From: Limisphaerales bacterium
Lineage (GTDB): Bacteria > Verrucomicrobiota > Verrucomicrobiia > Limisphaerales > UBA11358
Length of the DNA: 37,403 bases
Assembly (NCBI GenBank): GCA_043749955.1
Contig: JAYVCM010000134.1
Span: forward strand, 1 to 37,403
Reading direction: 5' to 3'
The translations under genes were made by a program, and so were the position numbers. Positions within the stretch are counted from its first letter, which is position 1. The number at the start of each line of letters is the position of its first letter. The notes under the pieces are model-generated. The model saw nothing but the letters and a program-made list of their open reading frames with translations. It had not been told where the DNA came from and made no database searches. Positions 1 through 37,403 of the stretch are shown here, in pieces.

Positions 1-14
1 TCCTTTTAGTTGTT

Positions 15-71
15 CACCCCTCACCTGCCATAGCCGCTGTCGCTGCTCCCCTCCGAGGGGAGCGGGAGAAG
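15..71. repeat. GC-rich hairpin repeat, family I (CACCCCTCACC ... TCCCCTCCGAGGGGAG ... GGGAGAAG)
   Basis: Shares the blocks CACCCCTCACC, TCCCCTCCGAGGGGAG and GGGAGAAG with the copy at 20575..20619. Contains the stem GCTCCCC/GGGGAGC around a TCCGA loop. Confidence 0.6.
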
Positions 72-118
72 AAGCCGGCGCTCCAGTTTTCCTGTGGCAC
101 TTGGCTTTTGGGGGGATT

Positions 119-3100
119 ATGATTTCTCCCATGCGCCGCCGAAATTTTTCATCATTGCTGCGTCATGGCTTTGCCGTTGGCCTCCCGGCCTGGCTCCTTT
201 TTTTCTCCGCCCCAAAATCCGCGGCCGCGCCGGTGGATTATCTGGTGGACAAGTGGGACACGGAAGACAACCTGCCGAGCAGCACGGTGACGTCCATCGC
301 GCAGACGCCGGACGGGTATCTGTGGGTGGGAACTTACAACGGGCTGGCGCGGTTTGACGGCGCACGGTTCGAGACGTTTGATCCGGTCAACCAGCCGGCG
401 CTGGGGCAGGCGCGGGTGCAGGCGCTGTTTCTCGACGCGAACGGCACGCTCTGGATCAACACGTTTCGCGGCGGGCTGACGTCGTATCGCCAGGGCGTGT
501 TCCGCAACGAATGGCCGAACCAGCCGGCGTTTGACCTGCACACCACGCTGGTGTCGTCGTCGTCCAACCAGATCACCTTTGTCACGCAGTTCGGCGAGGT
601 GCTGCGGCGCGACCTGGCCGCGACCAATGCCGGCTGGAACATTGCTGCGCCGCCGCCGGAGACGCGGCCGATTTTTCAATGTGCCGACGGCGCGGGGCGG
701 CTGTGGTTTCTGGCGCGCGACCGGCACATTTTACAATTCAGCGATGGCCGGTTCCAGGCGCTGGCGGACGACGGCGGCTTGGCGGGCAGCCGGATTTACA
801 CGCTGGTGGCGGATGCGGCGGGAAAAATCTGGGCGGGGGCGGAAAATGAAATTGCCGTTTGGGACGGCCGGCTGTTCCTCGCCATGACGCCGACGAACGG
901 CGCGACGGACATCCAGCCGCAGTCGCTTTTTCCGACGCGGGCCGGGGCGATGTGGGTGCTGGACGGCGAACGGCTGCGCAAAATGTCGGGCCGCGAATGG
1001 GTGGCCGAAGCCGCGCCGTGGCGCGGACTGCTGGGCGCGGCCTCGGGCCGCGCGATGGGCGCGCATGAGGATCGTGACGGCGGCTGGTGGTTTAATCATT
1101 ACGGCAACGGCTTGTTTCACATCACGCCGGAGGGACAGTTTCAGCGGCTGACCTCGCGGGAAAATCTGCCGAGCGACCGCGTGGGCGCGTGGTTCCAGAG
1201 CCGTGACGGGGGCGTCTGGGCGGGGGTGGACCACGGCGGGCTGGTGCGGCTGCACGACCGGCGGTTTCAAGTGATCGGCGTGAACGAGGGCCTGCCCGTG
1301 CGCACGGCGCTGTCCGTCTGTGAAGATGCGGAGGGTGTGATTTGGATCGGCACGGCGGGCGGCGGCCTGTGCCGCTGGACCAACGGCGTGGTCACGCGTT
1401 TCGCCGTCGGCCGGAGCGTGGCGGCGGATTTTGTTTTTGCCATTGCGCCCCGGCCGGGCGGCGGCGCGTGGTTGAGCGCGGCGGCGGGCGAGGACCTTTA
1501 CCAGTTTCAAAACGGCCAGGTGCGCCGCGCGTCGTGGGAGCTGCACGGCATCAAATCCATGCTGACCGACCGGCGCGGGCGCGTGTGGATGGGGACGAAG
1601 AACGGGATCGGTTTTTCCGACGGGAACGAGCGGCATATTTTGGGGACGAATGAAAGCGGCACGTTGCCGGCGGTGCGCGCGCTGGCGGAGGCGCCGGACG
1701 GAACGGTCTGGGCGGGCGCGGACAACGGCACGCTGTTCCGCTGCGAACCGGACAAGCTGACCGCGTTCCGGCCGGAGGACGCGCTGGCGGAGCAGCCGAT
1801 TTATTCGCTGACGGCGGATGCGGAGGGCGTGGTGTGGGCGGGGACGTTTCGCGGCGGGCTGCTGCGTTTCAAAAACGGGGAATTTTCGCGCATCACGGCC
1901 AGGCAGGGCTTGCCGGCGGATATCATCAGCCAGATTTTGGAAGACCGGCGCGGGCGGCTCTGGCTCGGCACACATCAGGGAATTTATTGCGTGGCCAAAG
2001 CCGCGCTGGACGCCATCGCCGATGGACGGGTCCCGCTCGGAGCGGGACTGGATTATGTGGCCTACGGGCGGCACGACGGTCTGCCCGCGCTGGAATGTTC
2101 CGACGGCTACCAGCCCGCGAGCTGGCGCGGCGCGAATGGAAAATTATGGTTCGCCACCGTCAGCGGCGTGGTGGCCATCAACCCGGAGGAAGCCACGGCC
2201 AAGTCGCCGCCGCCGCCGGTCATCATCGAGGAACTGCGCGTGGACGGCGAGGTCGTGAAGCTGCACGAGGAGGGAGGAGGGAAGATGGAAGATGGCCCGC
2301 GTCCGCGCACTTATCCAGCCTCCAGCCTCCACCCTCCATCCGCTCCCATCCGCATCCCGCCGGGACGCAAGCAGTTGGATTTTCGTTTCACCGCGTTGAG
2401 CTTTGACGCGGGCGACAAGGCGCGGTTCCGCTACCGGGTGGACGGGCTGGACACGGACTGGGTGGACGTGGACACGCGGCGGACGTTGCAACTGCGCAAC
2501 CTCGCGCCGCGCGAATACCGGCTGCGCGTCATCGCCTGCAACAGCGAAGGCGCGTGGAATCTGGACGGCGCGGCGCTGACGTTCGCGGTCCGCCCGTTTT
2601 TTTACCAGACGCTGGCGTTCCAGATCATCGCCGGGGTGTTGCTGGTGGCGGCGGTTTCCTTCGGCGTGCGCCGCGCGGCCACGCGGAAATACCGCCGCAA
2701 GCTGGCGCGGCTGGAACAGCAGCACGCCATCGAACGCGACCGCGCCCGCATCGCCAAGGACATCCACGACGACGTCGGCGCGGGCCTGACGCAGATCACG
2801 CTGCTCACCGAACTCGCGCGCCGCGAACCGGAGCAGACGGACGCGAACCTGGAGCGCATCTCCGATTCCGCGCGCACCCTGACCAAGGCGATGGATGAAA
2901 TCGTGTGGGCCGTGGATCCGCAGCACGACACGCTCGACGGCCTGGTGGATTACATCTCGGCCTATGCGGAAGATTTTTTGCGCGTGGCCGGCATCCGCTG
3001 CCGCATGGATTTCCCGATGAACCTGCCGACGACCCGCGTGGAGGCCGAGCTGCGCTACAATCTGTTTCTCGTCGTGAAGGAGGCGTTGAACAACATCGTC

Positions 3101-3460
3101 AAGCACGCGCGCGCGGATGAAGTCTGGCTGCGGCTGCACCTCGGCCCGAAATCTTTCACGCTCGCCATCGAGGACAACGGCTGCGGGCTGGGGGCGGACG
3201 ACGAGTTGCGAGCTGGTGAGTTGAGAGTTGAGGGTTCGGACGCTCAACTCTCAACTCACGGAACTCTCAACTCCAAAGCCGCCCGCCGCCTCAACTCCGG
3301 TTCGGGCCTGGAGAACATGAAGAAACGGCTGGCCGCCGTGGGTGGCCGCTGCGAGATCCACAGCGATGCGGGACGCGGCACGCGCGTGGAGATGACCGCC
3401 GCCCTCCGCCCTGGGGCATCGCCAGTTATGGCGATTGGCGGCAGTGAAACACCGGGGTAG
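119..3460 (+). CDS. Sensor histidine kinase with periplasmic two-component-regulator propeller repeats and Y_Y_Y domain, one TM, HisKA_3-type dimerisation domain and HATPase domain
   Basis: ORF 101..3460. First ATG is at 119, followed by a hydrophobic signal/TM segment. Repeated 'DG.LW.GT..GL' propeller motifs. TM segment FQIIAGVLLVAAVSF. H-box ERDRARIAKDIHDDVGAGLT. N-box VKEALNNIVKHA. G-boxes DNGCGL ... GSGLENMKKR. Start codon is uncertain (TTG 101, ATG 119 or ATG 131). Confidence 0.9.
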   Translation: MISPMRRRNFSSLLRHGFAVGLPAWLLFFSAPKSAAAPVDYLVDKWDTEDNLPSSTVTSIAQTPDGYLWVGTYNGLARFDGARFETFDPVNQPALGQARVQALFLDANGTLWINTFRGGLTSYRQGVFRNEWPNQPAFDLHTTLVSSSSNQITFVTQFGEVLRRDLAATNAGWNIAAPPPETRPIFQCADGAGRLWFLARDRHILQFSDGRFQALADDGGLAGSRIYTLVADAAGKIWAGAENEIAVWDGRLFLAMTPTNGATDIQPQSLFPTRAGAMWVLDGERLRKMSGREWVAEAAPWRGLLGAASGRAMGAHEDRDGGWWFNHYGNGLFHITPEGQFQRLTSRENLPSDRVGAWFQSRDGGVWAGVDHGGLVRLHDRRFQVIGVNEGLPVRTALSVCEDAEGVIWIGTAGGGLCRWTNGVVTRFAVGRSVAADFVFAIAPRPGGGAWLSAAAGEDLYQFQNGQVRRASWELHGIKSMLTDRRGRVWMGTKNGIGFSDGNERHILGTNESGTLPAVRALAEAPDGTVWAGADNGTLFRCEPDKLTAFRPEDALAEQPIYSLTADAEGVVWAGTFRGGLLRFKNGEFSRITARQGLPADIISQILEDRRGRLWLGTHQGIYCVAKAALDAIADGRVPLGAGLDYVAYGRHDGLPALECSDGYQPASWRGANGKLWFATVSGVVAINPEEATAKSPPPPVIIEELRVDGEVVKLHEEGGGKMEDGPRPRTYPASSLHPPSAPIRIPPGRKQLDFRFTALSFDAGDKARFRYRVDGLDTDWVDVDTRRTLQLRNLAPREYRLRVIACNSEGAWNLDGAALTFAVRPFFYQTLAFQIIAGVLLVAAVSFGVRRAATRKYRRKLARLEQQHAIERDRARIAKDIHDDVGAGLTQITLLTELARREPEQTDANLERISDSARTLTKAMDEIVWAVDPQHDTLDGLVDYISAYAEDFLRVAGIRCRMDFPMNLPTTRVEAELRYNLFLVVKEALNNIVKHARADEVWLRLHLGPKSFTLAIEDNGCGLGADDELRAGELRVEGSDAQLSTHGTLNSKAARRLNSGSGLENMKKRLAAVGGRCEIHSDAGRGTRVEMTAALRPGASPVMAIGGSETPG
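3216..3259. repeat. Heptamer-arm hairpin (AGTTGAG/CTCAACT family), copy inside the kinase CDS
   Basis: Perfect 17-bp arms GTGAGTTGAGAGTTGAG (3216..3232) and CTCAACTCTCAACTCAC (3243..3259) around the loop GGTTCGGACG. Further CTCAACT-like units extend to about 3299. Translated in frame as GELRVEGSDAQLSTHGTLNS. Confidence 0.9.
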
Positions 3461-3543
3461 ATTGTGCGCATGACACCACTCCCTTGCCGCCAAGGATTTT
3501 TCCCTGCGCCGGACTTTCGCTGCGGTTTTTCAATTCAAGCCGC

Positions 3544-4203
3544 ATGAGCATCTCCGTTTCCATTGTCGAGGACGACGCCCGCGTGCGGGCCAGCCTGTCC
3601 CGGCTAATTGACGGCGCCGCCGGCTACAGTTGCGTGAGTAACCATTCCTCCGCCGAGGATGCGTTGCGGGAAATCCCAAAGTTCAAGCCGAACGTGGTGC
3701 TGATGGACATCAACCTGCCCGGCATCAACGGCGTGGAATGTGTGCGCCAGCTCAAGCCGCAGCTCTCCGGCACGCAGGTCATCATGCTCACCGTATATCA
3801 GAACACGGAACACATCTTCAACGCCCTCGCCGCCGGCGCCACCGGTTACATGCTCAAGCAGACGCCGCCGGACGAGTTGCTCGCCGCCATCAAGGACGTG
3901 AACGCCGGCGGTTCGCCCATGAGCGGCCACATCGCGCGGAAAATCGTGCAGTCCTTCCAGTGCGTCGCGGCGGCGTCGCCCGAATCGCAAAGCCTTTCCC
4001 CGCGCGAGGCGGAAGTGCTCGCCCTGCTGGCCAAGGGATTTCTTTACAAGGAAATTGCCGAGGCGATGAAAATCACCTACGCCACTGTGCATACCCACAT
4101 CCGCCACATCTACGAGAAGCTCCATGTGCGTTCGCGGACGGAGGCCGTGGCGAAGCATCTCGGCGAGAGCCGTCCCCGCCCTGCACTGGCCGCATCACCC
4201 TGA
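3544..4203 (+). CDS. NarL/FixJ (LuxR-type) response regulator, REC plus HTH_LuxR
   Basis: ATG at 3544 gives MSISVSIVEDD, a typical REC N-terminus. Phospho-acceptor context VVLMDINLPG. C-terminal LSPREAEVLALLAKGFLYKEIAEAMKITYATVHTHIRHIYEKLHV matches the LuxR HTH. Lies directly downstream of a HisKA_3 kinase. Confidence 0.92.
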   Translation: MSISVSIVEDDARVRASLSRLIDGAAGYSCVSNHSSAEDALREIPKFKPNVVLMDINLPGINGVECVRQLKPQLSGTQVIMLTVYQNTEHIFNALAAGATGYMLKQTPPDELLAAIKDVNAGGSPMSGHIARKIVQSFQCVAAASPESQSLSPREAEVLALLAKGFLYKEIAEAMKITYATVHTHIRHIYEKLHVRSRTEAVAKHLGESRPRPALAASP

Positions 4204-4332
4204 AACGATTCATCACCAGAACTGGGGATATGATAACTGCCGGAGTGGGCTAACCTTGTCACTTCGCCCCTTTGGTCTTAACTGCGACATGTCCTCGCCT
4301 CGTTATTTCTCCCGGCGCAAAAAATTTAAATT

Positions 4333-7300
4333 ATGAAAACCAAACTCGCTCGAATCGTTTCCCGCTCCCTCGGCCTGTGCCTGCTGGCCGGCACCACCGC
4401 CCTGCACGCCGCCGACGGCGCCTGGACGACTGATGGTGACGGCAACTGGAGCAACGTCGCCAACTGGAATTCCGGTGCCGGCCCCATCGCCGACGGCAGC
4501 GGCGGCACGGCCAGCTTCATCAACCCCATCACGGTAGGGCGCACGGTCACGAGCGACACCGCGCGCACGATTGGCAACCTCGTTTTCACGGGCTCCGCCG
4601 CGTTGAACTGGACGCTGACGAATTCCGCCGCGCTGACGTTGGCGACCGGCTCCGGCATCTCCACCATCACCGTCAGCAGCAACACCGCCACGTTCAACGC
4701 TTCCGGCGCAGGTCTGGCGGGCGCGCAAACGGTGCTGAAGAATGGCTCCGGCATTCTCTCACTCGCGTGGAACAACACTTACTCCGGCGGCACGGTGATC
4801 GGCGAAGGACGGGTGAACTTGGCGACGGTCAACTCCGGGCAGTTCGGCACTGGCAGCATTACCATCACCAACAACTCGATTCTTTCGCTGATTCGCGCCG
4901 ACACCACCGACTCATCCAGCGTGGTTGGCAGCTTGACGAATGCGCTCGTGGTTCCGGCCGGCCAGACCGCCACGCTTTTGAGCCATCCGCGCGGTTCGAT
5001 CACTGGCACGCTGACTGGCGGCGGCACTTTGAATTTCCGGGTGAACGCCACGCGCGGTGACTTGAACGGCAACTGGTCGGCTTTCGCGGGGCAGATCAAT
5101 GTGACTGCCCGCACGGGCGCTGACGATTTCCGTCTGCTCAATGGCAATGGTTTCGGCAATGCCAAATTGAATTTGGGTGCTGGCGTCAATATGCAACAGC
5201 AGTTCAATCCTCCGAACACGACCCCCTTTACCACTTTTCAGGGTATCGGTGAATTATCCGGCTCAGGCAATCTTCAAGGTCAACCGGTCAGCGGTCGTTT
5301 TGTGAACTGGGTCATCGGCGGCTTGAACACCGACTCGACTTTTTCCGGCCCGATACAGAACAACACGGGCGCTTCGGCGGTCACCAAGACCGGCACGGGC
5401 ACGCTGTCGTTGAGCGCCAACTCTCCGTTCACGGGCGGGATGCTGGTCAGCACCGGCGCGGTCTATGGCGTCACCGGCGGTTCATTTTCCAATAGTCTCA
5501 TCACCGTGGCCAGCAACGCGGCCTTTGGCGCGGCGCAGTTCGGTGTGAAAGTGAACAGCGCCGGCGGCCAGTGGACCGGCACCAACCTCGTCCTGCGTTC
5601 CGGCTCCGCGCTGGCGTTCAACTTCGGCACGGTCGCGCCGAGCACCACGGTTCCGCCGTTGAAGCTGCTGGGTGGCATCACCTCTACCAACACGGTCACG
5701 GTTAATGTGCTGGGCGGCGCGGGTTGGTTGGCCGGCACCAGTTATCCGCTCGCGAGCTACGCCAGCAACTATGTGGGCAACGGCTTTTCCGCCTTCGCTC
5801 TCGGTTCGCAGCCGCTGCGGGTTTCCGGCAGCTTGAGCAATGACACCGTGAACAGCCAGATCTGGTATGTGGTTTCCGCCGTCAACACGCCGTTGAAATG
5901 GGCGGTGGGCAACGCCAACTGGGACATCGCCACCACCGCCAACTGGCAGGACGCGGCCAATGTCTCTGCGACCTATCAAGAGCAACTCGGCCTCGGCGAC
6001 CAGGTTTTGTTCAATGACTCGGCCAGCGGTTCTTCGCCCATCACCGTCACGCTGAATACCGGCGTGACGCCGGCCAGCGTGACGTTCAGCAACGTCGCAA
6101 AAAATTACATCCTCGCGGGCACGAGCAACATTTTGGGCAGCACCAGCATCACGAAAACCGGCGCCGGCACGCTGACGATTCAGAACACGAATTCCTTCAC
6201 CGGTGCGGTGAGCGTGAACGGCGGCACGGTGAACTTTTCCAAGTTGGGCAACCTCGGCAACGGGACGGCGATCAATTTCGGCGGCGGCGCGTTGCAGTTT
6301 GCGTCCGGCAACACGGCGGACATTTCCGCGCGCACCGTGACCATCAACTCCGGCGGCGCGACGATTGACACGGCGGGCAACAACGTGGCGTTCGCCAGCC
6401 GCATCGGCAACAGCGGCGCGGGCGGTTTGACCAAGACGGGCGCAGGCACGCTGACGTTGAACACGAACAGCACTTACACCGGCAACACCACCGTCAGCCA
6501 GGGCACGCTGGCGCTCGGTGCGGTCGCGTCGCTGTCCAACAGCGCGGCGGTCACCGTCAGTGCCGGCACCACGCTGGACGCCTCGGCGACGGGCTTCGGT
6601 TTTAACTTGAACGGAACCGGCGGCCAGATGCTCGCCGGCAACGGCGCGGTGAGCGGCGCGGTCACGACGGCGGGCGGCGCAAAACTTTCACCGGCCACGA
6701 ACGGCACCATCGGCACGCTGACGTTCAACAACGATCTCACGCTGAACGGCGGCACGTTCAACCTTGACGTGAACAACGGCAGCCGCGACCTCATCGCGGT
6801 CAGCGGCTTCTTGAACTTGAACGCCACCGTGAGCGGCACGGTGCAGATCAATGCGCTCGCGTTGCTGACGCTCAACAGCACGAACAAAATTTTCCAATAC
6901 CCGGCCGGGCAGTTGACCGGCGGCGGCGTCAGCACGTTGTCGCTCGCGGTCAGCGGCGTGGCGCAGTCGGGTCGGTTGCTCACGCTCGACAATTCGGTGG
7001 ACGGTGAAATTGACCTCGTGGTTCACGCCGCGCCCGCAAACAACCTGACCTGGTTCGGCGACGGCGGTGCCAATGCCTGGGATGTCAGCAGTGCCAACTG
7101 GACGGGCGCGACCAACATTTACAGCGACGGCGACAACGCGAACTTCACTGACGCTGGCGCGGCCAATTCGCCGGTGAACATTTCGCCGTCCGCCGTGACG
7201 CCGAACTCCGTGACCTTCAACGCCACGCTGCCTTACACCATTACCGGCGCGAAAATCACCGGCCCGGCCACGGTGACCAAGACCAACTCCGGCACGGTGA

Positions 7301-10300
7301 TTCTCGCCAACGTCGGCAACGATTACGGCATGACGGTCATCAAGGCCGGCACGCTGCAAATCGGCGACGGCAGCACGGCGGGAACTGCCATCGGCCAGGG
7401 CACGGTCACAAACAACGCGTCGCTCATCTTCAACCAGCCGGACAATTCGCAAGTCCTCGGCGACATCAACGGCACGGGCAGCCTGGGCAAGCAGGGCGCG
7501 GGAACATTGACGCTGCTCGGCAACAACACTTACGCCGGCGCGACCACGGTTGACACCGGCGTGTTGTCCATCGGCAGCGGCGGCACGGGCGGCACGCTGG
7601 GAGCGGCGGCGGTCACGCTCTCCACCGGTGGCACGCTGGATCTCAACCACAGTGGAACTTACACGCTGGCCAACACGATTTCGGGTGACGGCGTTTTGAA
7701 ATTTGACGGCGCGGCGACCGTGACTTACGGCAGCGGGAAGAGCTACCTCCAGAACACCTACATCAACAACGGCGTCGTGAAACTTTCCGCCGCGAATGTG
7801 ATTCCCAGCGGCGGCAGCACGACCGGCTGGCTCATCCTGGATGGCGGCGCAAGCACGGCGGGTTCGCTGGACTTGAACGGCGTCAACCAAAGTGCGAATG
7901 CGCTCTCCGGTTTGGGCGGCGCGGTGCAGGGCCGGATTTACAACAACGGTTCCGGTTTGAACACGTTGACGCTCGGCACGATTGCCAGCACCACTTACGC
8001 GGGATTGATCCTGAACAACACCAACGGCGGCGGCGGCGTAGTCGCGCTGACCGTCAACGGCGACGGCTCGCTCACCACCGCGCAAACCTTGAGCGGCGCG
8101 AACAGTTACACCGGCCCGGTGCTCATCAACGGCGGCAGCGTCATCATGGGCGGCGGCATCGGCACGGTCGGCCAGCAATCCATCGGCACCGGCGCCATCA
8201 CGCTGACCAACGGCGGCAGCTTGCAGATGAATGGCTACGGCAACGCCACGCAGTCGGGAAATTTTGTGAACAATATTTTGGTTCCCGCCGGCACCATCGG
8301 CAATTTGAAAACCGTGGGGCGCGGCAATTACACCGGCAGCGTGACGGTTCACGGCACGTTGAACCTGACCACGAGCTACATCCGCAGCACGCCGGGCGGC
8401 GACTGGTCGGCTTCGGATGGCCAGATCAACATCATTGCCGGAACGTTGGGCGGCGATGTCTATCTCAACAACGCCGGGAATATTAATTGGGGCACGGCGG
8501 CGGTGGACTTGGGCGCGGGCGTGGCGGTTTATAATTCGGCGAACACGGGCGTGAATGGCAACACTTTCACCATCGGCGAGCTCACCGGCACGGGCAGCAT
8601 CTCGGATACTTCGGCGGGCACGGCGGGTCGCGTGACAACGTATCAAGTGGGCGGTCGCAACACCTCGGCCACCTTCGCAGGAACTATTTTTAACCGCACG
8701 CGCATCACGGCCATCAACAAAGTCGGTTCCGGTTCGTGGACGTTGAACGGCACGGACAGCTACACGGGCGCGACGACCGTGAGTGGCGGCTCGCTGATTG
8801 TTGGGCCGAGTTCGTTCATGACGGCCAGCACGCTGATCACGGTCAACAGCGGCGCAGTATTGGACGTATCGAGCTACGCCGGCCTCACGTTGGCGGCGAA
8901 CCAGACGCTTGCAGGCAGCGGCGTCGTGACCGGCGCGGTCGTGGCGGTGGTGAGCGACATCCTCAGCCCCGGCGTCGGCACGTTGCCGGGAACCTTGAGC
9001 TTCTCCAACAACCTCACGCTCACCGGCGATTTCGTGACGAACAATTTTAATCTGTCCAGCGACCCGACGGGCATCAGCAAGACCAACAGCCAAGTGGTGG
9101 TTGCGGGCGACTTGAACGTGACCGGCTCAAACATCGTCACCATCAATGCGCTGAACTCGATCTTGGGCGCGGGCAGTTACACGCTGTTCAAATTCAGCGG
9201 CGTGCTGATGACCAACGGCGTCGCGGCGGGCGCCGGCACGCTGGAAAATAATTTCAACGCGGGCGGCGCGTTCCCGGCGAACGCCCACGTCTCGCTCACG
9301 TTCAGCAACACCGGCAGCGCGGTCGTGATGATCGTGACGCCGAACGGAAACAGCCTCGTCTGGCAGGGCGGCGTGTTCGGCACGGCCACGAACAACTGGG
9401 ATTTGAACTTGAGCACCAACTGGCACGCCGGGGCGACGACGACGAACTTCCTGAACTATGACAGCGTGACGTTCGACAACACCGCGACGAACTTCACCGC
9501 CGTCGTGGCCGGCACGCTTGCGCCGGGAGCCATCACGGTCGGCTCGACGAACGCGTTCACGTTCTCTGGCACGGGCAAACTCACCGGCACCACTGGCCTC
9601 ACGAAGACCGGCACGAATGTTCTGACCCTCAGCAACACCGGCGGCAATGATTACACCGGCACGGTGACGATCAACAGCGGCACGGTGAAAGCCGGCTCGG
9701 CCACCGCGCTCGGCGCAACAAATGGCGCGACGGTCATCAGCGGCACGGGCGCGCTGGATGTCGGCGGACAAAATCTCGGCGCGGAATCCGTCACGGTTTC
9801 CGGCTCCGGCCTCGGCGGCGCGGGCGCGATTCAGAACAGCGGCGCGGCGGCATTGAATGCGCTCCAGTATGTCACGCTCGCGGGCGACACCACGTTCGGC
9901 GGCACGAACCGCTGGGACATCCGCGCGAACACCAACGGCATTTTGGCTGGAAATAATTTTGCTCTGACCAAGACGAGCGCGAATGACATTTATTTCGTCG
10001 GCCTCGGCAACACCGCGCTCGGCAACCTTCACATCGAACAAGGACGCATCGGTGTCCAGGACAGCACCCTGCTCGGCACCGGCGGCACGCTGACGTTGTT
10101 CGCCGGTTCTGGTTTGGATTTGTGGAACAACAGCGTGACCAACACGAAAGCGATTTCGCTGACCAACGCCACGGTTTCCAGCAGCAGCGGCACGAATGTT
10201 TATGGCGGCACAATTAATTTGAACGGCTCTGGCACGTTCACCGCCACCACGCCGCTGCAATTGAACGGCGCGCTGGCAGGCTCGGGCGGCCTCGTCAAAA

Positions 10301-11091
10301 ACGGCGCGTCACCGCTCACGCTCACGGCGGCGAACACTTACTCCGGCACCACCACGATCAGCAACGGCTCGCTCGCGCTCGTCGGCACGGCCTCGATTGC
10401 CAGCAGCACGGCGATTGAAATTGAGGCGGGCGCGGTGCTCGATGTCATCGGTCACACCGGCGGCTCCATCACGCTGGCTTCCGGCCAGACCTTGCGCGGC
10501 AACGGCACGGTCAGCGGCAGCGTCAGCGCACCGGCGGGCAGCACGGTTTCGCCCGGCGTCGGCGGCATCGGCACGCTGACCATCACGAACACCCTCACGC
10601 TCGGCGGCACGACGCTGATGGAGGTCAATCATGACGTGGTGCCCACACGCGACCAGCTTGTGGCGACGAACATCGGCTTCGGCGGCACGCTCACCGTGGT
10701 CAACACCGGCTCGGCGCTGGTGCTGGGCGACTTCTTCAAATTGTTCGTCGGCGCAAACTCCGGTTCGTTTGCGATCACCAATTTGCCCGCGCTCGATCCG
10801 GGGCTGGCTTGGACGAACACGCTCGCGTTGAACGGAACCATTTCCGTCGTCGCCGGCCCGTCGGTCAACACGGCTTCGACGAACATCACGTCCGTCGTGA
10901 ACGGCGGCAATTTGGAATTGAGCTGGCCGGCGGATCACACCGGCTGGAAATTGCAGGCGCAGACCAACACGGTGGCCGACGGACTCGGCAACAACTGGGT
11001 GACGATCCCCGGCACGGACACGGTGAATCATTACACGAACACGCTTGACCCGGCGAAGGGTTCCGTGTTCTACCGCATGGTGTATCCGTGA
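4333..11091 (+). CDS. Giant secreted autotransporter-associated beta-strand-repeat (PATR-type) protein, 2252 aa
   Basis: Signal peptide MKTKLARIVSRSLGLCLLAGTTALHA. Dozens of '(V/L)TKTGxGTLTLxxxNxYTGxTxVxxGxL' repeats. No C-terminal beta-barrel is recognisable. Ends in a module shared with the next gene (...SWPADHTGWKLQAQTN...NWVTIPGT...FYRMVYP). Confidence 0.9.
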   Translation: MKTKLARIVSRSLGLCLLAGTTALHAADGAWTTDGDGNWSNVANWNSGAGPIADGSGGTASFINPITVGRTVTSDTARTIGNLVFTGSAALNWTLTNSAALTLATGSGISTITVSSNTATFNASGAGLAGAQTVLKNGSGILSLAWNNTYSGGTVIGEGRVNLATVNSGQFGTGSITITNNSILSLIRADTTDSSSVVGSLTNALVVPAGQTATLLSHPRGSITGTLTGGGTLNFRVNATRGDLNGNWSAFAGQINVTARTGADDFRLLNGNGFGNAKLNLGAGVNMQQQFNPPNTTPFTTFQGIGELSGSGNLQGQPVSGRFVNWVIGGLNTDSTFSGPIQNNTGASAVTKTGTGTLSLSANSPFTGGMLVSTGAVYGVTGGSFSNSLITVASNAAFGAAQFGVKVNSAGGQWTGTNLVLRSGSALAFNFGTVAPSTTVPPLKLLGGITSTNTVTVNVLGGAGWLAGTSYPLASYASNYVGNGFSAFALGSQPLRVSGSLSNDTVNSQIWYVVSAVNTPLKWAVGNANWDIATTANWQDAANVSATYQEQLGLGDQVLFNDSASGSSPITVTLNTGVTPASVTFSNVAKNYILAGTSNILGSTSITKTGAGTLTIQNTNSFTGAVSVNGGTVNFSKLGNLGNGTAINFGGGALQFASGNTADISARTVTINSGGATIDTAGNNVAFASRIGNSGAGGLTKTGAGTLTLNTNSTYTGNTTVSQGTLALGAVASLSNSAAVTVSAGTTLDASATGFGFNLNGTGGQMLAGNGAVSGAVTTAGGAKLSPATNGTIGTLTFNNDLTLNGGTFNLDVNNGSRDLIAVSGFLNLNATVSGTVQINALALLTLNSTNKIFQYPAGQLTGGGVSTLSLAVSGVAQSGRLLTLDNSVDGEIDLVVHAAPANNLTWFGDGGANAWDVSSANWTGATNIYSDGDNANFTDAGAANSPVNISPSAVTPNSVTFNATLPYTITGAKITGPATVTKTNSGTVILANVGNDYGMTVIKAGTLQIGDGSTAGTAIGQGTVTNNASLIFNQPDNSQVLGDINGTGSLGKQGAGTLTLLGNNTYAGATTVDTGVLSIGSGGTGGTLGAAAVTLSTGGTLDLNHSGTYTLANTISGDGVLKFDGAATVTYGSGKSYLQNTYINNGVVKLSAANVIPSGGSTTGWLILDGGASTAGSLDLNGVNQSANALSGLGGAVQGRIYNNGSGLNTLTLGTIASTTYAGLILNNTNGGGGVVALTVNGDGSLTTAQTLSGANSYTGPVLINGGSVIMGGGIGTVGQQSIGTGAITLTNGGSLQMNGYGNATQSGNFVNNILVPAGTIGNLKTVGRGNYTGSVTVHGTLNLTTSYIRSTPGGDWSASDGQINIIAGTLGGDVYLNNAGNINWGTAAVDLGAGVAVYNSANTGVNGNTFTIGELTGTGSISDTSAGTAGRVTTYQVGGRNTSATFAGTIFNRTRITAINKVGSGSWTLNGTDSYTGATTVSGGSLIVGPSSFMTASTLITVNSGAVLDVSSYAGLTLAANQTLAGSGVVTGAVVAVVSDILSPGVGTLPGTLSFSNNLTLTGDFVTNNFNLSSDPTGISKTNSQVVVAGDLNVTGSNIVTINALNSILGAGSYTLFKFSGVLMTNGVAAGAGTLENNFNAGGAFPANAHVSLTFSNTGSAVVMIVTPNGNSLVWQGGVFGTATNNWDLNLSTNWHAGATTTNFLNYDSVTFDNTATNFTAVVAGTLAPGAITVGSTNAFTFSGTGKLTGTTGLTKTGTNVLTLSNTGGNDYTGTVTINSGTVKAGSATALGATNGATVISGTGALDVGGQNLGAESVTVSGSGLGGAGAIQNSGAAALNALQYVTLAGDTTFGGTNRWDIRANTNGILAGNNFALTKTSANDIYFVGLGNTALGNLHIEQGRIGVQDSTLLGTGGTLTLFAGSGLDLWNNSVTNTKAISLTNATVSSSSGTNVYGGTINLNGSGTFTATTPLQLNGALAGSGGLVKNGASPLTLTAANTYSGTTTISNGSLALVGTASIASSTAIEIEAGAVLDVIGHTGGSITLASGQTLRGNGTVSGSVSAPAGSTVSPGVGGIGTLTITNTLTLGGTTLMEVNHDVVPTRDQLVATNIGFGGTLTVVNTGSALVLGDFFKLFVGANSGSFAITNLPALDPGLAWTNTLALNGTISVVAGPSVNTASTNITSVVNGGNLELSWPADHTGWKLQAQTNTVADGLGNNWVTIPGTDTVNHYTNTLDPAKGSVFYRMVYP

Positions 11092-11103
11092 TTTGAAATC
11101 ACC

Positions 11104-11139
11104 AATCCCGCGCCAGAAAACTGGCGCGGGATTTTTTTT
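11104..11139 (+). terminator. Rho-independent terminator after the giant repeat-protein gene
   Basis: Stem AATCCCGCGCCAG / CTGGCGCGGGATT (13 bp), loop AAAA, followed by a T run. Begins 13 nt after the stop codon. Confidence 0.85.
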
Positions 11140-11227
11140 GTTTCCGTTGAAGCCGAAGAAGTGACGTGCAATAACCACTCAAGATGTTCTGTAGAAAAAT
11201 CCGAACCAACGGGCTGATGCCGAGGTT

Positions 11228-11289
11228 CCCCCTCATCCGCCCTGCGGGCACCTGCTCCCCCACCGGGGGAGCAGGCTGGGATGAGGGGG
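11228..11289. repeat. Nested GC-rich hairpin repeat (CCCCCTCATCC ... CCTGCTCCCC-loop-GGGGAGCAGG ... GGATGAGGGGG)
   Basis: Outer 11-bp arms at 11228..11238 and 11279..11289. Inner 10-bp arms at 11251..11260 and 11266..11275. Intergenic. Architecture is related to family I. Confidence 0.6.
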
Positions 11290-11360
11290 CACGGTTCGCC
11301 CAACGCGCGCTGCCGGAATAAATGTCGCCCGGTTTTCTAAAAAAAATTCACCGAACCAAA

Positions 11361-13145
11361 ATGAAAAATAAAATTACACGCCTCGGCGTCTTCACCGCGC
11401 TCGCCATTTTTTTGTCCGCGCCGCCGCTTCACGCCGCGGTGGACACCTGGTCCGCCTCGCCCGGCACTTGGGACGTGGGCGTGACGACGAATTGGAACGG
11501 CGGCGCATCCGTGTTCAACAACGGCGACAGCGCCATCTTCAGCAACCTCGGCGCGGCCGGTGCCGGCGCGAGCGTGGTGACGATTGTTGGCACGGTGCAG
11601 CCGGCGGCCACCACCGTCTCCGCGACGGCTGCCAACGTGAACTATACCTTCAGCGGTTCCGGCGTCATCGGCGGCACAGGCGCGTTGCTCAAGACCGGCG
11701 CGAGCACGCTGACCATCAACACCACGAACAGTTACAGCGGCGGCACAACCATCGGCGGCGGCATCGTGCTCGTGACCAACACGGCGGTCGGCCAGTTCGG
11801 CACCGGCAGTATCACGCTCACCAACGGCGGCGCGCTCACACTTTATCGCGCCACGACCACGGACGACGGCAGCACCATCGGCACACTGACCAACGCCTTG
11901 ATTGTCCCGACCGGCCAGACGGGAATCATTTCCAATTCGCCGCGCGGAAACATCAGCGGATCGCTGACCGGCGGCGGCACGTTGAATTTCCGCGCCAACG
12001 CCTCGCGCGGCGACATCAGCGGCAACTGGTCGGCCTTCACTGGGCAGATCAATTTGACGGGCGTCACCGGCGGCAATTTCCGCTGCTTGAACGCCGCCGG
12101 CTACCCGCTGGTGAAAATGAATCTCGCCAACGGCAGCGCGCTGGGCAACCGCGTGGCGGGCGCGCCGGTGATTCCGATTGGCGAACTTTCCGGCGACTTC
12201 AACTCCAGCCTCATCGCGCCGAACACGGGCAACGAAAGTTTGAGCGTCATCTGGCGCGTCGGCGGTCTGAACACCTCGGCGACGTTCAACGGAAATATCA
12301 CCGGCGCGACCGGCCTCATCAAGGAAGGCGGCGGCACTTGGACGCTGGGCGGCACGAACATCACGTTCACAAACACGACGACGGTGAGCGCCGGCACGTT
12401 GACGTTGACCAATACCAGTTCCGCAACCTTGACGAACAGTTCGGTCATCACTGTCAATGCCGGGGCGACCTTGAACCTGGCTGGCCCGGTAAAGGAATTA
12501 AATATCGTCAGCAACCAGACGTTGAAAGGCGGCGGCGTCATCGGTATCGCGTCCGTGACCGTGACCACCGGCGGCACGCTTTCGCCCGGTGATGGTGTGG
12601 GCACGCTGACATTGTCCAACAACACTGTCAGTTCCAGCGGCACCATTCTCATGGAACTCAACCGCACCAATTCGGGGGCGACGAACGATCAGCTTGCTGC
12701 CATCACCATCACCATCAACGGTGGTAAACTTATCGTCACCAACCTCGGCCCGGATTTGCGAGCGGGGGATAGTTTCAAATTATTCAGTGTGGCGATTGGT
12801 GGAAGTGGTTTCACCACTGTGAATTTGCCGACCAATGCCGCGAGCGGCGTCAGTTACACTTGGACGAACAAGCTGACGTTGGATGGAACCATTCAAGTCC
12901 TCACTGCCACCGGCGGCGTGAACACCAACGCGACCAGCCTCACCAGCGTGGTGACGGGAACACAGCTCATCCTGTCCTGGCCCGCCGATCACATTGGCTG
13001 GCGTTTGCAGGCGCAGACGAATTTCCTGTCCACCGGCCTTTACACCAACTGGGTGACGATCCCCGGCACGGAAACGGGCAATCATTACACGAACACGCTC
13101 AACCCCGCCAACGGCTCGGTGTTCTACCGCATGGTTTATCCGTAA
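11361..13145 (+). CDS. Secreted autotransporter-associated beta-strand-repeat protein, short paralog (594 aa) of the upstream giant protein
   Basis: ATG at 11361 gives MKNKITRLGVFTALAIFLSAPPLHA, a signal peptide. The N-terminal module (YSGGTTIGGG...QFGTGSITLTNGG...LTNALIVPTGQTG...GGGTLNFRANASRGDISGNWSAFTGQINL) and the C-terminal module (SWPADHIGWRLQAQTN...NWVTIPGTETGNHYTNTLNPANGSVFYRMVYP) both match the 2252-aa protein. Confidence 0.9.
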   Translation: MKNKITRLGVFTALAIFLSAPPLHAAVDTWSASPGTWDVGVTTNWNGGASVFNNGDSAIFSNLGAAGAGASVVTIVGTVQPAATTVSATAANVNYTFSGSGVIGGTGALLKTGASTLTINTTNSYSGGTTIGGGIVLVTNTAVGQFGTGSITLTNGGALTLYRATTTDDGSTIGTLTNALIVPTGQTGIISNSPRGNISGSLTGGGTLNFRANASRGDISGNWSAFTGQINLTGVTGGNFRCLNAAGYPLVKMNLANGSALGNRVAGAPVIPIGELSGDFNSSLIAPNTGNESLSVIWRVGGLNTSATFNGNITGATGLIKEGGGTWTLGGTNITFTNTTTVSAGTLTLTNTSSATLTNSSVITVNAGATLNLAGPVKELNIVSNQTLKGGGVIGIASVTVTTGGTLSPGDGVGTLTLSNNTVSSSGTILMELNRTNSGATNDQLAAITITINGGKLIVTNLGPDLRAGDSFKLFSVAIGGSGFTTVNLPTNAASGVSYTWTNKLTLDGTIQVLTATGGVNTNATSLTSVVTGTQLILSWPADHIGWRLQAQTNFLSTGLYTNWVTIPGTETGNHYTNTLNPANGSVFYRMVYP

Positions 13146-13167
13146 TCTGAAGCCGCAAAAAATTCAC

Positions 13168-13203
13168 GCGCGCGGTCTGGCGACAGACCGCGCGCTTTTT
13201 TTT
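13168..13203 (+). terminator. Rho-independent terminator after the second repeat-protein gene
   Basis: 12-bp stem GCGCGCGGTCTG / CAGACCGCGCGC, loop GCGA, then T8. Begins 23 nt after the stop codon. Confidence 0.85.
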
Positions 13204-13266
13204 CGACCACGGTGGATGATTGGGGATTGATACCATTTCCCAATGACAAACGGCAGCTTGGCGGCT

Positions 13267-13343
13267 GGTAGGGCGGCGCTGCCGCGCCGCTTCCCCGCAA
13301 CAACGGTGATTCACGTCAGCGTCGCGGCAGCGACGCCCTACCA
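13267..13343. repeat. REP doublet (REPIN-like): two inverted copies of the GTAGGGCGxCGCTGCCGCGxCGC palindrome
   Basis: GGTAGGGCGGCGCTGCCGCGCCGC at 13267..13290 and its inverted variant GCGTCGCGGCAGCGACGCCCTACC at 13320..13343. The same unit flanks the RAYT gene at 32018..32951. Confidence 0.8.
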
Positions 13344-13507
13344 ACGCACCGATTGTTTTTGAGAAATGGTATGAGTCTCGTCACCTCGACTCCTGCAAAT
13401 ATGGCAGTTCATTTTTACATTGGCACACGGCGGTTCACCCCAAAGAGCCGGCCGTCCCGCTCCGGGCGGGACACCAGCGTCTGGGAATATGCCTGGGTCA
13501 ACATGAA

Positions 13508-13699
13508 CCTAAAAAGCCGCTGTTGAGTTGCCACAAAAAAGCACAAAGAGCACAAAAAAATTACTGGCTTTAGAGATTTTGAAAGCGGATGCCGCTGCAC
13601 CTGCCGGGGGAGGCAAATCCGGGCGCGCGAATGCAGTCAAAGCCTTTATCTTTGCGCCTTTTGTGCCGCTTCGTGGCCAGTTCAACTGCGGAATTTAGG
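13508..13699. repeat. MITE-like unit 1 with roughly 50-bp terminal inverted repeats (family K: CCTAAAAGCCGC...TTGCCAC...GCACAAA)
   Basis: Left end 13508..13558 and right end 13650..13699 are reverse complements of each other with mismatches. No credible ORF. Confidence 0.65.
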
Positions 13700-13754
13700 A
13701 TGAATTCGTGGTTTCAACCCGTCCGTTTGGGCTTTTGTCTGGGAAATGTTTCAA

Positions 13755-13944
13755 CCTAAAAGCCGCAGTCGAATTGCCACGAAGAGGCACAAGCGGCACA
13801 AAACCGAGGAACCAAGCGAAAGCGACATTTCGCGGAAGACTCACCCGCCGGGCGAATCGTTTCACCGCCAAACCAAGCGGGCTGGACTCAATCTCTTTGC
13901 GCCTTTTGTGCCGCTTCGTGGCTGATTCAACTGCGGTTTCCAGG
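13755..13944. repeat. MITE-like unit 2, family K
   Basis: Left end 13755..13803 and right end 13895..13944. The right end is nearly identical to 13650..13699 (CTTTGCGCCTTTTGTGCCGCTTCGTGGC..TTCAACTGCGG). The interior is unrelated to unit 1. Confidence 0.65.
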
Positions 13945-13945
13945 C

Positions 13946-14722
13946 TCAAGCCGGCCCGGAAGAACTTTTCCCGCCGAGTTGAATGACCATCCCTTCGCGC
14001 GCGGCATCCACTTTCATTTTCCCCTTCGCCTTCTTCACCAGCCTGCGCGCGTAGCTCACGAACGAGTCAATTTTTTGGTCGTCGTGGTCGGGGTCGTGGT
14101 GGAAGAGGATGAGCTGCTTCACGCCGGCCTTGAGCGCGAGCGCCACGGAATCGTCCAGGCAGCCGTGGCCCCAGCCGACGTGTTTTTTGTATTCGGCGGA
14201 ATCGTATTGGGAATCGAGGATGAGCACGTCGGCGTCGCGCACGAATTCAATCATGTCGCGGTCGTCGCCGCCCTTGCGCGGCTCGGTGTCGGGGAAAAAA
14301 CAGATGATGCCGTCAGGTGAAAACAGCCGGTAGCCGACGGTGACGCCGGGATGGTTGGCGCGCAAGGCCCGGCCCAGCGTGGCGCCGACGGAAAAACTGT
14401 AGTCGCGCAGTTCCTCGATCTCGATGTTGCTGGGCAGCTTGGAGAACGGCACGGGAAAGTAGGTGCTCTCCATCTGGCCGGTGAGCGCGGCCACGAGGCC
14501 TTTGCGCGCGCCTTCGCTGCCGAGGATGTGCAGCCGGCAGCGGGATTCGTAGATCGGCGCGAAGAACGGCAGGCCCTGGATGTGATCCCAGTGCGTGTGC
14601 GACAGGAGCAGGGTGAGGTTGAGCGGCTTCTTTTTGAATTCGGCCAGCAGCGACATGCCGAGTTTGCGCAGGCCGGTGCCGGCGTCGAGGATGATGATGT
14701 CCGCGCCACAGCGGATTTCCAC
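13946..14722 (-). CDS. MBL-fold metallo-hydrolase
   Basis: HTHWDH zinc motif (LLLSHTHWDHIQGLPFF) and later HHDPDHDD. The track ORF starts at a GTG, but conserved family sequence continues upstream without a canonical start (see findings). Confidence 0.85.
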   Translation of the reverse strand: MEIRCGADIIILDAGTGLRKLGMSLLAEFKKKPLNLTLLLSHTHWDHIQGLPFFAPIYESRCRLHILGSEGARKGLVAALTGQMESTYFPVPFSKLPSNIEIEELRDYSFSVGATLGRALRANHPGVTVGYRLFSPDGIICFFPDTEPRKGGDDRDMIEFVRDADVLILDSQYDSAEYKKHVGWGHGCLDDSVALALKAGVKQLILFHHDPDHDDQKIDSFVSYARRLVKKAKGKMKVDAAREGMVIQLGGKSSSGPA

Positions 14723-14958
14723 GCAAGTGGTGTTGCCACCGTAATAGACGGTGCCAACGCCCGGCGTGGGAATCGAGCCGCGGACGCCCCAGAACTTTAT
14801 TTGCGTGGCGCTTTTGATGCCGCAACTTTAGCGCAGGTGATGGGGAAAATGAAAATGAAATTTTTCGGGAATTGCGGTTTTTACATTGAGCCGAAAACGG
14901 AGAAGAAGTTGAAAGGCTGGCCGGGCCGGAGCTGCGCAGCGCAGCGGAGCGCGAAGGC

Positions 14959-15034
14959 TGGTGGATTGGCGGGGACTCGAACCCCGGACCAATGCCTTAA
15001 AAGGGCACTGCTCTACCAACTGAGCTACCAATCC
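14959..15034 (-). tRNA. tRNA-Lys (anticodon UUU), CCA encoded
   Basis: Reverse complement folds as GGATTGG-TA-GCTC-AGTTGGTA-GAGC-A-GTGCC-CTTTTAA-GGCAT-TGGTC-CGGGG-TTCGAGT-CCCCG-CCAATCC-A-CCA. It has a 7-bp acceptor stem, GTTCGAGT T-loop and 76 nt total. Confidence 0.93.
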
Positions 15035-15301
15035 CACAGGGCGCAGGAAAGTAGATTAAACCCGCCTGAATGCAAGATTTTTTCCCGGACGAAAACGGCA
15101 CCCCGCATTTTTCTCCGCCGCATAATCCCATTGACAAACGGGGCGAAATGGCGTTTCCTATGCCCACGTTAGGAATGAAAACCACCTTTGCCAAACAACT
15201 GAAGATGCACGCGCCCGTCAATGGCTGCTACGCCATTTGGACGCGCGTCTCCGGTCACCTTGGCAGCGTGGGAAGAAAATTCTAAACGATCAGCAATTTT
15301 C

Positions 15302-15344
15302 AAAACCCCGCGATTGCCAGTCAATCGCGGGGTTTTTGCTTTTT
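15302..15344. terminator. Symmetric (potentially bidirectional) intrinsic terminator hairpin
   Basis: AAAACCCCGCGATTG - CCAGT - CAATCGCGGGGTTTT followed by TGCTTTTT. A-run upstream and T-run downstream. Lies 17 nt after the stop of the weak ORF 15070..15285 and 28 nt before the ATG at 15372. Confidence 0.7.
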
Positions 15345-15371
15345 AACCAACCCACGAAAGGAAAAACATAT

Positions 15372-15710
15372 ATGAACAAGAAACTAAACCAAGTGCTGCC
15401 CCGGTTCGCCCCGGAAGCGCTGTTCGAGCTGCGGCCCGTGCCGCCGGCGCCGTTCCGCGCCACGCAGGAGGACGAATTCGAGCGGCTCAAAAACACACTG
15501 CTCACCGGACAGCTCGCCAGGACGGCGACACCGGAACTGAACGCCCCGTTGCGGCGCGCGGCCAACGAGGCCGCCGCGCTCGCGTGGAACACATTCTTCC
15601 CGCTGTTGGTGTTCCCGGCGTTGTTCGAGGAAAAAACCGCGGCCGCCGTGCGCCAGGCCGGACGGCAGGCGCGCATCTACGCCAACAGCCGCGAACTGCT
15701 CGCCGCATGA
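15372..15710 (+). CDS. Hypothetical protein (112 aa)
   Basis: ATG at 15372 is preceded by AAAGGAAAAA. GC-rich codon usage is consistent with the host. No motif recognised. Confidence 0.5.
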   Translation: MNKKLNQVLPRFAPEALFELRPVPPAPFRATQEDEFERLKNTLLTGQLARTATPELNAPLRRAANEAAALAWNTFFPLLVFPALFEEKTAAAVRQAGRQARIYANSRELLAA

Positions 15711-15987
15711 AAACGCGCCGCGAAATTAAAGAGGGAACCATGGCGTGTGCGGGCTTGCCGCGCCGTAGCACCTTGGCGAAGGCGGGGAGCCGTTTGCACC
15801 AGCGAAATAATTAGCGCTTGTGCCAACGGCTTCTCGCCGTGCCTAGGATGGGTGGGGAACCGACCGGAGCGCGGACAGTTAGTTTCAAGCGTTCGCTTGA
15901 TGCGACACTGTCCGCGTTTCTACGCCGCGAAAAATTTTCAATGCTTGGGACTGACCGTTTATGACCCACTTACTTTATGTGTCACGG

Positions 15988-17169
15988 CTAGCTGCGAAGC
16001 TTGAATTCGGCTATTAACTCAGGTCGCCGAGCAAGAAGACGCTCCAAATGACTGTTAGCCCACATTTCGATTCTCATCGCGTCAGAGCTTTGATTGTGCT
16101 TTTCGATCCAGTCAATCGCGTCTGTTGTAAATCGTCCCGTCGTAACGACGATCAACTCGTCAACTCTGGGCGAATTCCAAAGCCTCATCTGAACCTGAAG
16201 TTCAGAAACGACTTTCAAATTTACTTTATCGGTGTGCTTGCACGCTAATATCACCCTCTGCTTTCGGCTTCCCGCCAGCGCATCTTGAAGAATGCGCTCC
16301 ACGGACAAATCCCTGCCCCGATCTGCTGCGTTTGTGTGAGTGAGCCATTGTGGGTTCTCGTATCCTTTAGTTTGATCAATCAGATTGAAAACCAATCTTT
16401 CAAAATCTTCAGGTGACAGTGCTTCCCAATTCAACTCTGTGGCCACTTGGCCTTGGGGTTTTGAACTGACCAGTTCTCCTAAATCTTTTGCAGTGACAGG
16501 AATCGGGTCAGACTCGGCATATAATGCGCGATCAAGCCATTGGCGAATATTCGGCCAGTCGTGAGACACGATGTCGTCATAGTCACCTCTCTGGCCAAAG
16601 GACAAATGCCTTGCCATGTCGCTCCATCGTTCAGGACGGCCAAGGCTTTTTCCGAGCAGCGCGTCAATGCTCTTGAATAAGGAAGTAAGTTCTGGCCACT
16701 TGGTTTTTGCCAATAGGATATTTGTTTTCTGTTTCTTCGCAGGTGACCGTAGTTCCTCAAGCATTAGTTCGATTCGCTTACATAGATCCTGAACTGCCTG
16801 ACGTGCGAGTTCGCGCCGTTTAGACTCAACTCGAAAGCGGTAGTCGCTGAGCACCTCGCCTTGATAATGGATTTGCGTGTCAAGTGCGACACGATCAGTA
16901 AACTCTCCGACCTCCAAAGTGTCTATTTTACTGCGGAAAATGTCATCAGGGTGTTCAAGGCAGATTTTTAATTCGAAACCGTCAATTGCTGGCATCTGTT
17001 TTGCAATCTGCTCAAATGAACGCTGCATCTGATAGTATTGCTCCTCGTCGCCAACTTGCACTTCGTCAATAGATGGCAGCAGTTTTTCTATCTGTTTCCA
17101 GAGATTATCGAGTTTGCCCAAGTTTGCCTCGACTGCCTCGAATTGTTTTAATGCTTCGTTTAGATCCAT
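15988..17169 (-). CDS. Restriction-endonuclease-like (Mrr-cat type, PD-(D/E)xK) protein with an uncharacterised helical N-terminal half of about 240 aa
   Basis: C-terminal region FERLVFNLIDQTKGYENPQWL...AADRGRDLSVERI...RVILACKH...ELIVVTTGRFTTDAIDWIEKH follows the Mrr catalytic-domain pattern (FE.L...L...GY, D-G-x-D, hydrophobic-x-x-K, vvTt..Ft..A). Markedly low GC: 38-43% in counted lines versus about 68% in murA. Confidence 0.7.
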   Translation of the reverse strand: MDLNEALKQFEAVEANLGKLDNLWKQIEKLLPSIDEVQVGDEEQYYQMQRSFEQIAKQMPAIDGFELKICLEHPDDIFRSKIDTLEVGEFTDRVALDTQIHYQGEVLSDYRFRVESKRRELARQAVQDLCKRIELMLEELRSPAKKQKTNILLAKTKWPELTSLFKSIDALLGKSLGRPERWSDMARHLSFGQRGDYDDIVSHDWPNIRQWLDRALYAESDPIPVTAKDLGELVSSKPQGQVATELNWEALSPEDFERLVFNLIDQTKGYENPQWLTHTNAADRGRDLSVERILQDALAGSRKQRVILACKHTDKVNLKVVSELQVQMRLWNSPRVDELIVVTTGRFTTDAIDWIEKHNQSSDAMRIEMWANSHLERLLARRPELIAEFKLRS

Positions 17170-17181
17170 AGCCCAAAGAAT

Positions 17182-18444
17182 TCATTTTTCCTCCACCCGC
17201 TGAATCCGCGCGCCGAGCTTTTTCAATTTCTCATCCATCTGTTCGTAGCCGCGATCCAGATGGTAAATGCGGTTCACCTGCGTCGAACCTTTCGCCGCGA
17301 GACCCGCGATGACCAGCGCCGCCGACGCCCGCAGATCGCTCGCCATCACCGGCGCACCGCTCAATGGTTTGCCGCCCTTCACAATCGCGCTCGGCCCCTC
17401 GATCTCGATGTCCGCGCCGAGCCGCGCCAGTTCGCTGACGTGCATGAAACGCGATTCAAAAATCCGCTCCGTGATGATGCTGATGCCCTTCGCCAGCACG
17501 AGCAGCGACATCATCTGCGCCTGCACGTCCGTCGGAAAACCGGAATACGGCAGCGTCGTGATGTCCGCCGGTTTTAATTTTCCTTTTCGTCGCGCAGTCA
17601 GATTCGCGCCACTGCGTTCAACGGAAACTCCCGCCTCATTTAATTTATCAATCACCGCGCGCAAATGATCGGCACGCGCGCCTTTGAGCGTCACCTCGCC
17701 GTTCGTCGCGCCGGCGGCGATCAAGAAAGTCGCCGCCTCGATGCGGTCGGGAATCACCTCGTGCTCCGCGCCGTGCAATTTTTCCACGCCCGTGACTGTG
17801 ATCGTGGGGCTGCCCGCGCCGGAAATCTGCGCGCCCATCGCGCAGAGAAAATTGGCGAGGTCAACCACTTCCGGCTCGCACGCCGCGCTTTCGATGATCG
17901 TCACGCCGTCGGCCAGCGCCGCCGCCATCATCACGTTGGCAGTGCCCAGCACCGTCGAACCGGAGCGCCCGCCGAGGAACATCGTCGCGCCGTTCATTTT
18001 TTTTGTCGTCGCGTCAATGTAACCGCCCTCGATTTTTATTTTAGCGCCGAGCGCCGCAAAACCCTTCAGGTGAAGATTGATTGGGCGCGCGCCGATGATA
18101 CAACCGCCGGGCAGGGAAATCCGCGCCTTCCGCAAGCGCGCCAGCAGCGGTCCCGCGATGCAGATCGAGCCGCGCATTTTACGGACGAGTTCGTAGTCCG
18201 CGTAGCCTTTGATTTTTTTGGCATGAACCGTCAGCGTGCCGTCCTCGTATTTGGCCGTCGCGCCGAGCGACTCCAAAATTTTCACCATGAACCGCGTGTC
18301 GCTCAAGTCCGGCACGCGGCGGATGACGCACGGCTCGTCCGTAAGCAGCGTCGCGGCCATGATGGGGAGCGCGGCATTCTTGCTGCCGCTGATGGTGACT
18401 TCGCCGTGCAACGGCACGCCGCCTTTGATCAAAAAACTGTCCAT
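17182..18444 (-). CDS. murA: UDP-N-acetylglucosamine 1-carboxyvinyltransferase
   Basis: MDSFLIKGGVPLHGEVTISGSKNAALPIMAATLL... is typical MurA throughout, including the catalytic-Cys loop LPGGCIIGARPINLHL. The ATG at 18444 fits the family N-terminus. The 24-aa upstream extension in the track reads through a repeat. Confidence 0.95.
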   Translation of the reverse strand: MDSFLIKGGVPLHGEVTISGSKNAALPIMAATLLTDEPCVIRRVPDLSDTRFMVKILESLGATAKYEDGTLTVHAKKIKGYADYELVRKMRGSICIAGPLLARLRKARISLPGGCIIGARPINLHLKGFAALGAKIKIEGGYIDATTKKMNGATMFLGGRSGSTVLGTANVMMAAALADGVTIIESAACEPEVVDLANFLCAMGAQISGAGSPTITVTGVEKLHGAEHEVIPDRIEAATFLIAAGATNGEVTLKGARADHLRAVIDKLNEAGVSVERSGANLTARRKGKLKPADITTLPYSGFPTDVQAQMMSLLVLAKGISIITERIFESRFMHVSELARLGADIEIEGPSAIVKGGKPLSGAPVMASDLRASAALVIAGLAAKGSTQVNRIYHLDRGYEQMDEKLKKLGARIQRVEEK

Positions 18445-18453
18445 AAAAAAACT

Positions 18454-18546
18454 GGATGGGTGGATGAATGGATAAGTGGATGGTTGGATGGAGGAGCGTC
18501 CGCGCGCGAAACCCATTTATCCAACAATCCAACAATCCACAAATCC
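18454..18546. repeat. Tandem-arm hairpin (NNNTGGAT units / ATCCANNN units) between prmC and murA
   Basis: Left arm GGATGGGTGGATGAATGGATAAGTGGATGGTTGGATGG (18454..18491). Spacer of about 21 nt. Right arm CCATTTATCCAACAATCCAACAATCCACAAATCC (18513..18546). Arms are imperfectly complementary. Confidence 0.7.
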
Positions 18547-18549
18547 TGA

Positions 18550-19470
18550 TTATTTGCCGCTCGTTCGCGCGATTATGATTCTGGCGCGGTGAGAGTAGTC
18601 CTCCCGCACGGCTTCGACAACCCACTTTTCACTTTCAAAGATTTTTTTTATGGCGTCCGCCTGGCCGTCGCCGAATTCCACCATGATTTTTCCGTCCGGC
18701 TTGAGGAATGTTTTGGCCTCCGCCGCGAGCTTTCGGTAAAAATCCAGACCGTCCGCCCCGCCATCCAGCGCCAGCCGCGGGTCAAAGTCTCGGACTTCGG
18801 GATCCAGCGTGGCGATCTCGGCGGAGGGAATGTAGGGCGGGTTGCTGACGATCAAATCAAAGCGTAGTGGCACAGGCATCTTGCCTGTGAGTTCATTCTT
18901 TGAAACACACAGGCTAGAAGCCTGTGCCACTACCGGCAACGCCGCAAAACCATCGCCGGCTAAAAATTCAATTCTCTCCCCGACGTTGTTTCGCTCGGCG
19001 TTTTCTTTCGCCAGCGCCAGGGCTTCCGTGGAAATGTCCGTGGCAAAAATCTTTGCCTGCGGACATTTCGCCGCGATGGCAATGGCGATGCAGCCGCTGC
19101 CGGTGCAGAAGTCCAGGCAAGTTGAGAGTTGAGAGTTGAGAGTGGAGAGAAACTGCCAGCCAAGCTCCGCAAGCAATTCTGTTTCTGGACGCGGAACAAG
19201 CACTTGGCGGCTCACAGCAATTTCAAATCCGCAAAACGAGGTGGAGCCAATGATGTGCTGGAGCGGTTCGCGCAGGCCGCGCCGCTTGACGAGTTCACGC
19301 AGCCCGTCCGTTTCCGCCGCCGTCAGCGCGCGGTCGAAGTTCAGATACAATTTCATGCGCGGCATCTTGAGCAGGTGCGCAAGGAGCAGCTCCGTTTGGA
19401 GGCGCGGCGACTCGACATTTTTCTTGCCGAGAAAATCGGTGCTTTTCTGAATCGCTTCGAGGACGGTCAT
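18550..19470 (-). CDS. prmC: Release-factor glutamine N5-methyltransferase (HemK/PrmC), carrying two in-frame repeat insertions
   Basis: MTVLEAIQKSTDFLGKKNVESPRLQTELLLAHLL... is the HemK N-domain. SAM motif LDFCTGSGCIAIAIA. NPPY motif DLIVSNPPYIPS. The ATG at 19470 overlaps the stop of the upstream ORF6N gene (ATGA). The 110-aa upstream extension in the track is not credible. Confidence 0.92.
   Translation of the reverse strand: MTVLEAIQKSTDFLGKKNVESPRLQTELLLAHLLKMPRMKLYLNFDRALTAAETDGLRELVKRRGLREPLQHIIGSTSFCGFEIAVSRQVLVPRPETELLAELGWQFLSTLNSQLSTCLDFCTGSGCIAIAIAAKCPQAKIFATDISTEALALAKENAERNNVGERIEFLAGDGFAALPVVAQASSLCVSKNELTGKMPVPLRFDLIVSNPPYIPSAEIATLDPEVRDFDPRLALDGGADGLDFYRKLAAEAKTFLKPDGKIMVEFGDGQADAIKKIFESEKWVVEAVREDYSHRARIIIARTSGK
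18864..18933. repeat. Family G palindromic element (GTAGTGGCACAGGC ... GCCTGTGCCACTAC) inside prmC
   Basis: 70-nt element with 13-nt terminal inverted repeats and two internal hairpins (CACAGGC-N5-GCCTGTG). Second copy at 33771..33855 in fabD. Translated as VVAQASSLCVSKNELTGKMPVPL. Confidence 0.85.
19120..19147. repeat. Solo arm of the AGTTGAG/CTCAACT heptamer family inside prmC
   Basis: AGTTGAG x3 plus AGTGGAG in tandem on the + strand. No complementary arm nearby. Read on the coding (minus) strand as LSTLNSQLST. Confidence 0.8.
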
Positions 19471-20015
19471 TTCGTTTTTGCCTTCGGCGGGTCGTCCTCG
19501 TATTTGACATGGAAGCCCATTTCGCGGCGTTTGGGTTCGGGCGGCGTCATGAGCTGACGGATGGCATCGAAGACGAGCTTGAACTGCGCGTCGTATTTTT
19601 TCTCCAGCGCGGCGAACTGGCGGGAAAGTTCGGCGCTGGTGGCGAGCAACTGGCGCAGCCGCACGAAGGCGCGGACGACCTGCACGCTCGTCAGCGCGGC
19701 GCGTTCGCTGTTCAGGACGTTCGCGAGCATCAGCGCACCGTGTTCGGTGAAGGCAAAGGGGAGATGCGGCGAAAATTTCAGGCGCACGAGGTGGTCGCAA
19801 TTTGCGACCACCTGTGTTTTCTCCGCTTCCGACAATTGAAACGTGAAATCTGGCGGAAAGCGGCTGGCGTTGCGTTTGACCTGCTCATTCAGGCGTTTGG
19901 TCGTCACGCCGTAAAGCTCCGCCAAATCCGCGTCGAGCATCACCTTCTCGCCGCGAATCAAAAGTATGCTCCGCTCGATGAGTTCAAGTGGAACAAGTGC
20001 GCCCGGCTGGTTCAT
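19467..20015 (-). CDS. ORF6N (KilA-N-like) domain DNA-binding protein
   Basis: MNQPGALVPLELIERSILLIRGEKVMLDADLAELYGVTTKRLNEQVKRNASRFPPDFTFQL...LPFAFTEHGALMLANVLNSERA matches my recollection of the ORF6N pattern. The ATG at 20015 fits the family N-terminus. Its stop overlaps the prmC start. Confidence 0.85.
   Translation of the reverse strand: MNQPGALVPLELIERSILLIRGEKVMLDADLAELYGVTTKRLNEQVKRNASRFPPDFTFQLSEAEKTQVVANCDHLVRLKFSPHLPFAFTEHGALMLANVLNSERAALTSVQVVRAFVRLRQLLATSAELSRQFAALEKKYDAQFKLVFDAIRQLMTPPEPKRREMGFHVKYEDDPPKAKTK
19789..19813. promoter_or_regulatory. 25-nt perfect palindrome AGGTGGTCGCAA-T-TTGCGACCACCT inside the ORF6N CDS
   Basis: Verified base by base. Shares the 17-nt core GGTCGCAATTTGCGACC with the palindrome at 20100..20124. 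Function is unknown; an operator-like role is inferred. Confidence 0.5.
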
Positions 20016-20064
20016 GCGATGAAATTGCCAAATACCATCGTGGATTGCGAACTGCTTTTTAGGC

Positions 20065-20091
20065 GAACCGGTCACAATCTGTGACCGGTTC
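20065..20091. promoter_or_regulatory. 27-nt palindrome GAACCGGTCACA-ATC-TGTGACCGGTTC upstream of ORF6N
   Basis: Perfect 12-bp arms. Lies in the 110-bp spacer between the deacetylase stop and the ORF6N start. No U-run follows, so it is not a classical terminator. Confidence 0.5.
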
Positions 20092-20099
20092 AATTTCGT

Positions 20100-20124
20100 T
20101 TGAGGTCGCAATTTGCGACCTCAA
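20100..20124. promoter_or_regulatory. 25-nt perfect palindrome TTGAGGTCGCAA-T-TTGCGACCTCAA upstream of ORF6N
   Basis: Perfect 12-bp arms. Starts 2 nt from the deacetylase stop codon. The core is identical to the intragenic palindrome at 19789..19813. Confidence 0.5.
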
Positions 20125-20125
20125 G

Positions 20126-21037
20126 TCACTTCCCCGCCACGCCTTTGAGATACGCAAAAATCAGTTCCGGCAGATCGCGGCTGTAACCCCCTTCCAGCAG
20201 GCTGAACATCGGCACGTTCAGTTGGCGCAGGGAATGGCCGAGCCAGTGGAAATCTTCCGCGAGCAGCGGCGCGTCCGCCAGCGGGTCGCGCGCGTAGGCG
20301 TCGAACCCGGCGGACACGGCGATGAGGTCGGGCCGGAAATGTTTCAGGTCGCCCAGCGCGTGCGTGAGCGCGGCGCGATACGTCTCGCGCGAGGCGGCGG
20401 GCGCGACGGGATAATTGAAACAGTTGCGCCCCCGGCTCGTCCCGCCGGTGTTGGGATACATGGGATATTGGTGGATGGAAAAAAATTCGAGGCCGGGCCG
20501 GTTCAGCAAGATGTCTTCCGTGCCATTGCCGTGATGAACGTCAAAATCAAAAACGGCGACGCGTTTGAATCCGGCACCCCTCACCCCGGCCCTCTCCCCT
20601 CCGAGGGGAGAGGGAGAAGCATCGGCGACAGCTTCCAGCGCGGCGATGGCGACGTTGTTGAGATAGCAGAAGCCCATGGAGCGTTCGCGCGTGGCGTGAT
20701 GGCCGGGCGGGCGCATGAGGCTGAAAACATTTTTGCCAGCGCGCGCCAGCTCCAAAGCATCCAGCGCGGCGGCGACGGAAGCGCGGGCATTCTTTGCGAT
20801 GCCCGCAAAGAACGGCGTGTCGGCGTCAAAATCTTCCGGCACATCAAGGCGCTTCAGCATTTCCGGCGTGTGGGCGCGGAGGATTTGTTCGTCGGTCACG
20901 CTCGTTGGTGCCAGCCATGTGAGTTCCAGCTCCGTCTGTTTTTTCAAAAGCTCCACCGTGGAGGTGATGCGTTGCGGGCGTTCGGGATGGCCGGCGCGCG
21001 CGTAGCCGGTGCAATGTTCGTCAGTGATGATGGTCAC
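20126..21037 (-). CDS. Histone deacetylase / acetoin-utilisation (AcuC) / acetylpolyamine amidohydrolase family protein
   Basis: GHPERPQR, RPPGHHA, GFCYLNNVAIAA, FDFDVHHGNGTE and LEGGY motifs. GTG start at 21037. Contains a 45-nt family I repeat in frame. Confidence 0.9.
   Translation of the reverse strand: MTIITDEHCTGYARAGHPERPQRITSTVELLKKQTELELTWLAPTSVTDEQILRAHTPEMLKRLDVPEDFDADTPFFAGIAKNARASVAAALDALELARAGKNVFSLMRPPGHHATRERSMGFCYLNNVAIAALEAVADASPSPLGGERAGVRGAGFKRVAVFDFDVHHGNGTEDILLNRPGLEFFSIHQYPMYPNTGGTSRGRNCFNYPVAPAASRETYRAALTHALGDLKHFRPDLIAVSAGFDAYARDPLADAPLLAEDFHWLGHSLRQLNVPMFSLLEGGYSRDLPELIFAYLKGVAGK
20575..20619. repeat. Family I hairpin repeat inside the deacetylase CDS
   Basis: CACCCCTCACCCCGGCCCTCTCCCCTCCGAGGGGAGAGGGAGAAG is 45 nt (15 codons). 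10-bp stem CCCTCTCCCC/GGGGAGAGGG. Translated on the minus strand as SPSPLGGERAGVRG. Confidence 0.8.
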
Positions 21038-21122
21038 GGATTTACGATATACGATATGCGATTTACGCGCCGCTCGAAAAATTCAGGTGGACTCGTATAT
21101 CGCAAATCGCAAATCGTAAATA
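21038..21122. repeat. Tandem-arm hairpin (ATTTACGAT/ATACGAT units) in the divergent promoter region
   Basis: Left arm GGATTTACGATATACGATATGCGATTTACG (21038..21067). 26-nt spacer. Right arm CGTATATCGCAAATCGCAAATCGTAAATA (21094..21122). By hand alignment 24 of 28 positions pair. Confidence 0.7.
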
Positions 21123-21179
21123 TTGAGTTTTGCAATCACGCGGCGCTCCTTTAAGCTGAAACGCATTAAGGAAAAAATT

Positions 21180-22271
21180 ATGAAATCAAAATTATTCACA
21201 ATTGTCGTCGCGTCCGGCGCGCTGGCTTTCCAGGCGTCGGCGTGGGATTACGAGGGTCATCACGCGGTCAATGAACTCGCGCTGGCGGCGCTGCCGGCAA
21301 ATTTTCCCGCGTTTGTGCTGACGCCGGAGGCGCGCGACCGCATCGCGTTTCTCGCGGGCGAGGCCGACCGCTGGCGCAACATCACCGATGTGAAGACCGG
21401 GCGCGGCCTGGAACTGGGCCACTGCAGCGGCCCGGATCATTATCTCGACCTTGAAGAGATCAAGGAATACGACCTCACGCCTGCCACGCTGTCGCCGTTC
21501 CGGTATGTGTTCGCCGCCGCCATCACCAAGGCGCGCCTGGAACATCCCGAACGTTTTCCCGCGATTGACCCCGCGAAAAATTCCGACCACACGCGCGAGC
21601 TTTCCGGTTTTCTGCCGTGGGCGATCAATGAAAATTTCCAGAAGCTGCAGTCCGGCTTCAGCACGCTGGCCGCGCTCCAAAAAACGGGCGGCACGCCGTC
21701 GGAAATCGCCAATGCCCAGCAGGACATCGTCTATGTCATGGGCGTGATGGGGCATTTTGTGGGCGACGCCAGCCAGCCGCTGCACGCCACCAGATACCAT
21801 CACGGCTGGACGACCAACGACAATCCGAACCATTACTCGACCTCGTTTGGAATCCACGCGTGGATTGACGGCGGATTTTTCAAGAAGACCGGCGGCCTGG
21901 ACGTGAAAAAACTTTCCGCGCACATCCATGGCGCGCAGGAAATCCCCGGAGCCATTTCGTCCGACGGAATTTTCGCGGAGGCGGTGGCGTTCGTCGTGGC
22001 CGCAAACCAGCTCGTGGAGCCGCTCTACATTCTGGACCGCGACGGCAAGCTGTCGAACAAGGGTGACAAAGGCGCGGAAGGGCGCGCATTTCTGGAGGCG
22101 CAGCTCGTGAAGAGCGGGCAACTGCTCGGCGACATCTGGTTCACCGCCTGGGCGACCGCGCCGGAAGACACCTATCTGGAAAAAACGCTGCAAGATCGCG
22201 CCGCCGCCGCCGCGACCAACGCCCCGCCCCCCGCCGCACCGCTGCCGCCGGCAAACCTGCACGCGCCATGA
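21180..22271 (+). CDS. S1/P1-family zinc nuclease (secreted)
   Basis: ATG at 21180 after AAGGAAAAAA. Signal peptide MKSKLFTIVVASGALAFQASA, then WDYEGHHAV. MGHFVGDASQPLHA matches the S1/P1 H..GD..QPLH motif. Confidence 0.8.
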   Translation: MKSKLFTIVVASGALAFQASAWDYEGHHAVNELALAALPANFPAFVLTPEARDRIAFLAGEADRWRNITDVKTGRGLELGHCSGPDHYLDLEEIKEYDLTPATLSPFRYVFAAAITKARLEHPERFPAIDPAKNSDHTRELSGFLPWAINENFQKLQSGFSTLAALQKTGGTPSEIANAQQDIVYVMGVMGHFVGDASQPLHATRYHHGWTTNDNPNHYSTSFGIHAWIDGGFFKKTGGLDVKKLSAHIHGAQEIPGAISSDGIFAEAVAFVVAANQLVEPLYILDRDGKLSNKGDKGAEGRAFLEAQLVKSGQLLGDIWFTAWATAPEDTYLEKTLQDRAAAAATNAPPPAAPLPPANLHAP

Positions 22272-22618
22272 TGTTCACGCGCATTGCCGCCGCGCTGGGT
22301 TTGCTGGCGGTCGTGCTCGGCGCGTTCGGCGCGCACGCGCTGAAAGACCTGCTCGCGCAAAACGGCACCGCCGCGATTTGGGACAAGGCGGTGTTCTATC
22401 ATTTCATCCACACGGTGATGCTCTTCATTTTGGCGGAACGAAAAACTTTTCCCGCCGTCGCGTGGTGGAGTTTTCTGGCGGGGATACTGATTTTCTCCGG
22501 CTCGCTTTATTTGCTGGCCGTCACGAACGCGCGCTGGCTGGGTGCGGTCACGCCGGTGGGAGGCATTGCATTTTTGCTCGGCTGGGCGTGGCTCGCGTTC
22601 AAGCCGGCGCGCCCGTAG
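22268..22618 (+). CDS. DUF423 (YgdD/TMEM256-like) small membrane protein
   Basis: MMFTRIAAALGLLAVVLGAFGAHALK...AVFYHFIHTVML with 3-4 TM helices. ATGA overlap with the upstream nuclease gene. Confidence 0.8.
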   Translation: MMFTRIAAALGLLAVVLGAFGAHALKDLLAQNGTAAIWDKAVFYHFIHTVMLFILAERKTFPAVAWWSFLAGILIFSGSLYLLAVTNARWLGAVTPVGGIAFLLGWAWLAFKPARP

Positions 22619-23813
22619 CTTTTCCCGGCGCCGCTTCCAGTCGCGGCGGGCTGGCGGGACGGGCGGGCACGCCCGCCATTTTCAGCGAATGACTGGACGG
22701 CGCGGTCTTGCCGCGTTTGTTGATCTGATCCACGCGCTGGCGCATCGAGGATTTGTTGACGCTGTAGAGCAGCGCGGTTTCCTCCGTGATCAAATCTTCC
22801 TCGTAGGCCTTGGACAAAGACTGTTCAAAGCTGTGCCACCCGGACGTGCTGCCCGCCTCGATGATGTCCGAGAACCGGCGGTTTTCATTTTCCCCGATCT
22901 GGATGGCTTCGCGGGTGCGGAGGCTGCTGCCCATCAGTTCCGTGGCCAGCATCCGGCCGCCGCCAATTTTTGGAATGAGCCGCTGGCTGACGATGTAGCG
23001 CAAAGTTCCGGACAACCGCTCGCGCACCTGCTGCTCTTCTTCGCGGCTGAACATGCCGAGGATGCGGTTGATCGTCTGGCCGGCGCTGATCGTGTGCAGC
23101 GTGCTGAAAACCACGTGCCCCGTTTCGCCGGCGGTGAGCGCGATGTCCATCGTCTCCCGGTCGCGGATCTCGCCGACTAAAATAATTTTCGGCGCCTGAC
23201 GCAACGCGGCGCGCAGGCCGTCGGGAAACGCATAAAAATCCCGGCCCAGTTCGCGCTGGCTGAACGTGGCCTTGAGCTGCGGATGCAAAAATTCAATCGG
23301 GTCCTCCAGCGTGACGACGTGGACTTCGTGCGTCTGGTTGATTTCGTTCAACATCGCCGCGAGCGTGGTTGTCTTGCCGCTGCCCGTGCCGCCGGTCACA
23401 AAGACCAGCCCGGTTTTTTCCTTGATGATCTCGTGAAACACCGGCGCGAGCTGGAGTTGTTCCATCGTCGGGATCTGCGACGACAACCGCCGCAGCACCA
23501 TCGCGTGGTTGCCGTTCTGGCGGTAGATGTTCACGCGGAAACGGCAGATGTCCTTCAGCGAATAACTGCCGTCGCACGAGCCGGTCCGCGCGAGGTCCTC
23601 GACCAGGCGCGGGTTGCCGTTCATGAGCGTTTTAGCGAGGCCTTCAATCCGCGCGCTGGTCAGCACGCCTTCCGCCACGCCCGCCGCCGCGCCCAGCTTG
23701 CCGTGAACCTCCACCTGCGGCGGCTTGCCCGCCACGAACAGCAGGTCGGAAATCCCCTCGGCGCTTTGGATCAGCGCCGTCAGCAACGGGTCCAGTTCTT
23801 CAATCGTGTTCAT
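22599..23813 (-). CDS. pilT: Type IV pilus retraction ATPase PilT family
   Basis: Walker A GGTGSGKTTT, Asp box VVTLEDPIEF, Walker B ILVGEIRD, His box GHVVFSTLHT. The Pro/Ala-rich C-terminal tail overlaps the convergent DUF423 gene by 20 nt. Confidence 0.9.
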   Translation of the reverse strand: MNTIEELDPLLTALIQSAEGISDLLFVAGKPPQVEVHGKLGAAAGVAEGVLTSARIEGLAKTLMNGNPRLVEDLARTGSCDGSYSLKDICRFRVNIYRQNGNHAMVLRRLSSQIPTMEQLQLAPVFHEIIKEKTGLVFVTGGTGSGKTTTLAAMLNEINQTHEVHVVTLEDPIEFLHPQLKATFSQRELGRDFYAFPDGLRAALRQAPKIILVGEIRDRETMDIALTAGETGHVVFSTLHTISAGQTINRILGMFSREEEQQVRERLSGTLRYIVSQRLIPKIGGGRMLATELMGSSLRTREAIQIGENENRRFSDIIEAGSTSGWHSFEQSLSKAYEEDLITEETALLYSVNKSSMRQRVDQINKRGKTAPSSHSLKMAGVPARPASPPRLEAAPGKATGAPA

Positions 23814-23948
23814 CGTCAGAAAATAATTTCGGACAGGCTATAACCCGCCGCGCCCGGGCAACAAGGACAAACGCAACTTTGAAACCAAAAGGAAGGTCGG
23901 TTGAGTGGTGCTTGCCCGCACCCTGGTCGCTCGCGCAGCCCGTTCAGA

Positions 23949-23981
23949 CTTCCCCCCGCCCTCCGGGGGGCGGGGGAGAAG
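23949..23981. repeat. GC hairpin, variant of family I (CCCCCGCCC-TCCGGG-GGGCGGGGG ... GAGAAG)
   Basis: 9-bp G/C stem 6 nt downstream of the membrane-protein stop codon. Ends in GGGAGAAG like family I. No U-run. Confidence 0.4.
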
Positions 23982-23986
23982 ACTGA

Positions 23987-25438
23987 TCACTGCTGGCGCG
24001 GCGTGCGCCCCAGCCACAAACCGCTCACGCCGTAATTCCATTCCAGTTGCGGGATGTTCGGCGGCCCGCTGCGCGTGCCGCGGATCACCAGCCGGTCCGC
24101 CGGTTTCAGCTTCGCGACCCAGGGCGCGTAGGCTTTCACGTCGCCCGCGTTCCAGAGGATTTTGTGATACGTCTCAAAATCTTCCGCCGGCATCAGCGCC
24201 GGTTCGTAGCCGAGCTGATAGCGCCAGTGGCCGTTCGGATTTTTGTAGAACGTCTGGTAGAAAACATTCATGTCCGCGCAGTAAAAAATCCCGCCCGGCT
24301 CCGGCATCCAGCCGGCGAGTTCGGGAGCTTCCGGCGTGAGAAACTGCCACGTCAGGCTTTGCGTCCAGCGGCTGTTCAAGTCGCTCGTCACGGCGAGAAA
24401 TGTGGCGAGCGCGAGGATCATCGTCAGCAGCAGGCGGCGCAACGAATCCGCCGCAAACCGGGCGAGCAATAAAAATTCAATTTCCGTCGCGATCAAGACC
24501 AGCAGGGCCGGCCAGCCCCAGTCTTCCCAAAAACGGCTGACGCGGAAGCCGAGCATCCAGCAGCCGCACACGAGCCAGAATGCTGGATTTTTTGCCAGCG
24601 GCGGCGCGCTCGGTTTCGTCAGCACCCGCAACCCCGCGAGCGCGCCGACGATGATGACCGCCAGGATGTCGCCGCCGAACGGCTGGAGTTCCGAGGCCAC
24701 CGTGCGATTGGTCGCGTGCTGGCCGACGGAGTTCAGCGCCATCGAAAGCGCCTGCGAAAGATAATCCGCCGGATGCCCCGTCAGCAGCGCGGCGAAAAAA
24801 ATCCCCGCCAGCCACGCGCCGAAAAATAAAATCGTCCAGCGGAATTGTCCGGCGAAAAAGAAGGCCGCGATGGGCAGCGCCCACAGATACCAGACGCCGT
24901 GGACAAACGTGCAGCCCGTGATGAGCGCGGTGAACAGCAGAAAATTTTTCAGTCCGGGCCGGGATTTTTGCGCGGCGAACAGAATCGTCATCAGCACGGT
25001 GATGGTGAGGATGAACGGCCGCCCCAGCATGAAACGCTGCGGCGCATCCGAGACGATCATCGCCGCGAGCAGCGCGACGAGCCACGCCTCGGGCCGTTTG
25101 AGCCACGGCAGCATTGCGGCGTTCACGATGAGAAACAGCGCGACGACGGAAAAGACGACGAGCGATTCCGCGTTCCAGTTCAGCGCGTGATGCAGCGCGC
25201 CGAGAATCGCGTGCCAGCCGAGGTTGTGGTCCAGCTTGAACGCGTCGCCGACGACGAGGATTTCCGGCCACGGTTTGCCGCTGACGGCTTTTGCCACATG
25301 GCGCAGCGCGTCGTCGGCGGGCAGATAACCGTAGCCGATGATTTTCAGCGGAATGGCGAGGAGGACGGCGGCGACGAGCAGCCGCACGGCCGGCGGCACG
25401 AAGCGGCGGAATTTTTCGGGCAGTTCGAATTCAAACAT
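23987..25438 (-). CDS. Polytopic integral membrane protein (about 11 predicted TM helices plus a soluble C-terminal domain); possibly GT-C-like
   Basis: ATG at 25438 gives MFEFELPEKFRRFVPPAVRLLVAAVLLAIPL. Many hydrophobic segments. YLPADDA lies in the first loop. The 155-aa upstream extension in the track is Arg/Ala-rich and overlaps the next gene, so it was discarded. The functional guess is weak. Confidence 0.7.
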   Translation of the reverse strand: MFEFELPEKFRRFVPPAVRLLVAAVLLAIPLKIIGYGYLPADDALRHVAKAVSGKPWPEILVVGDAFKLDHNLGWHAILGALHHALNWNAESLVVFSVVALFLIVNAAMLPWLKRPEAWLVALLAAMIVSDAPQRFMLGRPFILTITVLMTILFAAQKSRPGLKNFLLFTALITGCTFVHGVWYLWALPIAAFFFAGQFRWTILFFGAWLAGIFFAALLTGHPADYLSQALSMALNSVGQHATNRTVASELQPFGGDILAVIIVGALAGLRVLTKPSAPPLAKNPAFWLVCGCWMLGFRVSRFWEDWGWPALLVLIATEIEFLLLARFAADSLRRLLLTMILALATFLAVTSDLNSRWTQSLTWQFLTPEAPELAGWMPEPGGIFYCADMNVFYQTFYKNPNGHWRYQLGYEPALMPAEDFETYHKILWNAGDVKAYAPWVAKLKPADRLVIRGTRSGPPNIPQLEWNYGVSGLWLGRTPRQQ

Positions 25439-25455
25439 GGCGCAAGTTTCGGCAA

Positions 25456-26382
25456 TCAAAACACCGTGGGCACGCCTTCGTCGAGAATTTTTATCTGCTT
25501 CGTCAGGTTTTCCGCTTCGGCGATTTCCAGGAGCCAGCGTTGCGGCTCGTCCAGCGCCTCGAACGACAGCTTGAACGTCCCGAAGTGCATCGGCACAAAA
25601 ATTTTCGCGCGCAGGTCCTTGAACGCCTGCACCGCCTGGTCCGGCCCCATGTGGACTTTGCGAAAAGTTTCCGGGTGATACGCGCCGATGGGCAGCAGCG
25701 CGATCTCCGGCGCGAGCTTGCGGCCGATTTCCTGGAAGCCGTGAAAATAGGCGCTGTCGCCCGCGTGATAAATTTTCCGGCCCTGATGTTCCAGCATGAA
25801 GCCGCCGAAGCCGCGATGCCGGTCGTGCAGCGTCCGCGCGCCCCAGTGCTTGCTCGGCGTGAACGTCACCTTCCAGTCGCCCGGCGAAAACGTTTCCCAC
25901 CATTCCAGCTCGATGACGCGCGAGAAGCCGAGATTCTGCGCGAGATCGCCGACGCCGCGCGGCATGATGCCGATTTTTGGGTTCGGCAATTTGCGCAACG
26001 TCGGCTTGTGGAAATGGTCGAAGTGCGCGTGCGTGAGCAGCACCAGGTCAATCGGCGGCAGATCTTTGATCTTCAGGCCGGCGCGCTTGATGCGTTTCAA
26101 AAGAAAAATCCAGTTGGCAAAATTCGGGTCAATCAGCACGTTCAAGTCCGTGAACTGGATGAGAAACGACGCGTGGCCGATCCAAGTGATGGCGACCTCG
26201 CCATGTTTCAATTTTGGAAAGACCGGGTGCTTCGAGCGACCGTGGCGCGGCGTGAGCCAGGCCTTCAGGATCAGTTCCTGAAAAAAAGTGCGCGGGTTGA
26301 AATGTTTCGCGGGCGTGAGCTCCTTGAACGAGCGCGGAATTTTCCGGCGCGGCGCGGGGCGTTTTGAAACCGGGCGGTTCAT
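25456..26382 (-). CDS. MBL-fold metallo-hydrolase (NAPE-PLD/UPF0173-like)
   Basis: ITWIGHASFLIQ...NVLIDPNF...DLVLLTHAHFDHF pattern. Ends 17 nt upstream of the membrane-protein start, so the two are probably in one operon. Confidence 0.85.
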   Translation of the reverse strand: MNRPVSKRPAPRRKIPRSFKELTPAKHFNPRTFFQELILKAWLTPRHGRSKHPVFPKLKHGEVAITWIGHASFLIQFTDLNVLIDPNFANWIFLLKRIKRAGLKIKDLPPIDLVLLTHAHFDHFHKPTLRKLPNPKIGIMPRGVGDLAQNLGFSRVIELEWWETFSPGDWKVTFTPSKHWGARTLHDRHRGFGGFMLEHQGRKIYHAGDSAYFHGFQEIGRKLAPEIALLPIGAYHPETFRKVHMGPDQAVQAFKDLRAKIFVPMHFGTFKLSFEALDEPQRWLLEIAEAENLTKQIKILDEGVPTVF

Positions 26383-26642
26383 GCGGGGGGACAGTTCTAC
26401 GCCGCCCGCATATCAAAAGCAACCTGCGAAAAACCGGCGGGGTCTGAAATTGGGTGCGGCCGGGAAGTTTCTTCACGGCTGGCCGGGCAGGAACGATAGC
26501 TGCTTAAAGACCCTGGCAGCCCGGGAACACGCTCAAAATGCCGGTTAAATCGCACTGGAATGGACATCCCGGCGTCCGACCCATGGAAAACAGGACAAGA
26601 ATGAATATGATTTGGGACATATCGCGTCACTCGACGGCACGC

Positions 26643-26706
26643 TGGAGTTCACGCTGGAGTTCAAGCTTTAGCTTGTCCGGCGGCACGCTCAAGCGGGAAC
26701 TCCAAC
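26643..26706. repeat. Family H repeat (GGAGTTC..CAAGCTTTAGCTTGTCCGGCGGCACGCTCAAGCGGGAACTCCAAC)
   Basis: Shares CAAGCTTTAGCTTGT, CACGCT.AAGCG.GAACTCCAAC with 33255..33318 inside fabD. Intergenic here, 58 nt upstream of the kinase start. Confidence 0.75.
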
Positions 26707-26763
26707 TTGCTGATCGCCGTCCCGTCATCTGGCACGCCGCGTGCAGAGACAATTTTTGAAACC

Positions 26764-28872
26764 ATGAAACGCTTCCGCAACCTCCCGATCCAGCAGAAAA
26801 TGCTGGTGATGACCCTGCTCATCTGCGGTGCGGTCCTCCTGGTCGCCATCGTGGCGCTCTTCGTTTTCCAGGTTCTGAACTTCCGCTCCAATTTCCAGCG
26901 CGACACCTCCACGCTGGCGGACATCATCGCCAACCAAAGCAACGCCGCGATGTCGTTTAAGGATGTCGAGACCGCGACCGAGGTGTTGGGATCCCTGCAG
27001 GCCAAACCCACGGTGTTGTCCGCAGCACTCGTTTTACGCGACGGATCGGTTTTCGCCCACTACGGAATCCAGGAGCAACCCGACGCGCTGGCAAAATTTC
27101 CGCGGCCGGGTGAATACCGTTTCACCGGCGGCCATCTGCTGTTCACGCAGCTGGTCATAGTGAAAAAGGAGCAGGTGGGCACGCTTTACCTGCGGACGGA
27201 TTATCAGCGGACGTTTCTGGAACTGCTCGGTTTCTACGGACAGGTCATCTTGGGCGTCACGGTGGTGTCCATCGCCCTGGCGGTGTTTCTTTCCGGGCGG
27301 TTGGGGCGCACGATTACGGAACCGGTGCTCCAACTGGCGCAGGTCGCCAAAATTGTCGGTGAAAAAAAAGACTACTCGGTGCGGGCGGTCGTGAGCAACC
27401 GGGGCGACGAACTGGGCCGGCTCGCGGAATCGTTCAATGAGATGCTGGGCCGCATCGAAAGCCAGGACGCCGCGTTGAGTTTGTCGCAGCAGAAAATGGA
27501 GGCGTTGATCCACTCGATTGACGGCATCGTCTGGGAACGCACGCCGGACACGTTCGAGTTCACTTTTATCAGCCGCCAGAGTGCCATGATGCTGGGTTTT
27601 TCGCCGCAGGCGTGGCTGGACCGGCCGAAATTCTGGGAGGAAAAACTGCATCCGCAGGACGCCGCCAAGGCGATTCAGACGGGTCACGAGATGGCGATGC
27701 GGGGTGAGCCGTATAGTTATGAATACCGGATGCTCGCCGCCGATGGCCGGACGGTCTGGATCCGGGAGAGCGGCATGGTGCTGGTGGAGAAAGGCCGGCC
27801 CGTGGCCATGCGCGGCATTTTCCTGGACATCACGCAGCAAAAATTGGCCGCCGAACAATTGGACAAGCTCAACCGGCAGTTGATTGACACCTCCCGAAAC
27901 GCCGGCATGGCCGACGTGGCCACGGGCGTGCTGCACAATGTCGGCAATGTGCTCAACAGCGTAAGCGTCTCCGCCACGGTGGTGGGCGACCGGTTGCGCC
28001 GCTCCAAGGTCACCAATTTGCGCCGCGCCACGGCCATGATGCGTGAGAAAAACGGCCACCTCGCCGAATTCTTGACGAACGATCCCAAGGGCAAACTGCT
28101 GCCGGATTATTTCAGCACGGTGGCGGAGCAACTGGCCGCCGAGCAGACGGAGTTGATCACGGAAATGGATTCGGTCGGCCAGCACATCGAGCACATCAAG
28201 GAGATTGTGGCGATGCAGCAGAACTACGCCAAGGTTTCCGGCGTCTATGAGAATCTGGCGCCGCAGGAGCTGGTGGAAGATGCGTTGCGCATGAATGTGG
28301 CGGCGTTCGAGCGGCATCGCATCGAGCTGGTGCTGGAGTTCGCCGAGAACCTGCCCAAGGTCTGCGTGGACCGGCACAAGTTTTTGCAGATCCTCATCAA
28401 CCTCCTCCGCAACGCCAAGCATGCCATGGAGGATGGGTGCGAGGAAGACCGGCGCATGGTCATCCGGGTGGGCCTGGCGTCGCCTGGCCGGGTGAAGATT
28501 GTCGTCAGCGACAATGGCCTGGGAATTCCGGCGGAGAATCTCAACAAGGTTTTCAACCACGGTTTCACGACCAAGAAAGACGGGCACGGCTTCGGGCTGC
28601 ACAGCGGGGCCAATGCCGCCAAGGAAATGGGCGGCAGCCTTACGGCCCACAGCGACGGCCCCGGCAAGGGCGCGGAATTCACGCTGGAACTGCCGACGAG
28701 CCAGTTGAGAGGTGGTGAGTTGAGAGTTGCGCAGCCAGTTGAGAGTTCGGACTCTCAACTATCAACTCACAAAACTATCAACTCATCGGAACCCTCCAGC
28801 TCTCAACTCTCAACTCATAAACCTCTCAACTCGCAGACAACCCTCAACTCACCCAGCTCTCAACTCTTATGA
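26764..28872 (+). CDS. Sensor histidine kinase (CHASE8-like periplasmic domain, HAMP, PAS, kinase core) with a repeat-encoded C-terminal tail
   Basis: ATG at 26764 gives MKRFRNLPIQQKMLVMTLLICGAVLLVAIVALF. HAMP segment ITEPVLQLAQVAKIV...ELGRLAESFNEML. PAS segment IDGIVWER...YEYRMLAADGRTVWI. H-box VATGVLHNVGNVLNS. HATPase segment NLLRNAKHAM...DNGLGIP...GHGFGLH. The last 55 aa or so are encoded by the CTCAACT repeat. Confidence 0.9.
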   Translation: MKRFRNLPIQQKMLVMTLLICGAVLLVAIVALFVFQVLNFRSNFQRDTSTLADIIANQSNAAMSFKDVETATEVLGSLQAKPTVLSAALVLRDGSVFAHYGIQEQPDALAKFPRPGEYRFTGGHLLFTQLVIVKKEQVGTLYLRTDYQRTFLELLGFYGQVILGVTVVSIALAVFLSGRLGRTITEPVLQLAQVAKIVGEKKDYSVRAVVSNRGDELGRLAESFNEMLGRIESQDAALSLSQQKMEALIHSIDGIVWERTPDTFEFTFISRQSAMMLGFSPQAWLDRPKFWEEKLHPQDAAKAIQTGHEMAMRGEPYSYEYRMLAADGRTVWIRESGMVLVEKGRPVAMRGIFLDITQQKLAAEQLDKLNRQLIDTSRNAGMADVATGVLHNVGNVLNSVSVSATVVGDRLRRSKVTNLRRATAMMREKNGHLAEFLTNDPKGKLLPDYFSTVAEQLAAEQTELITEMDSVGQHIEHIKEIVAMQQNYAKVSGVYENLAPQELVEDALRMNVAAFERHRIELVLEFAENLPKVCVDRHKFLQILINLLRNAKHAMEDGCEEDRRMVIRVGLASPGRVKIVVSDNGLGIPAENLNKVFNHGFTTKKDGHGFGLHSGANAAKEMGGSLTAHSDGPGKGAEFTLELPTSQLRGGELRVAQPVESSDSQLSTHKTINSSEPSSSQLSTHKPLNSQTTLNSPSSQLL
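28703..28867. repeat. Expanded AGTTGAG/CTCAACT heptamer-arm element at the kinase / hybrid-kinase junction
   Basis: Core hairpin AGTTGAGAG-TTCGGA-CTCTCAACT at 28737..28760. About 4 AGTTGAG units to the left and about 8 (C/A)TCAACT units to the right. Runs up to the ATGA start/stop overlap at 28869..28872. Confidence 0.85.
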
Positions 28873-30923
28873 CGCCCAACCATCGCATCCTGCTCGTGGA
28901 CGACAACACGAGTATCCACGCCGATTTCCGAAAAATCCTGTGCCCGGACATTTCCGGCTCGGCCGTCATCAATGAGATGGAGGCGGCCTTGTTCGAGGAC
29001 ACCAAGCCGGCGGCGGCGCATACCAGTTTCGAGCTGGACTCGGCGTTTCAAGGGCAGGAGGCGCTGGAGATGGTCAAGCTGTCGCTCGCCGAAAACCGGC
29101 CTTACGCGATGGCCTTCGTGGATGTGCGGATGCCGCCGGGCTGGGACGGCATCGAAACCATTGCCCGCATCTGGGAAGTTTATCCGGAAATCCAGATTGT
29201 CATCTGCACGGCCTACTCGGATTACTCCTGGGAAGACATGCGCAACAAAGTCGGCCAGCCCGACGGCCTGCTCGTCCTCAAGAAACCATTCGACAACATC
29301 GAAGTGCAGCAGATCGCCCACGCGCTGACAAAAAAATGGCTGCTGAATCATCAGTCGGCGCTGCAGATCGCGGATCTGGCGCGGGCGAATGAAAAGCTGG
29401 CGTTGTCGGAGGAGCGGTTCTCCAAGGCGTTTCATGAAAGCCCGCTGCCCAGCGGCATCCAGAGTTTTCCCGACCAACGTTTCGTGGACGTGAACCAGCG
29501 CTTCGCCGAGGTGGCCGGTTACAAACGCGAGGAGATGCTCGGCCGCACGGCGGCGGATTTGTTCCTGTGGGAAAAACCGGCCGCCGCCGATTTGTGGTAT
29601 GAACGCCTGTTGCTGAACGAACTGGTGCGGGATCAGGAGGCGAAGATTCGTCACCAGGCCGGTGACTTGCGGGAGCTGCTGGTCTCGCTGTCGCCCATCG
29701 CGTTGGGCGGCTCGCCCCACATGCTGCTGCTGGCCCAGGACGTCTCGGAGCGCGCGCTGTTGGAGCGGCAGTTGCGGCAGGCGCAGAAGATGGAAGCCAT
29801 TGGCCAGCTGGCCGCCGGTGTGGCGCATGATTTTAACAACATCCTCACGGTGATCCAAGGTCACGCGGGTTTGCTGCAACAGACGCTCAACATCGCCGAC
29901 CCGCAGACCCGGTCCTTGGATCAGATTTCCAAGGCGTCCAACCGCGCCGCCGCGCTCATCCGCCAGTTGCTCATGTTCAGCCGCAAGCAGGTCATGCAGT
30001 TTCGGCACTTGGACATGAATGACACTCTGCGCAACGCGATCAAGATGCTGGAACGTCTCGTGGGCGAACATGTGCAGATTGAATTTCACCCCTCGGCAGC
30101 TTTGCCCGCGGTGCATGCGGACTTGAGCATGATTGAACAAATCGCCATGAATCTGGCGGTCAACGCCCGCGATGCCATGCCCAGTGGCGGACGGATCACG
30201 ATCTCGACCACGCGGGAGTCGGTGCACCGCGCGCCCACGCCGATGGATCCCGAACCCCGCGACGGCGATTACATCTGCCTGACGTTCAGCGACACCGGCA
30301 CCGGCATGGACACGCAGGTGCTCGGCCGGATCTTTGAACCCTTTTTCACCACCAAGCCGGTCGGCAAGGGCACGGGTCTCGGGTTGTCCACCGTGTTCGG
30401 CATCGTGCGCCAGCACGAGGGCTGGCTGGAAGTGGAGAGCAAACCGAATCTGGGCACGACGTTTCGCGCCTATTTTCCCGCGAGCCAGCAGGCGGCGGAA
30501 AAAATCGAGCTGGTGATTGATTCCACTTTGAGCAAGGGCCGGGAAACGGTGCTCGTGGCGGAAGATGAAGAACCGTTGCGCCAGATGGTGGTGCAGGTGC
30601 TCCGCATCCAGGGCTACACCGTGCTGGAGGCCGTGTCCGGCGCGGATGCGCTCGAGGTGTGGGAACGCGCCAACCGGCCGGTGGACTTGCTGCTGACCGA
30701 CATGGTGATGCCCGGCGGCATCATGGGCAGCGAACTGGCGGAACGGCTCTCGAACCAGTGCCCGCACCTGAAGGTGATTTATACCAGCGGCTACAGCCCC
30801 GGCATGGCGGGCCGCGACGCGTCGCTGCTGGAAGGCCGCAACTTCCTGCCCAAGCCCTACTCGATCGGCAAACTCGCGCAGTTCGTCCGCGAATGTCTCG
30901 ACGTGCCGGTGAAGCAAAACTGA
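28869..30923 (+). CDS. Hybrid sensor histidine kinase / response regulator (REC-PAS-HisKA-HATPase-REC)
   Basis: N-terminal REC ILLVDDN...FVDVRMP. PAS region. H-box AIGQLAAGVAHDFNNIL. HATPase NLAVNARDAM...DTGTGMD...GKGTGLGLS. C-terminal REC VLVAEDEEP...LLLTDMVMPG. Confidence 0.92.
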   Translation: MTPNHRILLVDDNTSIHADFRKILCPDISGSAVINEMEAALFEDTKPAAAHTSFELDSAFQGQEALEMVKLSLAENRPYAMAFVDVRMPPGWDGIETIARIWEVYPEIQIVICTAYSDYSWEDMRNKVGQPDGLLVLKKPFDNIEVQQIAHALTKKWLLNHQSALQIADLARANEKLALSEERFSKAFHESPLPSGIQSFPDQRFVDVNQRFAEVAGYKREEMLGRTAADLFLWEKPAAADLWYERLLLNELVRDQEAKIRHQAGDLRELLVSLSPIALGGSPHMLLLAQDVSERALLERQLRQAQKMEAIGQLAAGVAHDFNNILTVIQGHAGLLQQTLNIADPQTRSLDQISKASNRAAALIRQLLMFSRKQVMQFRHLDMNDTLRNAIKMLERLVGEHVQIEFHPSAALPAVHADLSMIEQIAMNLAVNARDAMPSGGRITISTTRESVHRAPTPMDPEPRDGDYICLTFSDTGTGMDTQVLGRIFEPFFTTKPVGKGTGLGLSTVFGIVRQHEGWLEVESKPNLGTTFRAYFPASQQAAEKIELVIDSTLSKGRETVLVAEDEEPLRQMVVQVLRIQGYTVLEAVSGADALEVWERANRPVDLLLTDMVMPGGIMGSELAERLSNQCPHLKVIYTSGYSPGMAGRDASLLEGRNFLPKPYSIGKLAQFVRECLDVPVKQN

Positions 30924-30929
30924 CGGACC

Positions 30930-30998
30930 GTTGAGAGTTTTATGAGTTGAGAGTTGAGGGTTCGGACTCTCAACTCTCAACTCAAATAACTCTCAACT
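30930..30998. repeat. Heptamer-arm hairpin (AGTTGAG/CTCAACT family) between convergent genes; plausible bidirectional terminator or RNA-stability element
   Basis: Perfect 15-bp arms GAGTTGAGAGTTGAG (30944..30958) and CTCAACTCTCAACTC (30969..30983) around GGTTCGGACT, plus partial units on both flanks. Confidence 0.85.
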
Positions 30999-31928
30999 GG
31001 CTCTGGCTTTCAGCCGCGCGGATGAAATTTCCGGTGGATCTCCCGCAGCCGGCTGCCCGTGACGTGCGTGTAAATCTCCGTCGTGCCGATGCTCGCATGG
31101 CCGAGCAGTTCCTGGATCGCGCAAGTCCGCGCCGTGCTCCAGCAGATGCGTGGCAAAACTGTGCCGCAACATGTGCGGCGTGATGTTGCGCCCGATGCCT
31201 GTGCGGCGGACGCGGTTCTTGATGTGCAGCCAGAGCGTCACCGCCGCGAACGGCGTTCCGCGCTTCGTCAAAAAAACATTCGCCGGAGATTTCGGCGTGA
31301 CGAGTTTCGGACGGCCGGTCTCGATGTAACGGTTCAACGCCGCGACCGCTTTTTTTCCCACCGGCACCACGCGCTCTTTGTTGCCCTTGCCGATGACGTT
31401 GATGAAGCCCGCGTCCAGATGCAACTGCTCCAGCCGGATGTTTTTCAGCTCGGACAATCGCAGGCCCGAGGCGTAGGCCAGTTCCAGAATCGCCTGGTCG
31501 CATAAATTTTCCCTGGTCTCCGGCAATTCCGGCGCGAGCAGTTTTTTTATTTCGTCGTTCGACAGCGCCTTGGGCAGACGTTTCCAGCGGCGCGGCAGCG
31601 AAAGATTTTCCGCGAGGTTCGCCGGCAGCAGTTTTTCGTTCTCGGCGAATTTGTAGAACGACCGCAGCGCGGCGATTTCCAGATACACGCTTTCGCCGCT
31701 CAAGCGCAGGGTGGATCCCCTGGGTGCGTCGGCGGGCGGGCGGGCGCGCTCGTGTTGCAGGAACGCCATGAGATGTTTTAGCTCGACCGATTTCCAGTCC
31801 GTGAGAGTTTGCGTCGCCGCCCACGCGGTGAATTTGCCGAGCAGAGCGGCGTAGGTCCTGGCCGTGTTGTCCGCCTGCCCGCGCTCGTGGCGCAGGCATT
31901 GCAGAAAATCTTCCACGAGGTTTTGCAT
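30993..31928 (-). CDS. xerD: XerD/XerC-family tyrosine recombinase, apparently frameshifted before the catalytic His/Tyr block (possible pseudogene)
   Basis: ATG at 31928 gives [30 protein letters not shown], the N-terminal SAM-like domain. ...[21 protein letters not shown] then loses the frame. The family sequence [35 protein letters not shown] continues in another frame and ends at 31010. Confidence 0.8.
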
Positions 31929-32017
31929 CACGGCAGTCCGGCGGCGGGCAAATTTTTTGTGGTGGCAGCCATGCGGCAATGTTGGCAGCGCGCCGGACGG
32001 ATGAGAATAAAAATCAT

Positions 32018-32202
32018 GGTAGGGCGGCGCTGCCGCGCCGCCCAAATTTCCCCGCCAGAACAAGCGCAGCGATGTTCTGGCCTGCGGGATTGACGCGCGC
32101 TGGTTCCGTCCAGCCACGCTGCGCGGGCTGACGGGGGAGAAATGGGCAGAGCGGCAGCTCTGCCCTGCCAAAATTGGTAGGGCGGCGCTGCCGCGCCGCC
32201 CC
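32018..32202. repeat. REP cluster (BIME-like) downstream of the RAYT gene
   Basis: Palindromes GGGCGGCGC-TGCC-GCGCCGCCC (32021..32043 and 32179..32201) and GGGCAGAGC-GGCA-GCTCTGCCC (32144..32165). Confidence 0.85.
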
Positions 32203-32206
32203 AATT

Positions 32207-32686
32207 TCAATCCGCCGACCAACGGATTTCATGCACGCGTCCGAAATAAGGCCAGTCCTCCGGTCGCTCCGCCAGCTTGTGCCGGACGGGATTGTCCCGG
32301 ACGTATTGCCGTTTCTGCGCGTAACTTTCGCCATCCCGCAGGCGATGATGAAAACCGCCGTCTTGAAAAATTCCCGTGTCCGGCTGCGACTTGGCCAGGC
32401 GGTCTTTCCAAAAGGCGATCCCGCGTTCGATGGTGAATTTCCAATCCCGCGGCGCGCAGAACAGATGCAGATGATCGGGCAGCAGCAGATAATCACTGAC
32501 CAGCCAGGCGGTGGCCTTGTGTTCCCAAATCTCATGCAGCGCCCGCTGGACGGATGCCTGCGCCAGCCAGCGGTCCCGTTTCGCGGTGCAGACGGTGAGA
32601 AAAACCCAGTTCGGACCGCCGGCGGAAACGTGAACGCCCTTCGCCGGCGTGTGTCGTCCCGGTTCGTGGAAAGGGATTTCGGACAT
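32207..32686 (-). CDS. REP-associated tyrosine transposase (RAYT; IS200/IS605 TnpA-like Y1 HUH enzyme)
   Basis: HUH motif LLLPDHLHLFCAP. C-terminal catalytic Tyr context RQYVRDNPVRHKLAERPEDWPY. 159 aa. Flanked on both sides by REP palindromes. Confidence 0.85.
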   Translation of the reverse strand: MSEIPFHEPGRHTPAKGVHVSAGGPNWVFLTVCTAKRDRWLAQASVQRALHEIWEHKATAWLVSDYLLLPDHLHLFCAPRDWKFTIERGIAFWKDRLAKSQPDTGIFQDGGFHHRLRDGESYAQKRQYVRDNPVRHKLAERPEDWPYFGRVHEIRWSAD

Positions 32687-32762
32687 GGCGAAATTTTTAG
32701 CGGAAGGCGGACGAAGGGAAAAGTTTTTTCGTCACGCGTTCAAAGCGCGTGACGGGAGAAAT

Positions 32763-32951
32763 GGGCGGAGCGGCAGCTCTGCCCTACCAAATGTTGGTGG
32801 TAGGGCGGCGCTGCCGCGCCGCCCAAACTTTCCCGCCGGAACCAGCGCAGCGAAGTTCCGGCCTTCGGGTTTGACGCGGACTGATTCCGTCAGCATCGCT
32901 TCGCTGGCTGACGGGGGAGAATGGGGCAGAGCGGCAGCTCTGCCCTGCCAA
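32763..32951. repeat. REP cluster (BIME-like) upstream of the RAYT gene
   Basis: GGGCGGAGCGGCAGCTCTGCCCT (32763..32785), GGTAGGGCGGCGCTGCCGCGCCGCCC (32799..32824) and GGGCAGAGCGGCAGCTCTGCCC (32925..32946). Confidence 0.85.
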
Positions 32952-33014
32952 TCTTTGCTTGCGCCAGAAATTTCCACTTCGCGTCTTTGCGCGTTTGTTG
33001 TTAAAATTTTCCGC

Positions 33015-34067
33015 ATGAGCAAAACCGCACTCCTGTTTGCCGGCCAAGGCGCGCAAGTCATCGGCATGGGCAAAGACCTCGCCGAAAAATTTCCATCCGC
33101 CCAGGCGTGGTTCGACCGCGCCAATGCCGCGCTCGGCTACGACCTCGCCGGCATCTGTTTCCATGGCCCGGAAGCCGACCTGACGAAAACCGAAAACGCC
33201 CAGCCGGGAATTTTCCTTGTGAGCTGGGTCTGCTTTGAGTTGCTCAAGGAGCGCGTTGGAGTTGGAGCTCAAGCTTTAGCTTGTTCCGCCGCAGACACGC
33301 TAAAGCGTGAACTCCAACTGAAATTTGACGCCACCGCCGGTTTGTCGCTCGGCGAATTCACGGCGCTCACGGCGGCGGGTGCGATGAGTTTTGAGGACGG
33401 ACTGCGCGTCGTGCGCCAGCGCGGAAAATTCATGCAGGAAGCGTGCGACGTGACCAAAGGCGGCATGGCCGCGATCATCGGTCTCGACGAAACGCTGACG
33501 CGCGAAGTTTGTGCCGAAGCCGGAGTGGTGCTGGCGAATTTGAATTGCCCCGGCCAGCTTGTCATTTCCGGCGAGGCGGAAAAAATTGTGAAGGCGTGCG
33601 AACTCGCCAAGGCCAGGGGTGCGAAACGCGCGCTGCCGTTGTCGGTGGCGGGCGCGTATCACTCACCGCTCATGGCCAGCGCGCAGCCGAAGCTCGCGGC
33701 GGAACTGGCGAAAACAAAAATTTCTTTCCCTCTCGTGCCGGTGATTTCAAATGTGACGGCGCAGGCTCATGTAGTGGCACAGGCTTCCAGCCTGTGTGTT
33801 GCTGATGGGGCGGTTGCGGCGACAGGAACTCACAGGCAAGATGCCTGTGCCACTATTTCCGCGCGGCTCGTTGAGCAAGTTTGTGCGTCAGTGCGCTGGG
33901 AAGAATCCATGCGTGCATTGCTGGCGCAGGGTTTTACGCGGTTCATCGAACTCGGCCCCGGCACGGCGTTGAGCGGTTTCATGAAGCGCATTGATAAGAC
34001 CGCGCAGATGCTGAACGTGTCGGATGCGGCGAGCTTGGAGGCGACGGCAAAAACTTTGAACGGTTAG
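33015..34067 (+). CDS. fabD: Malonyl-CoA:ACP transacylase, carrying two in-frame repeat insertions
   Basis: MSKTALLFAGQGAQVIGMG, nucleophile elbow GLSLGEF, RGKFMQEA, MAAIIGL, LNCPGQLVISG, AKRALPLSVAGAYHSPLM. At 350 aa it is about 40 aa longer than typical FabD. The 122-aa upstream extension in the track reads through REPs. Confidence 0.93.
   Translation: MSKTALLFAGQGAQVIGMGKDLAEKFPSAQAWFDRANAALGYDLAGICFHGPEADLTKTENAQPGIFLVSWVCFELLKERVGVGAQALACSAADTLKRELQLKFDATAGLSLGEFTALTAAGAMSFEDGLRVVRQRGKFMQEACDVTKGGMAAIIGLDETLTREVCAEAGVVLANLNCPGQLVISGEAEKIVKACELAKARGAKRALPLSVAGAYHSPLMASAQPKLAAELAKTKISFPLVPVISNVTAQAHVVAQASSLCVADGAVAATGTHRQDACATISARLVEQVCASVRWEESMRALLAQGFTRFIELGPGTALSGFMKRIDKTAQMLNVSDAASLEATAKTLNG
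33255..33318. repeat. Family H repeat inside fabD
   Basis: GTTGGAGTTGGAGCTCAAGCTTTAGCTTGTTCCGCCGCAGACACGCTAAAGCGTGAACTCCAAC. Termini GTTGGAGTT/AACTCCAAC are inverted. Matches 26643..26706. Translated as VGVGAQALACSAADTLKRELQL. Confidence 0.8.
33771..33855. repeat. Family G palindromic element inside fabD
   Basis: GTAGTGGCACAGGCTTCCAGCCTGTGTG ... CTCACAGGCAAGATGCCTGTGCCACTA. Both ends match the reverse complement of the prmC copy. Translated as VVAQASSLCVADGAVAATGTHRQDACAT. Confidence 0.85.
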
Positions 34068-34140
34068 ACCGGCCGGAAAGCCCAGGCCCAAAGATGATTT
34101 TCCGTTTTGATTTTTTCCCTGTGCAGCGTAGTTTGCGGGC

Positions 34141-34467
34141 ATGAAAAAAATCCTTTCCCGCCTCGCCGCCGTGTCCGCCGCCATTTTTCTCGCCGGCTGC
34201 GGGGACAGCACTAGTTCCACCGCCCCCAGCACCAACGCGGCGGACATCAACAACCCGCTCGTGAACGCCAAGCGGACGGCGGACAAGACGTCCGAGGCGG
34301 CGGCGCTCAACTCGGCCGTGCAGTTGTTCAATGTGCAGGAGGGGCGCTACCCGAAAGATCTCCCCGAACTGACGCCGAAATATATCCGCAGCCTTCCCGC
34401 CGCGCCGCTCGGCTACAAATTTTCCTACGACGCGAAGAAAGGCGAGGCCAGCGTGGTGCGAGAATAA
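34141..34467 (+). CDS. Small lipoprotein with a GspG/pseudopilin-like C-terminal segment
   Basis: Signal peptide plus lipobox MKKILSRLAAVSAAIFLAGCG. NSAVQLFNVQEGRYPKDLPELTPKYIRSLP resembles the body of type II secretion pseudopilins. Confidence 0.65.
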   Translation: MKKILSRLAAVSAAIFLAGCGDSTSSTAPSTNAADINNPLVNAKRTADKTSEAAALNSAVQLFNVQEGRYPKDLPELTPKYIRSLPAAPLGYKFSYDAKKGEASVVRE

Positions 34468-34508
34468 ATCTTTTAGCAGCGTTTTCAATTGAACGAGCGC
34501 TGTCGAAA

Positions 34509-34635
34509 TCGCGAAGCGTCTGGACTGCGTCCGCTTTTGCGACGCTTTCGTGCGGGCGAAAGCTCACAAACTTTCAACCGTCCCGGTGCGCATCAAAAGC
34601 GGTGCTGAAGCATCCGCAGTCCAGACGCTTCGCGA
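34509..34635. repeat. Long structured inverted-repeat element between convergent genes
   Basis: 21-bp perfect arms TCGCGAAGCGTCTGGACTGCG (34509..34529) and CGCAGTCCAGACGCTTCGCGA (34615..34635). Inner arms CCGCTTTTG/CAAAAGCGG. Central hairpin GCTTTCG-TGCGGG-CGAAAGC. Confidence 0.7.
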
Positions 34636-34677
34636 CCACTGATTGCTTGCGTCAGTAGCGGATTTGAAAAGCCCGTT

Positions 34678-36975
34678 TCAGAACGCCAGGTATTTCAGCA
34701 CCTGCACCTCGCGCTTGAAGACCAGCGTGATCGCGTTGTCTTTGAACCACACGTCAAACGGGCACCGGTCACGGGCGTCGTAATACTCCCACATGATGCG
34801 GCCATTTTTTGGATTGATGCGCGCGATGCGAAAGTAAGCCGGCTTCTGGATCATCAGGTCGTTCTGCGCCTCCTCGTCCGTCGGGTTCGGGTCATTGGAC
34901 TGGACGGTGTAAATAAATTTCCCCGACAAGTAGGAAATGAAACCACCGGGCTTGATGCTCCACAAAGTTTTGCCGGTCTTGGGATTCACCTTCATCAGGA
35001 TGTCGTCGGTCTGCTTGTTGATGTCAATCTGGCGCGAATACTTGATGTCATCGGGATTGCCGCTCGTCGTGTTGACATACAGGCTGCCCTGGTCGTCAAA
35101 AAACAATCCGACCACGCCGACGGACGGCAGACGCCAGCGCGCGTTGCCGGTGTTCAACTCAAACGCGCTCAACACGGCCTGGTCAAAAACGTAAAGCGTG
35201 TCGCCGTGTTCCACGCACGGGCCTTCGCCGAACTTGGCTTCTTCGCGGTAAAATCCGCCGCCGCCCGACACGCTGTAGGTCAGCCCGGCCTGCCAGATTT
35301 TTTTGTTGGTCTTGTCGAGGACGATGACCGTCTTGCCCGCCGCGATGACGTTCACGGTCTTCAACGGGAACAACTGCGGCGGCCCGACCACTTCGCCTTT
35401 CCAGTCCGGGGTGCTGGCGGAATCGGGAATATGCACCGTGACTTGATAGCGGCTCTCGTTTTCCGTGACCGTGTCGCCGCCGCTGTTGTGCTGCATCTCG
35501 TTGAGGAGCTCGTTGGCGATGTCGGCGGTCTTGGCCGCGTTCACTTCGCCTTCGAGCGCGGATTTTTTCGGCGGCGCCTTCGCGGCCGAGCGGGTGACGA
35601 AGCGTTCCTCCAGCAGCTTGGCGGAGAATTGCACGAAACCATTCTTCGCCGGGACGAGCTGGAAATTTTCCGCGCCAACGGGAATGGCCGTGGAATTTTT
35701 TGCGCGCGGGCGCTGCGGATCGTCTTTGAGCGCGGCTTCAAGCTGCTGCTCGTGCATGGCGTTGGCGAGCAGCGCGGGCAGGGCGATCTTCGCAGGCAGT
35801 TTTAAATTCTGCGCCTGCGCGGCAACCTTGTTCGGATCCAGCGGCTGTCCGCCGGTGGTTCCGGACAGTGACAATCCGCCGCCGCCGGAATTATCGGCCA
35901 CGAAGAGCGTCTTGGCGCCGGGCGGACGAAATTGTTCCACGCGCGAATCGCCGGTGGCCAGGCTGACGTGCGTGACGGAGCCATCGCCGAGCATGAGCAG
36001 TTCACCGTCGCCCTCGACCAGCGCGCTGCCGTTTTCCGGCAGCGTGATTTCGCGGACGACTTTGCCGGTGACCCAGTCGTAATGCGTGAGCTTGTCGCCC
36101 TTGCCCACCCAGACATCCTGGCCGGAGACGCGCAGCAGCAGTTCGCTTTGGAAGGCGATCCGCGCATCTTTCTCCAGGCTCTCGGCGCTGCGCCGAAGAA
36201 CATAGCCGCCCTCGGCCGCCGCCCTGGCGATGGCTTCACCTTCCACCTTCACCACTGCGGCGACCTCTTCCTTCGAGACGAGCTCCTGCGACCAGACTGG
36301 TTTTTTGGTTTTCAGGTCGTAACGCGCCAGCGTGCCGCCGTGCAGAAAAATCATCTGGTCCTTGCCGACGAGCTGCGATTTGCCGGAGTAGGCGCGGGCG
36401 TTGTCCTCGAAGCGCACGGCAAAATACGGATGCGGCACGGAACCGAACCAGCCATACCAGACCCAGACGCCGAACAGCAAAACGATGACGCCCACGATGG
36501 ACGCAAAGATCAAACCCGTCTTGCGCCAGAACTGCCGCTCGATTTCAAATTTCTGCCCGGCATAAACCGGCGCGGCGATGCCCTTCAAATCCGCCTTGTT
36601 CTTGCACAGCGGCGAACAGAAAAATCCGAACAGCGCCAGGCACTGCGGGCAGATGGGTTTGCCGCAGACGGCGCATTTCTCTGTGTTCAGCACGCCGCGA
36701 TGTTTCTGGCAATACTTGGAGGTTGGCGCGGCTTCCGGCGGCGGCTCCGCCGGTTTTTCCGCGTGTGAAATTTTAAGGCGCGGCGCGGCGCCGGGCGGTG
36801 GCGGCGGCGGGGGCGCGGCGGGGAATTGTTCCTTGATTTCCGCCTGCACGAGCTGGTTGACATACTCCGACGAATCCAGCCCGCAGGTCGGGCACACGAA
36901 GCGCACCGGGCTTTGCGCCATTTCCGGCGTGAGGTCGAAGGCGTATTTCGCGCCGCAGGAGCATTGGATTTTCAT
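34678..36975 (-). CDS. Zinc-ribbon / single-TM / PQQ-like beta-propeller repeat protein
   Basis: N-terminal CxC...CPxC ribbon (MKIQCSCGAKYAFDL...FVCPTCG). Second Cys cluster CQKH...CAVCGKPICPQC. TM segment LIFASIVGVIVLLFGVWVWYGWF. Then repeated beta-propeller blades of the type G.L.A.D..TGK..W. Confidence 0.75.
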   Translation of the reverse strand: MKIQCSCGAKYAFDLTPEMAQSPVRFVCPTCGLDSSEYVNQLVQAEIKEQFPAAPPPPPPPGAAPRLKISHAEKPAEPPPEAAPTSKYCQKHRGVLNTEKCAVCGKPICPQCLALFGFFCSPLCKNKADLKGIAAPVYAGQKFEIERQFWRKTGLIFASIVGVIVLLFGVWVWYGWFGSVPHPYFAVRFEDNARAYSGKSQLVGKDQMIFLHGGTLARYDLKTKKPVWSQELVSKEEVAAVVKVEGEAIARAAAEGGYVLRRSAESLEKDARIAFQSELLLRVSGQDVWVGKGDKLTHYDWVTGKVVREITLPENGSALVEGDGELLMLGDGSVTHVSLATGDSRVEQFRPPGAKTLFVADNSGGGGLSLSGTTGGQPLDPNKVAAQAQNLKLPAKIALPALLANAMHEQQLEAALKDDPQRPRAKNSTAIPVGAENFQLVPAKNGFVQFSAKLLEERFVTRSAAKAPPKKSALEGEVNAAKTADIANELLNEMQHNSGGDTVTENESRYQVTVHIPDSASTPDWKGEVVGPPQLFPLKTVNVIAAGKTVIVLDKTNKKIWQAGLTYSVSGGGGFYREEAKFGEGPCVEHGDTLYVFDQAVLSAFELNTGNARWRLPSVGVVGLFFDDQGSLYVNTTSGNPDDIKYSRQIDINKQTDDILMKVNPKTGKTLWSIKPGGFISYLSGKFIYTVQSNDPNPTDEEAQNDLMIQKPAYFRIARINPKNGRIMWEYYDARDRCPFDVWFKDNAITLVFKREVQVLKYLAF

Positions 36976-36979
36976 GGCG

Positions 36980-37403
36980 TCAGGGCTTGGGATTCAATAG
37001 CACGACGCCCGGCGCGCCGACGAGCGAAAACGTCAGTTGCGCCTTGCCCGCCTGCACGCTGCCGTCGTTCATCAGAAAATTCCCGCCGTATTTGTGATGG
37101 TTGTTGCCCGGTGATTTTCCGCTCGCTGAAAAAACCATTTCGCCCGCGCGCTTCGGCTCGGTGTCCACCTGCCGGTCGGACAGCAAGACCGTTTGCGGCC
37201 CGTCCGGTGCCGACGGGAGTCGGCGGCCCATGTAGTAGGCGTAGCTGATTTTGTGTTGGCGCAACGGTTCGCCGGAGGGAATCTGCGAATCGCGCCCGCC
37301 GGGGCAGATGAAGATGGTCGTGTCCGCCGAGTATTTCGGGACGAGCACGTCCAGCACTTCTTCCGATGTGACGGCGTTGGTGTTCTGCGGCAGCGCGCCC
37401 TTG
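36980..37403 (-). CDS. Prepilin-type H-X9-DG family protein, C-terminal part (5' end lies outside the window)
   Basis: HHKYGGNFLMNDGSV matches H-X9-DG. ISYAYYMG is typical of this family. The reading frame stays open to the window edge. Stop is 4 nt before the next gene start. Confidence 0.75.
   Translation of the reverse strand, partial: KGALPQNTNAVTSEEVLDVLVPKYSADTTIFICPGGRDSQIPSGEPLRQHKISYAYYMGRRLPSAPDGPQTVLLSDRQVDTEPKRAGEMVFSASGKSPGNNHHKYGGNFLMNDGSVQAGKAQLTFSLVGAPGVVLLNPKP

Follow-up and report, generated by a model that had tools for sequence, protein, structure and literature searches.

Palindromic repeats across the window

The window, the whole 37,403-nt stretch of DNA analysed here, comes from a soil or freshwater Verrucomicrobiota genome that is Limisphaerales-like, and the MAGs most closely related to it carry the labels Limisphaerales or Verrucomicrobiae. 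It encodes the histidine kinases HK1, HK2 and HK3, FabD, PrmC, AroA, XerD, an HDAC-like deacetylase, two PATR giant proteins and a RAYT-like protein. Small palindromic repeats, sorted in an earlier note into at least nine families (A and E to L), lie between and within these genes. To evaluate the hairpins, DNA folding of each stretch was compared with that of 200 shuffles and expressed as a z score. Counting stems that reach 12 bp or more and enclose loops no longer than 60 nt, we found 25 long stems in the window compared with 7.1 ± 2.4 in Markov-1 random sequences. All listed hairpins fold far better than the shuffles, with two exceptions: 19120–19147, a one-armed (AGTTGAG)x3.5 tract that does not fold, and 15–71, in which the 8-bp core hairpin alone folds (whole stretch, z −1.0). 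Most of the hairpins delimited earlier are therefore supported. Ordinary terminators with T-runs also exist in the window (for example, 11104–11133), and the window hairpins matched no Rfam family.

The earlier description of the families as unrelated was overstated: G and J share a GTAG-REP design, whereas tandem 7–8-nt units make up the arms of A, E, F and H (in H, the outer arms). The other seven families (A, E, F, H, I, K and L) do not belong to the GTAG REPs. The claim that the families are repeated holds for G and for H, I and the A and F heptamer units, the latter four recurring outside the window in the G-bearing GTDB genome loci. E and L are singletons, with no copy of L found elsewhere, and hence candidate families at most; J (7–8 REP copies) and K are confined to the window, related genome loci containing no K copies beyond its two units. 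The complete F hairpin occurs at its window site alone, and its heptamer unit forms one tract in locus L104.

GTAG-headed REPs and their dispersal

Families J and G are GTAG-headed REP/REPIN elements, mostly inverted doublets, with a GTAG head, a stem-loop with a covarying closing pair and a variable spacer between the doublet halves. At 32.0–33.0 kb, J and the RAYT-like gene form a classic REPtron. The gene (32207..32686, minus strand; 159 aa) encodes an HUH motif 'HLHL' and a Tyr motif 'YVRDNPV'. On its left (32017..32201) are a 155-nt J REPIN (32017–32171) and a single J REP (32175–32201), and on its right (32763..32951) an inverted J REP (32763–32790) and a second 155-nt J REPIN (32798–32951). 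The inverted J REPs bracketing the gene have 28-nt arms with 89% complementarity, and the REPs at this locus fold with z −4.5 and −6.7. Another J-type REPIN, consisting of two inverted GTAG-headed REPs (TGGTAGGGCGGCGC...), is intergenic at 13266..13343 (z −7.2 for 13267–13343). The RAYT-like protein matched NCBIfam NF047646 (REP_Tyr_transpos) with E 1.1e-17 and 64 bits, the equivalog cut-off being 80, and a Pfam search returned nothing at E 1e-3.

No RAYT cognate to G was found within the window, and G-type REPINs flank RAYT segments in the related genome locus L093. G-type units are present in many Verrucomicrobiota MAGs and were found in more than 106 GTDB genome loci, about 30 of which are contigs of one single MAG. 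When a doublet is called intragenic if its frame stays open for 50 or more codons in each direction, 41 of 71 G doublets (58%) lie inside open frames versus 75% for random positions. Conserved genes were recognisable by Pfam in 18 of the 20 G-bearing frames tested; dnaE, mutS, topA and uvrD are among the G-bearing frames, and hrpA is also a host. G lengths are biased to 3n+1 irrespective of location (42/71, p = 1e-5). Every intragenic copy examined avoids stop codons and keeps the frame, and the G-frame peptide reads 'SGTG(V/I)(S/L)PVS'. That REPINs are only weakly excluded from genes looks new.

In-frame inserts in fabD, prmC and the deacetylase

The fabD gene (plus strand) carries two inserts. 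The first, a family H doublet of small hairpins within GTTGGAG/CTCCAAC arms (33255..33318; z −4.9), is in frame and encodes approximately VGVGAQALACSAADTLKRELQ; the second, a G REPIN (33771..33855; z −8.6), is in frame and encodes VVAQASSLCVADGAVAATGTHRQDACAT. In the AF2 model of FabD the core is confident (pTM 0.75), and pLDDT falls below 50 at residues 85–100 and 255–274, corresponding to both inserts. Both are polymorphic among fabD orthologs, with all four combinations found, and in other lineages site 1 is occupied by a different heptamer-arm hairpin (the GTCCAAA element). Small assembly differences exist (2 SNPs and one 2-nt indel relative to a public 95.9-kb contig), but nothing favours the insertions being assembly chimeras: five independently assembled contigs from five samples encode the identical 350-aa FabD, both inserts included, dozens of orthologs from JGI, ENA and NCBI have the same inserts, and all reading frames are intact. 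A chimeric origin, which the earlier note had named as a possible refutation, is refuted.

In prmC (minus strand), a G REPIN (18864..18933; z −9.9) made of two inverted GTAGTGGCACAGGC-N5-GCCTGTG REPs is in frame and encodes VVAQASSLCVSKNELTGKMPVPL. Here, 72 nt stand in place of 12 nt of the empty site, and the insert is missing from 8 of 22 aligned orthologs. Comparison with empty-site orthologs revealed no target duplication at the fabD and prmC sites. The inserts replace 9–15 nt of empty-site sequence in these genes and hence are not clean additions, so post-insertion events or another mechanism must be assumed. The prmC linker also contains a heptamer tract, (CTCAACT)x3.5 (19117..19150, minus strand), which is in frame, forms no hairpin and encodes LSTLNSQLST. 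It was rejected as a lineage-specific family A insert, as STLNxQPST is found at a conserved position in nearly all orthologs. The array unit changes as a whole between orthologs, being CTCAACT here, (ATCAACC)3 in L236 and mixed in L237. The prmC–aroA junction is filled by the family E hairpin (18454..18546; z −2.8), which has tandem 8-mer arms (TGGATGGT / ATCCAACA); at this junction, L237 has 5 nt and L236 a G REPIN.

The deacetylase gene (minus strand) contains a family I hairpin (20575..20619; z −2.5) that is in frame and encodes ..SPSPLGGERAGVRG.., giving a protein of 303 aa compared with the modal ortholog of 287 aa without the insert; some deacetylase orthologs carry dimers. Other family I sequences in the window are intergenic: the copy at 15..71, upstream of HK1, has a CACCCCTCACC head, the core hairpin and a GGGAGAAG tail, and an I-like hairpin with a GGGGGAGAAG tail is located at 23949..23981 (z −2.8). 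A nested G/C-rich hairpin between the two PATR giant-protein genes (11228..11289; z −5.8) resembles family I just loosely.

Alignment with 75–91% identical orthologs and with solved structures confirmed that the inserts are lineage-specific and polymorphic for presence or absence. The idea that the extra peptides are ancestral functional enzyme loops lost in some lineages is largely refuted. Insert peptides do appear conserved among insert-bearing orthologs (for example, VVAQASSLCV..THRQDACAT), and the prmC heptamer tract is truly position-conserved. However, unrelated genes (among them dnaE, mutS, topA and uvrD) and intergenic DNA contain the same units at the nucleotide level, the segments themselves are palindromic as DNA, the solved (PDB) homologs of FabD, PrmC and the deacetylase all lack them, and their distribution is patchy, as the fabD combinations and the occupation of one site by different families illustrate. 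It is also very improbable that RNA processing or intein-like excision removes the inserts before the protein matures, leaving the enzymes unchanged. Such stable hairpins could be RNase targets, but units of 45–87 nt are far below known self-splicing introns or inteins, cleavage of an mRNA hairpin would destroy the message rather than rejoin its halves, and the maintained frame and absence of stops are as expected if the copies are translated. Furthermore, Rickettsia proteins decorated with RPE-1 are reported to be expressed in vivo, as cited in PMC3733652.

Family A in histidine kinases and the tandem-unit hairpins

In HK1 (plus strand), a 44-nt family A hairpin (3216–3259; z −9.0) with extra CTCAACT units (together 3216..3290) is in frame at aa ~1039–1064 and encodes ..GELRVEGSDAQLSTHGTLNS.., so that the insert sits in the ATP-lid loop, with the DNG box on one side and the GSGL box on the other. 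In alignments to DesK, query residues ~167–192 have no counterpart, and the closest homologs, P0361 (76% identity) and P0363, lack 18 aa at this position. A family A cluster (28703..28872, plus strand; z −5.2 for the units at 28703–28790) ends the HK2 gene, contributing its final ~52 codons and its stop, and abuts the HK3 start with an ATGA overlap; HATPase_c ends at aa 665 of 721, and the A-derived residues come after it. The third copy, between the convergent HK3 and xerD genes (30930..30998; z −11.3), consists of an outer stem, a 4-nt bulge and an inner stem. A family H copy (26641..26706; z −4.9) is intergenic, upstream of HK2 (called start 26764). The earlier claim of in-frame insertion thus stands for I in the deacetylase, G and H in fabD, G in prmC and A in HK1; A in HK2 is instead a C-terminal read-through tail, and A in prmC is no insert.

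Family F (21038..21122; z −4.0), between divergent genes, likewise has tandem-heptamer arms (GATTTAC-type). In 645 kb of related genomes, 59 period-7 arrays were found versus 2–5 expected, with at least 25 different units and 29% of arrays paired as inverted arrays. Across A, E and F, conserved arms enclose loops that differ in every case, a pattern that does not suggest copy-and-paste of entire elements. No description of inverted heptamer-array pairs with a unique central loop was found in the literature searched, and the heptamer-arm hairpins look new.

The heptamer/octamer-arm hairpins (A, E, F, the outer arms of H and the GTCCAAA element of other fabD genes) might have been made and homogenised in place rather than transposed, by replication slippage of 7–8-nt units with template switching or hairpin-templated repair, and their arms could be recognised by a host or element protein. 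We regard this as possible but rather unlikely. Identical A arms in the 30930–30998-type architecture recur in at least 120 metagenome contigs, ranging in G+C from 0.36 to 0.75, with nearly every loop different, and the exact window A core with its GGTTCGGAC loop had 0 matches in the metagenome collection. The strong enrichment of period-7 arrays and the concerted unit change in prmC point the same way. By contrast, the three window A copies share the GGTTCGGAC loop and the bulge layout, implying that whole units were copied within this genome; the nearest HK1 homologs also lack the A insert, and we know of no mechanism that creates the same heptamer independently in many taxa.

Somewhat less probable still is that the hairpins are mainly functional host elements, the intergenic copies acting, as has been suggested for classical REPs, as transcription terminators or attenuators, mRNA 3′-end stabilisers or protein-binding sites, with the genic copies as by-products. 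On the metagenome contigs, most A-type hairpins sit between tandem or convergent ORFs, with a median distance to them of ~18–21 nt, matching the REP distribution in PMC3733652. In the window, convergent genes flank both A at 30930–30998 and family L (34509..34635; z −8.4), a hairpin of 127 nt whose arms measure 40 nt, and the genes on either side of E are co-directional. Nevertheless, the window hairpins lack trailing T-runs and an Rfam match, F and the H copy at 26641 are in divergent, 5′ regions, and presence or absence differs at the same junction among close relatives.

The intergenic family K (13506..13944) comprises two adjacent MITE-like units of ~190 nt (13506–13702 and 13754–13944) with ~50-nt terminal inverted repeats. 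Their 27-nt arms are 85% complementary; unit 2 folds with z −4.4, and unit 1 is degenerate (z −1.3).

A proposed explanation: passenger palindromes at tolerant sites

Together, these results lead us to propose, with a probability of about 0.8, that a Verrucomicrobiota genome was colonised by several small palindromic repeat families and that the genic copies are tolerated in-frame passengers. An HUH tyrosine transposase would copy J and G by acting on hairpins of single-stranded DNA, and both would insert without target duplication; H and I would be further small palindromes, for which no enzyme was identified, and K resembles a MITE. Genic copies would survive only if they alter the gene length by a net multiple of three, if the frame is free of stops (for G, the frame reading G-TAG is closed) and if the site is a tolerant surface loop or protein terminus. 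Such inserts would add 15–30 residues of probably disordered loop to FabD, PrmC, the deacetylase and HK1, and would extend HK2 by a C-terminal tail. Most likely, they are neutral or slightly deleterious passengers, which come and go among close relatives while permissive sites are reused by different families. Counting against this explanation, the 58% of intragenic G doublets exceeds the prediction of random insertion plus a frame filter (by our estimate, at most ~35%), and the 3n+1 length bias of G is unexplained by a pure passenger model. The RAYT score under the cut-off, the failure to find a RAYT cognate to G in the window, the replacement of 9–15 nt at the empty sites and the differing loops of A, E and F also weigh against it.

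Comparison with known systems

REP/REPIN–RAYT systems have reportedly been described by Nunvar 2010, Bertels & Rainey 2011 and Ton-Hoang 2012. Similar to REPtrons (Bertels 2017; PMC5581495), the window has a single RAYT bracketed by inverted REPs with a GTAG head, and its doublets can form long hairpins, have variable spacers and show no target duplication. Classical REPINs are extragenic by definition, whereas many here are genic, and the window protein scores under the NCBIfam equivalog cut-off; its mobilisation of these elements is putative.

Rickettsia palindromic elements are reportedly the subject of Ogata et al. 2000/2002 and Claverie & Ogata 2003. The parallel that the earlier note drew with them is borne out by empty sites in close orthologs: in both cases palindromes lie in frame in housekeeping genes, occupy fold-sparing loops and vary between related genomes. 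The hosts differ (free-living, high-GC Verrucomicrobiota here, obligate intracellular Alphaproteobacteria there), as do the sequences; RPE-1 is longer (~100–150 bp), and RPE-4 and RPE-6 belong to the CGTC class, without a dedicated transposase.

Cyanobacterial STRRs are tandem heptanucleotide repeats. Others are the TAACTGA repeats in Beggiatoaceae (PMC4679880) and the GGGGATT repeats in Xanthomonas and Nostoc (PMC4692102). The arrays described here are similarly short, mostly intergenic and many per genome, with period 7 strongly over-represented, but ~29% of them are inverted pairs that fold into hairpins around a unique central loop, units of many kinds coexist and some arrays are in frame in genes.

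Bacterial MITEs such as Nezha and the small dispersed repeats of cyanobacteria can be inserted in frame. They are listed in PMC3733652 and PMC3184786. Family K is MITE-like in its terminal inverted repeats, its length and its lack of coding capacity, and differs in comprising two adjacent units only, with no target duplication, further copies or partner transposase found.

The closest precedent is Opitutus terrae, in which Di Nocera, De Gregorio & Rocco (BMC Genomics 14:522, 2013; PMC3733652) described coexisting GTAG REP families and the most intragenic in-frame REPs, with dimers encoding 20–30 residues; the lineage-level novelty suggested earlier therefore fails at the level of the phylum. 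The two cases share the phylum, several GTAG REP families per genome, single REPs and dimers (of 20–30 residues) in frame in known genes, some genes with two inserts, and replication/repair genes as prominent hosts (hrpA and uvrA there; dnaE, mutS, uvrD, topA and hrpA here), and the GTAG-19 peptide 'GTGVPPV' resembles the G-frame peptide of the window. They differ in order (Limisphaerales-like MAGs versus Opitutales), in the stem (CACAGGC in G, whereas GTGVPPV implies CACGGGC) and in the non-GTAG families H, I, A, E, F, K and L found here; moreover, most REPs are intergenic according to PMC3733652, whereas more than half of the sampled G doublets are intragenic. In-frame palindromic inserts have thus already been described for another member of the phylum, and the window is a new example, not a new kind.

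Hairpins in the window

Each interval proposed as a palindromic element was folded as single-stranded DNA and compared with dinucleotide shuffles. Hairpins were supported for families A, E, F, G, H, J and L, for all but one of the four intervals of family I and for the second unit of family K (z = −2.5 to −11.3). The tract at 19120–19147, formerly taken for a hairpin of family A, has no secondary structure and consists of a one-armed (AGTTGAG)x3.5 tract, and at 15–71 (family I) an 8-bp core hairpin folds but the rest of the interval does not. A blind count found 25 stems that were 12 bp or longer and had loops of up to 60 nt, compared with 7.1 ± 2.4 in Markov-1 random sequences, and the strongest of these were the elements previously recognized by eye plus a few ordinary terminators. 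When the whole window was scanned against Rfam at E ≤ 1, tRNA-Lys alone passed; the hairpins gave sub-threshold, miRNA-like noise and matched no family. The earlier note had described at least nine unrelated palindrome families in 37 kb, four of them found in frame inside conserved genes; overall, this observation was partly confirmed and the interpretation attached to it partly supported.

In-frame copies in conserved genes

The fabD gene (33015–34067, plus strand) encodes 350 residues; solved FabD proteins have about 305–315. Two stretches, at residues ~83–103 and ~251–280, are unmatched in 3im8 and other structures. Among orthologs of 78–91% identity, the corresponding H and G inserts are polymorphic for presence and absence in all four combinations: neither in P0120 (309 aa), H only in P0021 and P0026, G only in P0014 and P0019, and both in the window. 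At the DNA level the inserts substitute for 9–15 nt of the empty sites, and G lengthens FabD by 28 aa. In the AlphaFold2 model (core pTM 0.75), pLDDT falls below 50 exactly at the two inserts (85–100 and 255–274), which form loops on a fold that is confident elsewhere. The identical 350-aa FabD occurs on five independent assemblies, which excludes an assembly chimera.

In prmC (18550–19470, minus strand), 72 nt of G stand in place of 12 nt and add 23–24 aa (about 23 relative to 4dzr); this insert is missing in 8 of 22 aligned orthologs. No target-site duplications were found at the filled sites of fabD and prmC. The I unit of the HDAC-like deacetylase (20126–21037, minus strand) adds SPSPLGGERAGVRG relative to 5zmp; the modal ortholog has 287 aa and lacks I, and a minority carry it, some as inverted dimers. 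In the histidine kinase HK1 (Reg_prop, Y_Y_Y, HisKA_3 and HATPase_c; 101–3460, plus strand), an A hairpin and two extra heptamers separate the DNG box of HATPase_c from its GSGL box; alignments with DesK are interrupted there, and the closest homologs, at 76% and 71% identity, are shorter by 18 aa at this point. Comparison of empty and filled orthologs and of solved structures thus bears out the claim of in-frame palindromic units for G and H in fabD, G in prmC, I in the deacetylase and A in HK1. In a second kinase, HK2 (CHASE8, HAMP and PAS; 26764–28872, plus strand), the A units make up a C-terminal tail beyond the end of HATPase_c, comprising the last ~52 codons and a stop codon that overlaps the start of the hybrid kinase HK3 (28869–30923, plus strand).

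The proposal of a new A insert in prmC did not survive the comparison: STLNxQPST occupies the same place in nearly all orthologs, and the length differs from that of solved PrmCs by only 1–2 residues. The linker at 19117–19150 instead holds an in-frame tandem heptamer array whose unit differs as a whole between orthologs, being (CTCAACT)3 in the window, (ATCAACC)3 in the related locus L236 and mixed in L237. This tract is an array conserved in position and evolving in concert. Heptamer tracts in two further loci, L018 and L058, were considered as prmC orthologs and rejected, as they are not.

Sites are also reused. The first fabD site (33255–33318) holds either H or, in P0049, P0077 and P0118, a third, unrelated hairpin with GTCCAAA-heptamer arms, depending on the lineage. 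The prmC–aroA junction (18454–18546) is occupied by E in the window and by a G REPIN (an inverted doublet of REPs, short GTAG-headed palindromes) in L236, where the repeat supplies the final prmC codons (VAQASRL*), and it is empty in L237. Different repeat families therefore occupy the same permissive sites in different lineages.

Together, these results show that the genic inserts are copies of dispersed palindromic units that are lineage-specific, polymorphic and frame-preserving, and that they lie in loops or termini without target duplications. The peptide motifs predicted from the repeats are VVAQASSLCV, SGTGILPVSS, SPSPLGGERAGVRG and LNSQLST, and examples of predicted peptides spanning host–insert junctions are AQAHVVAQASSLCV, EAVADASPSPLGGER and GELRVEGSDAQLSTH.

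REP families J and G

The GTAG head is present in families G and J and absent from H, I, A, E, F, K and L. The J REP, T-GGTAG-GGCGGCGC-TGCC-GCGCCGCC, has a 9-bp palindrome after its GTAG head. Its copies bracket a 159-aa gene (32207–32686, minus strand) in the order 155-nt REPIN, REP, gene, REP, 155-nt REPIN; the two inner REPs (32175–32201 and 32763–32790) are inverted and 89% complementary, and each is backed by its 155-nt REPIN. The encoded protein resembles the REP-associated Y1 HUH transposases (RAYTs), with a HUH motif in LLPDHLHLF (HLHL) and a Tyr motif in YVRDNPV. It matches the NCBIfam profile NF047646 (REP_Tyr_transpos) over positions 12–145 of 146 (E = 1.1e-17) with 64 bits, below the equivalog cut-off of 80; a Pfam search at E 1e-3 gave no match. 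Judged by these motifs and this arrangement, J and the RAYT-like gene are a REPtron, that is, a RAYT bracketed by inverted REPs. One further J REPIN lies away from it, at 13266–13343.

The G REP reads GTAG-TGG-CACAGGCN-NNN-NGCCTGTG, and two inverted copies with a spacer of 11 to 79 nt form the repeat. The loop-closing pair covaries (A-T, T-A or G-C). Scanning one genome per GTDB species returned at least 106 loci; those among the matches listed were overwhelmingly from Verrucomicrobiota, in Limisphaerales or Verrucomicrobiae MAGs, and about 30 contigs belonged to a single MAG, JAYVQV01. The window contains two G copies and the one J REPIN off the REPtron, and no further G or J copies were found in the next 6.6 kb of the contig extension.

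Exact single REPs of the G type (GTAGTGGCACAGGC-N5-GCCTGTG) were also seen in a Microcoleus isolate and in MAGs carrying the labels Acidobacteriota, Desulfobaccales, Planctomycetota or Betaproteobacteria (L008, L024, L034, L041, L052, L060, L078, L079 and other loci), mostly as singletons rather than doublets. Either this REP type extends beyond Verrucomicrobiota or some of the contigs were mis-binned.

The fetched loci contained 71 G doublets, 24 of them in JAYVQV01. Of the 71, 41 (58%) lay in frames that stayed open for 50 codons or more to either side, compared with 75% of random 75-nt segments taken from these loci; for JAYVQV01 the count was 12 of 23. Pfam domains of conserved genes were found in 18 of 20 tested G-spanning frames. 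The genes comprised dnaE, mutS (at the same site in two MAGs), hrpA, uvrD, topA and smc, a class-I aminoacyl-tRNA synthetase, acrB, ackA, lutB and an ABC ATPase, as well as glycoside hydrolases, an amine oxidase and PLP enzymes. G is read in two modes, VVAQAS(S/R)LC.. and SGTG(I/V/F)xPVS.., and the third frame is closed, reading G-TAG. Measured from GTAG to CTAC, G lengths fall in the 3n+1 class more often than chance predicts (42 of 71, p = 1e-5; mode 70 nt), independent of location.

In the dnaE gene of a related Verrucomicrobiae MAG (L093, CAVTWB010000012.1 320001–328000, minus strand, nt ~560–3660), two complete RAYT-like segments were observed, with HUH motifs NHVHVLV and NHVHLIV, Tyr motifs YIQDNP and YIQENP, and a Pfam Y1_Tnp match each. 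G-type REPINs lie on both sides of each segment, and with no stop codon in the DnaE frame the REPtrons are carried whole and in frame; the gene is split into two ORFs by one apparent frameshift close to nt 2500. Because G-type REPINs flank these RAYT-like segments, we assign G as a second RAYT-type REPIN family.

Heptamer-arm hairpins and other families

Families A, E and F and the outer arms of H share a common design, in which arms of tandem 7- or 8-nt units enclose a G+C-rich centre. The exact A core with the window loop, AGTTGAGRGTTCGGACKCTCAACT, had no matches in JGI metagenomes; the arms alone (GTTGAGAGTTGAG-N3-30-CTCAACTCTCAAC) occurred there on at least 120 contigs of 0.36 to 0.75 G+C. 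The copies listed have an outer stem, a bulge of ~4 nt and an inner stem, as at 30930–30998 in the window, and their loops are nearly all different. Read-through frames contained 12 of the 122 copies among the matches listed, and most had tandem or convergent ORFs ~20 nt away. In one locus, L160, the stretch separating two A hairpins was searched for a transposase and contained only short, unremarkable ORFs. The integron attC site was considered as a model for A and rejected: the arm order is GTTGAGA...TCTCAAC rather than RYYYAAC...GTTRRRY, and GTTGAGA does not fit GTTRRRY.

Arrays of period 7 numbered 59 in 645 kb of mostly Verrucomicrobiota loci (L006–L111), compared with 2–5 expected, and the window holds seven. 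As in STRR-like heptanucleotide tandem repeats, arrays of 7-nt units thus exceed chance. They comprise at least 25 different units (AAAGCGG, AATCGGC, ACCCCAG, AAAGTCC, AACCTTC and others), and ~29% form inverted pairs. A serious rival account is that A, E and F formed in place by slippage and template switching, a possibility to which we give rather less than even odds. The conserved arms, the recurrent outer stem–bulge–inner stem and the loops that differ in nearly every copy examined, on contigs of 36–75% G+C, are the basis for reading the heptamer-arm hairpins as a possible class of their own.

H consists of two 5-bp hairpins (CAAGC-TTTA-GCTTG and CACGC-TAAA-GCGTG) within GTTGGAG/CTCCAAC arms and occurs at no fewer than seven related loci. 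I is a hairpin rich in C and G, with CACCCCTCACC as its head and GGGAGAAG as its tail, that recurs in related loci; the similarity of the I-type copies at 23949 and 11228 is loose. K comprises two units of ~190 nt lying next to each other, with terminal inverted repeats of ~50 nt. It resembles a MITE in its terminal inverted repeats, non-coding nature and size (70–300 bp), but has only two adjacent units with no evident duplication, rather than dispersed copies with target-site duplications. E and L are singletons in the window. Neither the related MAG loci (645 kb) nor the 6.6-kb contig extension yielded copies of J, K, L or E.

Gene context and annotation

The window (61% G+C) corresponds to the metagenome contig ena:ERZ27315166:k141_9491425 (95.9 kb), with two SNPs (25540 and 26080) and one 2-nt indel as differences; homologs of its proteins are named Verrucomicrobiae, Verrucomicrobiota or Limisphaerales bacterium. 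Genes were identified with Pfam and NCBIfam. On the plus strand, HK1 is followed by a LuxR-type response regulator (3484–4203) and two giant PATR proteins (4333–11091, 2252 aa; 11322–13145, 607 aa), and a DUF423 protein lies at 22268–22618. The minus strand encodes two metallo-beta-lactamase fold proteins (13946–14722 and 25456–26382), aroA (17182–18446), an ORF6N protein (19467–20111) and a PilT-like ATPase (22599–23813). The 175-nt 3′ ends of the PATR genes (10923–11097 and 12977–13151) are 81% identical, and the genes contain many degenerate internal repeats; most direct-repeat families of the window are PATR gene repeats (4333–13145). The tRNA-Lys gene (14959–15034, minus strand) adjoins a low-G+C stretch (47.7% at 16–17 kb versus ~61% overall) with a gene for an Mrr-like restriction endonuclease (15988–17169, minus strand), and the region 14959–17169 looks like a small horizontally acquired island.

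Relatives (L113 and L115) have the order xerD–Dabb–fabD–fabG–acpP–fabF. In the window (31950–34700), the place of Dabb, between xerD and fabD, is taken by the RAYT REPtron. Downstream of fabD, where the relatives have fabG, acpP and fabF, are a small lipoprotein gene (34141–34467, plus strand), the L hairpin and a convergent PQQ-repeat gene (34678–36975, minus strand). The xerD-like gene (approximately 31008–31928, minus strand) is 2 nt shorter at ~31119 than in the public 95.9-kb contig (GGATCACGCGC to GGATCGCGC). The deficit shifts the frame at the end of the integrase-domain match, and the ORF continues into the A hairpin at 30993; it may reflect strain variation or a difference between assemblies.

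Mechanical ORF calls overshoot the true starts upstream: 416 versus 306 aa for prmC (18550–19800), 472 versus 350 aa for fabD (32649–34067) and 409 versus ~306 aa for xerD (30993–32222). The extensions of fabD and xerD pass through open frames of J repeats, and HK2 is affected at its C-terminal tail. In these MAGs the repeats thus yield conserved-looking motifs and lengthen ORFs artificially at both ends, and automated annotation of such genomes would tend to over-extend genes.

Proposed origin and significance

Mobilisation of REPs by RAYTs on single-stranded DNA is established for REP/RAYT systems. By the same route, RAYTs would mobilise J and G, and selection would then purge copies that break the frame or harm the structure. 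This proposed mechanism does not account for the large share of copies in genes, for lengths biased modulo 3, for the few native codons replaced at each site or for the conserved arms and variable loops of A. We put forward, with a probability of roughly 0.3 for the two parts jointly, that REPINs in Limisphaerales-type Verrucomicrobiota may be adapted to residence in genes and that the heptamer-arm hairpins may represent a widespread kind of small structured repeat not described before. The first part draws on the very weak exclusion of REPINs from coding sequence (58% of doublets genic against 75% for random segments), on lengths biased to one class modulo 3 and on the REPIN–RAYT–REPIN units in dnaE of one MAG. 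If true, it would mean an element population adapted to life within genes, beyond mere filtering by selection. The heptamer-arm hairpins, in turn, may have their own formation mechanism or their own recognition protein.

In-frame palindromic repeats are one of few natural sources of new peptide loops in conserved enzymes. Inserts polymorphic across hundreds of metagenomic FabD, PrmC and deacetylase orthologs amount to a natural experiment on which loops tolerate 15–30 extra residues and on the pace at which inserts are gained and lost.

Comparison with known systems

Tandem heptamer repeats as such are known (PMC4679880, PMC4692102); the literature searched contained no published description of inverted heptamer-array hairpins. 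REPs have been divided into GTAG and CGTC superfamilies, and several GTAG families coexist in Opitutus terrae, a member of the Verrucomicrobia (Di Nocera, De Gregorio & Rocco 2013, PMC3733652). That study reports REPs inside genes of several species, with intragenic dimers encoding 20–30 residues, some ORFs hit twice and replication and repair genes prominent. The suggestion that such inserts were undescribed for this lineage accordingly fails at the phylum level, given the published intragenic REPs of O. terrae (PMC3733652); our search for newer work on intragenic REPs or heptamer-arm hairpins returned nothing beyond that paper. It counted GTAG REP singles or dimers lying wholly within annotated ORFs of more than 120 aa with the frame preserved (dimers ~20–30 aa), and G in prmC and fabD conforms to this definition. 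The O. terrae GTAG-19 peptide GTGVPPV resembles the G-frame peptide SGTGVSPVS; the comparison with GTAG-17 to GTAG-20 was one of encoded peptides.

The window REPtron shares with known REP/REPIN–RAYT systems a RAYT with HUH and Tyr motifs, inverted REP flanks and a GTAG palindromic REP, but many G doublets depart from the extragenic location of REPINs in those systems. The likeness to Rickettsia palindromic elements drawn by the earlier note is apt, in that palindromes are inserted in frame at fold-compatible sites; it is one of analogy and not membership, because the host here belongs to Verrucomicrobiota. Together, these comparisons place the window among cases of a kind already known: in-frame REP/REPIN and other palindromic inserts, here in a Limisphaerales-like genome.

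Follow-up and report, generated by a model that had tools for sequence, protein, structure and literature searches.

Results

The ATP lid, the mobile loop over the nucleotide pocket, of a sensor histidine kinase from a Limisphaerales bacterium of sediment contains a 72-nt palindromic repeat in frame, and we consider it probable (about 75%) that this repeat is an RPE-like insertion tolerated in a permissive loop that serves as a recurrent slot for such hairpins. The element is also found in intergenic spacers and in other proteins, its peptide comes from the sole stop-free frame, the peptide is modelled as disordered and the hairpin has no T-run, all of which argues for a tolerated insertion rather than a purpose-built part of the gene.

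A palindromic insertion in the lid of a histidine kinase

The kinase gene lies in a window of 37,403 nt, the whole stretch of DNA that was analysed (Table 1). Its start codon is uncertain (101, 119 or 131), and database members of its cluster (P0123, P0124) start at 119 or 131. Pfam assigned the protein to the HisKA_3/HATPase_c class (PF07730, 5.4e-09; PF02518, 1.1e-14). The N, G1 (DxGxG) and G2 (GxGL) boxes are present, are invariant across the orthologue alignment (A1) and have matches in DesK. The kinase gene is followed by its cognate response regulator, an order shared with the loci of three relatives (L055-L057).

An earlier note on this DNA had counted 36 residues between DNGCGL and GSGLENMKKR, which is exactly what the translation gives, and had proposed that about 25 of these were encoded by a repeat hairpin. 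The insert measures 24 aa (3203-3274), and its origin in the hairpin was borne out by orthologues that do not carry it. When we aligned the protein with related kinases, we found no repeat-free lid of equal length and sequence: the linker between G1 and G2 is 13-18 aa long in eight orthologues of the same genus, all without the element. Lids of at most 22 aa were found in 104 of the 120 closest homologues (median 17, by a count slightly wider than the G1-G2 linker). The DesK-type HisKA_3 kinases (PDB 3EHF, 3GIG) have the same DHp and catalytic domains, with the H, N, G1 and G2 boxes in order, but the DesK lid has ~9 residues compared with 36 here, 24 of them repeat-encoded, and the DesK alignment breaks precisely at the insert.

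Sequence on the far side of the insert is native. The nucleotides at 3290-3298 (CTCAACTCC) are outside the insert and encode the conserved R-L-N-S; R-L/I-x-S is conserved ahead of the G2 box in the lids of orthologues, and one orthologue (G015) also has RLNSG, coded there by CGGCTCAATTCG. In an AlphaFold2 model, pLDDT was below 50 at model residues 168-200, which comprise the insert and the remaining lid, and 85-94 in the remainder of the catalytic domain. The insert is thus modelled as disordered within a flexible surface loop.

Table 1. Features of the kinase locus and related repeat copies in the window
Feature	Position	Strand	Basis or remark
Sensor histidine kinase gene (Reg_prop propeller repeats, Y_Y_Y, HisKA_3, HATPase_c)	131..3460	+	ORF list, Pfam
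G1 box DNGCGL	3173..3190	+	Translation; D, G, G invariant in alignment A1
Native lid, first part (GADD)	3191..3202	+	Aligned with GAND, SATG etc. of orthologues
72-nt palindromic heptamer element, 24 codons (ELRAGELRVEGSDAQLSTHGTLNS)	3203..3274	+	Absent from 8 orthologues; end-to-end alignment with intergenic copies
Outer left arm GAGTTGCGAG	3203..3212	+	Pairs with 3264-3273 (fold)
Inner left arm GTGAGTTGAGAGTTGAG	3216..3232	+	Direct reading, repeat finder
Loop GGTTCGGACG, typical of family	3233..3242	+	
Inner right arm CTCAACTCTCAACTCAC	3243..3259	+	Direct reading, repeat finder
Outer right arm CTCTCAACTC	3264..3273	+	Fold
Native lid, second part (KAARRLNS)	3275..3298	+	Orthologue alignment
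G2 box GSGLENMKKR	3299..3328	+	Translation; alignment A1
Cognate LuxR-type response regulator gene (Response_reg, GerE)	3544..4203	+	Pfam
Solo four-unit array, same family as the kinase element, in prmC just before SAM motif I	19120..19147	-	Translated in frame from the CTCAACT strand (LSTLNSQLST)
Expanded AGTTGAG/CTCAACT copy at the 3' end of a second kinase ORF (26707..28872)	28703..28872	+	
Canonical intergenic AGTTGAG/CTCAACT copy, -46.8 kcal/mol	30929..30998	+	6 nt past the stop of ORF 28869..30923

The element forms a stable hairpin and is read in its only open frame

The insertion belongs, as a full-length copy, to the AGTTGAG/CTCAACT family, with approximately four heptamers per arm. 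The inner arms had been described as perfectly complementary, and both direct reading and a repeat finder agreed that GTGAGTTGAGAGTTGAG and CTCAACTCTCAACTCAC are exact reverse complements over 17 bp with GGTTCGGACG between them. Folding energies were -31.7 kcal/mol for the 44-nt core (z -8.0) and -45.1 kcal/mol for the 72-nt element as a whole (z -8.5), which forms a two-tier hairpin; the hairpin is not due to chance. Perfect pairing is largely a consequence of both arms being arrays of one heptamer and so does not by itself point to selection for a stem. Only one of the six reading frames of the element is open, and the kinase uses exactly that frame.

Independent contigs from three metagenome runs were identical to the window across 2900-3600, and the element is retained, in frame, in a ~90% identical contig from another study. 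The element is not an assembly artefact. The inner arms are still perfect; this and the retention in frame could also mean that the hairpin or the peptide is maintained.

A terminator and promoter scan of 2900-3700 identified no T-run terminator at the hairpin, the stem of which is followed by GGAACTCTCAAC. A scan of 3100-3400 against Rfam 15, with E up to 10, returned only generic miRNA-like hairpin matches (15-28 bits against cut-offs of 61-110). The GTAG and CGTC heads are absent from the element and from the family consensus.

Heptamer arrays are dispersed across the genome

A 15-mer of the family, GAGTTGAGAGTTGAG, has 12 matches in the window with up to two mismatches, compared with 0.05 expected; this 15-mer is identical when read backwards, so a backwards-read control was uninformative. 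About 50 loci in the genome belong to the AGTTGAG/CTCAACT family. The kinase copy can be aligned over its full length with intergenic copies and has its two-tier fold in common with the copy at 30929, which contains stops in all six frames. The second kinase ORF reads through its own copy at 28703 to a TGA that overlaps the ATG of the next gene. Relatives of roughly 85-90% identity also carry elements at 28703 and 30929, as judged from a noisy contig comparison over 28300-31300. Of 66 genomes sampled from the class, 15 contain the 15-mer, a distribution that is unusually wide for junk and could reflect function or horizontal spread.

The genome contains 230 perfect period-7 arrays in 27 families, roughly tenfold more than at periods 5, 6 and 8 (21, 20 and 12 arrays, respectively). 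It therefore has several dispersed families of tandem arrays with a 7-nt unit, as is the case for STRR-type repeats. About a third of the scorable arrays (69 of 217) fall within predicted CDS. Ten host genes were confirmed by Pfam, mostly with the insert within the domain envelope, and the hosts include aconitase, Mfd and prmC. Families with stops on one strand are always translated from the opposite strand (21:0 for ACGCATC and 9:0 for CTCAACT), while stop-free families are translated in both directions (3:5, 5:4 and 4:3). An aconitase-fragment tree, which bears on one old versus several independent insertions, gave no well-supported branches.

An inverted partner is present for 100 of the 230 arrays, and inverted doublets predominate as the unit, as in REPs and REPINs. 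Across the five largest families the polarity of the arms is fixed per family, 127 to 1; the AACATCC and AACATTC families (81 hairpins) break a rule that would place the G-rich arm first, although polarity is fixed within each. Arrays keep approximately four units across species.

Alternatively, the hairpin could be a cis element kept for its RNA or DNA structure, for instance a site at which mRNA is processed or stabilised, at which translation pauses or to which a protein binds; in the kinase gene it would tune expression of the last 70 codons and of the downstream regulator. Intergenic members of the family lie between co-directional genes in 79 of 86 classifiable cases and fill the spacers of a tRNA gene array exactly; therefore, they are probably transcribed, and the very stable structure, the fixed polarity and the conservation of the 15-mer across the class would also fit a cis element. 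In addition, no arm differences are among those listed for the ~90% relative. However, many unrelated heptamer sequences have the same architecture, which argues against one sequence-specific partner, and the hairpin has neither a T-run terminator nor an Rfam family. In a nearly identical strain (see below) the stem contains two mismatches and the loop is another one; neither feature is therefore strictly conserved. We regard a conserved cis element as unlikely.

The lid is a recurrent slot for heptamer hairpins

Expanded lids of 25-40 aa were found in 16 of the 120 closest homologues (13%); the other 87% are without expansion. A 7-aa periodicity was detected in 11 of the 16 expanded lids and in 1 of the 104 short lids. 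Two of the relatives with expanded lids were checked for heptamer hairpins at the DNA level: at the matching lid position, L055 has an AGTTGAT/ATCAACT hairpin and L056 has a GGTCAGA/TCTGACC-type hairpin. Hairpins built from different heptamer units have come to occupy the lid repeatedly in this kinase family.

The third relative, L057, is a 99.9% identical strain that has 2 differences from the window in 3232 bases and 0 in a further 498, plus a replacement of the hairpin apex. In this strain the 18 nt at 3233-3250 are replaced by 24 nt (TCCCGCTCGGAGCGGGATCAACTT) and the frame is kept. A GTAG-type REP family exists in the genome, and its core palindrome takes the place of the loop in L057. No donor copy for the L057 apex sequence was found in this genome.

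Rather than mere tolerance, the repeated filling of one site in the lid could be a sign of selection for variable lids. A longer lid would then alter nucleotide binding or the balance of kinase and phosphatase activity, and selection would favour diversification of the lid between strains and between species. While the different inserts that expand the lids of 13% of homologues, the frame kept in the roughly 90% relative and the in-frame allele that separates near-clonal strains are all consistent with such selection, the only open frame that the DNA repeat offers determines the peptide, which is modelled as disordered. Furthermore, these repeats are found in frame within housekeeping enzymes, and also in spacers, and 87% of homologues lack an expanded lid. 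An adaptive lid is therefore, in our opinion, less likely still than a cis element.

Gain or loss of one heptamer unit would shift the frame, which raises the question of whether the tract is a contingency locus that switches the gene by slippage, or else an error of the assembler at a palindrome. The three identical, independent assemblies are at odds with an error. Unit-number variants at the kinase locus were not found in the assembled contigs of eight runs, a source from which rare variants are dropped; arrays stay near four units across species, essential housekeeping genes are among the hosts and the sole allele difference found preserves the frame. We consider either explanation extremely improbable.

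Search for a mobiliser

The genome contains seven Y1-transposase-like genes, six matching PF01797 (Y1_Tnp) and one RAYT-like ORF at 32207-32686. These genes, together with the REPIN-like inverted doublet that forms the hairpin (PMC3116915) and the fixed polarity, which suggests that whole hairpins are copied, would suit an element of the REPIN or MITE type with a known transposase (RAYT or IS) as its mobiliser. However, no heptamer array was found within 1.5 kb of any of the seven genes, compared with 1.4 expected by chance, and their flanks carry other palindromes. We also looked for a master gene at the repeat clusters on contigs C105, C232 and C258 and found ordinary genes and a tRNA array with no transposase. 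The arms are inverted, but no target-site duplication was present at the flanks of seven aligned copies, no IS with matching ends was seen at the repeat clusters, and the element has no GTAG/CGTC tag. From the seven genes and the clusters covered, mobilisation by a known transposase seems very unlikely. In-situ expansion of a microsatellite was rejected because the units form a dispersed family, the number of copies is constant at close to four and the 7-nt period is not divisible by 3.

Discussion

Rickettsia palindromic elements (RPEs) are found in frame in many functional genes (Ogata et al. 2000, reviewed in PMC10969869 and PMC3733652). The family described here is similar in that it is dispersed and palindromic, is found in frame in unrelated functional genes at positions compatible with the fold, and has non-coding copies too. 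It differs in size, since RPEs are about 100-150 bp without tandem heptamers and the kinase element is 72 nt with solo arms of ~28 nt, and in being one of many heptamer families. RPEs are also from obligate intracellular alpha-proteobacteria rather than a free-living Verrucomicrobium, and sequence similarity is not expected.

Intragenic REPs tagged with GTAG/CGTC, and REP dimers, reach their highest numbers in Opitutus terrae, a member of the same phylum (Di Nocera et al. 2013, PMC3733652). These are likewise short hairpin repeats and head-to-head dimers that code for 20-30 aa in known genes, but the kinase element is without the GTAG/CGTC tag and its arms are tandem heptamers. REPINs are REP doublets that form hairpins and are mobilised by RAYTs (Bertels and Rainey 2011, PMC3116915). 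The inverted doublet as a unit, the occurrence of singlets, the clusters and the insertion into or beside existing elements are shared with REPINs, but the flanking RAYT gene that defines them was looked for near heptamer arrays and not found.

Cyanobacteria reportedly contain STRR heptanucleotide tandem repeats (said to be described by Mazel et al. in 1990), and Nostoc is said to contain SDR, 'very small mobile repeated elements' (attributed to Elhai et al. in 2008); both are reportedly mainly intergenic. Features in common with these repeats are the several families of 7-nt arrays dispersed within a single genome and the nesting of tiny palindromic elements inside hairpins. The arrays described here are from another phylum, and in contrast a third of them are translated and they are paired into long foldbacks of fixed polarity.

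For the tolerated insertion that we favour, the element may have arrived, or been copied, by a mechanism that works on DNA able to form hairpins and has no link to RAYT genes. Insertions into genes would mostly be lethal. The kinase copy presumably escaped this fate because it lies in a disordered loop at the protein surface, has a length divisible by three and hit the single stop-free frame of the six. The 24 added residues are probably near-neutral passengers that lengthen a floppy loop, and any effect on autophosphorylation or on the mRNA, in which a stem of -45 kcal/mol would lie 200 nt ahead of the stop codon, would be a side effect and not design.

In-frame 'selfish' repeats within genes are already known from Rickettsia and as REPs in Opitutus. 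The form seen here, with four heptamers per arm, many unit families and a polarity fixed within each family, is different and unusually regular, and translated copies are found in about 70 genes of one free-living genome. It is possible, although we put this forward only tentatively and think it doubtful, that heptamer-armed foldbacks are an undescribed class of self-renewing elements in Verrucomicrobiia that are copied or rewritten by a hairpin-directed mechanism without a flanking transposase. Loops that tolerate insertion, among them the ATP lid of the kinase and one in aconitase, would act as standing slots that are refilled in frame by different units in each lineage and edited at the apex even between near-clonal strains. 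Such a proposal is open to testing, as different hairpins have independently come to fill one functional loop among relatives, and two genomes that are 2 bases apart in 3.7 kb differ by a templated-looking replacement of the hairpin tip. The kinase locus is suited to measuring the rate of change, the copier and the capacity of a catalytic-domain loop for insertion. For these genomes and kinases, repeats should be checked for before the length of a lid or an insertion in an enzyme loop is read as a functional signature. If the proposal is true, a by-product would be the strain-level diversification of kinase lids, which could alter signalling.

A palindromic insert in the lid of a sensor kinase

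The open reading frame ending at 3460 encodes a membrane sensor kinase that combines propeller repeats with Y_Y_Y, HisKA_3 and HATPase_c domains (ORF list and Pfam). Direct inspection of the sequence and a repeat finder both confirmed the perfect 17-bp hairpin described in an earlier note: arms GTGAGTTGAGAGTTGAG and CTCAACTCTCAACTCAC are exact reverse complements around the loop GGTTCGGACG. The linker from DNGCGL to GSGLENMKKR, as also claimed, is 36 residues long. RNA folding gave −31.7 kcal/mol for the 44-nt hairpin core and −45.1 kcal/mol (z −8.5) for the 72-nt kinase element, a two-tier hairpin with an additional outer stem. There was no T-run at the hairpin, which a terminator scan scored as not terminator-like, and no Rfam family matched it. 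Contigs from three independently assembled sediment metagenome runs span 2900-3600 with zero differences, and thus the element is real in sequence. It is also kept in a 784-nt contig from another study that is ~90% identical, with only small indels there and the net frame preserved.

The further proposal that the repeat was inserted in the ATP lid held up. Eight same-genus orthologues, 63-74% identical to the window kinase around the lid, have 13-18 residues between the boxes, compared to 36 in the window kinase. DNA alignments show 72 additional bases in the window, located between GGGGCGGACGAC and AAAGCCGCC. The terminal CTCAACTCC is native and codes for the conserved R-L-N-S ahead of G2, for which the same-genus orthologue G015 uses other codons. 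The lid of solved DesK structures, unlike that of the window kinase, is only ~9 residues, and the alignment of the two is interrupted exactly over the insert. When the DHp-CA part was modelled with AlphaFold2, pLDDT was 85-94 in the catalytic core and below 50 at model residues 168-200, made up of the 24 inserted residues (E168-S191) and the remaining lid.

Locations of the repeat elements and associated features (window positions unless a contig of the source genome is named)
Location	Feature	Detail
3203-3274	Kinase element	Outer stem, 3203-3212 paired with 3264-3273
3216-3232, 3243-3259	Hairpin arms	GTGAGTTGAGAGTTGAG, CTCAACTCTCAACTCAC
3290-3298	Native CTCAACTCC
3544-4203	LuxR-type response regulator gene	Downstream of kinase
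18864-18933	prmC (minus strand), second loop	Before NPPY
19120-19147	prmC (minus strand), solo CTCAACT array	Ahead of SAM motif I
26707..28872	Second kinase ORF	Terminal TGA overlaps next gene's ATG
28703-28872	Expanded family copy	Final ~55 codons of second kinase ORF
30929-30998	Family copy	Fold resembled by kinase element
32018-32951	RAYT-like ORF plus GC-rich composite palindromes	Palindromes unrelated to heptamers; flank the ORF
32207-32686	RAYT-like ORF
C105:300-1610	Six minus-strand tRNA genes	Asn, Arg, Pro, Glu, Ala, Gly
C258:2640-2706	Second palindromic CTCAACT-family element, in frame	AELRVESGGVESFALNPQIPGSQL; hybrid kinase, HATPase_c-receiver linker
C283:1742-1786, 2160-2187	Two separate in-frame CTCAACT arrays	Mfd (transcription-repair coupling factor)
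C310:1452-1479	(CTCAACT)4	Aconitase loop
C10:8659, C113:1404	Larger GTAG-tagged REP-like elements (examples)

The insert belongs to a dispersed family of heptamer arrays

Allowing up to two mismatches, the 15-mer GAGTTGAGAGTTGAG matched the window 12 times against 0.05 expected, at four loci (3218, 19119, 28717-28866 and 30944). GAGTTGAGAGTTGAG is a mirror repeat, identical in both reading directions, so a backwards-read control gives the same number as the real search and carries no information. The source genome, a 3.9-Mb, 540-contig Verrucomicrobiia MAG, has ~50 loci of this family, either as solo arrays of about four heptamers or as foldbacks consisting of an AGTTGAG array, then a loop (often GGTTCGGAC), then a CTCAACT array. 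The kinase element aligned end to end with intergenic copies. On contig C105, foldbacks directly adjoin the tRNA-Asn and tRNA-Gly genes, and the spacer between the Arg and Pro genes is filled with them as well. As in the window, a relative's contig runs into a family element after the second kinase.

Within the genus, 30 of 61 genomes contained the 15-mer (1-15 matches each, against 49 in the source genome); in the class it occurred in 15 of 66 genomes sampled, and in the phylum's other classes in 3 of 134. Some same-class genomes (G139, G160, G163 and G238) carry the heptamer as one long tandem array rather than dispersed short ones, a signal consisting of 7-9 overlapping matches at one place.

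In an unbiased count, perfect tandem arrays of at least three units occupied 230 loci at period 7 in the source genome, compared to 21, 20 and 12 for periods 5, 6 and 8. These fell into 27 unit families, with CTCAACT (14 arrays) fifth after ACGCATC (60), AACATCC (49), AACATTC (32) and AGGATGG (17). An inverted partner lies near 100 of the 230 arrays, many pairs forming foldbacks of −50 to −90 kcal/mol with loops that vary between copies. Arm order is fixed inside each of the five largest families (127 hairpins versus 1), indicating that foldbacks are copied whole rather than arising as chance pairings of solo arrays.

Repeats are read in frame within genes

Scored with a codon-usage model for which long ORFs served as training set, 69 of the 217 arrays that could be evaluated lay in open, coding-like frames (17 of 43 for the CTCAACT family). 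Host genes include aconitase, dihydroorotase, ThiE, Mfd (twice), AddB, HrpB, DegT aminotransferase and prmC; Pfam confirmed ten, with the insert mostly within a domain envelope.

(CTCAACT)n has zero stops, whereas (AGTTGAG)n has TGA in all three frames, and therefore CTCAACT was the sense strand in 9/9 perfect in-CDS arrays of the family. ACGCATC arrays in coding sequences were likewise read on one strand only (21:0), and families that are stop-free on both strands were read either way (3:5, 5:4 and 4:3). The kinase element, which includes both arms, is open in one of six frames, the one used; canonical intergenic copies have stops in 6/6. The ELRVE frame is common to the kinase element, the C258 foldback and the tail of the second kinase. 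Such frame usage would be expected if elements inserted in both orientations and selection then kept the genes that stayed intact.

The kinase lid and an aconitase loop as recurrent repeat slots

Lid length was taken by regex from the 120 top-ranking database homologues of the kinase's catalytic region. Lids were at most 22 residues in 104 (median 17) and 25-40 residues in 16; identities at a 7-residue offset occurred in 11 of the 16 long lids versus 1 of the 104 short ones. The downstream regulator gene was the same at all three homologue loci for which DNA was fetched. The lid contains an AGTTGAT/ATCAACT foldback (−57.7 kcal/mol) at one kinase locus (L055, 71% identical) and a GGTCAGA/TCTGACC-type foldback (−50.5 kcal/mol) at another (L056, 73%). 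The kinase lid is thus a recurrent slot for hairpins of differing heptamer units.

An aconitase loop was compared between the source genome (L015) and relatives (L016-L028). The source genome has (CTCAACT)4 there, and an almost identical array occurs in a genome from another family. A third genome, from another genus, has a perfect (ATCCGAA)4 of equal length at the equal position, and further genomes have decayed or different 7-periodic sequences. The loop is empty, and 8 residues shorter, in seven relatives. ATCCGAA is itself dispersed, with 106 matches in the genome carrying (ATCCGAA)4 and 21 in the source genome. This history may reflect repeated independent insertion or overwriting of an old insert, between which the aconitase tree does not separate. 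The prmC site behaves similarly: relatives have decayed versions (TFNLQPS, TPNSQLS and TCHSSLA) at the array. In the second prmC loop, repeat-derived peptides differ by species, and the loop is empty in three.

The hairpin apex differs between near-identical strains

Three proteins make up the window kinase's cluster at 90% identity, one equal to the window protein and two identical to it over ~1100 residues except that EGSDA-Q is replaced by ESRSERDQ. Compared with the window, L057, a contig of a 99.9%-identical strain from another sample, has 2 base differences in 3232 upstream and 0 in 498 downstream, and its hairpin apex is TCCCGCTCGGAGCGGGATCAACTT in place of GGTTCGGACGCTCAACTC, 6 nt longer and still in frame. 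A separate REP-like family, GTAG-tagged and present in 54 copies in the source genome, has CCCGCTCGGAGCGGG as its core palindrome. Larger tagged elements have the form ..GTAGGGCAGGCTTACAG-core-TTCACGGGGCTTACCAGCCCC.. around CCCGCTCGGAGCGGG; the L057 loop contains the core alone. Replacement of an 18-nt by a 24-nt apex, with near-zero flank differences, indicates that the tip changed far faster than its surroundings, apparently through gain of another dispersed palindrome.

Mobility and relation to known repeats

No heptamer arrays lay within 1.5 kb of six Y1_Tnp genes and the RAYT-like ORF (1.4 expected), the flanks of which contain other palindromes. A PF01797 genome search gave six matches, the RAYT-like ORF not among them. 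No target-site duplication was seen at the flanks of aligned copies, nor a parent transposon at repeat clusters. Intergenic copies lie between co-directional genes in 79 of 86 classifiable cases and also occupy spacers of a tRNA array, and by this placement are probably transcribed.

Cyanobacterial STRRs are heptanucleotide arrays, of which those of the source genome are reminiscent. Among palindromic repeats, RPEs in Rickettsia are in frame (PMC10969869), intragenic GTAG/CGTC REPs have their highest numbers in the verrucomicrobium Opitutus terrae (PMC3733652), and REPINs are REP doublets tied to RAYTs (PMC3116915). The kinase element resembles all three as what is probably a tolerated passenger. 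It lacks the tag and the RAYT association, is of another size and has heptamer-built arms, and on these features does not qualify as a member of these classes.

On balance, near-neutral insertion in a permissive loop is likelier than the functional consequences that the earlier note had proposed. In-frame palindromic repeats are already known from Rickettsia and Opitutus terrae, from which the kinase element differs in its heptamer architecture. The main value of the finding lies in the regularity of that architecture, the repeated use of one loop and the finding that near-clonal strains are polymorphic at the apex.

Follow-up and report, generated by a model that had tools for sequence, protein, structure and literature searches.

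An in-frame GTAG-tagged REP doublet and a heptamer array in a native-length linker in the prmC gene of a Limisphaerales bacterium

The prmC gene of a soil Limisphaerales bacterium carries two repeats of different standing. The first, a 70-nt doublet of GTAG-tagged REP units (the G element), is an insertion relative to orthologous genes, belongs to a family dispersed through the genome, keeps the reading frame and has counterparts in many housekeeping genes. The second, a tandem array of heptamers, occupies a linker of native length at a position where related species carry arrays of other units, the unit turning over between species and matching the heptamer family resident in each genome. The reading that best accounts for both, with a probability of roughly 0.78, is that the doublet is a translated passenger REP dimer and the heptamer array a resident of the native linker that undergoes unit turnover.

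Repeats in an intact prmC gene

The analyzed window, a stretch of 37,403 nt, belongs to a metagenome-assembled genome (MAG) of a soil Limisphaerales (Verrucomicrobiota) in 540 contigs and 82% complete. Its prmC gene has the following features.

18553..19470, minus strand: prmC coding sequence, 306 codons, peptide chain release factor N5-glutamine methyltransferase; stop codon at 18550..18552
19120..19149, minus strand: tandem heptamer array of four CTCTCAA units (coding strand), in the linker between the helix of residues 95-109 and strand beta1
19093..19116, minus strand: codons of motif I (LDFCTGSG, residues 119-126), the SAM-binding loop after strand beta1
18864..18933, minus strand: family G GTAG-tagged REP doublet, 70 nt, an inverted repeat with heads outward, in-frame residues 180-202
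18832..18843, minus strand: codons of the NPPY catalytic motif (residues 210-213)

The product matches the full length of profile TIGR03534 with 268.7 bits (cut-off 199.1), and the top fold match of its structural model is E. coli PrmC (2b3t_A). With motif I and NPPY both present and a score above the curated cut-off, it belongs to the PrmC/HemK family, and the gene is an intact release-factor glutamine methyltransferase gene. The catalytic motifs are undamaged. NPPY is invariant in all 60 aligned orthologs, and the Gly-to-Cys variant of motif I is also found in three orthologs (L012, L013 and L015). The original prediction had the repeats flanking the SAM-binding core, which is true of the primary sequence only, the two sites preceding strands beta1 and beta4. 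By the textbook topology of class I methyltransferases, the N-terminal ends of beta1 and beta4 would lie at the sheet edge away from the SAM/NPPY pocket.

A family G doublet between strand beta3 and the NPPY strand

Strand beta3 precedes the in-frame G element, and the NPPY strand follows it. Its parts, and a second copy in the window, are as follows.

18864..18893, plus strand: arm 1, with GTAG head (18864-18867), stem CACAGGC (18871-18877), loop ATCTT (18878-18882) and stem GCCTGTG (18883-18889)
18894..18903, no strand: spacer, 10 nt between the arms, different in length and sequence in every genome copy
18904..18933, plus strand: arm 2, an inverted unit with loop TAGAA and CTAC at its end
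33771..33856, plus strand: second family G doublet, 86 nt with a 26-nt spacer, in frame within fabD

The element is palindromic, its 30-nt arms being 90% complementary across the 10-nt spacer, and GTAG at 18864-18867 is answered by its complement CTAC at 18930-18933, as in most genome copies. The 30-mer of arm 1 is repeated identically at 33826..33855, and arm 2 is 97% complementary to 33771..33800; the TAGAA loop form of arm 2 is unique in the genome. Folded as RNA, the element forms a single hairpin of -53.1 kcal/mol (z = -8.5). That a hairpin of -53 kcal/mol within an mRNA is harmless is not obvious.

On the coding strand arm 2 is the 5' arm and encodes VVAQASSLCV, and arm 1 is the 3' arm and encodes ELTGKMPVPL; translation of prmC agrees with the predicted reading of the element as VVAQASSLCVSKNELTGKMPVPL (residues 180-202), with a single R before FDLIVSNPPY. 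The fabD element is read as VVAQASSLCV...THRQDACAT, so that, as had been noted, the 5' arm is in the same frame in both genes and the 3' arm in different frames. The spacers responsible, previously put at about 14 and 29 nt, measure 10 and 26 nt between the 30-nt arms, and the 16-nt difference does give the frame shift. A further remark, that the element has the same orientation in prmC as in fabD, carries little information: the GTAG...CTAC palindrome looks alike from both strands, and only the arm variants therefore define a direction for the doublet. Just two of the six combinations of frame and orientation are open for the prmC element.

Alignment with orthologs, which had been proposed as a check, returned empty-site PrmC loops shorter by 20 residues. 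The GDG-to-NPPY distance is 18 residues in baseline orthologs and 38 here, the site is empty in 59 of 93 orthologs, and the protein is 20 residues longer than those with an empty site. The net gain is thus 60 nt, or 20 residues instead of 23, with some 10 nt of native loop sequence absent. In a tree of PrmC and MurA the nearest relatives are mostly empty at this site, and in an AlphaFold2 model residues 181-200 form coil with a pLDDT of 48-63, against 88-96 for the core. On these comparisons the G element is a genuine in-frame repeat insertion; of the two in-frame insertions originally proposed for prmC this one stands, while the heptamer tract proved to be linker of native length. All 98 prmC orthologs stay in one frame despite their inserts, which argues that the inserts are translated and not bypassed.

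A mis-join through the repeat during assembly or binning is hardly credible as the source of the element. The genome is in 540 contigs and De Bruijn contigs do break within the repeated arm, but one contig extends from 18600 into the first arm, and another starts inside the first arm and continues over the spacer, the second arm and 470 nt of prmC. Together they cover both junctions without a mismatch, and they are present in four metagenome runs. The reading frame moreover runs uninterrupted through the element, which is flanked by the two halves of a single gene.

Nor is it at all likely that the inserted peptide or the mRNA hairpin has gained a function, whether in tuning prmC translation or mRNA stability or as an added binding surface. 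The hairpin is very stable, its arms are 90% complementary, and the stem of a corresponding doublet in ortholog L037 differs by paired changes (GCACAGGC..GCCTGTG here, GGACAGGC..GCCTGTC in L037). Against this, 59 of the 93 orthologs lack an insert and the others all hold unrelated sequences, the peptide is modelled as low-confidence coil, and the paired changes match known repeat subfamilies and so reflect family identity rather than selection within prmC.

In the reading that we prefer, a GTAG-tagged REP dimer would have landed in the short beta3-beta4 loop of PrmC and survived because it was stop-free in the frame used and the loop tolerated extra residues; it would now be transcribed and translated as a disordered excursion of ~20 residues, carried as a passenger. 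We infer that a transposase mediated the insertion, that the insert is in fact translated and that it is nearly neutral for the function of the enzyme.

Family G hairpins across the genome

The doublet is no chance feature: 63 occurrences of the 11-mer GTGGCACAGGC or its complement were counted over 3.9 Mb, where a simple calculation predicts about 2. A family G unit is built as a GTAG head, a 7-bp stem and a 5-nt loop, and 204 units with the core CAGGC-N5-GCCTG were found genome-wide. The hairpin class ACAGGC-loop-GCCTGT, which comprises family G and its sister subfamilies, forms 89 clusters, of which 36 are doublets whose spacers range in length from about 10 to 100 nt and also differ in sequence. 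Comparison of the genome doublets revealed no target-site duplication or common flanking motif at their ends. Twenty-five of 85 clusters (~29%) lie within long open reading frames with coding signal on both flanks. All ten hosts tested are housekeeping enzymes (PurL, FabD, ArgS, Mfd, ValS, XseA, BioA, IleS, PheT and FolC), with profile matches that run across the insert or split exactly there, as the TIGR00128 match of FabD does at its family G insert. Relative to random windows, hairpins and heptamer arrays are both depleted in genes only about twofold. This genic depletion is much weaker than for classical REPs.

The suggestion that gene-borne copies are filtered for a stop-free frame and orientation was supported by a census of repeats inside coding sequences, in which a frame bias is present and stops are avoided. 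The head-arm frame containing the TAG of GTAG is used 0 times in the 22 gene-borne clusters that have a head arm (out of a total of 25 gene-borne clusters). In frame 0 the most frequent arm form (..CTGTGAGTT) contains a TGA, and the frame-0 copies of this G1 arm type are of the ..CTGTGTGTT variant, the remaining frame-0 copies belonging to sister subfamilies with different stems. Across genes, the arms are read in two or three frames. Element length modulo 3 was dropped as a test of frame filtering: GTAG-to-CTAC lengths inside genes (70, 86, 109...) are not multiples of 3, and the native loop absorbs the difference.

REP units are small hairpin repeats, normally extragenic, whose spread is attributed to REP-associated tyrosine transposases. 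The genome contains six Y1_Tnp genes, each with other palindromes on its flanks; none of the Y1_Tnp/RAYT genes in this genome is flanked by family G units, an absence that is weak evidence in a MAG 82% complete. The same result was obtained for 43 RAYT loci of relatives (30 loci from 24 same-genus genomes and 13 more regions), none of which is G-flanked. Only a sister subfamily, the one with CGTCAGGC stems, was seen on the flanks of RAYT-like genes, one of them on contig C182 and one in genome G003. A single G unit near a RAYT gene in G017 was rejected as a cognate link and is incidental, because the gene has its own palindromes on both sides.

Relation to described palindromic elements

Di Nocera, De Gregorio and Rocco (2013; PMC3733652) described GTAG-tagged REPs and REP dimers inside genes and reported the most of them in Opitutus terrae, likewise a verrucomicrobium. 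The prmC element shows the hallmarks of this class, namely the terminal GTAG tetranucleotide, a unit of 20-40 bp with a stem of 6-9 bp (here the 7-bp CACAGGC/GCCTGTG with a 5-nt loop) and membership in a dispersed multi-copy family that often forms inverted dimers. The likeness extends to the GTAG head followed by a short stem-loop, to tail-to-tail inverted dimers with variable spacers, and to copies within known genes that encode 20-30 residues, some genes having two inserts. The present case differs in its order (Limisphaerales) and repeat sequence family, and in a larger intragenic share (~29% of clusters). Taken alone, the prmC insert adds a further case to a habit on record for REPs in this phylum.

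Two other kinds of element resemble it in part. Rickettsia palindromic elements (RPEs; Ogata et al., 2000, 2002, via PMC10969869) are likewise palindromic insertions that keep the frame of the unrelated housekeeping genes they occupy, and their translation yields additional surface segments apparently compatible with fold and function; they measure about 100-150 bp, are confined to Rickettsia and encode a conserved peptide per family. The prmC element, in contrast, is 70 nt long and consists of two REP units around a free spacer, with frames that differ between genes. We rejected membership in the RPE family for this 70-nt verrucomicrobial element, the arms of which are read in two or three frames; the likeness is one of behaviour only. 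REPINs (Bertels and Rainey, 2011; PMC3116915) share the arrangement of two inverted REP units in one long hairpin, and several Y1 transposases of the RAYT type are encoded in the genome, with palindromes of their own on the flanks of each. Unlike the prmC copy, however, REPINs are described as extragenic; spacers are not conserved here, so the doublet does not look copied as a whole, and a cognate RAYT for family G was not found in the genome or the 43 RAYT loci of relatives. REPIN status was rejected on the spacer, which in REPINs is conserved and in the 36 doublets differs in length and sequence.

The prmC insert shows how far a free-living bacterium tolerates selfish hairpin DNA inside essential enzymes, and is relevant to gene annotation, to structure prediction of MAG proteins and to the growth of protein loops.

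A heptamer array in a linker of native length

The tract at 19120..19149 (AGTTGAGAGTTGAGAGTTGAGAGTGGAGAG) consists of three perfect GTTGAGA units and one variant unit, and its translation over this extent gives LSTLNSQLST, then C, then LDFCTGSG, in agreement with the peptide first reported. Chance does not account for the array either: the genome holds 275 period-7 arrays of at least 24 nt, against 8, 51, 19, 4, 0 and 0 arrays of periods 5, 6, 8, 9, 10 and 11. About a third of its heptamer arrays are in frame inside genes.

This tract was originally taken for a recent insertion of a solo arm of the CTCAACT hairpin family. Its unit is indeed identical to that of a dispersed family of 46 arrays, often in inverted pairs; in 11 of 11 gene-borne copies the stop-free strand is the coding strand; and a few orthologs (L019, L029, L073, L079 and L089) have array-free linkers 3-4 residues shorter (19-20 residues). 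We nevertheless regard a recent insertion as improbable. Between PRPETE and motif I the protein has 23 residues, the modal length among orthologs (47 of 105 loci), and equivalent lengths were what the prediction itself had named as grounds for refutation. The same linker spot bears LSTLNSQLST or a near variant in L027, L046, L008 and L039, and arrays with other units in L033 and L036, which belong to other families of the order. The linker is only 1-2 residues longer than in solved HemK/PrmC structures, and the segment is confidently modelled (pLDDT 88-95) as helix end plus linker. The tract is an array resident in a native-length linker shared with orthologs, not an added segment, and the genome contains many such arrays of four heptanucleotide units.

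At least 21 of 93 orthologs have a 7-nt array at the linker spot, with at least 8 different units, and arrays of period 5, 6, 8 or 9 occur there in none of the 93. The unit in the slot follows whichever heptamer family is resident in the genome. For the CTYGYCA family, 14 loci were counted in genome G012 and 0 in G000 and in each of four further genomes; in G012 this unit occupies both the prmC slot and a slot in mfd, and in G000 the two slots hold CTCTCAA. We propose that this position may have held such arrays since before the related families diverged, and that the unit would be kept homogeneous and replaced at the DNA level, through gene conversion, re-insertion or slippage, to match the resident family of the genome.

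Two other readings were considered and rejected. A phase-variable locus disagrees with the lack of any frameshifted ortholog (98 of 98 in one frame) and of length variants in the four-run contigs, which drop rare variants and leave the array-length check blind to low-level slippage. An origin of the array on the spot, with a single native unit multiplied by slippage (+21 nt), disagrees with array-free linkers that are only 3-4 residues shorter and with units that are genome-wide families.

A literature search returned nothing on heptamer arrays in Verrucomicrobia. Heptanucleotide repeats are known as cyanobacterial STRR and as GGGNATC in Xanthomonas and Nostoc (Rehm et al., 2015, PMC4692102, citing Mrazek et al., 2007), and the four-unit prmC array, in a genome where period 7 is over-represented, fits this STRR-like class. 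There, as here, 7-nt tandem units are over-represented relative to other periods, inverted pairs also occur, function is unknown, and the same loci are occupied in related species with varying length and sequence. The repeats described there are mainly intergenic and can be long, against ~4 units and a third within genes in this genome, and the present case further differs in that the unit at an orthologous slot switches to a genome-specific family.

Two recurrent repeat slots in PrmC

Only two positions in the ~280-residue PrmC vary in length. Both are recurrent repeat slots across the order, a point that the original prediction missed, with 19-29 state changes each among 93 orthologs; at that of the doublet (site 2), at least 13 changes are forced by well-supported branches and at least 6 unrelated palindrome families are found. 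One ortholog (L012) has the same repeat family in both slots, and two (L010 and L013) have kept the array with another element added beside it. In L037 a 70-nt G-type doublet occupies exactly the same codon and likewise adds 20 residues net. Common descent of the identical-position doublets of L007 and L037 was rejected, since the PrmC+MurA tree excludes the two as sisters (AU test p = 0.010, which rejects L037 as sister to this genome); the pair was named after seeing a tree, and recombination between species could also move an insert.

These patterns raise the possibility, which we hold only tentatively, that Limisphaerales have fixed repeat slots in core enzymes (in PrmC, the two loops leading into strands beta1 and beta4) that a DNA-level process keeps rewriting, heptamer arrays being swapped in place at constant length for the active family of the genome and unrelated REP dimers entering the same codon in separate lineages. 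Such slots would be actively refilled, resident repeat DNA or a local DNA feature attracting new hairpins or arrays through homology-driven conversion or transposase targeting. Targeting of this kind is consistent with the restriction of length variation to two positions changing 19-29 times each, with the six or more unrelated families at site 2, with the single family in both slots of L012 and the adjoining elements of L010 and L013, with the same-length doublet at an identical codon in the non-sister L037, and with a heptamer unit that follows the resident family in two different genes. We consider it unlikely all the same: no target-site duplication or common flanking motif is seen at the doublet ends, the site 2 loop has only 5 residues, so that "same position" is poorly resolved, a strong filter acting on a high flux of insertions gives the same pattern, and the tree comprises two genes, with interspecies recombination able to relocate an insert. 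Passenger insertion at site 2 and unit turnover in the resident array remain our preferred reading.

The comparative side of the case is the most notable, with the same two loops refilled about 20-29 times among 93 species and a 7-base array whose position and length stay constant as its unit changes to that of the family resident in the genome. In the literature, as far as the sources consulted extend, we found no report of the same two loops of one enzyme filled by at least 6 unrelated families in 93 species. Were slot rewriting real, it would mean targeted or homology-guided turnover of intragenic repeats instead of random insertion and selection, and targeted turnover would imply an uncharacterized repeat-maintaining mechanism.

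Against our preferred reading, the doublet of L037, at the identical codon in a non-sister lineage, is poorly explained by passive filtering alone.

The prmC gene and its G element

The source genome, a MAG with 59% G+C and 82% completeness, comprises 540 contigs totalling 3.95 Mb; its prmC product scores 268.7 bits against the PrmC equivalog TIGR03534 (cut-off 199.1) and can be aligned with solved HemK/PrmC structures. Its motif I, LDFCTGSG (window 19093..19116), has a Cys replacing the first Gly usual in most PrmC proteins, a variant common to the orthologs at three loci (L012, L013 and L015). The features considered are:

18553..19470, minus strand: prmC, an open reading frame of 306 residues with N-terminus MTVLEAIQ
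18864..18933: G element in prmC, GTAGTGGCACAGGCATCTTGCCTGTGAGTT + 10 nt + AACACACAGGCTAGAAGCCTGTGCCACTAC
19120..19149: heptamer tract in prmC, three GTTGAGA and one GTGGAGA on the plus strand, CTCTCAA on the coding strand
33771..33856: second family G copy, inside fabD
2818-3481 of contig C182 (source genome): RAYT-like gene (REP-associated tyrosine transposase), 221 residues, PF01797 at 31 bits

The two 30-nt arms of the G element are 90% complementary, each forming its own small hairpin (7-bp stem, 5-nt loop) with GTAG at the outer end, and the whole element folds as RNA into a single hairpin of -53.1 kcal/mol, against a shuffled mean of -25.9 (z = -8.5). Read on the coding strand, it specifies VVAQASSLCVSKNELTGKMPVPL as residues 180-202, ahead of an R and FDLIVSNPPY. 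The assembly at this position is matched with 0 mismatches by contigs of four metagenome runs from one study, one contig extending from 18600 into the first arm and another running from the first arm through the spacer and the second arm to 19400. Contigs at prmC are interrupted solely within the repeated arm, and de Bruijn graph assemblies break at repeats. The G element in prmC is genuinely inserted rather than artefactual.

Comparison with 93 distinct PrmC orthologs from the same genus and order places the insertion in the slot preceding the NPPY strand (site 2), which carries no insert in 59 of them. The GDG-to-NPPY stretch measures 18 residues in the baseline form (e.g. GDGFAALPADTRFDLIVS) and 38 in the source protein; in the DNA, ~10 nt of the native loop are lacking and 70 nt stand in their place, so that the gene is 60 nt longer in net terms. 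AlphaFold2 modelling with 60 orthologs (mean pLDDT 78.6; best fold match 2b3t_A, E. coli PrmC from the RF1 complex) gives residues 181-200 as a coil of pLDDT 48-63 within a core of 88-96, lying between the short helix after beta3 and strand beta4 (residues 204-209).

Family G belongs to the GTAG REPs

The source genome contains 89 clusters of ACAGGC-loop-GCCTGT hairpins, 36 of which are heads-outward doublets, and the CAGGC-N5-GCCTG core occurs in 204 units comprising several stem subfamilies with one common loop set. Di Nocera et al. (2013; PMC3733652) describe GTAG-tagged REPs with the GTAG tag, an adjacent short stem-loop and inverted dimers with variable spacers, located also inside genes, where they are chiefly dimers coding for 20-30 residues, and most numerous in the verrucomicrobium Opitutus terrae. 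The G element is a member of this class, already known inside genes of Verrucomicrobia. The prmC insert also behaves like Rickettsia palindromic elements. Unlike REPINs, which have a conserved spacer, the 36 doublets have spacers that vary in both length and sequence.

Six Y1-type transposase genes are found in the source genome, each between its own palindromes. A sister subfamily with CGTCAGGC stems borders one of these genes, that of contig C182, as well as a comparable gene of a relative (G003). The RAYT-like gene of C182 has GTAG-tagged CGTCAGGC/CGGCAGGC hairpins on both sides, with loops in common with family G, making it the nearest candidate for the mobilising enzyme. No transposase gene bordered by family G units was found in the source genome (82% complete) or in 43 loci of relatives, and the link of family G to a transposase is therefore one that we infer.

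Gene-borne copies and stop codons

A census of intragenic copies, based on a codon-usage score trained on the long ORFs of the source genome, located 25 of 85 hairpin clusters within open frames 323-1068 codons long, coding signal being present to either side. Since 62% of random 80-nt windows are intragenic by the same rule, the family is only about twofold depleted in genes. An NCBIfam check of ten hosts returned housekeeping enzymes in every case (PurL, FabD, ArgS, Mfd, ValS, XseA, BioA, IleS, PheT and FolC), with profile matches that either cross the insert or split there; that of FabD is interrupted exactly at the family G insert.

The census revealed a frame bias, bearing out the original prediction of a stop-codon filter on gene-borne copies. 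No gene-borne copy uses the head-arm frame containing the TAG of GTAG, 14 use frame 0 (V-V/G-A/G-Q-A-S...) and eight use frame 2 (S-G-T-G-I/F-L/Q-P-V). In frame 0, the most frequent arm form contains a TGA; frame-0 copies of the G1 arm type have a ..CTGTGTGTT variant instead, and the remaining frame-0 copies are sister subfamilies with stems lacking that TGA. All three frames are open in the inverted arm, and the prmC element is open in only two of the six combinations of frame and orientation. As predicted, the fabD and prmC copies are identical in 5' arm frame and differ in 3' arm frame because of their unequal spacers, although these measure 26 and 10 nt rather than the proposed 29 and 14. 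The same orientation had also been proposed for both copies; the doublet being palindromic, its direction depends solely on the arm variant that leads.

Recurrent slots in PrmC

Apart from a variable C-terminal tail, length variation in the PrmC alignment is confined to site 2 and to the slot before the motif I strand (site 1). The tail is a third length-variable spot: at its very end, orthologs L008, L009, L010, L017, L029 and L034 have 3-10 consecutive serines (..KSSSSSSSSS), which are absent from the source protein. Inserts at site 1 occur in 34 orthologs and reach up to 31 extra residues, and site 2 is occupied by at least six unrelated palindromic families.

Palindromic families occupying site 2 (encoded motif: orthologs)
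GQASS..TGKMPV: 7
WGERPREP..GSPGVSP: 9
SEGRVPRVP..SQSSSLRK: 9
GVRRHVGAL.SGDMSPHS: 3
GDPNSGTA: 2
ERGRPARE: 2

A two-gene PrmC+MurA tree (692 columns) requires 29 changes of family state at site 2, or 20 if only presence and absence of an insert are scored; well-supported branches force at least 13 of the changes. Site 1 requires 19. In one relative (L012, genome G009), a single palindromic family, encoding ..EGC[RH][VI]GDPNSGTATR[HR]PS.., occupies both slots. Sites 1 and 2 are hotspots. They precede beta1 and beta4, which in class I methyltransferases are adjacent parallel strands with SAM and the NPPY loop at their C-terminal ends; from this textbook topology, the two sites should therefore adjoin each other on the sheet edge opposite the active site.

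At locus L037 a G-type doublet of 70 nt occupies the very codon used in the source prmC and gives the same net gain. Even so, the AU test rejects a tree with L037 as sister to the source genome (p = 0.010). The coincidence may stem from target preference, from movement of the segment between lineages or from an error in the two-gene tree.

The heptamer tract and unit turnover

The heptamer tract is a real array belonging to the known class of bacterial heptanucleotide repeats, but it is not an insertion. The original prediction had read both repeats in prmC as in-frame insertions, which stands for the G element alone: the PRPETE-to-motif I linker measures 23 residues in the source protein, which is the commonest length in orthologs (47 of 105 loci) and only 1-2 residues above solved structures. 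In the model, the encoded segment makes up the last part of helix 95-109 and the linker to beta1, at pLDDT 88-95.

Site 1 is unusual in its DNA: perfect or near-perfect period-7 runs are present there in at least 21 of the 93 orthologs, and runs of period 5, 6, 8 or 9 in none of the 93. At least eight units occur (CTCTCAA, CCCTCAA, CCTTCAA, CCATCAA, CTCGTCA, CTCGCCA, CCTCTCA and CCCTCAG), and because the encoded peptides vary with the unit (LSTLNSQLST, LSTFNLQPST, LVTCHSSLAT), the constraint at this site lies on DNA and not on protein. Phase variation of the array is unlikely, since no ortholog is frameshifted and the metagenome contigs show no length variants.

Period-7 arrays of at least 24 nt number 275 in the source genome, against 0-51 for other periods; at a 17-nt threshold there are 729, with 158 in inverted pairs. 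Their lengths peak at 29-32 nt and ~32% appear intragenic, versus 64% of random 30-nt windows. In all 11 gene-borne CTCTCAA arrays this strand is the coding strand, because TTGAGAG gives TGA in every frame.

The prmC array of genome G012 consists of CTTGTCA/CTCGTCA. This CTYGYCA family has 14 loci in G012, two in G018 and none in the source genome and four others of the same genus and order, indicating that heptamer families are genome-specific among the genomes compared. In mfd of the source genome (contig C283), at least five segments are repeat-encoded, by heptamer arrays (two of CTCTCAA and one of AATCGGC type, read as NRQSAIGNRQS), by a REP doublet of G type and by a palindrome of AGPEAGAP type. 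Across the mfd loci compared (that of C283 and L159-L166), the same slots in orthologs are empty or hold other heptamer families. At the N-terminal slot, CTYGYCA in G012 (SPLATRHSS) lies exactly at the position of CTCTCAA in the source genome (STLNSQLST), with yet other heptamers in further species; another slot holds an AATCGGC-type array in the source genome, CTCTCAA in G023 and CCTTCAA in G026. The prmC and mfd comparisons thus show that slot and length are conserved while the occupant is replaced by a family present in that genome. Such turnover may proceed via gene conversion, replacement through insertion or homogenisation within the array. A real G element beside a mistaken second insertion is a finding ordinary in kind; what merits a study of its own is the reuse of slots and the turnover of units that the comparison brings out.

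The prmC-murA spacer (window 18454..18546) is filled by a hairpin, with arms made of tandem TGGATG-type words of 7-8 nt and their complements. The AGGATGG family comprises 21-30 arrays genome-wide, and nine of ten gene-borne copies share one orientation, though neither strand has stops.

Follow-up and report, generated by a model that had tools for sequence, protein, structure and literature searches.

A single ORF6N gene of a Limisphaerales bacterium raises the question of why nearly the same palindromic DNA stands both upstream of the gene and inside its coding region, and whether it is the DNA or the peptide that is conserved there. We examined the gene in the window, the whole stretch of 37,403 nt that was analysed, and in homologous loci. 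A sequence-only reading of the window had listed three perfect palindromes at this gene, and all three are present (Table 1). Perfect arms of at least 9 nt occur at six places in the window, and three of these are the palindromes in question. The 17-nt core GGTCGCAATTTGCGACC, described as shared by two palindromes 311 nt apart, is exact and occurs in exactly two copies in the 37.4-kb window. When up to 3 mismatches were allowed, 0 of 100 shuffles reached the number of matches found in the window. The internal palindrome spans codons Q68-L76 (QVVANCDHL), with the dyad centre at the second base of Asn72, and was also found at the matching site in homologues. The translations that had been read from the palindromes were reproduced: QVVANCDHLV in frame and RWSQIATTS in the shifted frame, LRSQIATSN for leader copy 1 and KLNRSQIVTGS for leader copy 2. 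The LNRSQIVTGS type, which is leader palindrome 2 here, is the internal site in relatives.

Table 1. Features of the ORF6N locus in the window
Feature	Position	Strand	Remarks
Internal palindrome, AGGTGGTCGCAA-A-TTGCGACCACCT (gene strand)	19789..19813		Perfect 12-nt arms, 1-nt centre
Leader palindrome 1, TTGAGGTCGCAA-A-TTGCGACCTCAA	20100..20124		Perfect 12-nt arms, 1-nt centre; LRSQIATS type
Leader palindrome 2, GAACCGGTCACA-GAT-TGTGACCGGTTC	20065..20091		Perfect 12-nt arms, 3-nt centre; LNRSQIVTGS type
Leader segment, ~90 nt, with both leader palindromes	20033..20121	-	From alignment and gene tables
ORF6N gene, 182 aa	19467..20015	-	Winged-helix-like N-terminal domain, long coiled-coil helix, conserved C-terminal ..GF tail
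ATGA overlap of ORF6N stop codon and prmC start codon	19467-19470	-
Variable cassette, residues 62-85	19761..19832	-	Between strand 58-60 and strand 87-89
Predicted helix-turn-helix, residues 28-48, DLAELYGVTTKRLNEQVKRN	19872..19934	-	Most family-invariant residues
Long helices, residues 104-156, presumed coiled-coil dimerisation region	19548..19706	-	From the model

The gene lies in a housekeeping operon with the order deacetylase-ORF6N-prmC-murA. Its coupling to prmC by the ATGA overlap, noted earlier, is real and is conserved in the lineage (relatives L290-L293 and L531-L540). Leader palindrome 1 begins 2 nt past the stop codon of the deacetylase-like gene. A promoter scan of the leader, which is probably transcribed from the co-directional upstream gene, found nothing resembling a sigma-70 promoter. 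The leader segment is missing from the nearest syntenic relatives, whose deacetylase-ORF6N spacer is ~21 nt; since these relatives lack the upstream sites, the sites are not needed for expression. No integrase or recombinase was identified in the examined parts of the window. A gene for an Mrr-like nuclease (PDC-M58A, E 6e-12) starts 2.3 kb downstream of the ORF6N gene. Other in-frame palindromic insertions lie nearby, in the deacetylase-like gene (20590-20614) and in prmC (18864-18933).

A palindrome at a fixed place in ORF6N genes

In the ORF6N family, the palindrome is a DNA-level, perfectly dyad-symmetric site of ~27 bp. Its layout is 13+1+13 nt with a half-site of ~TTGAGGTCRCA; the half-site consensus is (T/G)(T/A)(G/T)G(A/T)GGTC(G/A)CA, followed by a 3-nt centre. 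About 90% of ORF6N genes, which come from >15 phyla as well as from plasmids and phages, have it at the matching position. Among them are Legionella, Bacteroidota and Treponema plasmid ORF6N genes and 33 of 41 distinct viral ORF6N genes; it is lost in a few homologues, e.g., Sulfuricurvum and Haliovirga. Among 74 genes sampled without bias across >15 phyla, perfect arms were at least 6 nt long in 68 genes and at least 8 nt long in 54. The mean arm length in the 74 genes was 10.6 nt versus 4.5 nt in synonymous-codon shuffles, and 43 genes had arms longer than in all of their 300 shuffles. Because the arms far exceed those of synonymous shuffles, the palindrome is not accounted for by the peptide. 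Watson-Crick pairing was at least 79% out to pair 13 from the centre and at background level beyond it, and the arms were 96% Watson-Crick across 124 distinct sites. We found no description of the element in the literature searched for ORF6N together with palindrome, or for the sequence strings themselves.

The position of the site is as restricted as its form. Among the family-type palindromes of 153 genes, 108 were at +200..+300 and 35 at -100..0, and most other 100-nt bins held 0-2 each. In ~325 kb of homologous loci, copies were confined to ORF6N genes and their leaders. In ~20% of ORF6N genes, the last ~100 nt before the start codon contain between one and five additional copies, often 10-30 nt from that codon. 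The half-site consensus of these upstream copies is the same as that of the internal ones (T-6 100%, C-5 88%, G-7 80%), and the spacer is 3 nt in 63/63. Their arms also covary: 134 cells had changed on both sides versus 52.8 in shuffles, and 0 of 500 shuffles were as high. Dyad symmetry, a conserved half-site and fixed spacing near the start, as expected of a palindromic operator, are thus found in ~20% of the genes, including that of the window.

Close relatives differ in their upstream copies through gain, loss and decay. According to the alignment, leader palindrome 1 is two compensated double changes apart from its ortholog in relative L202, and it has decayed in L539/L540, which have a AGGTGGTC-like site in place of leader palindrome 2. 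Upstream sites of several types form an ordered array before one gene, and sites within one locus differ in their outer arms. A comparison of upstream sites with the gene's own internal site gave 4.42 versus 3.86 of 8 positions, a level reached by 75 of 2000 permutations; this suggests a weak match of type between the two. We also considered upstream palindromes as silent donor cassettes. This was ruled out; they comprise only the 25-33-nt palindrome, without the type-specific tail.

The ordered arrays of several site types, together with tandem paralogues of different cassette types, would also be in line with a site that something other than the gene's own protein recognises, be it a host nucleoid or structure-specific protein, a protein from a phage, or ORF6N paralogues of other types that cross-regulate. 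The presence of the core in many viral contigs without a nearby ORF6N gene points the same way. In IMG/VR the core had at least 120 matches, most of them without ORF6N and often flanked like terminators. However, the two control palindromes matched for composition had 37 and at least 120 matches. The orphan viral matches are therefore not above background, and the palindrome as an independent phage-genome element is not interpretable. Against another factor, there is also the tight tie of the site to ORF6N genes in cellular genomes, and other genes are not consistently linked. We regard this explanation as improbable.

Two codon phases and an exchanged cassette

The palindrome was in codon phase 1 in 49 genes, in phase 0 in 66 and in phase 2 in none. 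Phase 1 yields VVANCDH, and phase 0 yields RSQI(V/A)T; the dyad centre is shifted by 2 nt between the types, inside a segment of constant 108 nt. Both peptide variants that the sequence-only reading had mentioned occur at the site among 150 representatives clustered at 50% identity, as EVV[AT]NCDHL..LKFS and [LR]RSQ[IF][VA]T[SL]... Its view that family members read the palindrome in different frames is right as to the two phases, but the variants are not simple frameshift derivatives. A frameshift origin was ruled out by DNA alignment, in which ~70 nt are wholly replaced with no residual similarity. As the alignments read, the two peptide variants are alternative ~70-nt cassettes that hold the palindrome. 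These are exchanged between genes otherwise about 92% identical, and their boundaries are in conserved coding flanks, ~35 nt on each side of the palindrome. In AlphaFold2 models, the cassette of the window forms two short helices with a turn at the palindrome centre, and the type B cassette forms the end of a helix followed by a Gly/Arg-rich loop.

Because the site is at the same spot in two reading frames and recurs upstream of genes, it can be said that the DNA itself is kept, not the peptide. Covariation within the coding sequence leads to the same result. At type A sites, silent changes in one arm and amino-acid changes in the opposite arm were concordant in 20/20 cases (GCA/TGC 11, ACA/TGT 9, discordant 0). 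At type B sites, which were anchored by the peptide and not chosen by the palindrome, Ser TCG occurred with Ala GCG in 31 cases and Ser TCA with Val GTG in 25, and none was discordant (56/56). Orthologous sites of close relatives are separated by compensated double changes; in Treponema, such a change replaced Q by K together with A by S. The earlier proposal that the nucleotide palindrome is conserved, and not the peptide, is thus strongly supported by the shuffles, the covariation and the two codon phases. This suggests that a non-coding function fixes the nucleotides so strongly that the protein must encode them, using two frames that give different local structures. The ORF6N Pfam motifs RSQIVTS and VANCDH would then become by-products of a DNA site. 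More generally, covariation of silent sites with amino acids can expose hidden cis elements within coding regions.

Perfect complementarity might also reflect mRNA hairpins in the 5' leader and coding region that control translation, processing (e.g., by RNase III) or stability, a role proposed by the sequence-only reading. The predicted hairpins are stable, at -12 to -15 kcal/mol when folded as DNA (z-scores ~-7), upstream copies 10-30 nt from the start could mask the ribosome-binding site, and the leader is probably transcribed. However, selected RNA stems normally tolerate G·U. Mismatches of the G·U type versus the A·C type numbered 19 versus 13 at internal sites and 19 versus 27 at upstream sites. 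Because G·U is not in excess over A·C, the constraint is on the DNA and not on the sense RNA. Furthermore, A-T pairs close the 3-nt centre, stable tetraloops are absent, and a sequence-specific half-site is conserved in both arms. No Rfam 15 covariance model matched near its gathering score in 19400-20200. A sense-strand U-tract is absent after the hairpins, and only weak T-rich tails were found, on the antisense strand, unlike in an intrinsic terminator. RNA hairpins are therefore disfavoured and in our view very unlikely.

The strictly Watson-Crick symmetry, without G·U bias, is equally what a selfish element would show, that is, a self-perpetuating palindrome useless to the gene, whose arms are kept perfect and lengthened by template switching. 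The protein would then put up with any peptide encoded there, as in Rickettsia genes that contain in-frame palindromic elements. Very fast compensated flips between near-identical relatives, the turnover and decay of upstream copies among close relatives, the in-frame palindromic insertions in the deacetylase-like gene and prmC of the same genome, and the difference in predicted structure between the two peptide forms all speak for it. On the other hand, position and half-site are kept across >15 phyla, plasmids and phages, and variation is limited to particular positions. Non-coding copies retain the GGTCRCA consensus and the exact 3-nt spacer, and copies are restricted to two places relative to the gene. 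Neutral survival this deep, at one spot of one family, is not expected, which leaves a purely selfish palindrome a small chance.

The exchange of cassettes raises the possibility that the palindrome serves recombination or mobility and not regulation: a DNA hairpin would drive cassette exchange, insertion of units, deletion and tandem amplification of ORF6N. In addition to the cassette swaps, tandem paralogue arrays and truncated copies ending at or near the palindrome were observed (the end of L239 is at HMM position 84 and the start of L026 at 83, and the frame of L008 shifts at 71-73). Extra in-frame units are present inside B. ovatus and P0176 genes. The upstream site of L539 equals the internal site of the window over 22 nt, which suggests ectopic conversion. 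Modules follow a split carB N-half gene, with direct repeats of 65-130 nt on their flanks, and plasmid ORF6N genes often adjoin integrases or recombinases. However, because the cassette boundaries lie in the coding flanks outside the palindrome, ordinary homologous recombination between paralogues suffices for the swaps. A six-frame search of 161 genome, metagenome and window loci on both strands gave no opposite-strand partial ORF6N match, and the inverted arrangement was absent. Eight independent contigs of the window's strain were identical in the leader and region and encoded an identical protein. A recombinase is not consistently linked to ORF6N genes, and the clustering within 100 nt of start codons with a conserved half-site resembles a cis-regulatory layout. 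The inversion or deletion switch suggested earlier thus has no support in the loci searched. There are signs of ectopic exchange between internal and upstream sites, and of breakpoints at the palindrome. We consider it unlikely, though conceivable, that recombination is what the site is for.

The ORF6N protein and its putative target

The protein of the window is an ORF6N protein (PF10543), with 101.7 bits versus a cut-off of 27.8 over profile positions 2-86 of 86. ORF6N was reportedly grouped with KilA-N-type domains by Iyer et al. 2002. An AlphaFold2 model (pLDDT 90.6) predicts a helix-turn-helix, a wing insert and a long helix, so that the protein looks like a DNA-binding dimer of winged-helix plus coiled-coil type. 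In this predicted arrangement of helix-turn-helix, wing and long dimerising helix it resembles MerR, RacA and MarR dimers, which bind palindromic operators. Unlike for these proteins, binding by ORF6N is putative: fold matches (MarR, MerR, RacA, Ski-DHD) were weak, with all Foldseek E-values >0.1, and a sequence search of the PDB matched designed coiled coils only, with no sequence relation to the MerR, RacA or MarR types. An NCBIfam search gave no match. The PADLOC defence candidate PDC-S05 matched at full length (PDLC04856, E 4.2e-52, profile positions 5-171 of 177); the PADLOC scan returned PDC-S05 models only and no BstA homology. PDC-S05 comprises 32,002 representative clusters. A representative was reported to cut plating of T7 and T5 ~1000-fold in E. 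coli; because a RhuM domain is present, the tested protein may belong to another subfamily.

Among the three roles proposed by the sequence-only reading, an operator, that is, the protein's own putative binding site, appears to fit best because of the DNA symmetry, the half-site in non-coding copies, the 3-nt spacing, the clustering at starts and the winged-helix protein. We assign a probability of about 0.5 to the reading that the palindrome is a putative DNA target of the ORF6N protein itself, giving autoregulation and perhaps self-recognition. The winged-helix plus coiled-coil dimer would bind the palindrome as its cognate target. Binding at the upstream copies and at the copy at ~+214 would result in autoregulation as operator, roadblock or loop, and may also allow self-recognition of the DNA that carries the gene, paralleling aba and parS inside parB. 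If so, an abundant uncharacterised candidate defence family, PDC-S05, would gain a concrete candidate DNA ligand and a mechanistic hypothesis of self-recognition or autoregulation, as with BstA-aba.

Several points speak against a target of the protein. The upstream sites are dispensable, sites of one locus match its internal site only weakly, and the palindrome itself is not obligatory, being lost in a few homologues. In addition, the freely varying positions -4, -9, -11 and -12 are still perfectly complementary, and the arms extend to 13-17 nt. Because a duplex-bound homodimer does not need such complementarity, an extra assumption is required. Either the site may act as, or pass through, a hairpin or cruciform, or template switching within the palindrome may copy a change into the other arm. 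As a separate observation that also speaks against a target, the context of the window is housekeeping, with no obvious defence island or prophage.

Because the site is inside the ~70-nt cassette that encodes the variable wing, a protein variant is passed on along with its site variant. A bolder form of the target reading, which we think rather unlikely, is that the palindrome both encodes the specificity-determining wing and serves as the cognate DNA ligand of that variant, with upstream arrays that cross-regulate. If this were true, one swap of a ~70-nt cassette would change protein specificity and target in a single step, and a widespread candidate phage-defence family would have a self-referential specificity module. 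Ordered upstream arrays, with one site of every type seen in the clade, would then allow cross-type regulation or immunity among paralogues and mobile elements.

Comparison with known systems

BstA, which acts in defence, carries a KilA-N-like DNA-binding domain at its N-terminus (Owen et al. 2021, PMC8585504). Its aba is a short cis DNA element that overlaps the bstA coding sequence and acts as DNA, and BstA variants each have their own cognate element (PMC8585504). aba is 63 bp long and non-palindromic, extends across the start of the gene and has direct CCCGCC repeats as its boundaries (PMC8585504). The ORF6N case is similar in that a cis element overlaps its own gene and the window protein matches a defence candidate. 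Unlike aba, the ORF6N element is perfectly palindromic, lies at ~+214 and has further copies upstream. The gene belongs to a chromosomal housekeeping operon that relatives share, not to a prophage, and its protein has no match to a BstA model. The element inside the ORF6N gene covaries with cassette type by construction, and its form and position differ from those of aba.

Intragenic dyad sites are known from parS inside parB/spo0J, lacO2 in lacZ and the PurR operator in purB. As in parS/parB, a dyad site for a dimeric binder would here lie inside the binder's own gene, ORF6N binding being putative. Unlike the ORF6N site, parS, lacO2 and the PurR sites are conserved as sequences, with arms of 7-8 bp, and are not known to show compensated changes or to form part of a swappable specificity cassette. 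To our knowledge, no parS or intragenic operator has been reported that members of a protein family read in two different frames.

The ORF6N palindrome shares with integron attC sites and quasi-palindrome template-switch hotspots the intrastrand pairing of DNA and the joint change of arms. attC sites, however, are imperfect, have extrahelical strand-marking bases and show little sequence conservation; they flank cassettes and depend on IntI. ORF6N arms are perfect, the core is conserved, the site is inside the gene, and an integrase is not linked. Rickettsia RPEs and REP-like elements are likewise palindromic DNA translated in insertion-tolerant protein loops, and the window has insertions of this kind in the deacetylase-like gene and in prmC. 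RPE and REP elements are lineage-specific and scattered over many unrelated genes and intergenic regions. Unlike the scatter expected of REP/BIME or RPE, the only three palindrome copies in 37 kb are all at the ORF6N gene. In the sequence examined, the ORF6N palindrome occupies one position in one family of many phyla and otherwise stands just upstream.

Palindrome conservation in ORF6N genes

The three palindromes of the window proved exact as described in the sequence-only reading, with arms of 12 nt and a centre of 1 or 3 nt, and the window has two copies of the 17-nt core at a distance of 311 nt. As many matches to this core with at most three mismatches were seen in 0/100 shuffles. Perfect arms of 9 nt or longer occur at six places in the window, and three of these are the palindromes in question. 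Folding of each in single-stranded DNA yields -12 to -15 kcal/mol (z-scores of about -7). The internal site is read QVVANCDHLV in frame and RWSQIATTS when shifted, and the leader copies are read LRSQIATSN (copy 1) and KLNRSQIVTGS (copy 2), also in agreement with that reading. The ATGA overlap between ORF6N and prmC, noticed earlier, is kept in relatives, as is the gene order deacetylase-ORF6N-prmC-murA.

Features of the window around the ORF6N gene, with other repeats
Feature	Position	Strand	Remarks
Deacetylase-like gene (Hist_deacetyl)	21037-20126	minus	
Spacer, deacetylase-like gene to ORF6N gene			110 nt
ORF6N gene	20015-19467	minus	182 aa; PF10543, 101.7 bits
prmC	19470-18550	minus	ATGA overlap with ORF6N stop codon
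murA	after prmC	minus	
Mrr-like nuclease gene	15988-17169	minus	393 aa; C-terminal Mrr_cat domain; matches PADLOC candidate PDC-M58A, E 6e-12; directly after murA, 2.3 kb downstream of ORF6N gene
Leader site 1	20100-20124		
Leader site 2	20065-20091		
Internal site	19789-19813		
Palindrome in deacetylase-like gene	20590-20614		perfect, in frame; 12-nt arms; CCCTCTCCCCTC-C-GAGGGGAGAGGG, within ...SPSPLGGERAGVRG...
Inverted repeat in prmC	18864-18933		in frame; 30-nt arms, 90% complementary, 10 nt apart; encodes ...VVAQASSLCVSKNELTGKMPVPL...
Tandem repeat	19120-19147		AGTTGAG-like
G/C-rich palindromes similar to that at 20590-20614	45-63, 2030-2048, 11251-11275		

The ORF6N family comprises 32,002 clusters at 50% identity (E <=0.001). 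Both peptide variants named in the sequence-only reading were found at the palindrome position within the 150 best representatives, namely type A, EVV[AT]NCDHLxxLK[FY]S, and type B, [LR]RSQ[IF][VA]T[SL] followed by Gly/Arg-rich tails. To sample loci without regard to the palindrome, the peptide pattern [AV]FTE[HQ]G.. was searched in a single genome of each species, and this yielded 80 loci from more than 15 phyla with 48-70% identity. At the common spot, 68 of their 74 ORF6N genes have a palindrome with perfect arms of 6 nt or more; arms reach at least 8 nt in 54 and up to 17 nt in the longest, and both peptide variants are included. The mean best arm was 10.6 nt, against 4.5 nt in shuffles of synonymous codons that preserved each peptide and the codon usage of the gene, and the observed arm exceeded all 300 shuffles in 43 of the 74 genes. 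This bears out the proposal that the nucleotide palindrome, not the peptide, is conserved. Pairing is at least 79% up to 13 pairs from the centre and at background level further out, so the unit is about 27 nt. Among viruses, 33 of 41 distinct genes carry the palindrome, and plasmid-borne genes of Legionella, Segatella, Bacteroides and Treponema carry it too; it was lost in a few genes (Sulfuricurvum, Haliovirga).

Family members do read the palindrome in different frames. Of the codon phases, the dyad centre uses phase 1 in type A (49 genes) and phase 0 in type B (66 genes), and never phase 2. Its distance is 61 or 63 nt from the preceding RFP anchor and 47 or 45 nt to the following AFTE anchor, adding up to 108 nt in type A and the commonest type B arrangement. 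Codons on the two arms covary, with silent positions tracking amino-acid changes. In type A, Ala GCA pairs with Cys TGC (11) and Thr ACA with Cys TGT (9), with no discordant pair. In type B, where sites were located by peptide only, the partner of Ser TCG is Ala GCG (31) and that of Ser TCA is Val GTG (25), again with none discordant; less common combinations are Cys TGC/Gly GGC, Leu TTG/Ala GCA and Phe TTC/Gly GGA. In the Treponema core, GGTCGAAAATTTCGACC, a compensated change replaces two amino acids. Among 124 distinct internal sites, 1422/1488 pairs are Watson-Crick. Such pairing could reflect an RNA hairpin, and a selected RNA stem is expected to be rich in G·U. However, G·U was not enriched among the mismatches: the internal sites have 19 of G·U type, 13 of A·C type and 34 of other types, and 51 upstream sites have 19, 27 and 34, respectively. 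No Rfam family matched. As judged from these substitutions, the constraint is on DNA and not on sense RNA.

Upstream copies and their turnover

A search for the palindrome upstream of ORF6N genes found it in 31 of 153 genes with flanking sequence, in one to five copies each. In 100-nt bins, 108 family-type palindromes lie at +200 to +300, 35 at -100 to 0 and 6 at -200 to -100, and other bins hold 0-2. The non-coding copies share the half-site consensus of the coding copies (T-6 100%, C-5 88%, G-7 80%, G-8 75%), and the TCRCA-TGYGA spacer is 3 nt in 63/63 upstream cases. Their outer arms, which played no part in selecting them, are paired in 86.2% of cells against 67.0% in shuffles, and 134 cells differ on both sides (52.8 in shuffles). 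Their covariation scored 0.502 against 0.160, a level reached in 0/500 shuffles, and slid controls scored 0.07-0.16. This comparison of sequences shows that ORF6N genes are associated, at two places, with an element of DNA that is dyad-symmetric and sequence-specific and whose two arms evolve in concert.

In several loci of Verrucomicrobiota, the clade of the window, sites form an ordered array that lies about 20 nt before the ATG: TTGAGGT(C/G)(G/C)CA, AACCGGTCACA, T(C/T)AAGGTCACA and AGGTGGTCRCA. These types equal the set of internal types seen in the clade. A conserved 25-nt box, GGTGGGGCGAGCGTCCCCGCGAGCC, lies about 20-30 nt upstream of the array in four loci with different neighbours (L002, L205, L208, L218), and may represent a promoter, the boundary of the module or a further repeat element.

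In close relatives of the window the leader turns over. Four loci (L290, L203, L204, L222) have a spacer of about 21 nt without a palindrome; an inserted segment of about 60-90 nt holds one in L202 and two in the window, whose site 1 is two compensated double changes away from the L202 site. In L539/L540, with a protein 92% identical to that of the window, site 1 has decayed, site 2 was replaced by sequence equal to the internal site of the window over 22 nt, and the internal site has a compensated G/A plus C/T change. The leader is identical in eight contigs from other samples with an identical protein.

Cassette exchange and mobility

Outside the variable segment, L205 (type A) and L215 (type B) share 92% identity and their DNA flanks are nearly identical, but about 70 nt between FMFQL and LPYAFTE are wholly different. 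This indicates that the variants were swapped, and rules out that they arose by frameshift. Tandem paralogues of different types occur as three genes in L069 and two each in L060, L074, L035 and L073; L037 has two full genes and one 5'-truncated copy. Truncated copies end or start at the palindrome, which may instead be a recombination or mobility site. An inversion between copies had also been suggested, but no partial ORF6N copy on the opposite strand was found in the loci searched, and thus there is no sign of an inversion switch.

In ten loci (L205, at 1-2200, L208, L215, L217-L221, L225 and L226), the array and ORF6N module follows a gene for the N-terminal half of CarB ending ...TKIDRWFLVQIKEIVDFEEELAGAKN*, and is followed by a 65-130-nt direct repeat of the 3' end of that gene, as if tandem cassettes were integrating at the gene's end in this hotspot. 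On a Treponema saccharophilum plasmid (L287, 738-1634), a palindrome-bearing ORF6N gene lies between hsdM and hsdS of a type I restriction-modification system and has a gene for a small winged-helix regulator as its neighbour. Elsewhere on plasmids, copies are found next to integrases, recombinases or transposases.

The ORF6N protein and the possible role of the palindrome

The AlphaFold2 model of the window protein (pLDDT 90.6) has a helix-turn-helix (28-48), two strands (58-60 and 87-89) with the cassette, the variable segment around the palindrome, between them, and a long helix (104-140). The type A cassette is modelled as two short helices with a turn at the palindrome centre, and that of a type B protein as a helix end and a flexible Gly/Arg-rich loop; the same DNA would thus encode different local structures. 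Fold matches to winged-helix DNA binders (Ski/Dachshund, MarR, MerR, RacA) were weak (E >0.1). PHROGs labels the protein an anti-repressor, and PADLOC assigns it to the single-gene defence candidate PDC-S05 (E 4e-52), one representative of which is reported in a preprint to lower T7 and T5 plating about 1000-fold.

From these comparisons we infer that the element is a putative target of the ORF6N protein itself; alternatively, it may be recognised by another factor. A dimer on duplex DNA would not require freely varying positions to change in concert. Either the site would function in a hairpin or cruciform form, or changes would be copied from arm to arm through template switching inside the palindrome. 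A selfish, self-correcting palindrome is a further alternative. The closest functional precedent is BstA-aba, in which the element aba is DNA-based and variant-specific and overlaps the gene for BstA, a KilA-N-like defence protein (PMC8585504), although aba differs from the ORF6N palindrome in form and position and the PADLOC scan gave no BstA homology for the window protein. A search of literature outside subscription journals, which is no proof of absence, found no paper linking ORF6N to a palindrome or containing these sequences.

Palindromes of other kinds were also observed. The palindrome at 20590-20614 looks like a REP- or RPE-like element inserted in coding sequence, and prmC, with its inverted repeat, provides another case of a palindromic insertion in a housekeeping gene. 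The composition-matched control palindrome TGCGRCAAWTTGYCGCA occurs in at least 120 viral contigs (IMG/VR, L331-L410), in several twice, and is apparently used as a repeated element by some phage group. As for the ORF6N palindrome itself, some family members, namely P0176 and the protein from a Bacteroides ovatus plasmid (L289, ORF6N gene at 759-1310), have two motifs encoded by it in tandem, CLRSQIATLEKG...NLRSQTVTSRWGG. In-frame duplication or insertion of palindrome units is therefore possible.

Follow-up and report, generated by a model that had tools for sequence, protein, structure and literature searches.

A dispersed hairpin repeat with inverted AGTTGAG/CTCAACT arrays around a variable loop in a verrucomicrobial genome

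REP and REPIN sequences, which are associated with the Y1 transposase RAYT, are short, dispersed, imperfect palindromes at gene ends that can overlap the 3′ ends of open reading frames, stabilise the upstream mRNA, show no target duplication and occur in bursts in particular genomes. Rickettsia palindromic elements (RPEs) are palindromic repeats of 100–150 bp that lie in frame within genes and are translated as extra surface peptides; their sequences are unique, they are not known outside Rickettsia and they are not built of tandem units. The STRRs of cyanobacteria, reportedly described by Mazel in 1990 and Vioque in 1997, have units such as CCCCAGT. Like other heptanucleotide simple-sequence repeats, they are tandem arrays of 7-nt units that are dispersed and mostly intergenic, with many unit types per genome. 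Among long simple-sequence repeats, 7 nt is the commonest unit length according to Mrazek 2007, as summarised in PMC4679880. The heptamer TAACTGA forms direct repeats in Beggiatoaceae, Cyanobacteria and Bacteroidetes, an example of one heptamer shared by distant phyla for which the mechanism of transfer is not known (MacGregor 2015, PMC4679880). These repeats lie a few nucleotides upstream of start codons with few ribosome-binding sites, and only one inverted set has been reported (PMC4679880).

We analyzed a 37,403-nucleotide stretch of DNA, here called the window, from a member of the Verrucomicrobiota whose homologs bear the names Limisphaerales and Pedosphaera. Positions 30930–30998 of the window form a very stable, imperfect 69-base palindrome, an inverted repeat with 32-nt arms that are 91% complementary. 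This hairpin, which we call copy C, is made up of the following parts:

30930–30939: outer unit, GTTGAGAGTT
30940–30943: spacer on the 5′ side, TTAT
30944–30958: inner 5′ arm, GAGTTGAGAGTTGAG
30959–30968: apex, GGTTCGGACT
30969–30983: inner 3′ arm, CTCAACTCTCAACTC
30984–30987: spacer on the 3′ side, AAAT
30988–30998: outer unit, AACTCTCAACT

The fold has an energy of −48.6 kcal/mol on the plus strand and −46.1 kcal/mol on the minus strand, with z-scores against shuffled sequences of −10 and −11, respectively. Copy C occupies the gap between the TGA stop of a hybrid-kinase gene (30921–30923) and the stop of an XerD-like gene on the minus strand (30993..32222), the product of which matches Pfam Phage_integrase and also SAM_1. 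The first-pass annotation had called the copy intergenic. It does lie between these convergent genes, but the last codon and the TGA (30993–30995) of the XerD-like gene fall inside its outermost heptamer unit (AGTTGAG), so copy C is not strictly intergenic. There is no start codon nearby. Both the sequence itself and a terminator scan of 28500–31500 show no T run that could serve as a U-tract after the hairpin on either strand.

Exact CTCAACT/AGTTGAG heptamers number 25 in the window, compared with 2.2 expected from shuffles, and the 14-mer with at most two mismatches occurs 13 times where 0.08 would be expected. The heptamers fall into four clusters (3219–3296, 19120–19140, 28703–28865 and 30945–30998), and Tandem Repeats Finder reports repeats of period 7 starting at 3218, 3243, 19120, 28703, 28751, 30930 and 30966. 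These copies, together with other repeats of the window to which we return below, are as follows:

3203..3273, plus strand: copy A, with apex GGTTCGGACG at 3233–3242, in frame in the ATP-lid loop of a Reg_prop/HisKA_3 histidine kinase (101..3460)
28702..28868, plus strand: cluster B, a composite of heptamer units in the C-terminal tail of a CHASE8/HAMP/PAS kinase (26707..28872)
19120..19147, minus strand: run in prmC, three CTCAACT units and one CTCCACT on the coding strand, encoding STLNSQLST just before motif I (LDFCTGSG)
3290..3307, plus strand: CTCAACTCCGGTTCGGGC, native sequence encoding the conserved LNSGSG of the G2 box
21039..21121: hairpin of ATTTACG type, with arms ATTTACG/ATATACG facing CGTATAT/CGCAAAT around a 25-nt loop
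18453..18546: period-8 element, five TGGATnnn units facing three ATCCAnnA units
2267..2340, plus strand: two GAGGAGG and two GAAGATG units facing two TCCAGCC units, TCCACCC and TCCATCC

The hairpins at copy A, cluster B and copy C have folding energies of −45 to −49 kcal/mol and z-scores of −7 to −11, whichever strand is folded, and the hairpin family with heptamer arms that had been proposed from a reading of the letters is real. All three follow one plan, in which an outer unit, a 4-nt spacer and two inner units lead to a core of the form n-GTTCGGAC-n and are then mirrored on the other side. This common architecture indicates that they are copies of one element of ~70 nt. The apex 8-mer GTTCGGAC is identical in the three hairpins and has the same orientation in each, an agreement in orientation that has a probability of 0.25 by chance. 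The apex motifs, previously located at 3233, 28746 and 30959, were recovered at 3233–3242, 28745–28752 and 30959–30968; at the second site, the match extends beyond the TTCGGA noted before to the full 8-mer.

The 7-nt unit has direct consequences for translation. Since 7 is not divisible by three, the 5′ arm stops all three frames while the G-less 3′ arm is open throughout: tandem AGTTGAG units run into TGA in every frame within three units, and tandem CTCAACT units are open in all frames. This frame logic, already set out in the first-pass annotation, is correct by direct reading. The two kinase genes (101..3460 and 26707..28872) traverse their copies in the sole frame free of TGA; two of the three hairpins in the window are thus translated through, in a stretch of 37 kb with four sites of the repeat. 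In-gene copies survive only in the TGA-free frame, where they add a short peptide to a variable loop or a C-terminal tail. It had also been claimed that three genic copies carry the CTCAACT run on the coding strand. Of these three sites, the one in prmC is a tandem run with no inverted partner and not a hairpin. Orthologs of prmC with 76–85% identity have a stretch of the same length, ST[LI]NxQxST, which suggests either that the run is old or that it is a conserved linker.

Copy A encodes ELRAGELRVEGSDAQLSTHGTLNS and adds ~24 residues to the variable ATP-lid loop of the HisKA_3 kinase. Homologs of this kinase at 64–76% identity lack ~20–24 residues between DNGxG and RLxSGSGL, and in a DNA alignment with two orthologs (L122 and L123) a block of ~53 nt at copy A is exclusive to the window. 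Downstream of this copy, the native sequence at 3290..3307 resembles a 3′-arm unit with the apex motif after it. At three positions it departs from the orthologs, each time toward the repeat motif, and this may be due to chance or to gene conversion. In cluster B, a mini-hairpin of the form AGTTGAG-A-GTTCGGAC-T-CTCAACT (28737–28760) is nested among additional half elements of CTCAACT type. The cluster, ~170 nt long, stands in place of ~55 nt in relatives, and the kinase has 702–703 residues here compared with 649–661 in the orthologs of relatives at ~80% identity. Its last unit stops 3 nt short of the ATG of the hybrid-kinase gene (28869), and the ATGA overlap of stop and start is retained. 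Before this ATG, the relatives have the Shine-Dalgarno-like sequence AAGGGAAAAC, whereas the window has a CTCAACT leader instead.

In relatives at ~80% identity, the element is absent from both kinase sites, and no AGTTGAG run was found across 60 kb. In a strain whose flanking protein is 98% identical (L117/L118), copy C has the same apex and a 7-nt indel in the outer 5′ arm. Cluster B of this strain has a different apex, AGTGGAGAGTCCGCACT, along with indels of 10 and 7 nt and the same C-to-A change in two units, between identical flanks. Four other repeats of the window, including the AGTTGAG run in prmC, show no indels among contigs at 98–99.97% identity, which indicates that slippage is not fast everywhere. 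On this basis, we rejected a contingency locus with hypervariable copy number for these four repeats.

The first-pass annotation had read the shared loop as a conserved feature that points to a protein or RNA partner. To separate loop from arms, we scanned 185,579 species-representative genomes once with a pattern that specifies the arms only (AGTTGAGAGTTGAG, 3–25 nt, CTCAACTCTCAACT). The scan returned 111 loci in 52 genomes from at least 10 phyla: Chloroflexota, Acidobacteriota, Verrucomicrobiota, Planctomycetota and Bacteroidota, as well as Gemmatimonadota, Bacillota, a ‘Deltaproteobacteria’ MAG, Armatimonadota and Vulcanimicrobiota. No carrier among the 52 genomes belongs to Gammaproteobacteria, Alphaproteobacteria, Actinomycetota or Cyanobacteria. 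The apex GGTTCGGAC is present in none of the 111 hairpins with identical arms, the loops of which are unrelated and 6–25 nt long, and a 22-base core that includes the loop has no match in JGI metagenome contigs. Other Verrucomicrobia MAGs have the same interrupted-arm architecture with unrelated loops, and in one relative (L121, 12606–12633) TTCGGAC forms a tandem heptamer array of its own, repeated four times. The loop is thus identical only within the species, and weighing loop conservation against arm variability, as had been suggested, gave the reverse of the proposed outcome: conservation lies in the arms, and the loop varies freely. From these sequence comparisons, the loop is young and private to the species, with the arms as the conserved part, and the identical loop of the three window copies would reflect recent common descent rather than a binding partner.

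Because the search pattern fixes the arms, we measured pairing directly on their outer parts. Over the outer 21 nt, 52.5% of positions are Watson–Crick paired, compared with 25–29% when the arms are slid by 1–3 nt, and 212 positions are altered on both sides with pairing kept. Third units that vary from the standard heptamer and are exactly complementary to each other (for example, AGTTAAG/CTTAACT) were found 12 times, against 4.0 in permutations. The copies are concentrated in a few genomes, with at least 25 loci in the Anaerolineae genome AQU-02, at least 13 in Bacteroides sp. 519 and at least 7 in Pyrinomonadaceae SMAG_U3511, while none were seen in most related genomes. The copies in Bacteroides sp. 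519 share loop and flanks; in AQU-02, the loops differ within the genome and the arms are constant. Viral contigs, plasmids and phages gave no match, although for plasmids and phages the low-complexity filter of BLAST may contribute to this result.

AGTTGAG is not the only unit from which such hairpins are built. The window and the fetched loci contain many hairpins with arms of other tandem units, mostly of period 7, and in the carrier genomes these are about as frequent as the AGTTGAG hairpins once ascertainment is removed. In Bacteroides sp. 519, the same loop, ACGATGCCGCATGG, lies between AGTTGAG arms at some sites and between nTGAGTn arms at others. Copy C belongs to a wider, apparently undescribed class of hairpins with tandem-heptamer arms. 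Within the window, the ATTTACG-type hairpin (−37.9 kcal/mol, z −5.1) has a 3′ arm that, on the minus strand, stops 2 nt short of the GTG start (21037) of a histone-deacetylase-like gene. On the minus strand, the period-8 element takes up all 105 nt that separate the prmC stop (18550) from the start of a murA-like gene (18444), and it is followed there by U7 and then AUG; its fold is no better than that of shuffled sequences (z −1.25). The arrays at 2267..2340 are read in frame inside the kinase 101..3460, and their complementarity is only partial.

This class shows a strict polarity: the 5′ arm is rich in G and T and contains stops, and the 3′ arm is poor in G and free of stops. Among 25 independent hairpins built of other units, G exceeds C in the 5′ arm of 22 and C exceeds G in none (p = 5e-7). 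Only 7.4% of the 5′ arm is C; AGT is found in 16 of the 5′ arms and ACT in 1; and stops are confined to the 5′ arm in 13 hairpins and to the 3′ arm in 4. Ordinary perfect inverted repeats from the same loci show no such polarity (29 vs 22). The reversed order, (CTCAACT)2-loop-(AGTTGAG)2, occurs in six stretches in JGI metagenomes, a collection for which there is no baseline of the forward order. Only 152 of 2344 cyclic heptamer classes are free of C and stop-bearing with a stop-free complement, so distant phyla could have come to the same unit by convergence, given how few heptamers are permitted, rather than by transfer.

The surveyed hairpins are also placed at gene boundaries, as judged from ORF heuristics for gene context. 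Frames of 100 codons or more end at 88% of the hairpins, compared with 34% of random positions, and the commonest context is a pair of co-directional genes, not convergent ones. Typically, the upstream frame has its stop within the 5′ arm or just ahead of it, and the next ATG lies 0–12 nt past the last 3′-arm unit. A stop at most 60 nt upstream combined with a start at most 40 nt downstream was found on 36 of 172 oriented sides, compared with 12 of 1720 random ones, and hairpins fill a stop-to-start junction in ~40–42% of cases. The N-termini of the genes that start after 3′ arms look genuine, as in E2 lipoyl, a permease and RecQ, and the spacers from 3′ arm to ATG are short, A-rich and mostly without GGAGG. 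Three elements of the window fit this placement: cluster B, the period-8 element from prmC to murA and the ATTTACG hairpin before GTG. When the hairpins are deleted in silico, a frame spans the junction in 52% of cases compared with 38% at random. These spanning-frame cases are adjacent co-directional genes with their own starts, and both the idea that the hairpins interrupt genes and that of translational bypassing were dropped for this reason.

We found no known element that matches copy C. The first-pass annotation had named a match to an element already described as grounds for refutation, and neither Rfam nor the literature gave one. At gathering thresholds, Rfam returned only tRNA and rRNA matches for the window and 35 loci, and at relaxed thresholds only sub-threshold hairpin models of miRNA precursors for 28600–31100. 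Our literature search found no paper with either 14-mer, and the literature on palindromic or heptanucleotide repeats that it returned concerned REP, STRR and TAACTGA only. The three copies lack the GTAG/CGTC tag of REP sequences, their arms beginning with (A)GTTGAG, and Pfam searches of selected open reading frames in the window, 37 kb of the genome, revealed no RAYT (Y1 transposase) gene of the kind that REP repeats flank. They differ further from REP sequences in that the arms are tandem heptamers where a REP has a unique stem, and in that one arm sequence recurs across phyla, unlike REP sequences, which are specific to lineages. Separately, true REPs with the GTAG tag occur in the window, at 18864–18933, 13266–13343 and 32762–32825.

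With its head-to-tail 7-nt units at many dispersed loci, the element is a heptanucleotide repeat. It is not an STRR proper, a name that refers to described units of heterocystous cyanobacteria, as its host belongs to the Verrucomicrobiota and none of the 52 carriers is cyanobacterial; unit and phyla both differ, and here the units form inverted pairs that fold into hairpins with a strict G-rich 5′/G-poor 3′ polarity. TAACTGA is likewise a stop-bearing unit, and its reverse complement, TCAGTTA, contains AGTT, as AGTTGAG does. The unit is nevertheless a different one, and the hairpin is the rule here. The in-frame palindromic insertions in protein-coding genes recall RPEs, and a stable stem-loop just past stop codons, in this case between convergent genes, recalls Rho-independent terminators.

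We hold with moderate confidence that copy C represents a dispersed palindromic repeat of ~70 nt, REP/STRR-like in character, which forms a hairpin at gene ends or between cistrons and is shaped by slippage. It consists of two inverted AGTTGAG/CTCAACT arrays around a short, freely varying apex. In a transcript, the hairpin would present translational stops in all three frames on the entering side, and it may act as a barrier to 3′ exonucleases or to read-through in the manner of REP hairpins, rather than as a canonical intrinsic terminator. Heptamer slippage, combined with templated correction of one arm by the other, would account for the origin and reshaping of the element. Slippage alone is insufficient, since one 70-nt architecture sits at three unlinked sites, and some further mechanism would copy the element to new sites. 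No direct repeat that would indicate a target-site duplication, a mark of MITEs along with terminal inverted repeats and a related insertion sequence, flanks the window copies or those surveyed copies that were inspected. Of 53 oriented cases (with crude orientation calls), 35 fold better on the antisense strand. The sense strand is thus not the more stable one, and neither this comparison nor that of G-U with A-C mismatches provides support for selection at the RNA level.

The anatomy and polarity of the hairpins can also be read as a cassette between cistrons that works in either orientation. A ribosome stopped on its way in would melt the 5′ arm and leave an unstructured, G-less leader before the next start; as the palindrome is polar, either strand would give the same RNA. 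This would couple translation of the two genes, or insulate the ribosome-binding site, in bacteria that would make little use of Shine-Dalgarno pairing. Much of the placement described above agrees with this idea, including 3′ arms that end 0–12 nt before the ATG of genuine-looking genes, the ~42% of hairpins that span a stop-to-start junction, the A-rich spacers mostly without GGAGG, the CTCAACT leader that replaces AAGGGAAAAC of the relatives, and a polarity (22 vs 0 of 25) that is not seen in ordinary inverted repeats; TAACTGA repeats, too, are found immediately before start codons that have few ribosome-binding sites (PMC4679880). However, if a neutral element persisted only where compact operons leave very short spacers, the same anatomy would result, and this fits equally well. 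In addition, copy C lies between convergent genes with no start codon nearby, and hairpins of reversed polarity exist (the six stretches mentioned above), so we consider the cassette unlikely. We consider equally unlikely its extension across phyla, as an orientation-independent punctuation that ends the upstream frame, folds, gives a structure-free leader and spreads as a mobile or self-propagating unit where Shine-Dalgarno pairing is weak. Somewhat less doubtful, and still on the improbable side, is a non-autonomous mobile element of REPIN or MITE type that is moved by an enzyme acting in trans, such as a Y1/HUH transposase, which would recognise the heptamer hairpin in single-stranded DNA. 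Horizontal transfer of the enzyme would explain bursts in scattered phyla, with many copies in a few genomes and none in most related ones. The loop and flanks shared by the Bacteroides sp. 519 copies, the single architecture of the three window copies and their absence from relatives at ~80% identity are in keeping with mobility; the missing target duplications fit transposition of the Y1 type, and the window genome also has GTAG-tagged REP/REPIN families. Against this, the surroundings of the copies yielded no gene for such an enzyme, no matches came from viral contigs, plasmids or phages, and the varying loops and constant arms of AQU-02 would be unusual for copies of a master element. That hairpins of other units are equally common once ascertainment is removed favours a generic process.

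Three further explanations concern the apex, the 3′-end position and the neighboring recombinase. If the apex GGTTCGGAC were what a specific protein or RNA partner recognises, the arms would merely present it, and the 8-mer is indeed identical, in one orientation, in all three window hairpins and again at copy C of strain L117. Yet it is missing from all 111 same-arm hairpins and from the JGI metagenomes, it differs at the kinase-tail copy of the 98% strain, TTCGGAC is itself a repeat unit in a relative, and a shared orientation among three copies is not rare by chance; we regard such a partner as very improbable. The first-pass annotation had proposed a bidirectional terminator for copy C. 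The hairpin does sit at two 3′ ends, between convergent stops, and is very stable on both strands, which satisfies the term in a loose sense. A Rho-independent terminator, defined by a G+C-rich stem, a loop of 3–8 nt and at least five T within 8 nt, is a different matter: a consensus scan makes no call at copy C, which lacks a U-tract on either strand and has a stem of ~30 bp that is A/T-rich and much longer than that of typical terminators. The longest T run within 35 nt is at most 3 in 44 of 53 oriented hairpins, two of the three window copies are translated through, and hairpins of this kind are often read by ribosomes or placed directly before a start codon, all of which makes a canonical terminator quite unlikely. 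Finally, the adjacent XerD-like tyrosine recombinase could recombine DNA at the element, or the element could be a site like attC of integrons, given that inverted arms flank an asymmetric center of 9–10 bp, that the recombinase gene ends inside the element and that the units contain motifs like GTTRRR/YYYAAC. In attC, however, the order is 5′ RYYYAAC ... GTTRRRY 3′ in a cassette array beside intI, whereas here GTTGAG is 5′ and CTCAAC 3′ on both strands, and there is no array. The remaining copies lie in kinase genes, a homologous recombinase (L120) has no such repeat within 22 kb, and loops reach 25 nt in other hairpins. We rejected a XerD or attC site, to which we attach almost no probability, on the basis of motif order and lack of association.

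The dispersed hairpin repeat that we favor matters for annotation, as it extends, truncates or interrupts predicted proteins and adds low-complexity peptides of LNSQLST type. The AGTTGAG unit is found in cultured strains, namely Bacteroides cellulosilyticus DSM 14838, Bacteroides sp. 519 and 224, and isolates of a Chitinophagaceae and a Planctomycetales, which makes reporter and RNA-end experiments feasible. Tandem heptanucleotide repeats, among them STRRs, long simple-sequence repeats and TAACTGA, have been known for decades without an accepted function or origin. If the punctuation reading were true, it would also explain the cyanobacterial STRRs and the TAACTGA repeats. In the window, heptamer repeats take a defined form, inverted arrays that fold into a hairpin, and this form follows testable rules. 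The arms are conserved while the loops vary freely, G is abundant in the 5′ arm and scarce in the 3′ arm, the entering side carries the stop codons, and the element directly adjoins a stop on one side and the start or stop of the following gene on the other.

In L121, a relative at ~80% identity, we observe a tandem array at 12606-12633, TTCGGAC twice followed by TTCGGAT twice, in the spacer 3' of the orthologous hybrid kinase; the "loop" of the window copies is thus, in this lineage, a heptamer repeat unit in its own right. In the window kinase at 101..3460, the codons of the conserved G2-box LNSGSG (3290-3307) read CTCAACTCCGGTTCGGGC, an arm unit and then the apex motif. The orthologs carry CTCAGCTCCGGCTCCGGC or CTCAGTTCCGGGTCCGGA at this site, and the three differences between them and the window are all toward the repeat, one of them turning a Ser into Asn. 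This stretch may reflect gene conversion from the adjoining element, may be the source of the apex, or may have arisen by chance. Gene calls for several of the kinase's close homologs are truncated or frame-shifted and lie on long "np1212" contigs (the orthologs are on L122 and L123), which probably represents uncorrected nanopore indels rather than biology.

In Bacteroides sp. 519, the loop ACGATGCCGCATGG, which contains the internal palindrome ATGC-C-GCAT, is identical among copies with arms of differing heptamers (L031 5684-5749, L074 4734-4782 and other loci). Longer flanks (GCAAATGCAGTTCATTTGT ... AGAGCATCAGCAGCAGTTTC) are common to many of these copies, which suggests that the heptamer hairpins either enclose a small element or belong to a composite repeat of larger size.

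The window also holds palindromes tagged with GTAG, and its sole Rfam match is a tRNA gene:

18864-18933, minus strand: GTAG-tagged double palindrome, GTAGTGGCACAGGCATCTTGCCTGT against the facing ACAGGCTAGAAGCCTGTGCCACTAC, in frame within prmC
13266-13343 and 32762-32825: second GTAG-tagged palindrome family, TGGTAGGGCGGCGCTGCCGCGCCGC..., at two sites
14962-15034, minus strand: tRNA gene (Rfam, 74.5 bits)

The prmC palindrome encodes a variable insert, ...SKNELTGKMPVPLR, that is missing from some orthologous proteins (P0079 and P0021). This palindrome resembles a REPIN-type element that is translated within an essential methyltransferase. Between prmC and the murA-like gene (18444-18552, minus strand), a period-8 hairpin precedes a U7 tract and, directly after that, the AUG. 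The hairpin may be an attenuator or intrinsic terminator set directly on the start codon; its predicted fold is not better than those of shuffled sequences (z −1.25). Given the second GTAG-tagged family at its two sites, classical REP-like repeats and heptamer hairpins coexist in this genome.

Elsewhere, a spacer between 16S and 23S rRNA contains one AGTTGAG hairpin (L078 6936-6988) at a distance of 9 nt from a tRNA gene; this hairpin would thus belong to the rRNA precursor. Another lies between BsuPI-like and PHP-domain genes in four different Chthoniobacterales/Verrucomicrobia MAGs (L008, L023, L043 and L068; 4259-4302 in L043). With the same gene pair and near-identical hairpin flanks in all four, the AGTTGAG hairpin has been retained at an orthologous site across species.

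Follow-up and report, generated by a model that had tools for sequence, protein, structure and literature searches.

Two palindromic repeat elements inserted in frame in fabD of a Limisphaerales bacterium

How a gene for a small, essential fatty-acid enzyme comes to hold two different repeat elements within its reading frame, and whether the enzyme tolerates them, is the question raised by fabD (ACP S-malonyltransferase; 33015..34067, plus strand, 350 aa) in a contig of a Limisphaerales bacterium, of which a stretch of 37,403 nucleotides, hereafter called the window, was analyzed. A preliminary description of this DNA had proposed the two in-frame repeats, here named H and G, and the proposal is borne out by ortholog alignment, by further copies of the repeats and by folding. 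The gene stems from a soil/peat verrucomicrobium.

In a profile search, the whole fabD product scored 293.1 bits against the equivalog model TIGR00128 (cutoff 260.9), with the match broken into three stretches by the inserts, and FabD proteins in the PDB were matched with E values down to 4.5e-57. Alignment to these solved FabDs left two stretches unmatched, at about residues 83-103 and 252-280. The closest insert-free orthologs comprise 309 aa, 41 aa fewer than the protein studied here, and share 94% identity with it when the inserts are masked. Relative to these orthologs, VGVGAQALACSAADTLKRELQ stands in place of VPN at the first site (net gain 18 aa) and VVAQASSLCVADGAVAATGTHRQDACAT in place of GTPAE at the second (net gain 23 aa). 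The inserts of about 21 and of 25-28 extra residues that had been proposed for the two sites are real, but the net gain in length is smaller in both cases.

Element G (33771..33855, plus strand), which encodes VVAQASSLCVADGAVAATGTHRQDACAT as residues 253-280, is a GTAG-tagged, REPIN-like head-to-head REP doublet with the layout GTAG-TGG-CACAGGC-TTCCA-GCCTGTG, spacer, CACAGGC-AAGAT-GCCTGTG-CCA-CTAT. Its stems (CACAGGC/GCCTGTG) are 7 bp long and its loops (TTCCA and AAGAT) 5 nt, within the range described for stem-loops of the REP superfamily (stem 5-13 bp, loop 2-20 nt; PMC3733652). The GTAG tag is present at 33771-33774, and the right end is degenerate (CTAT, i.e. ATAG). The 30-nt arms of G are 97-100% complementary, and its four 14-mer matches were obtained in 0 of 100 shuffles; measured over 33 nt, the arms are 85% complementary and lie 18 nt apart, which is the arrangement of a REPIN doublet, and the minimum-energy fold pairs both REPs. 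The G variant in one relative, locus L161 (Gl), is a perfect doublet. A second copy of G (18864..18933, minus strand) is located in frame in prmC/hemK, encoding a release-factor glutamine methyltransferase (18550..19470, minus strand; PrmC_N 7e-20 and MTS 1e-14 in Pfam; PDB entry 4DZR 5.6e-37), where it encodes VVAQASSLCVSKNELTGKMPVPL just before the NPPY motif and interrupts the alignment to 4DZR. This copy is tagged at both ends (18864-18867; CTAC, 18930-18933), and its second arm is read in a different frame. Folded as DNA, G reaches -32.8 kcal/mol in fabD (z -7.7 versus shuffled sequences) and -30.6 kcal/mol in prmC (z -10.6). Both copies in the window thus lie inside coding sequence, whereas REPINs have been described as extragenic (REPIN-RAYT systems, Bertels and Rainey; RAREFAN preprint 10.1101/2022.05.22.493013).

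Element H (33255..33318, plus strand; residues 81-101) is likewise a palindromic doublet, with the layout GTTGGAGTT(GGAGCT)-CAAGC-TTTA-GCTTG, spacer, CACGC-TAAA-GCGTG-AACTCCAAC; the copy in fabD of the window carries an additional 6-nt duplication, GTTGGA. A second copy (26641..26706, plus strand; nhmmer E 1e-16), with a tandemly duplicated left arm, is intergenic and lies between an ORF at 25456..26382 (minus strand) and a histidine-kinase ORF, upstream of the latter. The DNA folds of the two copies amount to -18.8 kcal/mol (z -4.6) in fabD and -20.2 kcal/mol (z -4.3) at the intergenic position. The copies of H between genes and of G in prmC had both been noted in the preliminary description. 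H units start with GTTGGAGTT-CAAGC and show no terminal tag of the type GTAG, a degenerate form of it, or CGTC; GTTG is not among the degenerate forms given for REPs (GYAG, GYRG, GTRG and GTMG; PMC3733652). H therefore resembles G in its two-hairpin doublet architecture only, without the GTAG tag.

Presence and absence of the elements were followed in 281 ortholog sequences from Limisphaerales MAGs and metagenomes. Both sites are empty in 123 of the 281, and in 116 of the 152 unique species-level sequences; the combinations seen are none, H only, G only and both. The empty states, VP-NLK at site 1 and H-GTPAE-I at site 2, are present clade-wide. Other lineages have the same loops filled by further palindromic families, K in the first and M in the second. 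The two loops thus hold no fewer than four families of elements (H, K, G and M), with insertion points a few nucleotides apart, and their junctions are of at least five distinct types. Arms of K outside fabD were missed with single-sequence nhmmer and recovered by profile searches. In such searches M was seen only in fabD of the loci L003 and L120; it is a putative repeat family, for which the palindromic GTAG...CTAC form is the one indication. Truncated remnants of inserts persist (e.g. ESNRQDACAT), and two insert peptides, VGVQA.AC..DTLKRELQ and VVAQASSLCV...THRQDACAT, are each a repeated sight among the orthologs, in dozens of which they are found. With most unique orthologs empty and the elements present at other loci, the view that the extra peptides derive from repeats and not from an ancestral domain holds. 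The insert-free state is, as read from the alignment, ancestral in Limisphaerales, and the same two loops appear to have been colonized repeatedly. Short repeats can yield chimeric joins in metagenomes, and the inserts might be regarded as assembly artefacts of this kind, but dozens of assemblies made independently, in different projects and from different samples, show identical in-frame junctions, and spacers and flanks are allele-specific; the chance of an artefact is practically negligible.

The junctions bear on how the elements entered. In the loci L098 and L099, H forms a clean 60-nt insertion (a 58-nt element plus 2 nt) in an intact flank, and no target-site duplication matching the flank was found at these two junctions. 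At the other junctions flank was lost and duplication is absent: G has taken the place of 16 nt and the window-type H allele that of about 9-12 nt, which speaks for a deletion after the insertion or for a less simple mechanism of entry. Identical junctions occur with three stem sub-families, in which the stems are compensated. The window-type H alleles share one common junction, yet are scattered across the fabD tree, and simple vertical inheritance is therefore inadequate to account for them. On an NJ tree of fabD, the number of Fitch changes of insert states was close to that obtained with shuffled tips, a result to be taken qualitatively only, since it comes from one 849-nt gene whose synonymous sites are near-saturated. 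The closest relative in a metagenome scan had at most 85% identity, and the DNA comparisons therefore rest on alleles other than the closest ones with both inserts (P0001-P0005).

The gene nevertheless looks functional, as judged from sequence comparison and structural modelling. The catalytic residues, which we take to be GQGxQ, the GxSxG nucleophile elbow, Arg117, His201 and Gln250 in E. coli numbering, are represented by Q11, G109-L-S111-L-G-E, R136, H216 and Q288, invariant among 75 aligned orthologs. Purifying selection acts on fabD, with a backbone dN/dS of 0.07-0.18 that includes allele pairs both carrying inserts; all insert variants are in frame, and a scan of fabD at 160 loci flagged neither stop codons nor frame changes. 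In the AF2 model the FabD fold is kept (pTM 0.83), with low confidence at the two inserts only (pLDDT < 50 at residues 84-100 in H and 255-272 in G), and Foldseek aligned the model to the two-subdomain FabD/MCAT fold with TM scores of 0.89 (6U0J chain A) and 0.86 (1MLA). No ordered structure was predicted by AF2 for either inserted segment, apart from a part of insert 2 that is modelled as lengthening the next helix. From the low pLDDT and the position between secondary-structure elements, both inserts probably occupy surface loops, the point for which structure prediction had been suggested as a check. H had been placed immediately before the catalytic serine elbow. This is correct in sequence, where the insert ends 8 residues before Ser111, but in the model the beta-strand running into the elbow lies in between, with the insert at its distal end. 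The loops sit where secondary-structure elements end and do not disturb the FabD core or the catalytic residues, so the inserts appear to be tolerated; we infer that they are translated and that the enzyme is active.

A second, uninterrupted copy had been envisaged as the alternative to tolerance. The copy studied here would then be decaying or non-functional and a paralog elsewhere would do the work, a reading favored by the finding that fabG-acpP-fabF do not follow fabD in the window and that a REPtron lies directly upstream. The low dN/dS of insert-bearing pairs, the invariant catalytic residues and the intact frame of every insert variant all argue against it. A close fabD allele in L161, with inserts K and Gl at the two sites, is located within a canonical fabD-fabG-acpP-fabF cluster, and no second FabD-like sequence was detected, be it in the window or among the 20-kb loci of relatives. 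We consider a decaying copy very improbable, and of the two possibilities raised earlier, tolerance is the one favored.

An unexpected pattern emerged when the elements were compared between alleles. The arms have diverged by 6-11%, versus 35-38% at four-fold degenerate sites of the same gene: for H, the differences are 0.062 in the arms, 0.285 in the spacer and 0.384 at four-fold sites of fabD, and the right arm of G differs by 0.107 versus 0.354 at four-fold sites. The same result was obtained with alleles chosen by regular expression and then with alleles taken by alignment columns. Third codon positions in the arms are conserved as much as first and second positions, whereas the spacer peptide is hypervariable, and stem positions covary (Q/L to R/P, R/C to G/R) with no broken combinations. 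The conservation of the arms is thus one of nucleotides, and points to constraint on, or homogenization of, the DNA sequence. One cause that was considered is a recent spread of an insert-bearing fabD segment; it was rejected, as the ten codons flanking the inserts on either side are as divergent at four-fold sites as those of empty alleles, with no dip.

There is very little chance that the segments are lineage-specific functional protein loops, for instance for partner binding, with their likeness to repeats being secondary. The recurrence of the insert peptides in dozens of orthologs and the helix extension modelled for part of insert 2 would agree with such loops. Equally conserved third codon positions and a hypervariable spacer peptide do not; they fit a repeat element rather than a conserved protein segment. 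Both inserts are moreover of low model confidence, unrelated K and M peptides fill the same sites, most orthologs are insert-free, copies of the DNA are found outside coding sequence and within unrelated genes, and the second G arm is read in another frame in prmC. Orthologs with the same segments had been named as the observation that would speak against a repeat origin; many orthologs do have them, but what is conserved in them is the nucleotide sequence and not the protein.

A different proposal accepts the origin of the inserts from mobile elements and departs from the explanation preferred here only on why they were kept: the hairpins may have been domesticated within fabD, with a useful structure at the DNA or RNA level as the reason for the conserved arms. 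Suggested roles include mRNA stabilization, ribosome pausing that aids folding, and binding of RAYT or of a gyrase-type protein. Arms that diverge about six times less than neutral sites, at all codon positions, next to a drifting spacer and flanks without a hitch-hiking signal, would be expected under this proposal, as would the compensated stem changes. The predicted RNA hairpins are also very stable (-54.6 kcal/mol for G and -31.1 kcal/mol for H in fabD), and 33 of 37 G-related hairpins outside fabD keep the Watson-Crick fourth stem pair. However, most orthologs lack either insert, unrelated K and M elements substitute at the same sites, remnants such as that mentioned above persist, and gene conversion from other family members predicts equal conservation of the arms. 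The hairpins are not terminator-like either, with neither G nor H flagged in a terminator scan, and no Rfam family was matched at G or H. On balance we regard domestication as unlikely. The arms are most likely kept uniform through homogenization by, or re-seeding from, other genomic copies, with selection for the hairpin as the alternative.

About 2 Mb of related loci contained 7 hits to G, 14 to H and 8 to K outside fabD, some of them in frame (thymidine phosphorylase, hisC and a PFOR-like ORF), and the 37 G-related hairpins were found in the same loci, compared with two G copies in the 37-kb window. The clustering of at least four families at the two loops, the three compensated stem sub-families at identical junctions and the slow evolution of the arms between flanks free of hitch-hiking could also mean that REP-type hairpins preferentially land or are exchanged at these loops and are actively maintained there. 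Targeted integration or gene conversion, with REPs homing into REP sites, or hairpin selection may account for such a preference, but we hold active maintenance to be decidedly unlikely.

A candidate for the class of enzyme that mobilizes REP-type elements is encoded by an ORF similar to REP-associated tyrosine transposases (RAYT; 32207..32686, minus strand), about 330 nt upstream of fabD. It matched the NCBIfam model NF047646 (REP_Tyr_transpos) with E 1.1e-17 and 64 bits, under the cutoff of 80, and no Pfam match at E <= 0.001. The ORF is flanked by GTAG-tagged REPs of another family (GGGCGGCGCTGCCGCGCCGCCC) than G; we found no RAYT flanked by G and no cognate transposase for G or H. A tblastn search of 160 loci of relatives identified no homologs of the RAYT-like protein near fabD. 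The REPtron beside fabD is hence peculiar to this genome and cannot account for the inserts of relatives.

The explanation that we prefer, and hold to be probable, is that two non-autonomous palindromic elements of REP/REPIN type inserted in frame into two loops of fabD and are tolerated by the enzyme. In-frame insertion, the repeat nature of the inserts and their presence/absence polymorphism are direct observations, as are the purifying selection on fabD and the conservation of the arms as nucleotide sequence. As for the mechanism, REP/REPIN-type elements would enter fabD through mobilization by a RAYT-type enzyme, H and G would each be read in one of two stop-free frames, and translation would add flexible loops of about 21 (H) and 28 (G) residues. 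Only these two positions of fabD appear to pass the filter of protein function. After insertion, the arms stay near the family consensus and the spacer drifts.

The phenomenon is known from Rickettsia and Opitutus, and fabD is a clear new example. To our knowledge, the families of Rickettsia palindromic elements (RPEs) have no sequence relationship with G and H. Many RPE copies are old and decaying. The fabD elements differ from these in having arms near consensus and an active turnover in relatives. The resemblance is a functional one, in that palindromic repeats lie in frame in unrelated essential genes; the two are set apart by description, with 64-85 nt here and about 150 bp in RPEs, and by their unrelated hosts, since RPEs were described from obligate intracellular alphaproteobacteria (Ogata et al. 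2000/2002 via PMC10969869). In the literature, RPEs are read as tolerated insertions compatible with protein fold and function (PMC10969869, PMC3733652).

The closer parallel is provided by Opitutus terrae, of the same phylum, in which GTAG-19 REPs lie inside about 70 genes, fabD not being among the hosts, and in which intragenic REP dimers encode 20-30 aa and two inserts in one gene are known (Di Nocera et al. 2013, PMC3733652). GTAG-tagged stem-loops arranged as inverted dimers, in-frame location in housekeeping genes, a contribution of 20-30 aa, genes with two inserts, and stem sub-families with compensating bases are all shared. G variants encode HGQDARAT and GTGVPPV, which are also peptides of the intragenic GTAG-19 REPs of O. 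terrae; these peptides suggest that G is related to GTAG-19 and that the likeness extends to the nucleotide sequence. The differences are the fabD host, the position of Limisphaerales in subdivision 3, and the untagged H. Presence and absence across species, several families at two hot-spot loops, and the divergence of arms relative to neutral sites go beyond the O. terrae case. With REPIN-RAYT systems the elements share the inverted REP doublet that folds into one long hairpin, the long-lived family sequence, and a RAYT-like gene flanked by GTAG REPs within the window, except that the REP flanking this gene differs from G and that its score is under the curated cutoff. Like intragenic MITEs (ERIC and others; PMC10969869), they are small non-autonomous repeats capable of in-frame fusions, but MITEs have IS-derived terminal inverted repeats and target-site duplications, whereas REP-type hairpins are found here.

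Insertions of this kind affect annotation, in that they lengthen proteins, split HMM matches and create spurious 'conserved' motifs in metagenomes. If the hairpins were under selection, the coding sequence of an essential gene would contain a structured nucleic-acid element. FabD, an essential single-domain enzyme of small size, here bears 41 repeat-derived residues in two loops and is still under strong purifying selection, and fabD of the Limisphaerales, with hundreds of alleles that are empty, filled by four families, reduced to remnants or equipped with swapped stem sub-families, constitutes a natural experiment. It can be used to study the entry of REP/REPIN elements into coding DNA and their persistence there, which positions of a protein tolerate insertion, and whether the uniformity of REP arms is due to selection or to gene conversion.

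The window fabD (33015..34067, plus strand) encodes an ACP S-malonyltransferase of 350 aa that matched TIGR00128 (293 bits, cutoff 260.9) and solved FabDs in the PDB (best E = 4.5e-57). HMMER alignments to the solved structures left residues ~83-103 and ~252-280 unaligned, and these stretches are the two extra segments reported in the preliminary description. Relative to the nearest insert-free orthologs, which are 309 aa long and lack both segments (e.g. P0120/L164), the motif VPN is replaced by VGVGAQALACSAADTLKRELQ at the first insertion loop (site 1, net +18 aa) and GTPAE by VVAQASSLCVADGAVAATGTHRQDACAT at the second (site 2, net +23 aa); the segments were therefore upheld, with sizes slightly smaller than the ~21 and ~25-28 aa originally proposed.

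The coding DNA of both segments recurs in the window, in agreement with the earlier proposal that the extra peptides stem from repeats. The site 1 element, H (33255-33318, plus strand), has a second copy upstream of a histidine-kinase ORF (26641-26706), and the site 2 element, G (33771-33855, plus strand), has one inside a minus-strand prmC/hemK ORF (18864-18933; Pfam PrmC_N and MTS), where it breaks the alignment to PDB 4DZR directly before the NPPY motif; both further copies had been described. In fabD, G consists of two inverted arms of ~30 nt, 18 nt apart and 85% complementary to each other, and these arms are 97-100% complementary to the prmC copy. H shares this doublet architecture, with two 5-bp hairpins within outer arms GGAGTT/AACTCC. 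Both fabD elements fold far more stably than shuffled sequence (DNA folds of -32.8 kcal/mol, z -7.7, for G and -18.8 kcal/mol, z -4.6, for H; RNA folds of -54.6 and -31.1 kcal/mol, respectively), and in each only two of six reading frames are free of stops. G is entered in the same frame in fabD and prmC; in prmC a shorter spacer places the second arm in another frame (...TGKMPVPL versus ...HRQDACAT).

In each arm of G, GTAG(TGG) precedes a small hairpin, CACAGGC-N5-GCCTGTG, and the end tag reads CTAC in the prmC copy and a degenerate CTAT in the fabD copy. This layout is characteristic of the GTAG-tagged REP superfamily (Di Nocera et al. 2013, PMC3733652), in which inverted dimers are a frequent arrangement, alternative complementary stem bases distinguish sub-families, and intragenic dimers encode 20-30 aa, with two inserts in some genes. 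Additional file 3 of that study gives HGQDARAT, HGRDARAT and GTGVPPV as GTAG-19 peptides (PMC3733652). THGQDARAT occurs in the Gr variant of the G insert (P0036, P0049, P0077, L004) and GTGVPPV...GQGARAT in a PFOR-like ORF of locus L075, so that O. terrae GTAG-19 has encoded peptides in common with both, a likeness read from the peptides; fabD is absent from the O. terrae list of REP host genes. H was found to bear neither a GTAG nor a CGTC tag.

RAYTs are the enzyme class thought to mobilise REPs. A minus-strand ORF at 32207-32686, ~330 nt upstream of fabD, is RAYT-like, with an HUH motif (DHLHLF) and a sub-cutoff match to NF047646 (E = 1e-17; 64 bits, cutoff 80), making it a candidate for such an enzyme encoded by the source genome. 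On either side of this ORF lie GTAG REPs unlike G, GTAG-GGCGGCGCTGCCGCGCCGCCC and GGGCAGAGCGGCAGCTCTGCCC-TACC. The stretch at 32017-32951, between an xerD-like integrase gene and fabD, resembles a REPtron (a RAYT gene flanked by REPs), and in the related loci L161 and L163 its place is taken by a Dabb-domain gene. No cognate enzyme was identified for G or H, the RAYT-like ORF carrying another GTAG REP on its flanks.

Several lines of evidence favour a fabD that would work as a housekeeping gene despite its inserts, and support the earlier suggestion that the enzyme tolerates both. Backbone dN/dS is 0.07-0.18 at dS 0.5-0.9, including among alleles that all bear inserts, and Q11, S111, R136, H216 and Q288 are invariant across 75 orthologs. 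No frame change or stop in fabD was flagged in the 160 related loci scanned (20 kb each), despite widely varying insert lengths, and no second FabD-like sequence was found in the window or in any related locus. The AF2 model (pTM 0.83, mean pLDDT 82.8) retains the FabD fold, with a Foldseek TM of 0.89 to E. coli FabD-AcpP (6U0J), and pLDDT falls below 50 only within the inserts, at 84-100 and 255-272: the first connects a helix to the strand running into the Ser111 elbow, the second a strand to the Q288-bearing helix. The L161 allele, which has inserts at both sites and 95% identity on the masked backbone, is part of a fabD-ORF-fabG-acpP-fabF cluster; in the empty L164 allele fabG is next after fabD. 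L161, the closest relative with K and Gl inserts, also carries a reverse-transcriptase (RVT_1) gene at 3765-5285, a few kb upstream of fabD.

The clade, Verrucomicrobia subdivision 3 (Limisphaerales), is known here from soil, peat and freshwater MAGs. When 281 FabDs, 72-99% identical to the query, were classified by insert state, 123 had neither insert, ~67 only H, 31 only G, at least 11 both H and G, and 10 only K, a distinct site 1 palindrome (GTCCAAAGTCCAAAG...CTTTGGACTTTGGAC); the rest comprised nearly all other combinations, including the G variants Gr, Gg and Gl. Short insert remnants, such as ESNRQDACAT, persist. A fourth palindrome, M (TGTAGTG...GACGCTACAA, with GTAG/CTAC tags), occupies site 2 in L003 (10706-10757) and L120, with no further copy outside fabD in ~2 Mb of loci. 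Since empty motifs are found throughout the clade, the insert-free state is ancestral. Nine Verrucomicrobia-type fabD loci (L002, L012, L026, L031, L042, L046, L049, L053, L068) stand under the GTDB titles 'uncultured Bifidobacteriaceae bacterium' or 'Bifidobacterium sp.' (binchicken bins), and L034, L052 and L061 go under Sulfotelmatobacter, Methylomirabilota and Acidiferrales; all of them are probably mislabelled or contaminated bins.

The junctions bear on the number of insertions. In L098 and L099 the H insertion is clean, 60 nt long, and leaves the ancestral flank unbroken. The remaining H alleles have one junction in common, at which 12 nt of flank are missing, the window copy having an extra 6-nt GTTGGA duplication. 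All G-type alleles have identical junctions (CAT|GTAGTGG...CCACTA|TTTCC) enclosing three stem sub-families (CACAGGC, CACGGGC, GACAGGC), and M is inserted cleanly, 1-2 codons off the G position. From element identity and junction type alone, at least five independent insertions into the two loops are thus required. On the fabD nucleotide tree, Fitch changes numbered 23 at site 1 (mean for shuffled tips 27.8) and 12 at site 2 (mean 12.7), counts that are qualitative only, given a noisy single-gene tree with synonymous sites near saturation; this near-random scatter suggests that inserts were gained and lost repeatedly or that alleles recombined.

Within coding sequence, the arms evolve slowly. 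Mean pairwise difference was 6.2% for the H arms (21 alleles, 210 pairs), 28.5% for the H spacer and 38.4% for fabD four-fold degenerate sites of H alleles; for the 25-nt G right arm it was 10.7% (11 alleles), with 35.4% at the four-fold sites. Third codon positions in the arms were conserved like the others (6.7% and 12%), so the constraint is not on the peptide. A fabD segment spreading by recent recombination was rejected as the cause, because the ten codons to either side of the H insert show four-fold divergence (0.27 and 0.40) matching that of empty alleles (0.29 and 0.40). Stem bases covary: hairpin 1 encodes Q/L in 42 peptides and R/P in 3, hairpin 2 R/C in 45 and G/R in 5, with no broken combinations, and related hairpins outside fabD keep a Watson-Crick fourth pair in 33 of 37 cases. 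Selection on the hairpin itself is one explanation; we favour homogenisation of the arms from other genomic copies (concerted evolution), which would also account for sub-family swaps at identical junctions. That intragenic hairpins would be subject to targeted exchange or to in-place selection is a tentative reading to which we attach little confidence.

Elsewhere in the window, a third palindrome family with tandem CAACTCTCAACTC / GAGTTGAGAGTTGAG motifs was noted at 3217-3284, 28728-28877 and 30930-31010; the histidine-kinase ORF 26707..28872 owes its C-terminal tail (…SQLSTHK…) to the copies at 28728-28877, which indicates that repeats also lengthen ORF ends in the source genome. A 40-nt inverted repeat (34509-34548 / 34596-34635, 83% complementary, arms 47 nt apart), located in the gap that separates a minus-strand 765-aa ORF from the small ORF downstream of fabD, may be another palindromic element. 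In the region 4400-13200, degenerate direct repeats 31-175 nt long are numerous (families D1-D8, D10, D12, D16-D20), and the region resembles a very large gene for a repeat-rich surface protein.

Overall, the initial observation was confirmed and its interpretation supported. The fabD inserts belong to the same known phenomenon as the intragenic REPs of O. terrae, and their likeness to Rickettsia RPEs is functional. New are the host gene fabD and the clade, the evidence that several element families have repeatedly colonised the same two loops, and REP arms that evolve within coding sequence several times slower than neutral sites. Outside fabD, ~2 Mb of related loci yielded 7 G, 14 H and 8 K matches. 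In-frame repeats were found in the L075 PFOR-like ORF and in the L089 thymidine phosphorylase, where the insert splits a 503-bit match, and hisC of three species (L020, 10365-10394; L076, 17929-17952; L152, 14005-14030) encodes the K-arm peptide (S/P)(L/P)KSKVQSP at the same position, so hisC may, like fabD, contain a hot spot for repeats. With in-frame repeats in several other genes, the in-frame REP decoration of housekeeping genes is, as in O. terrae, a property of the clade.
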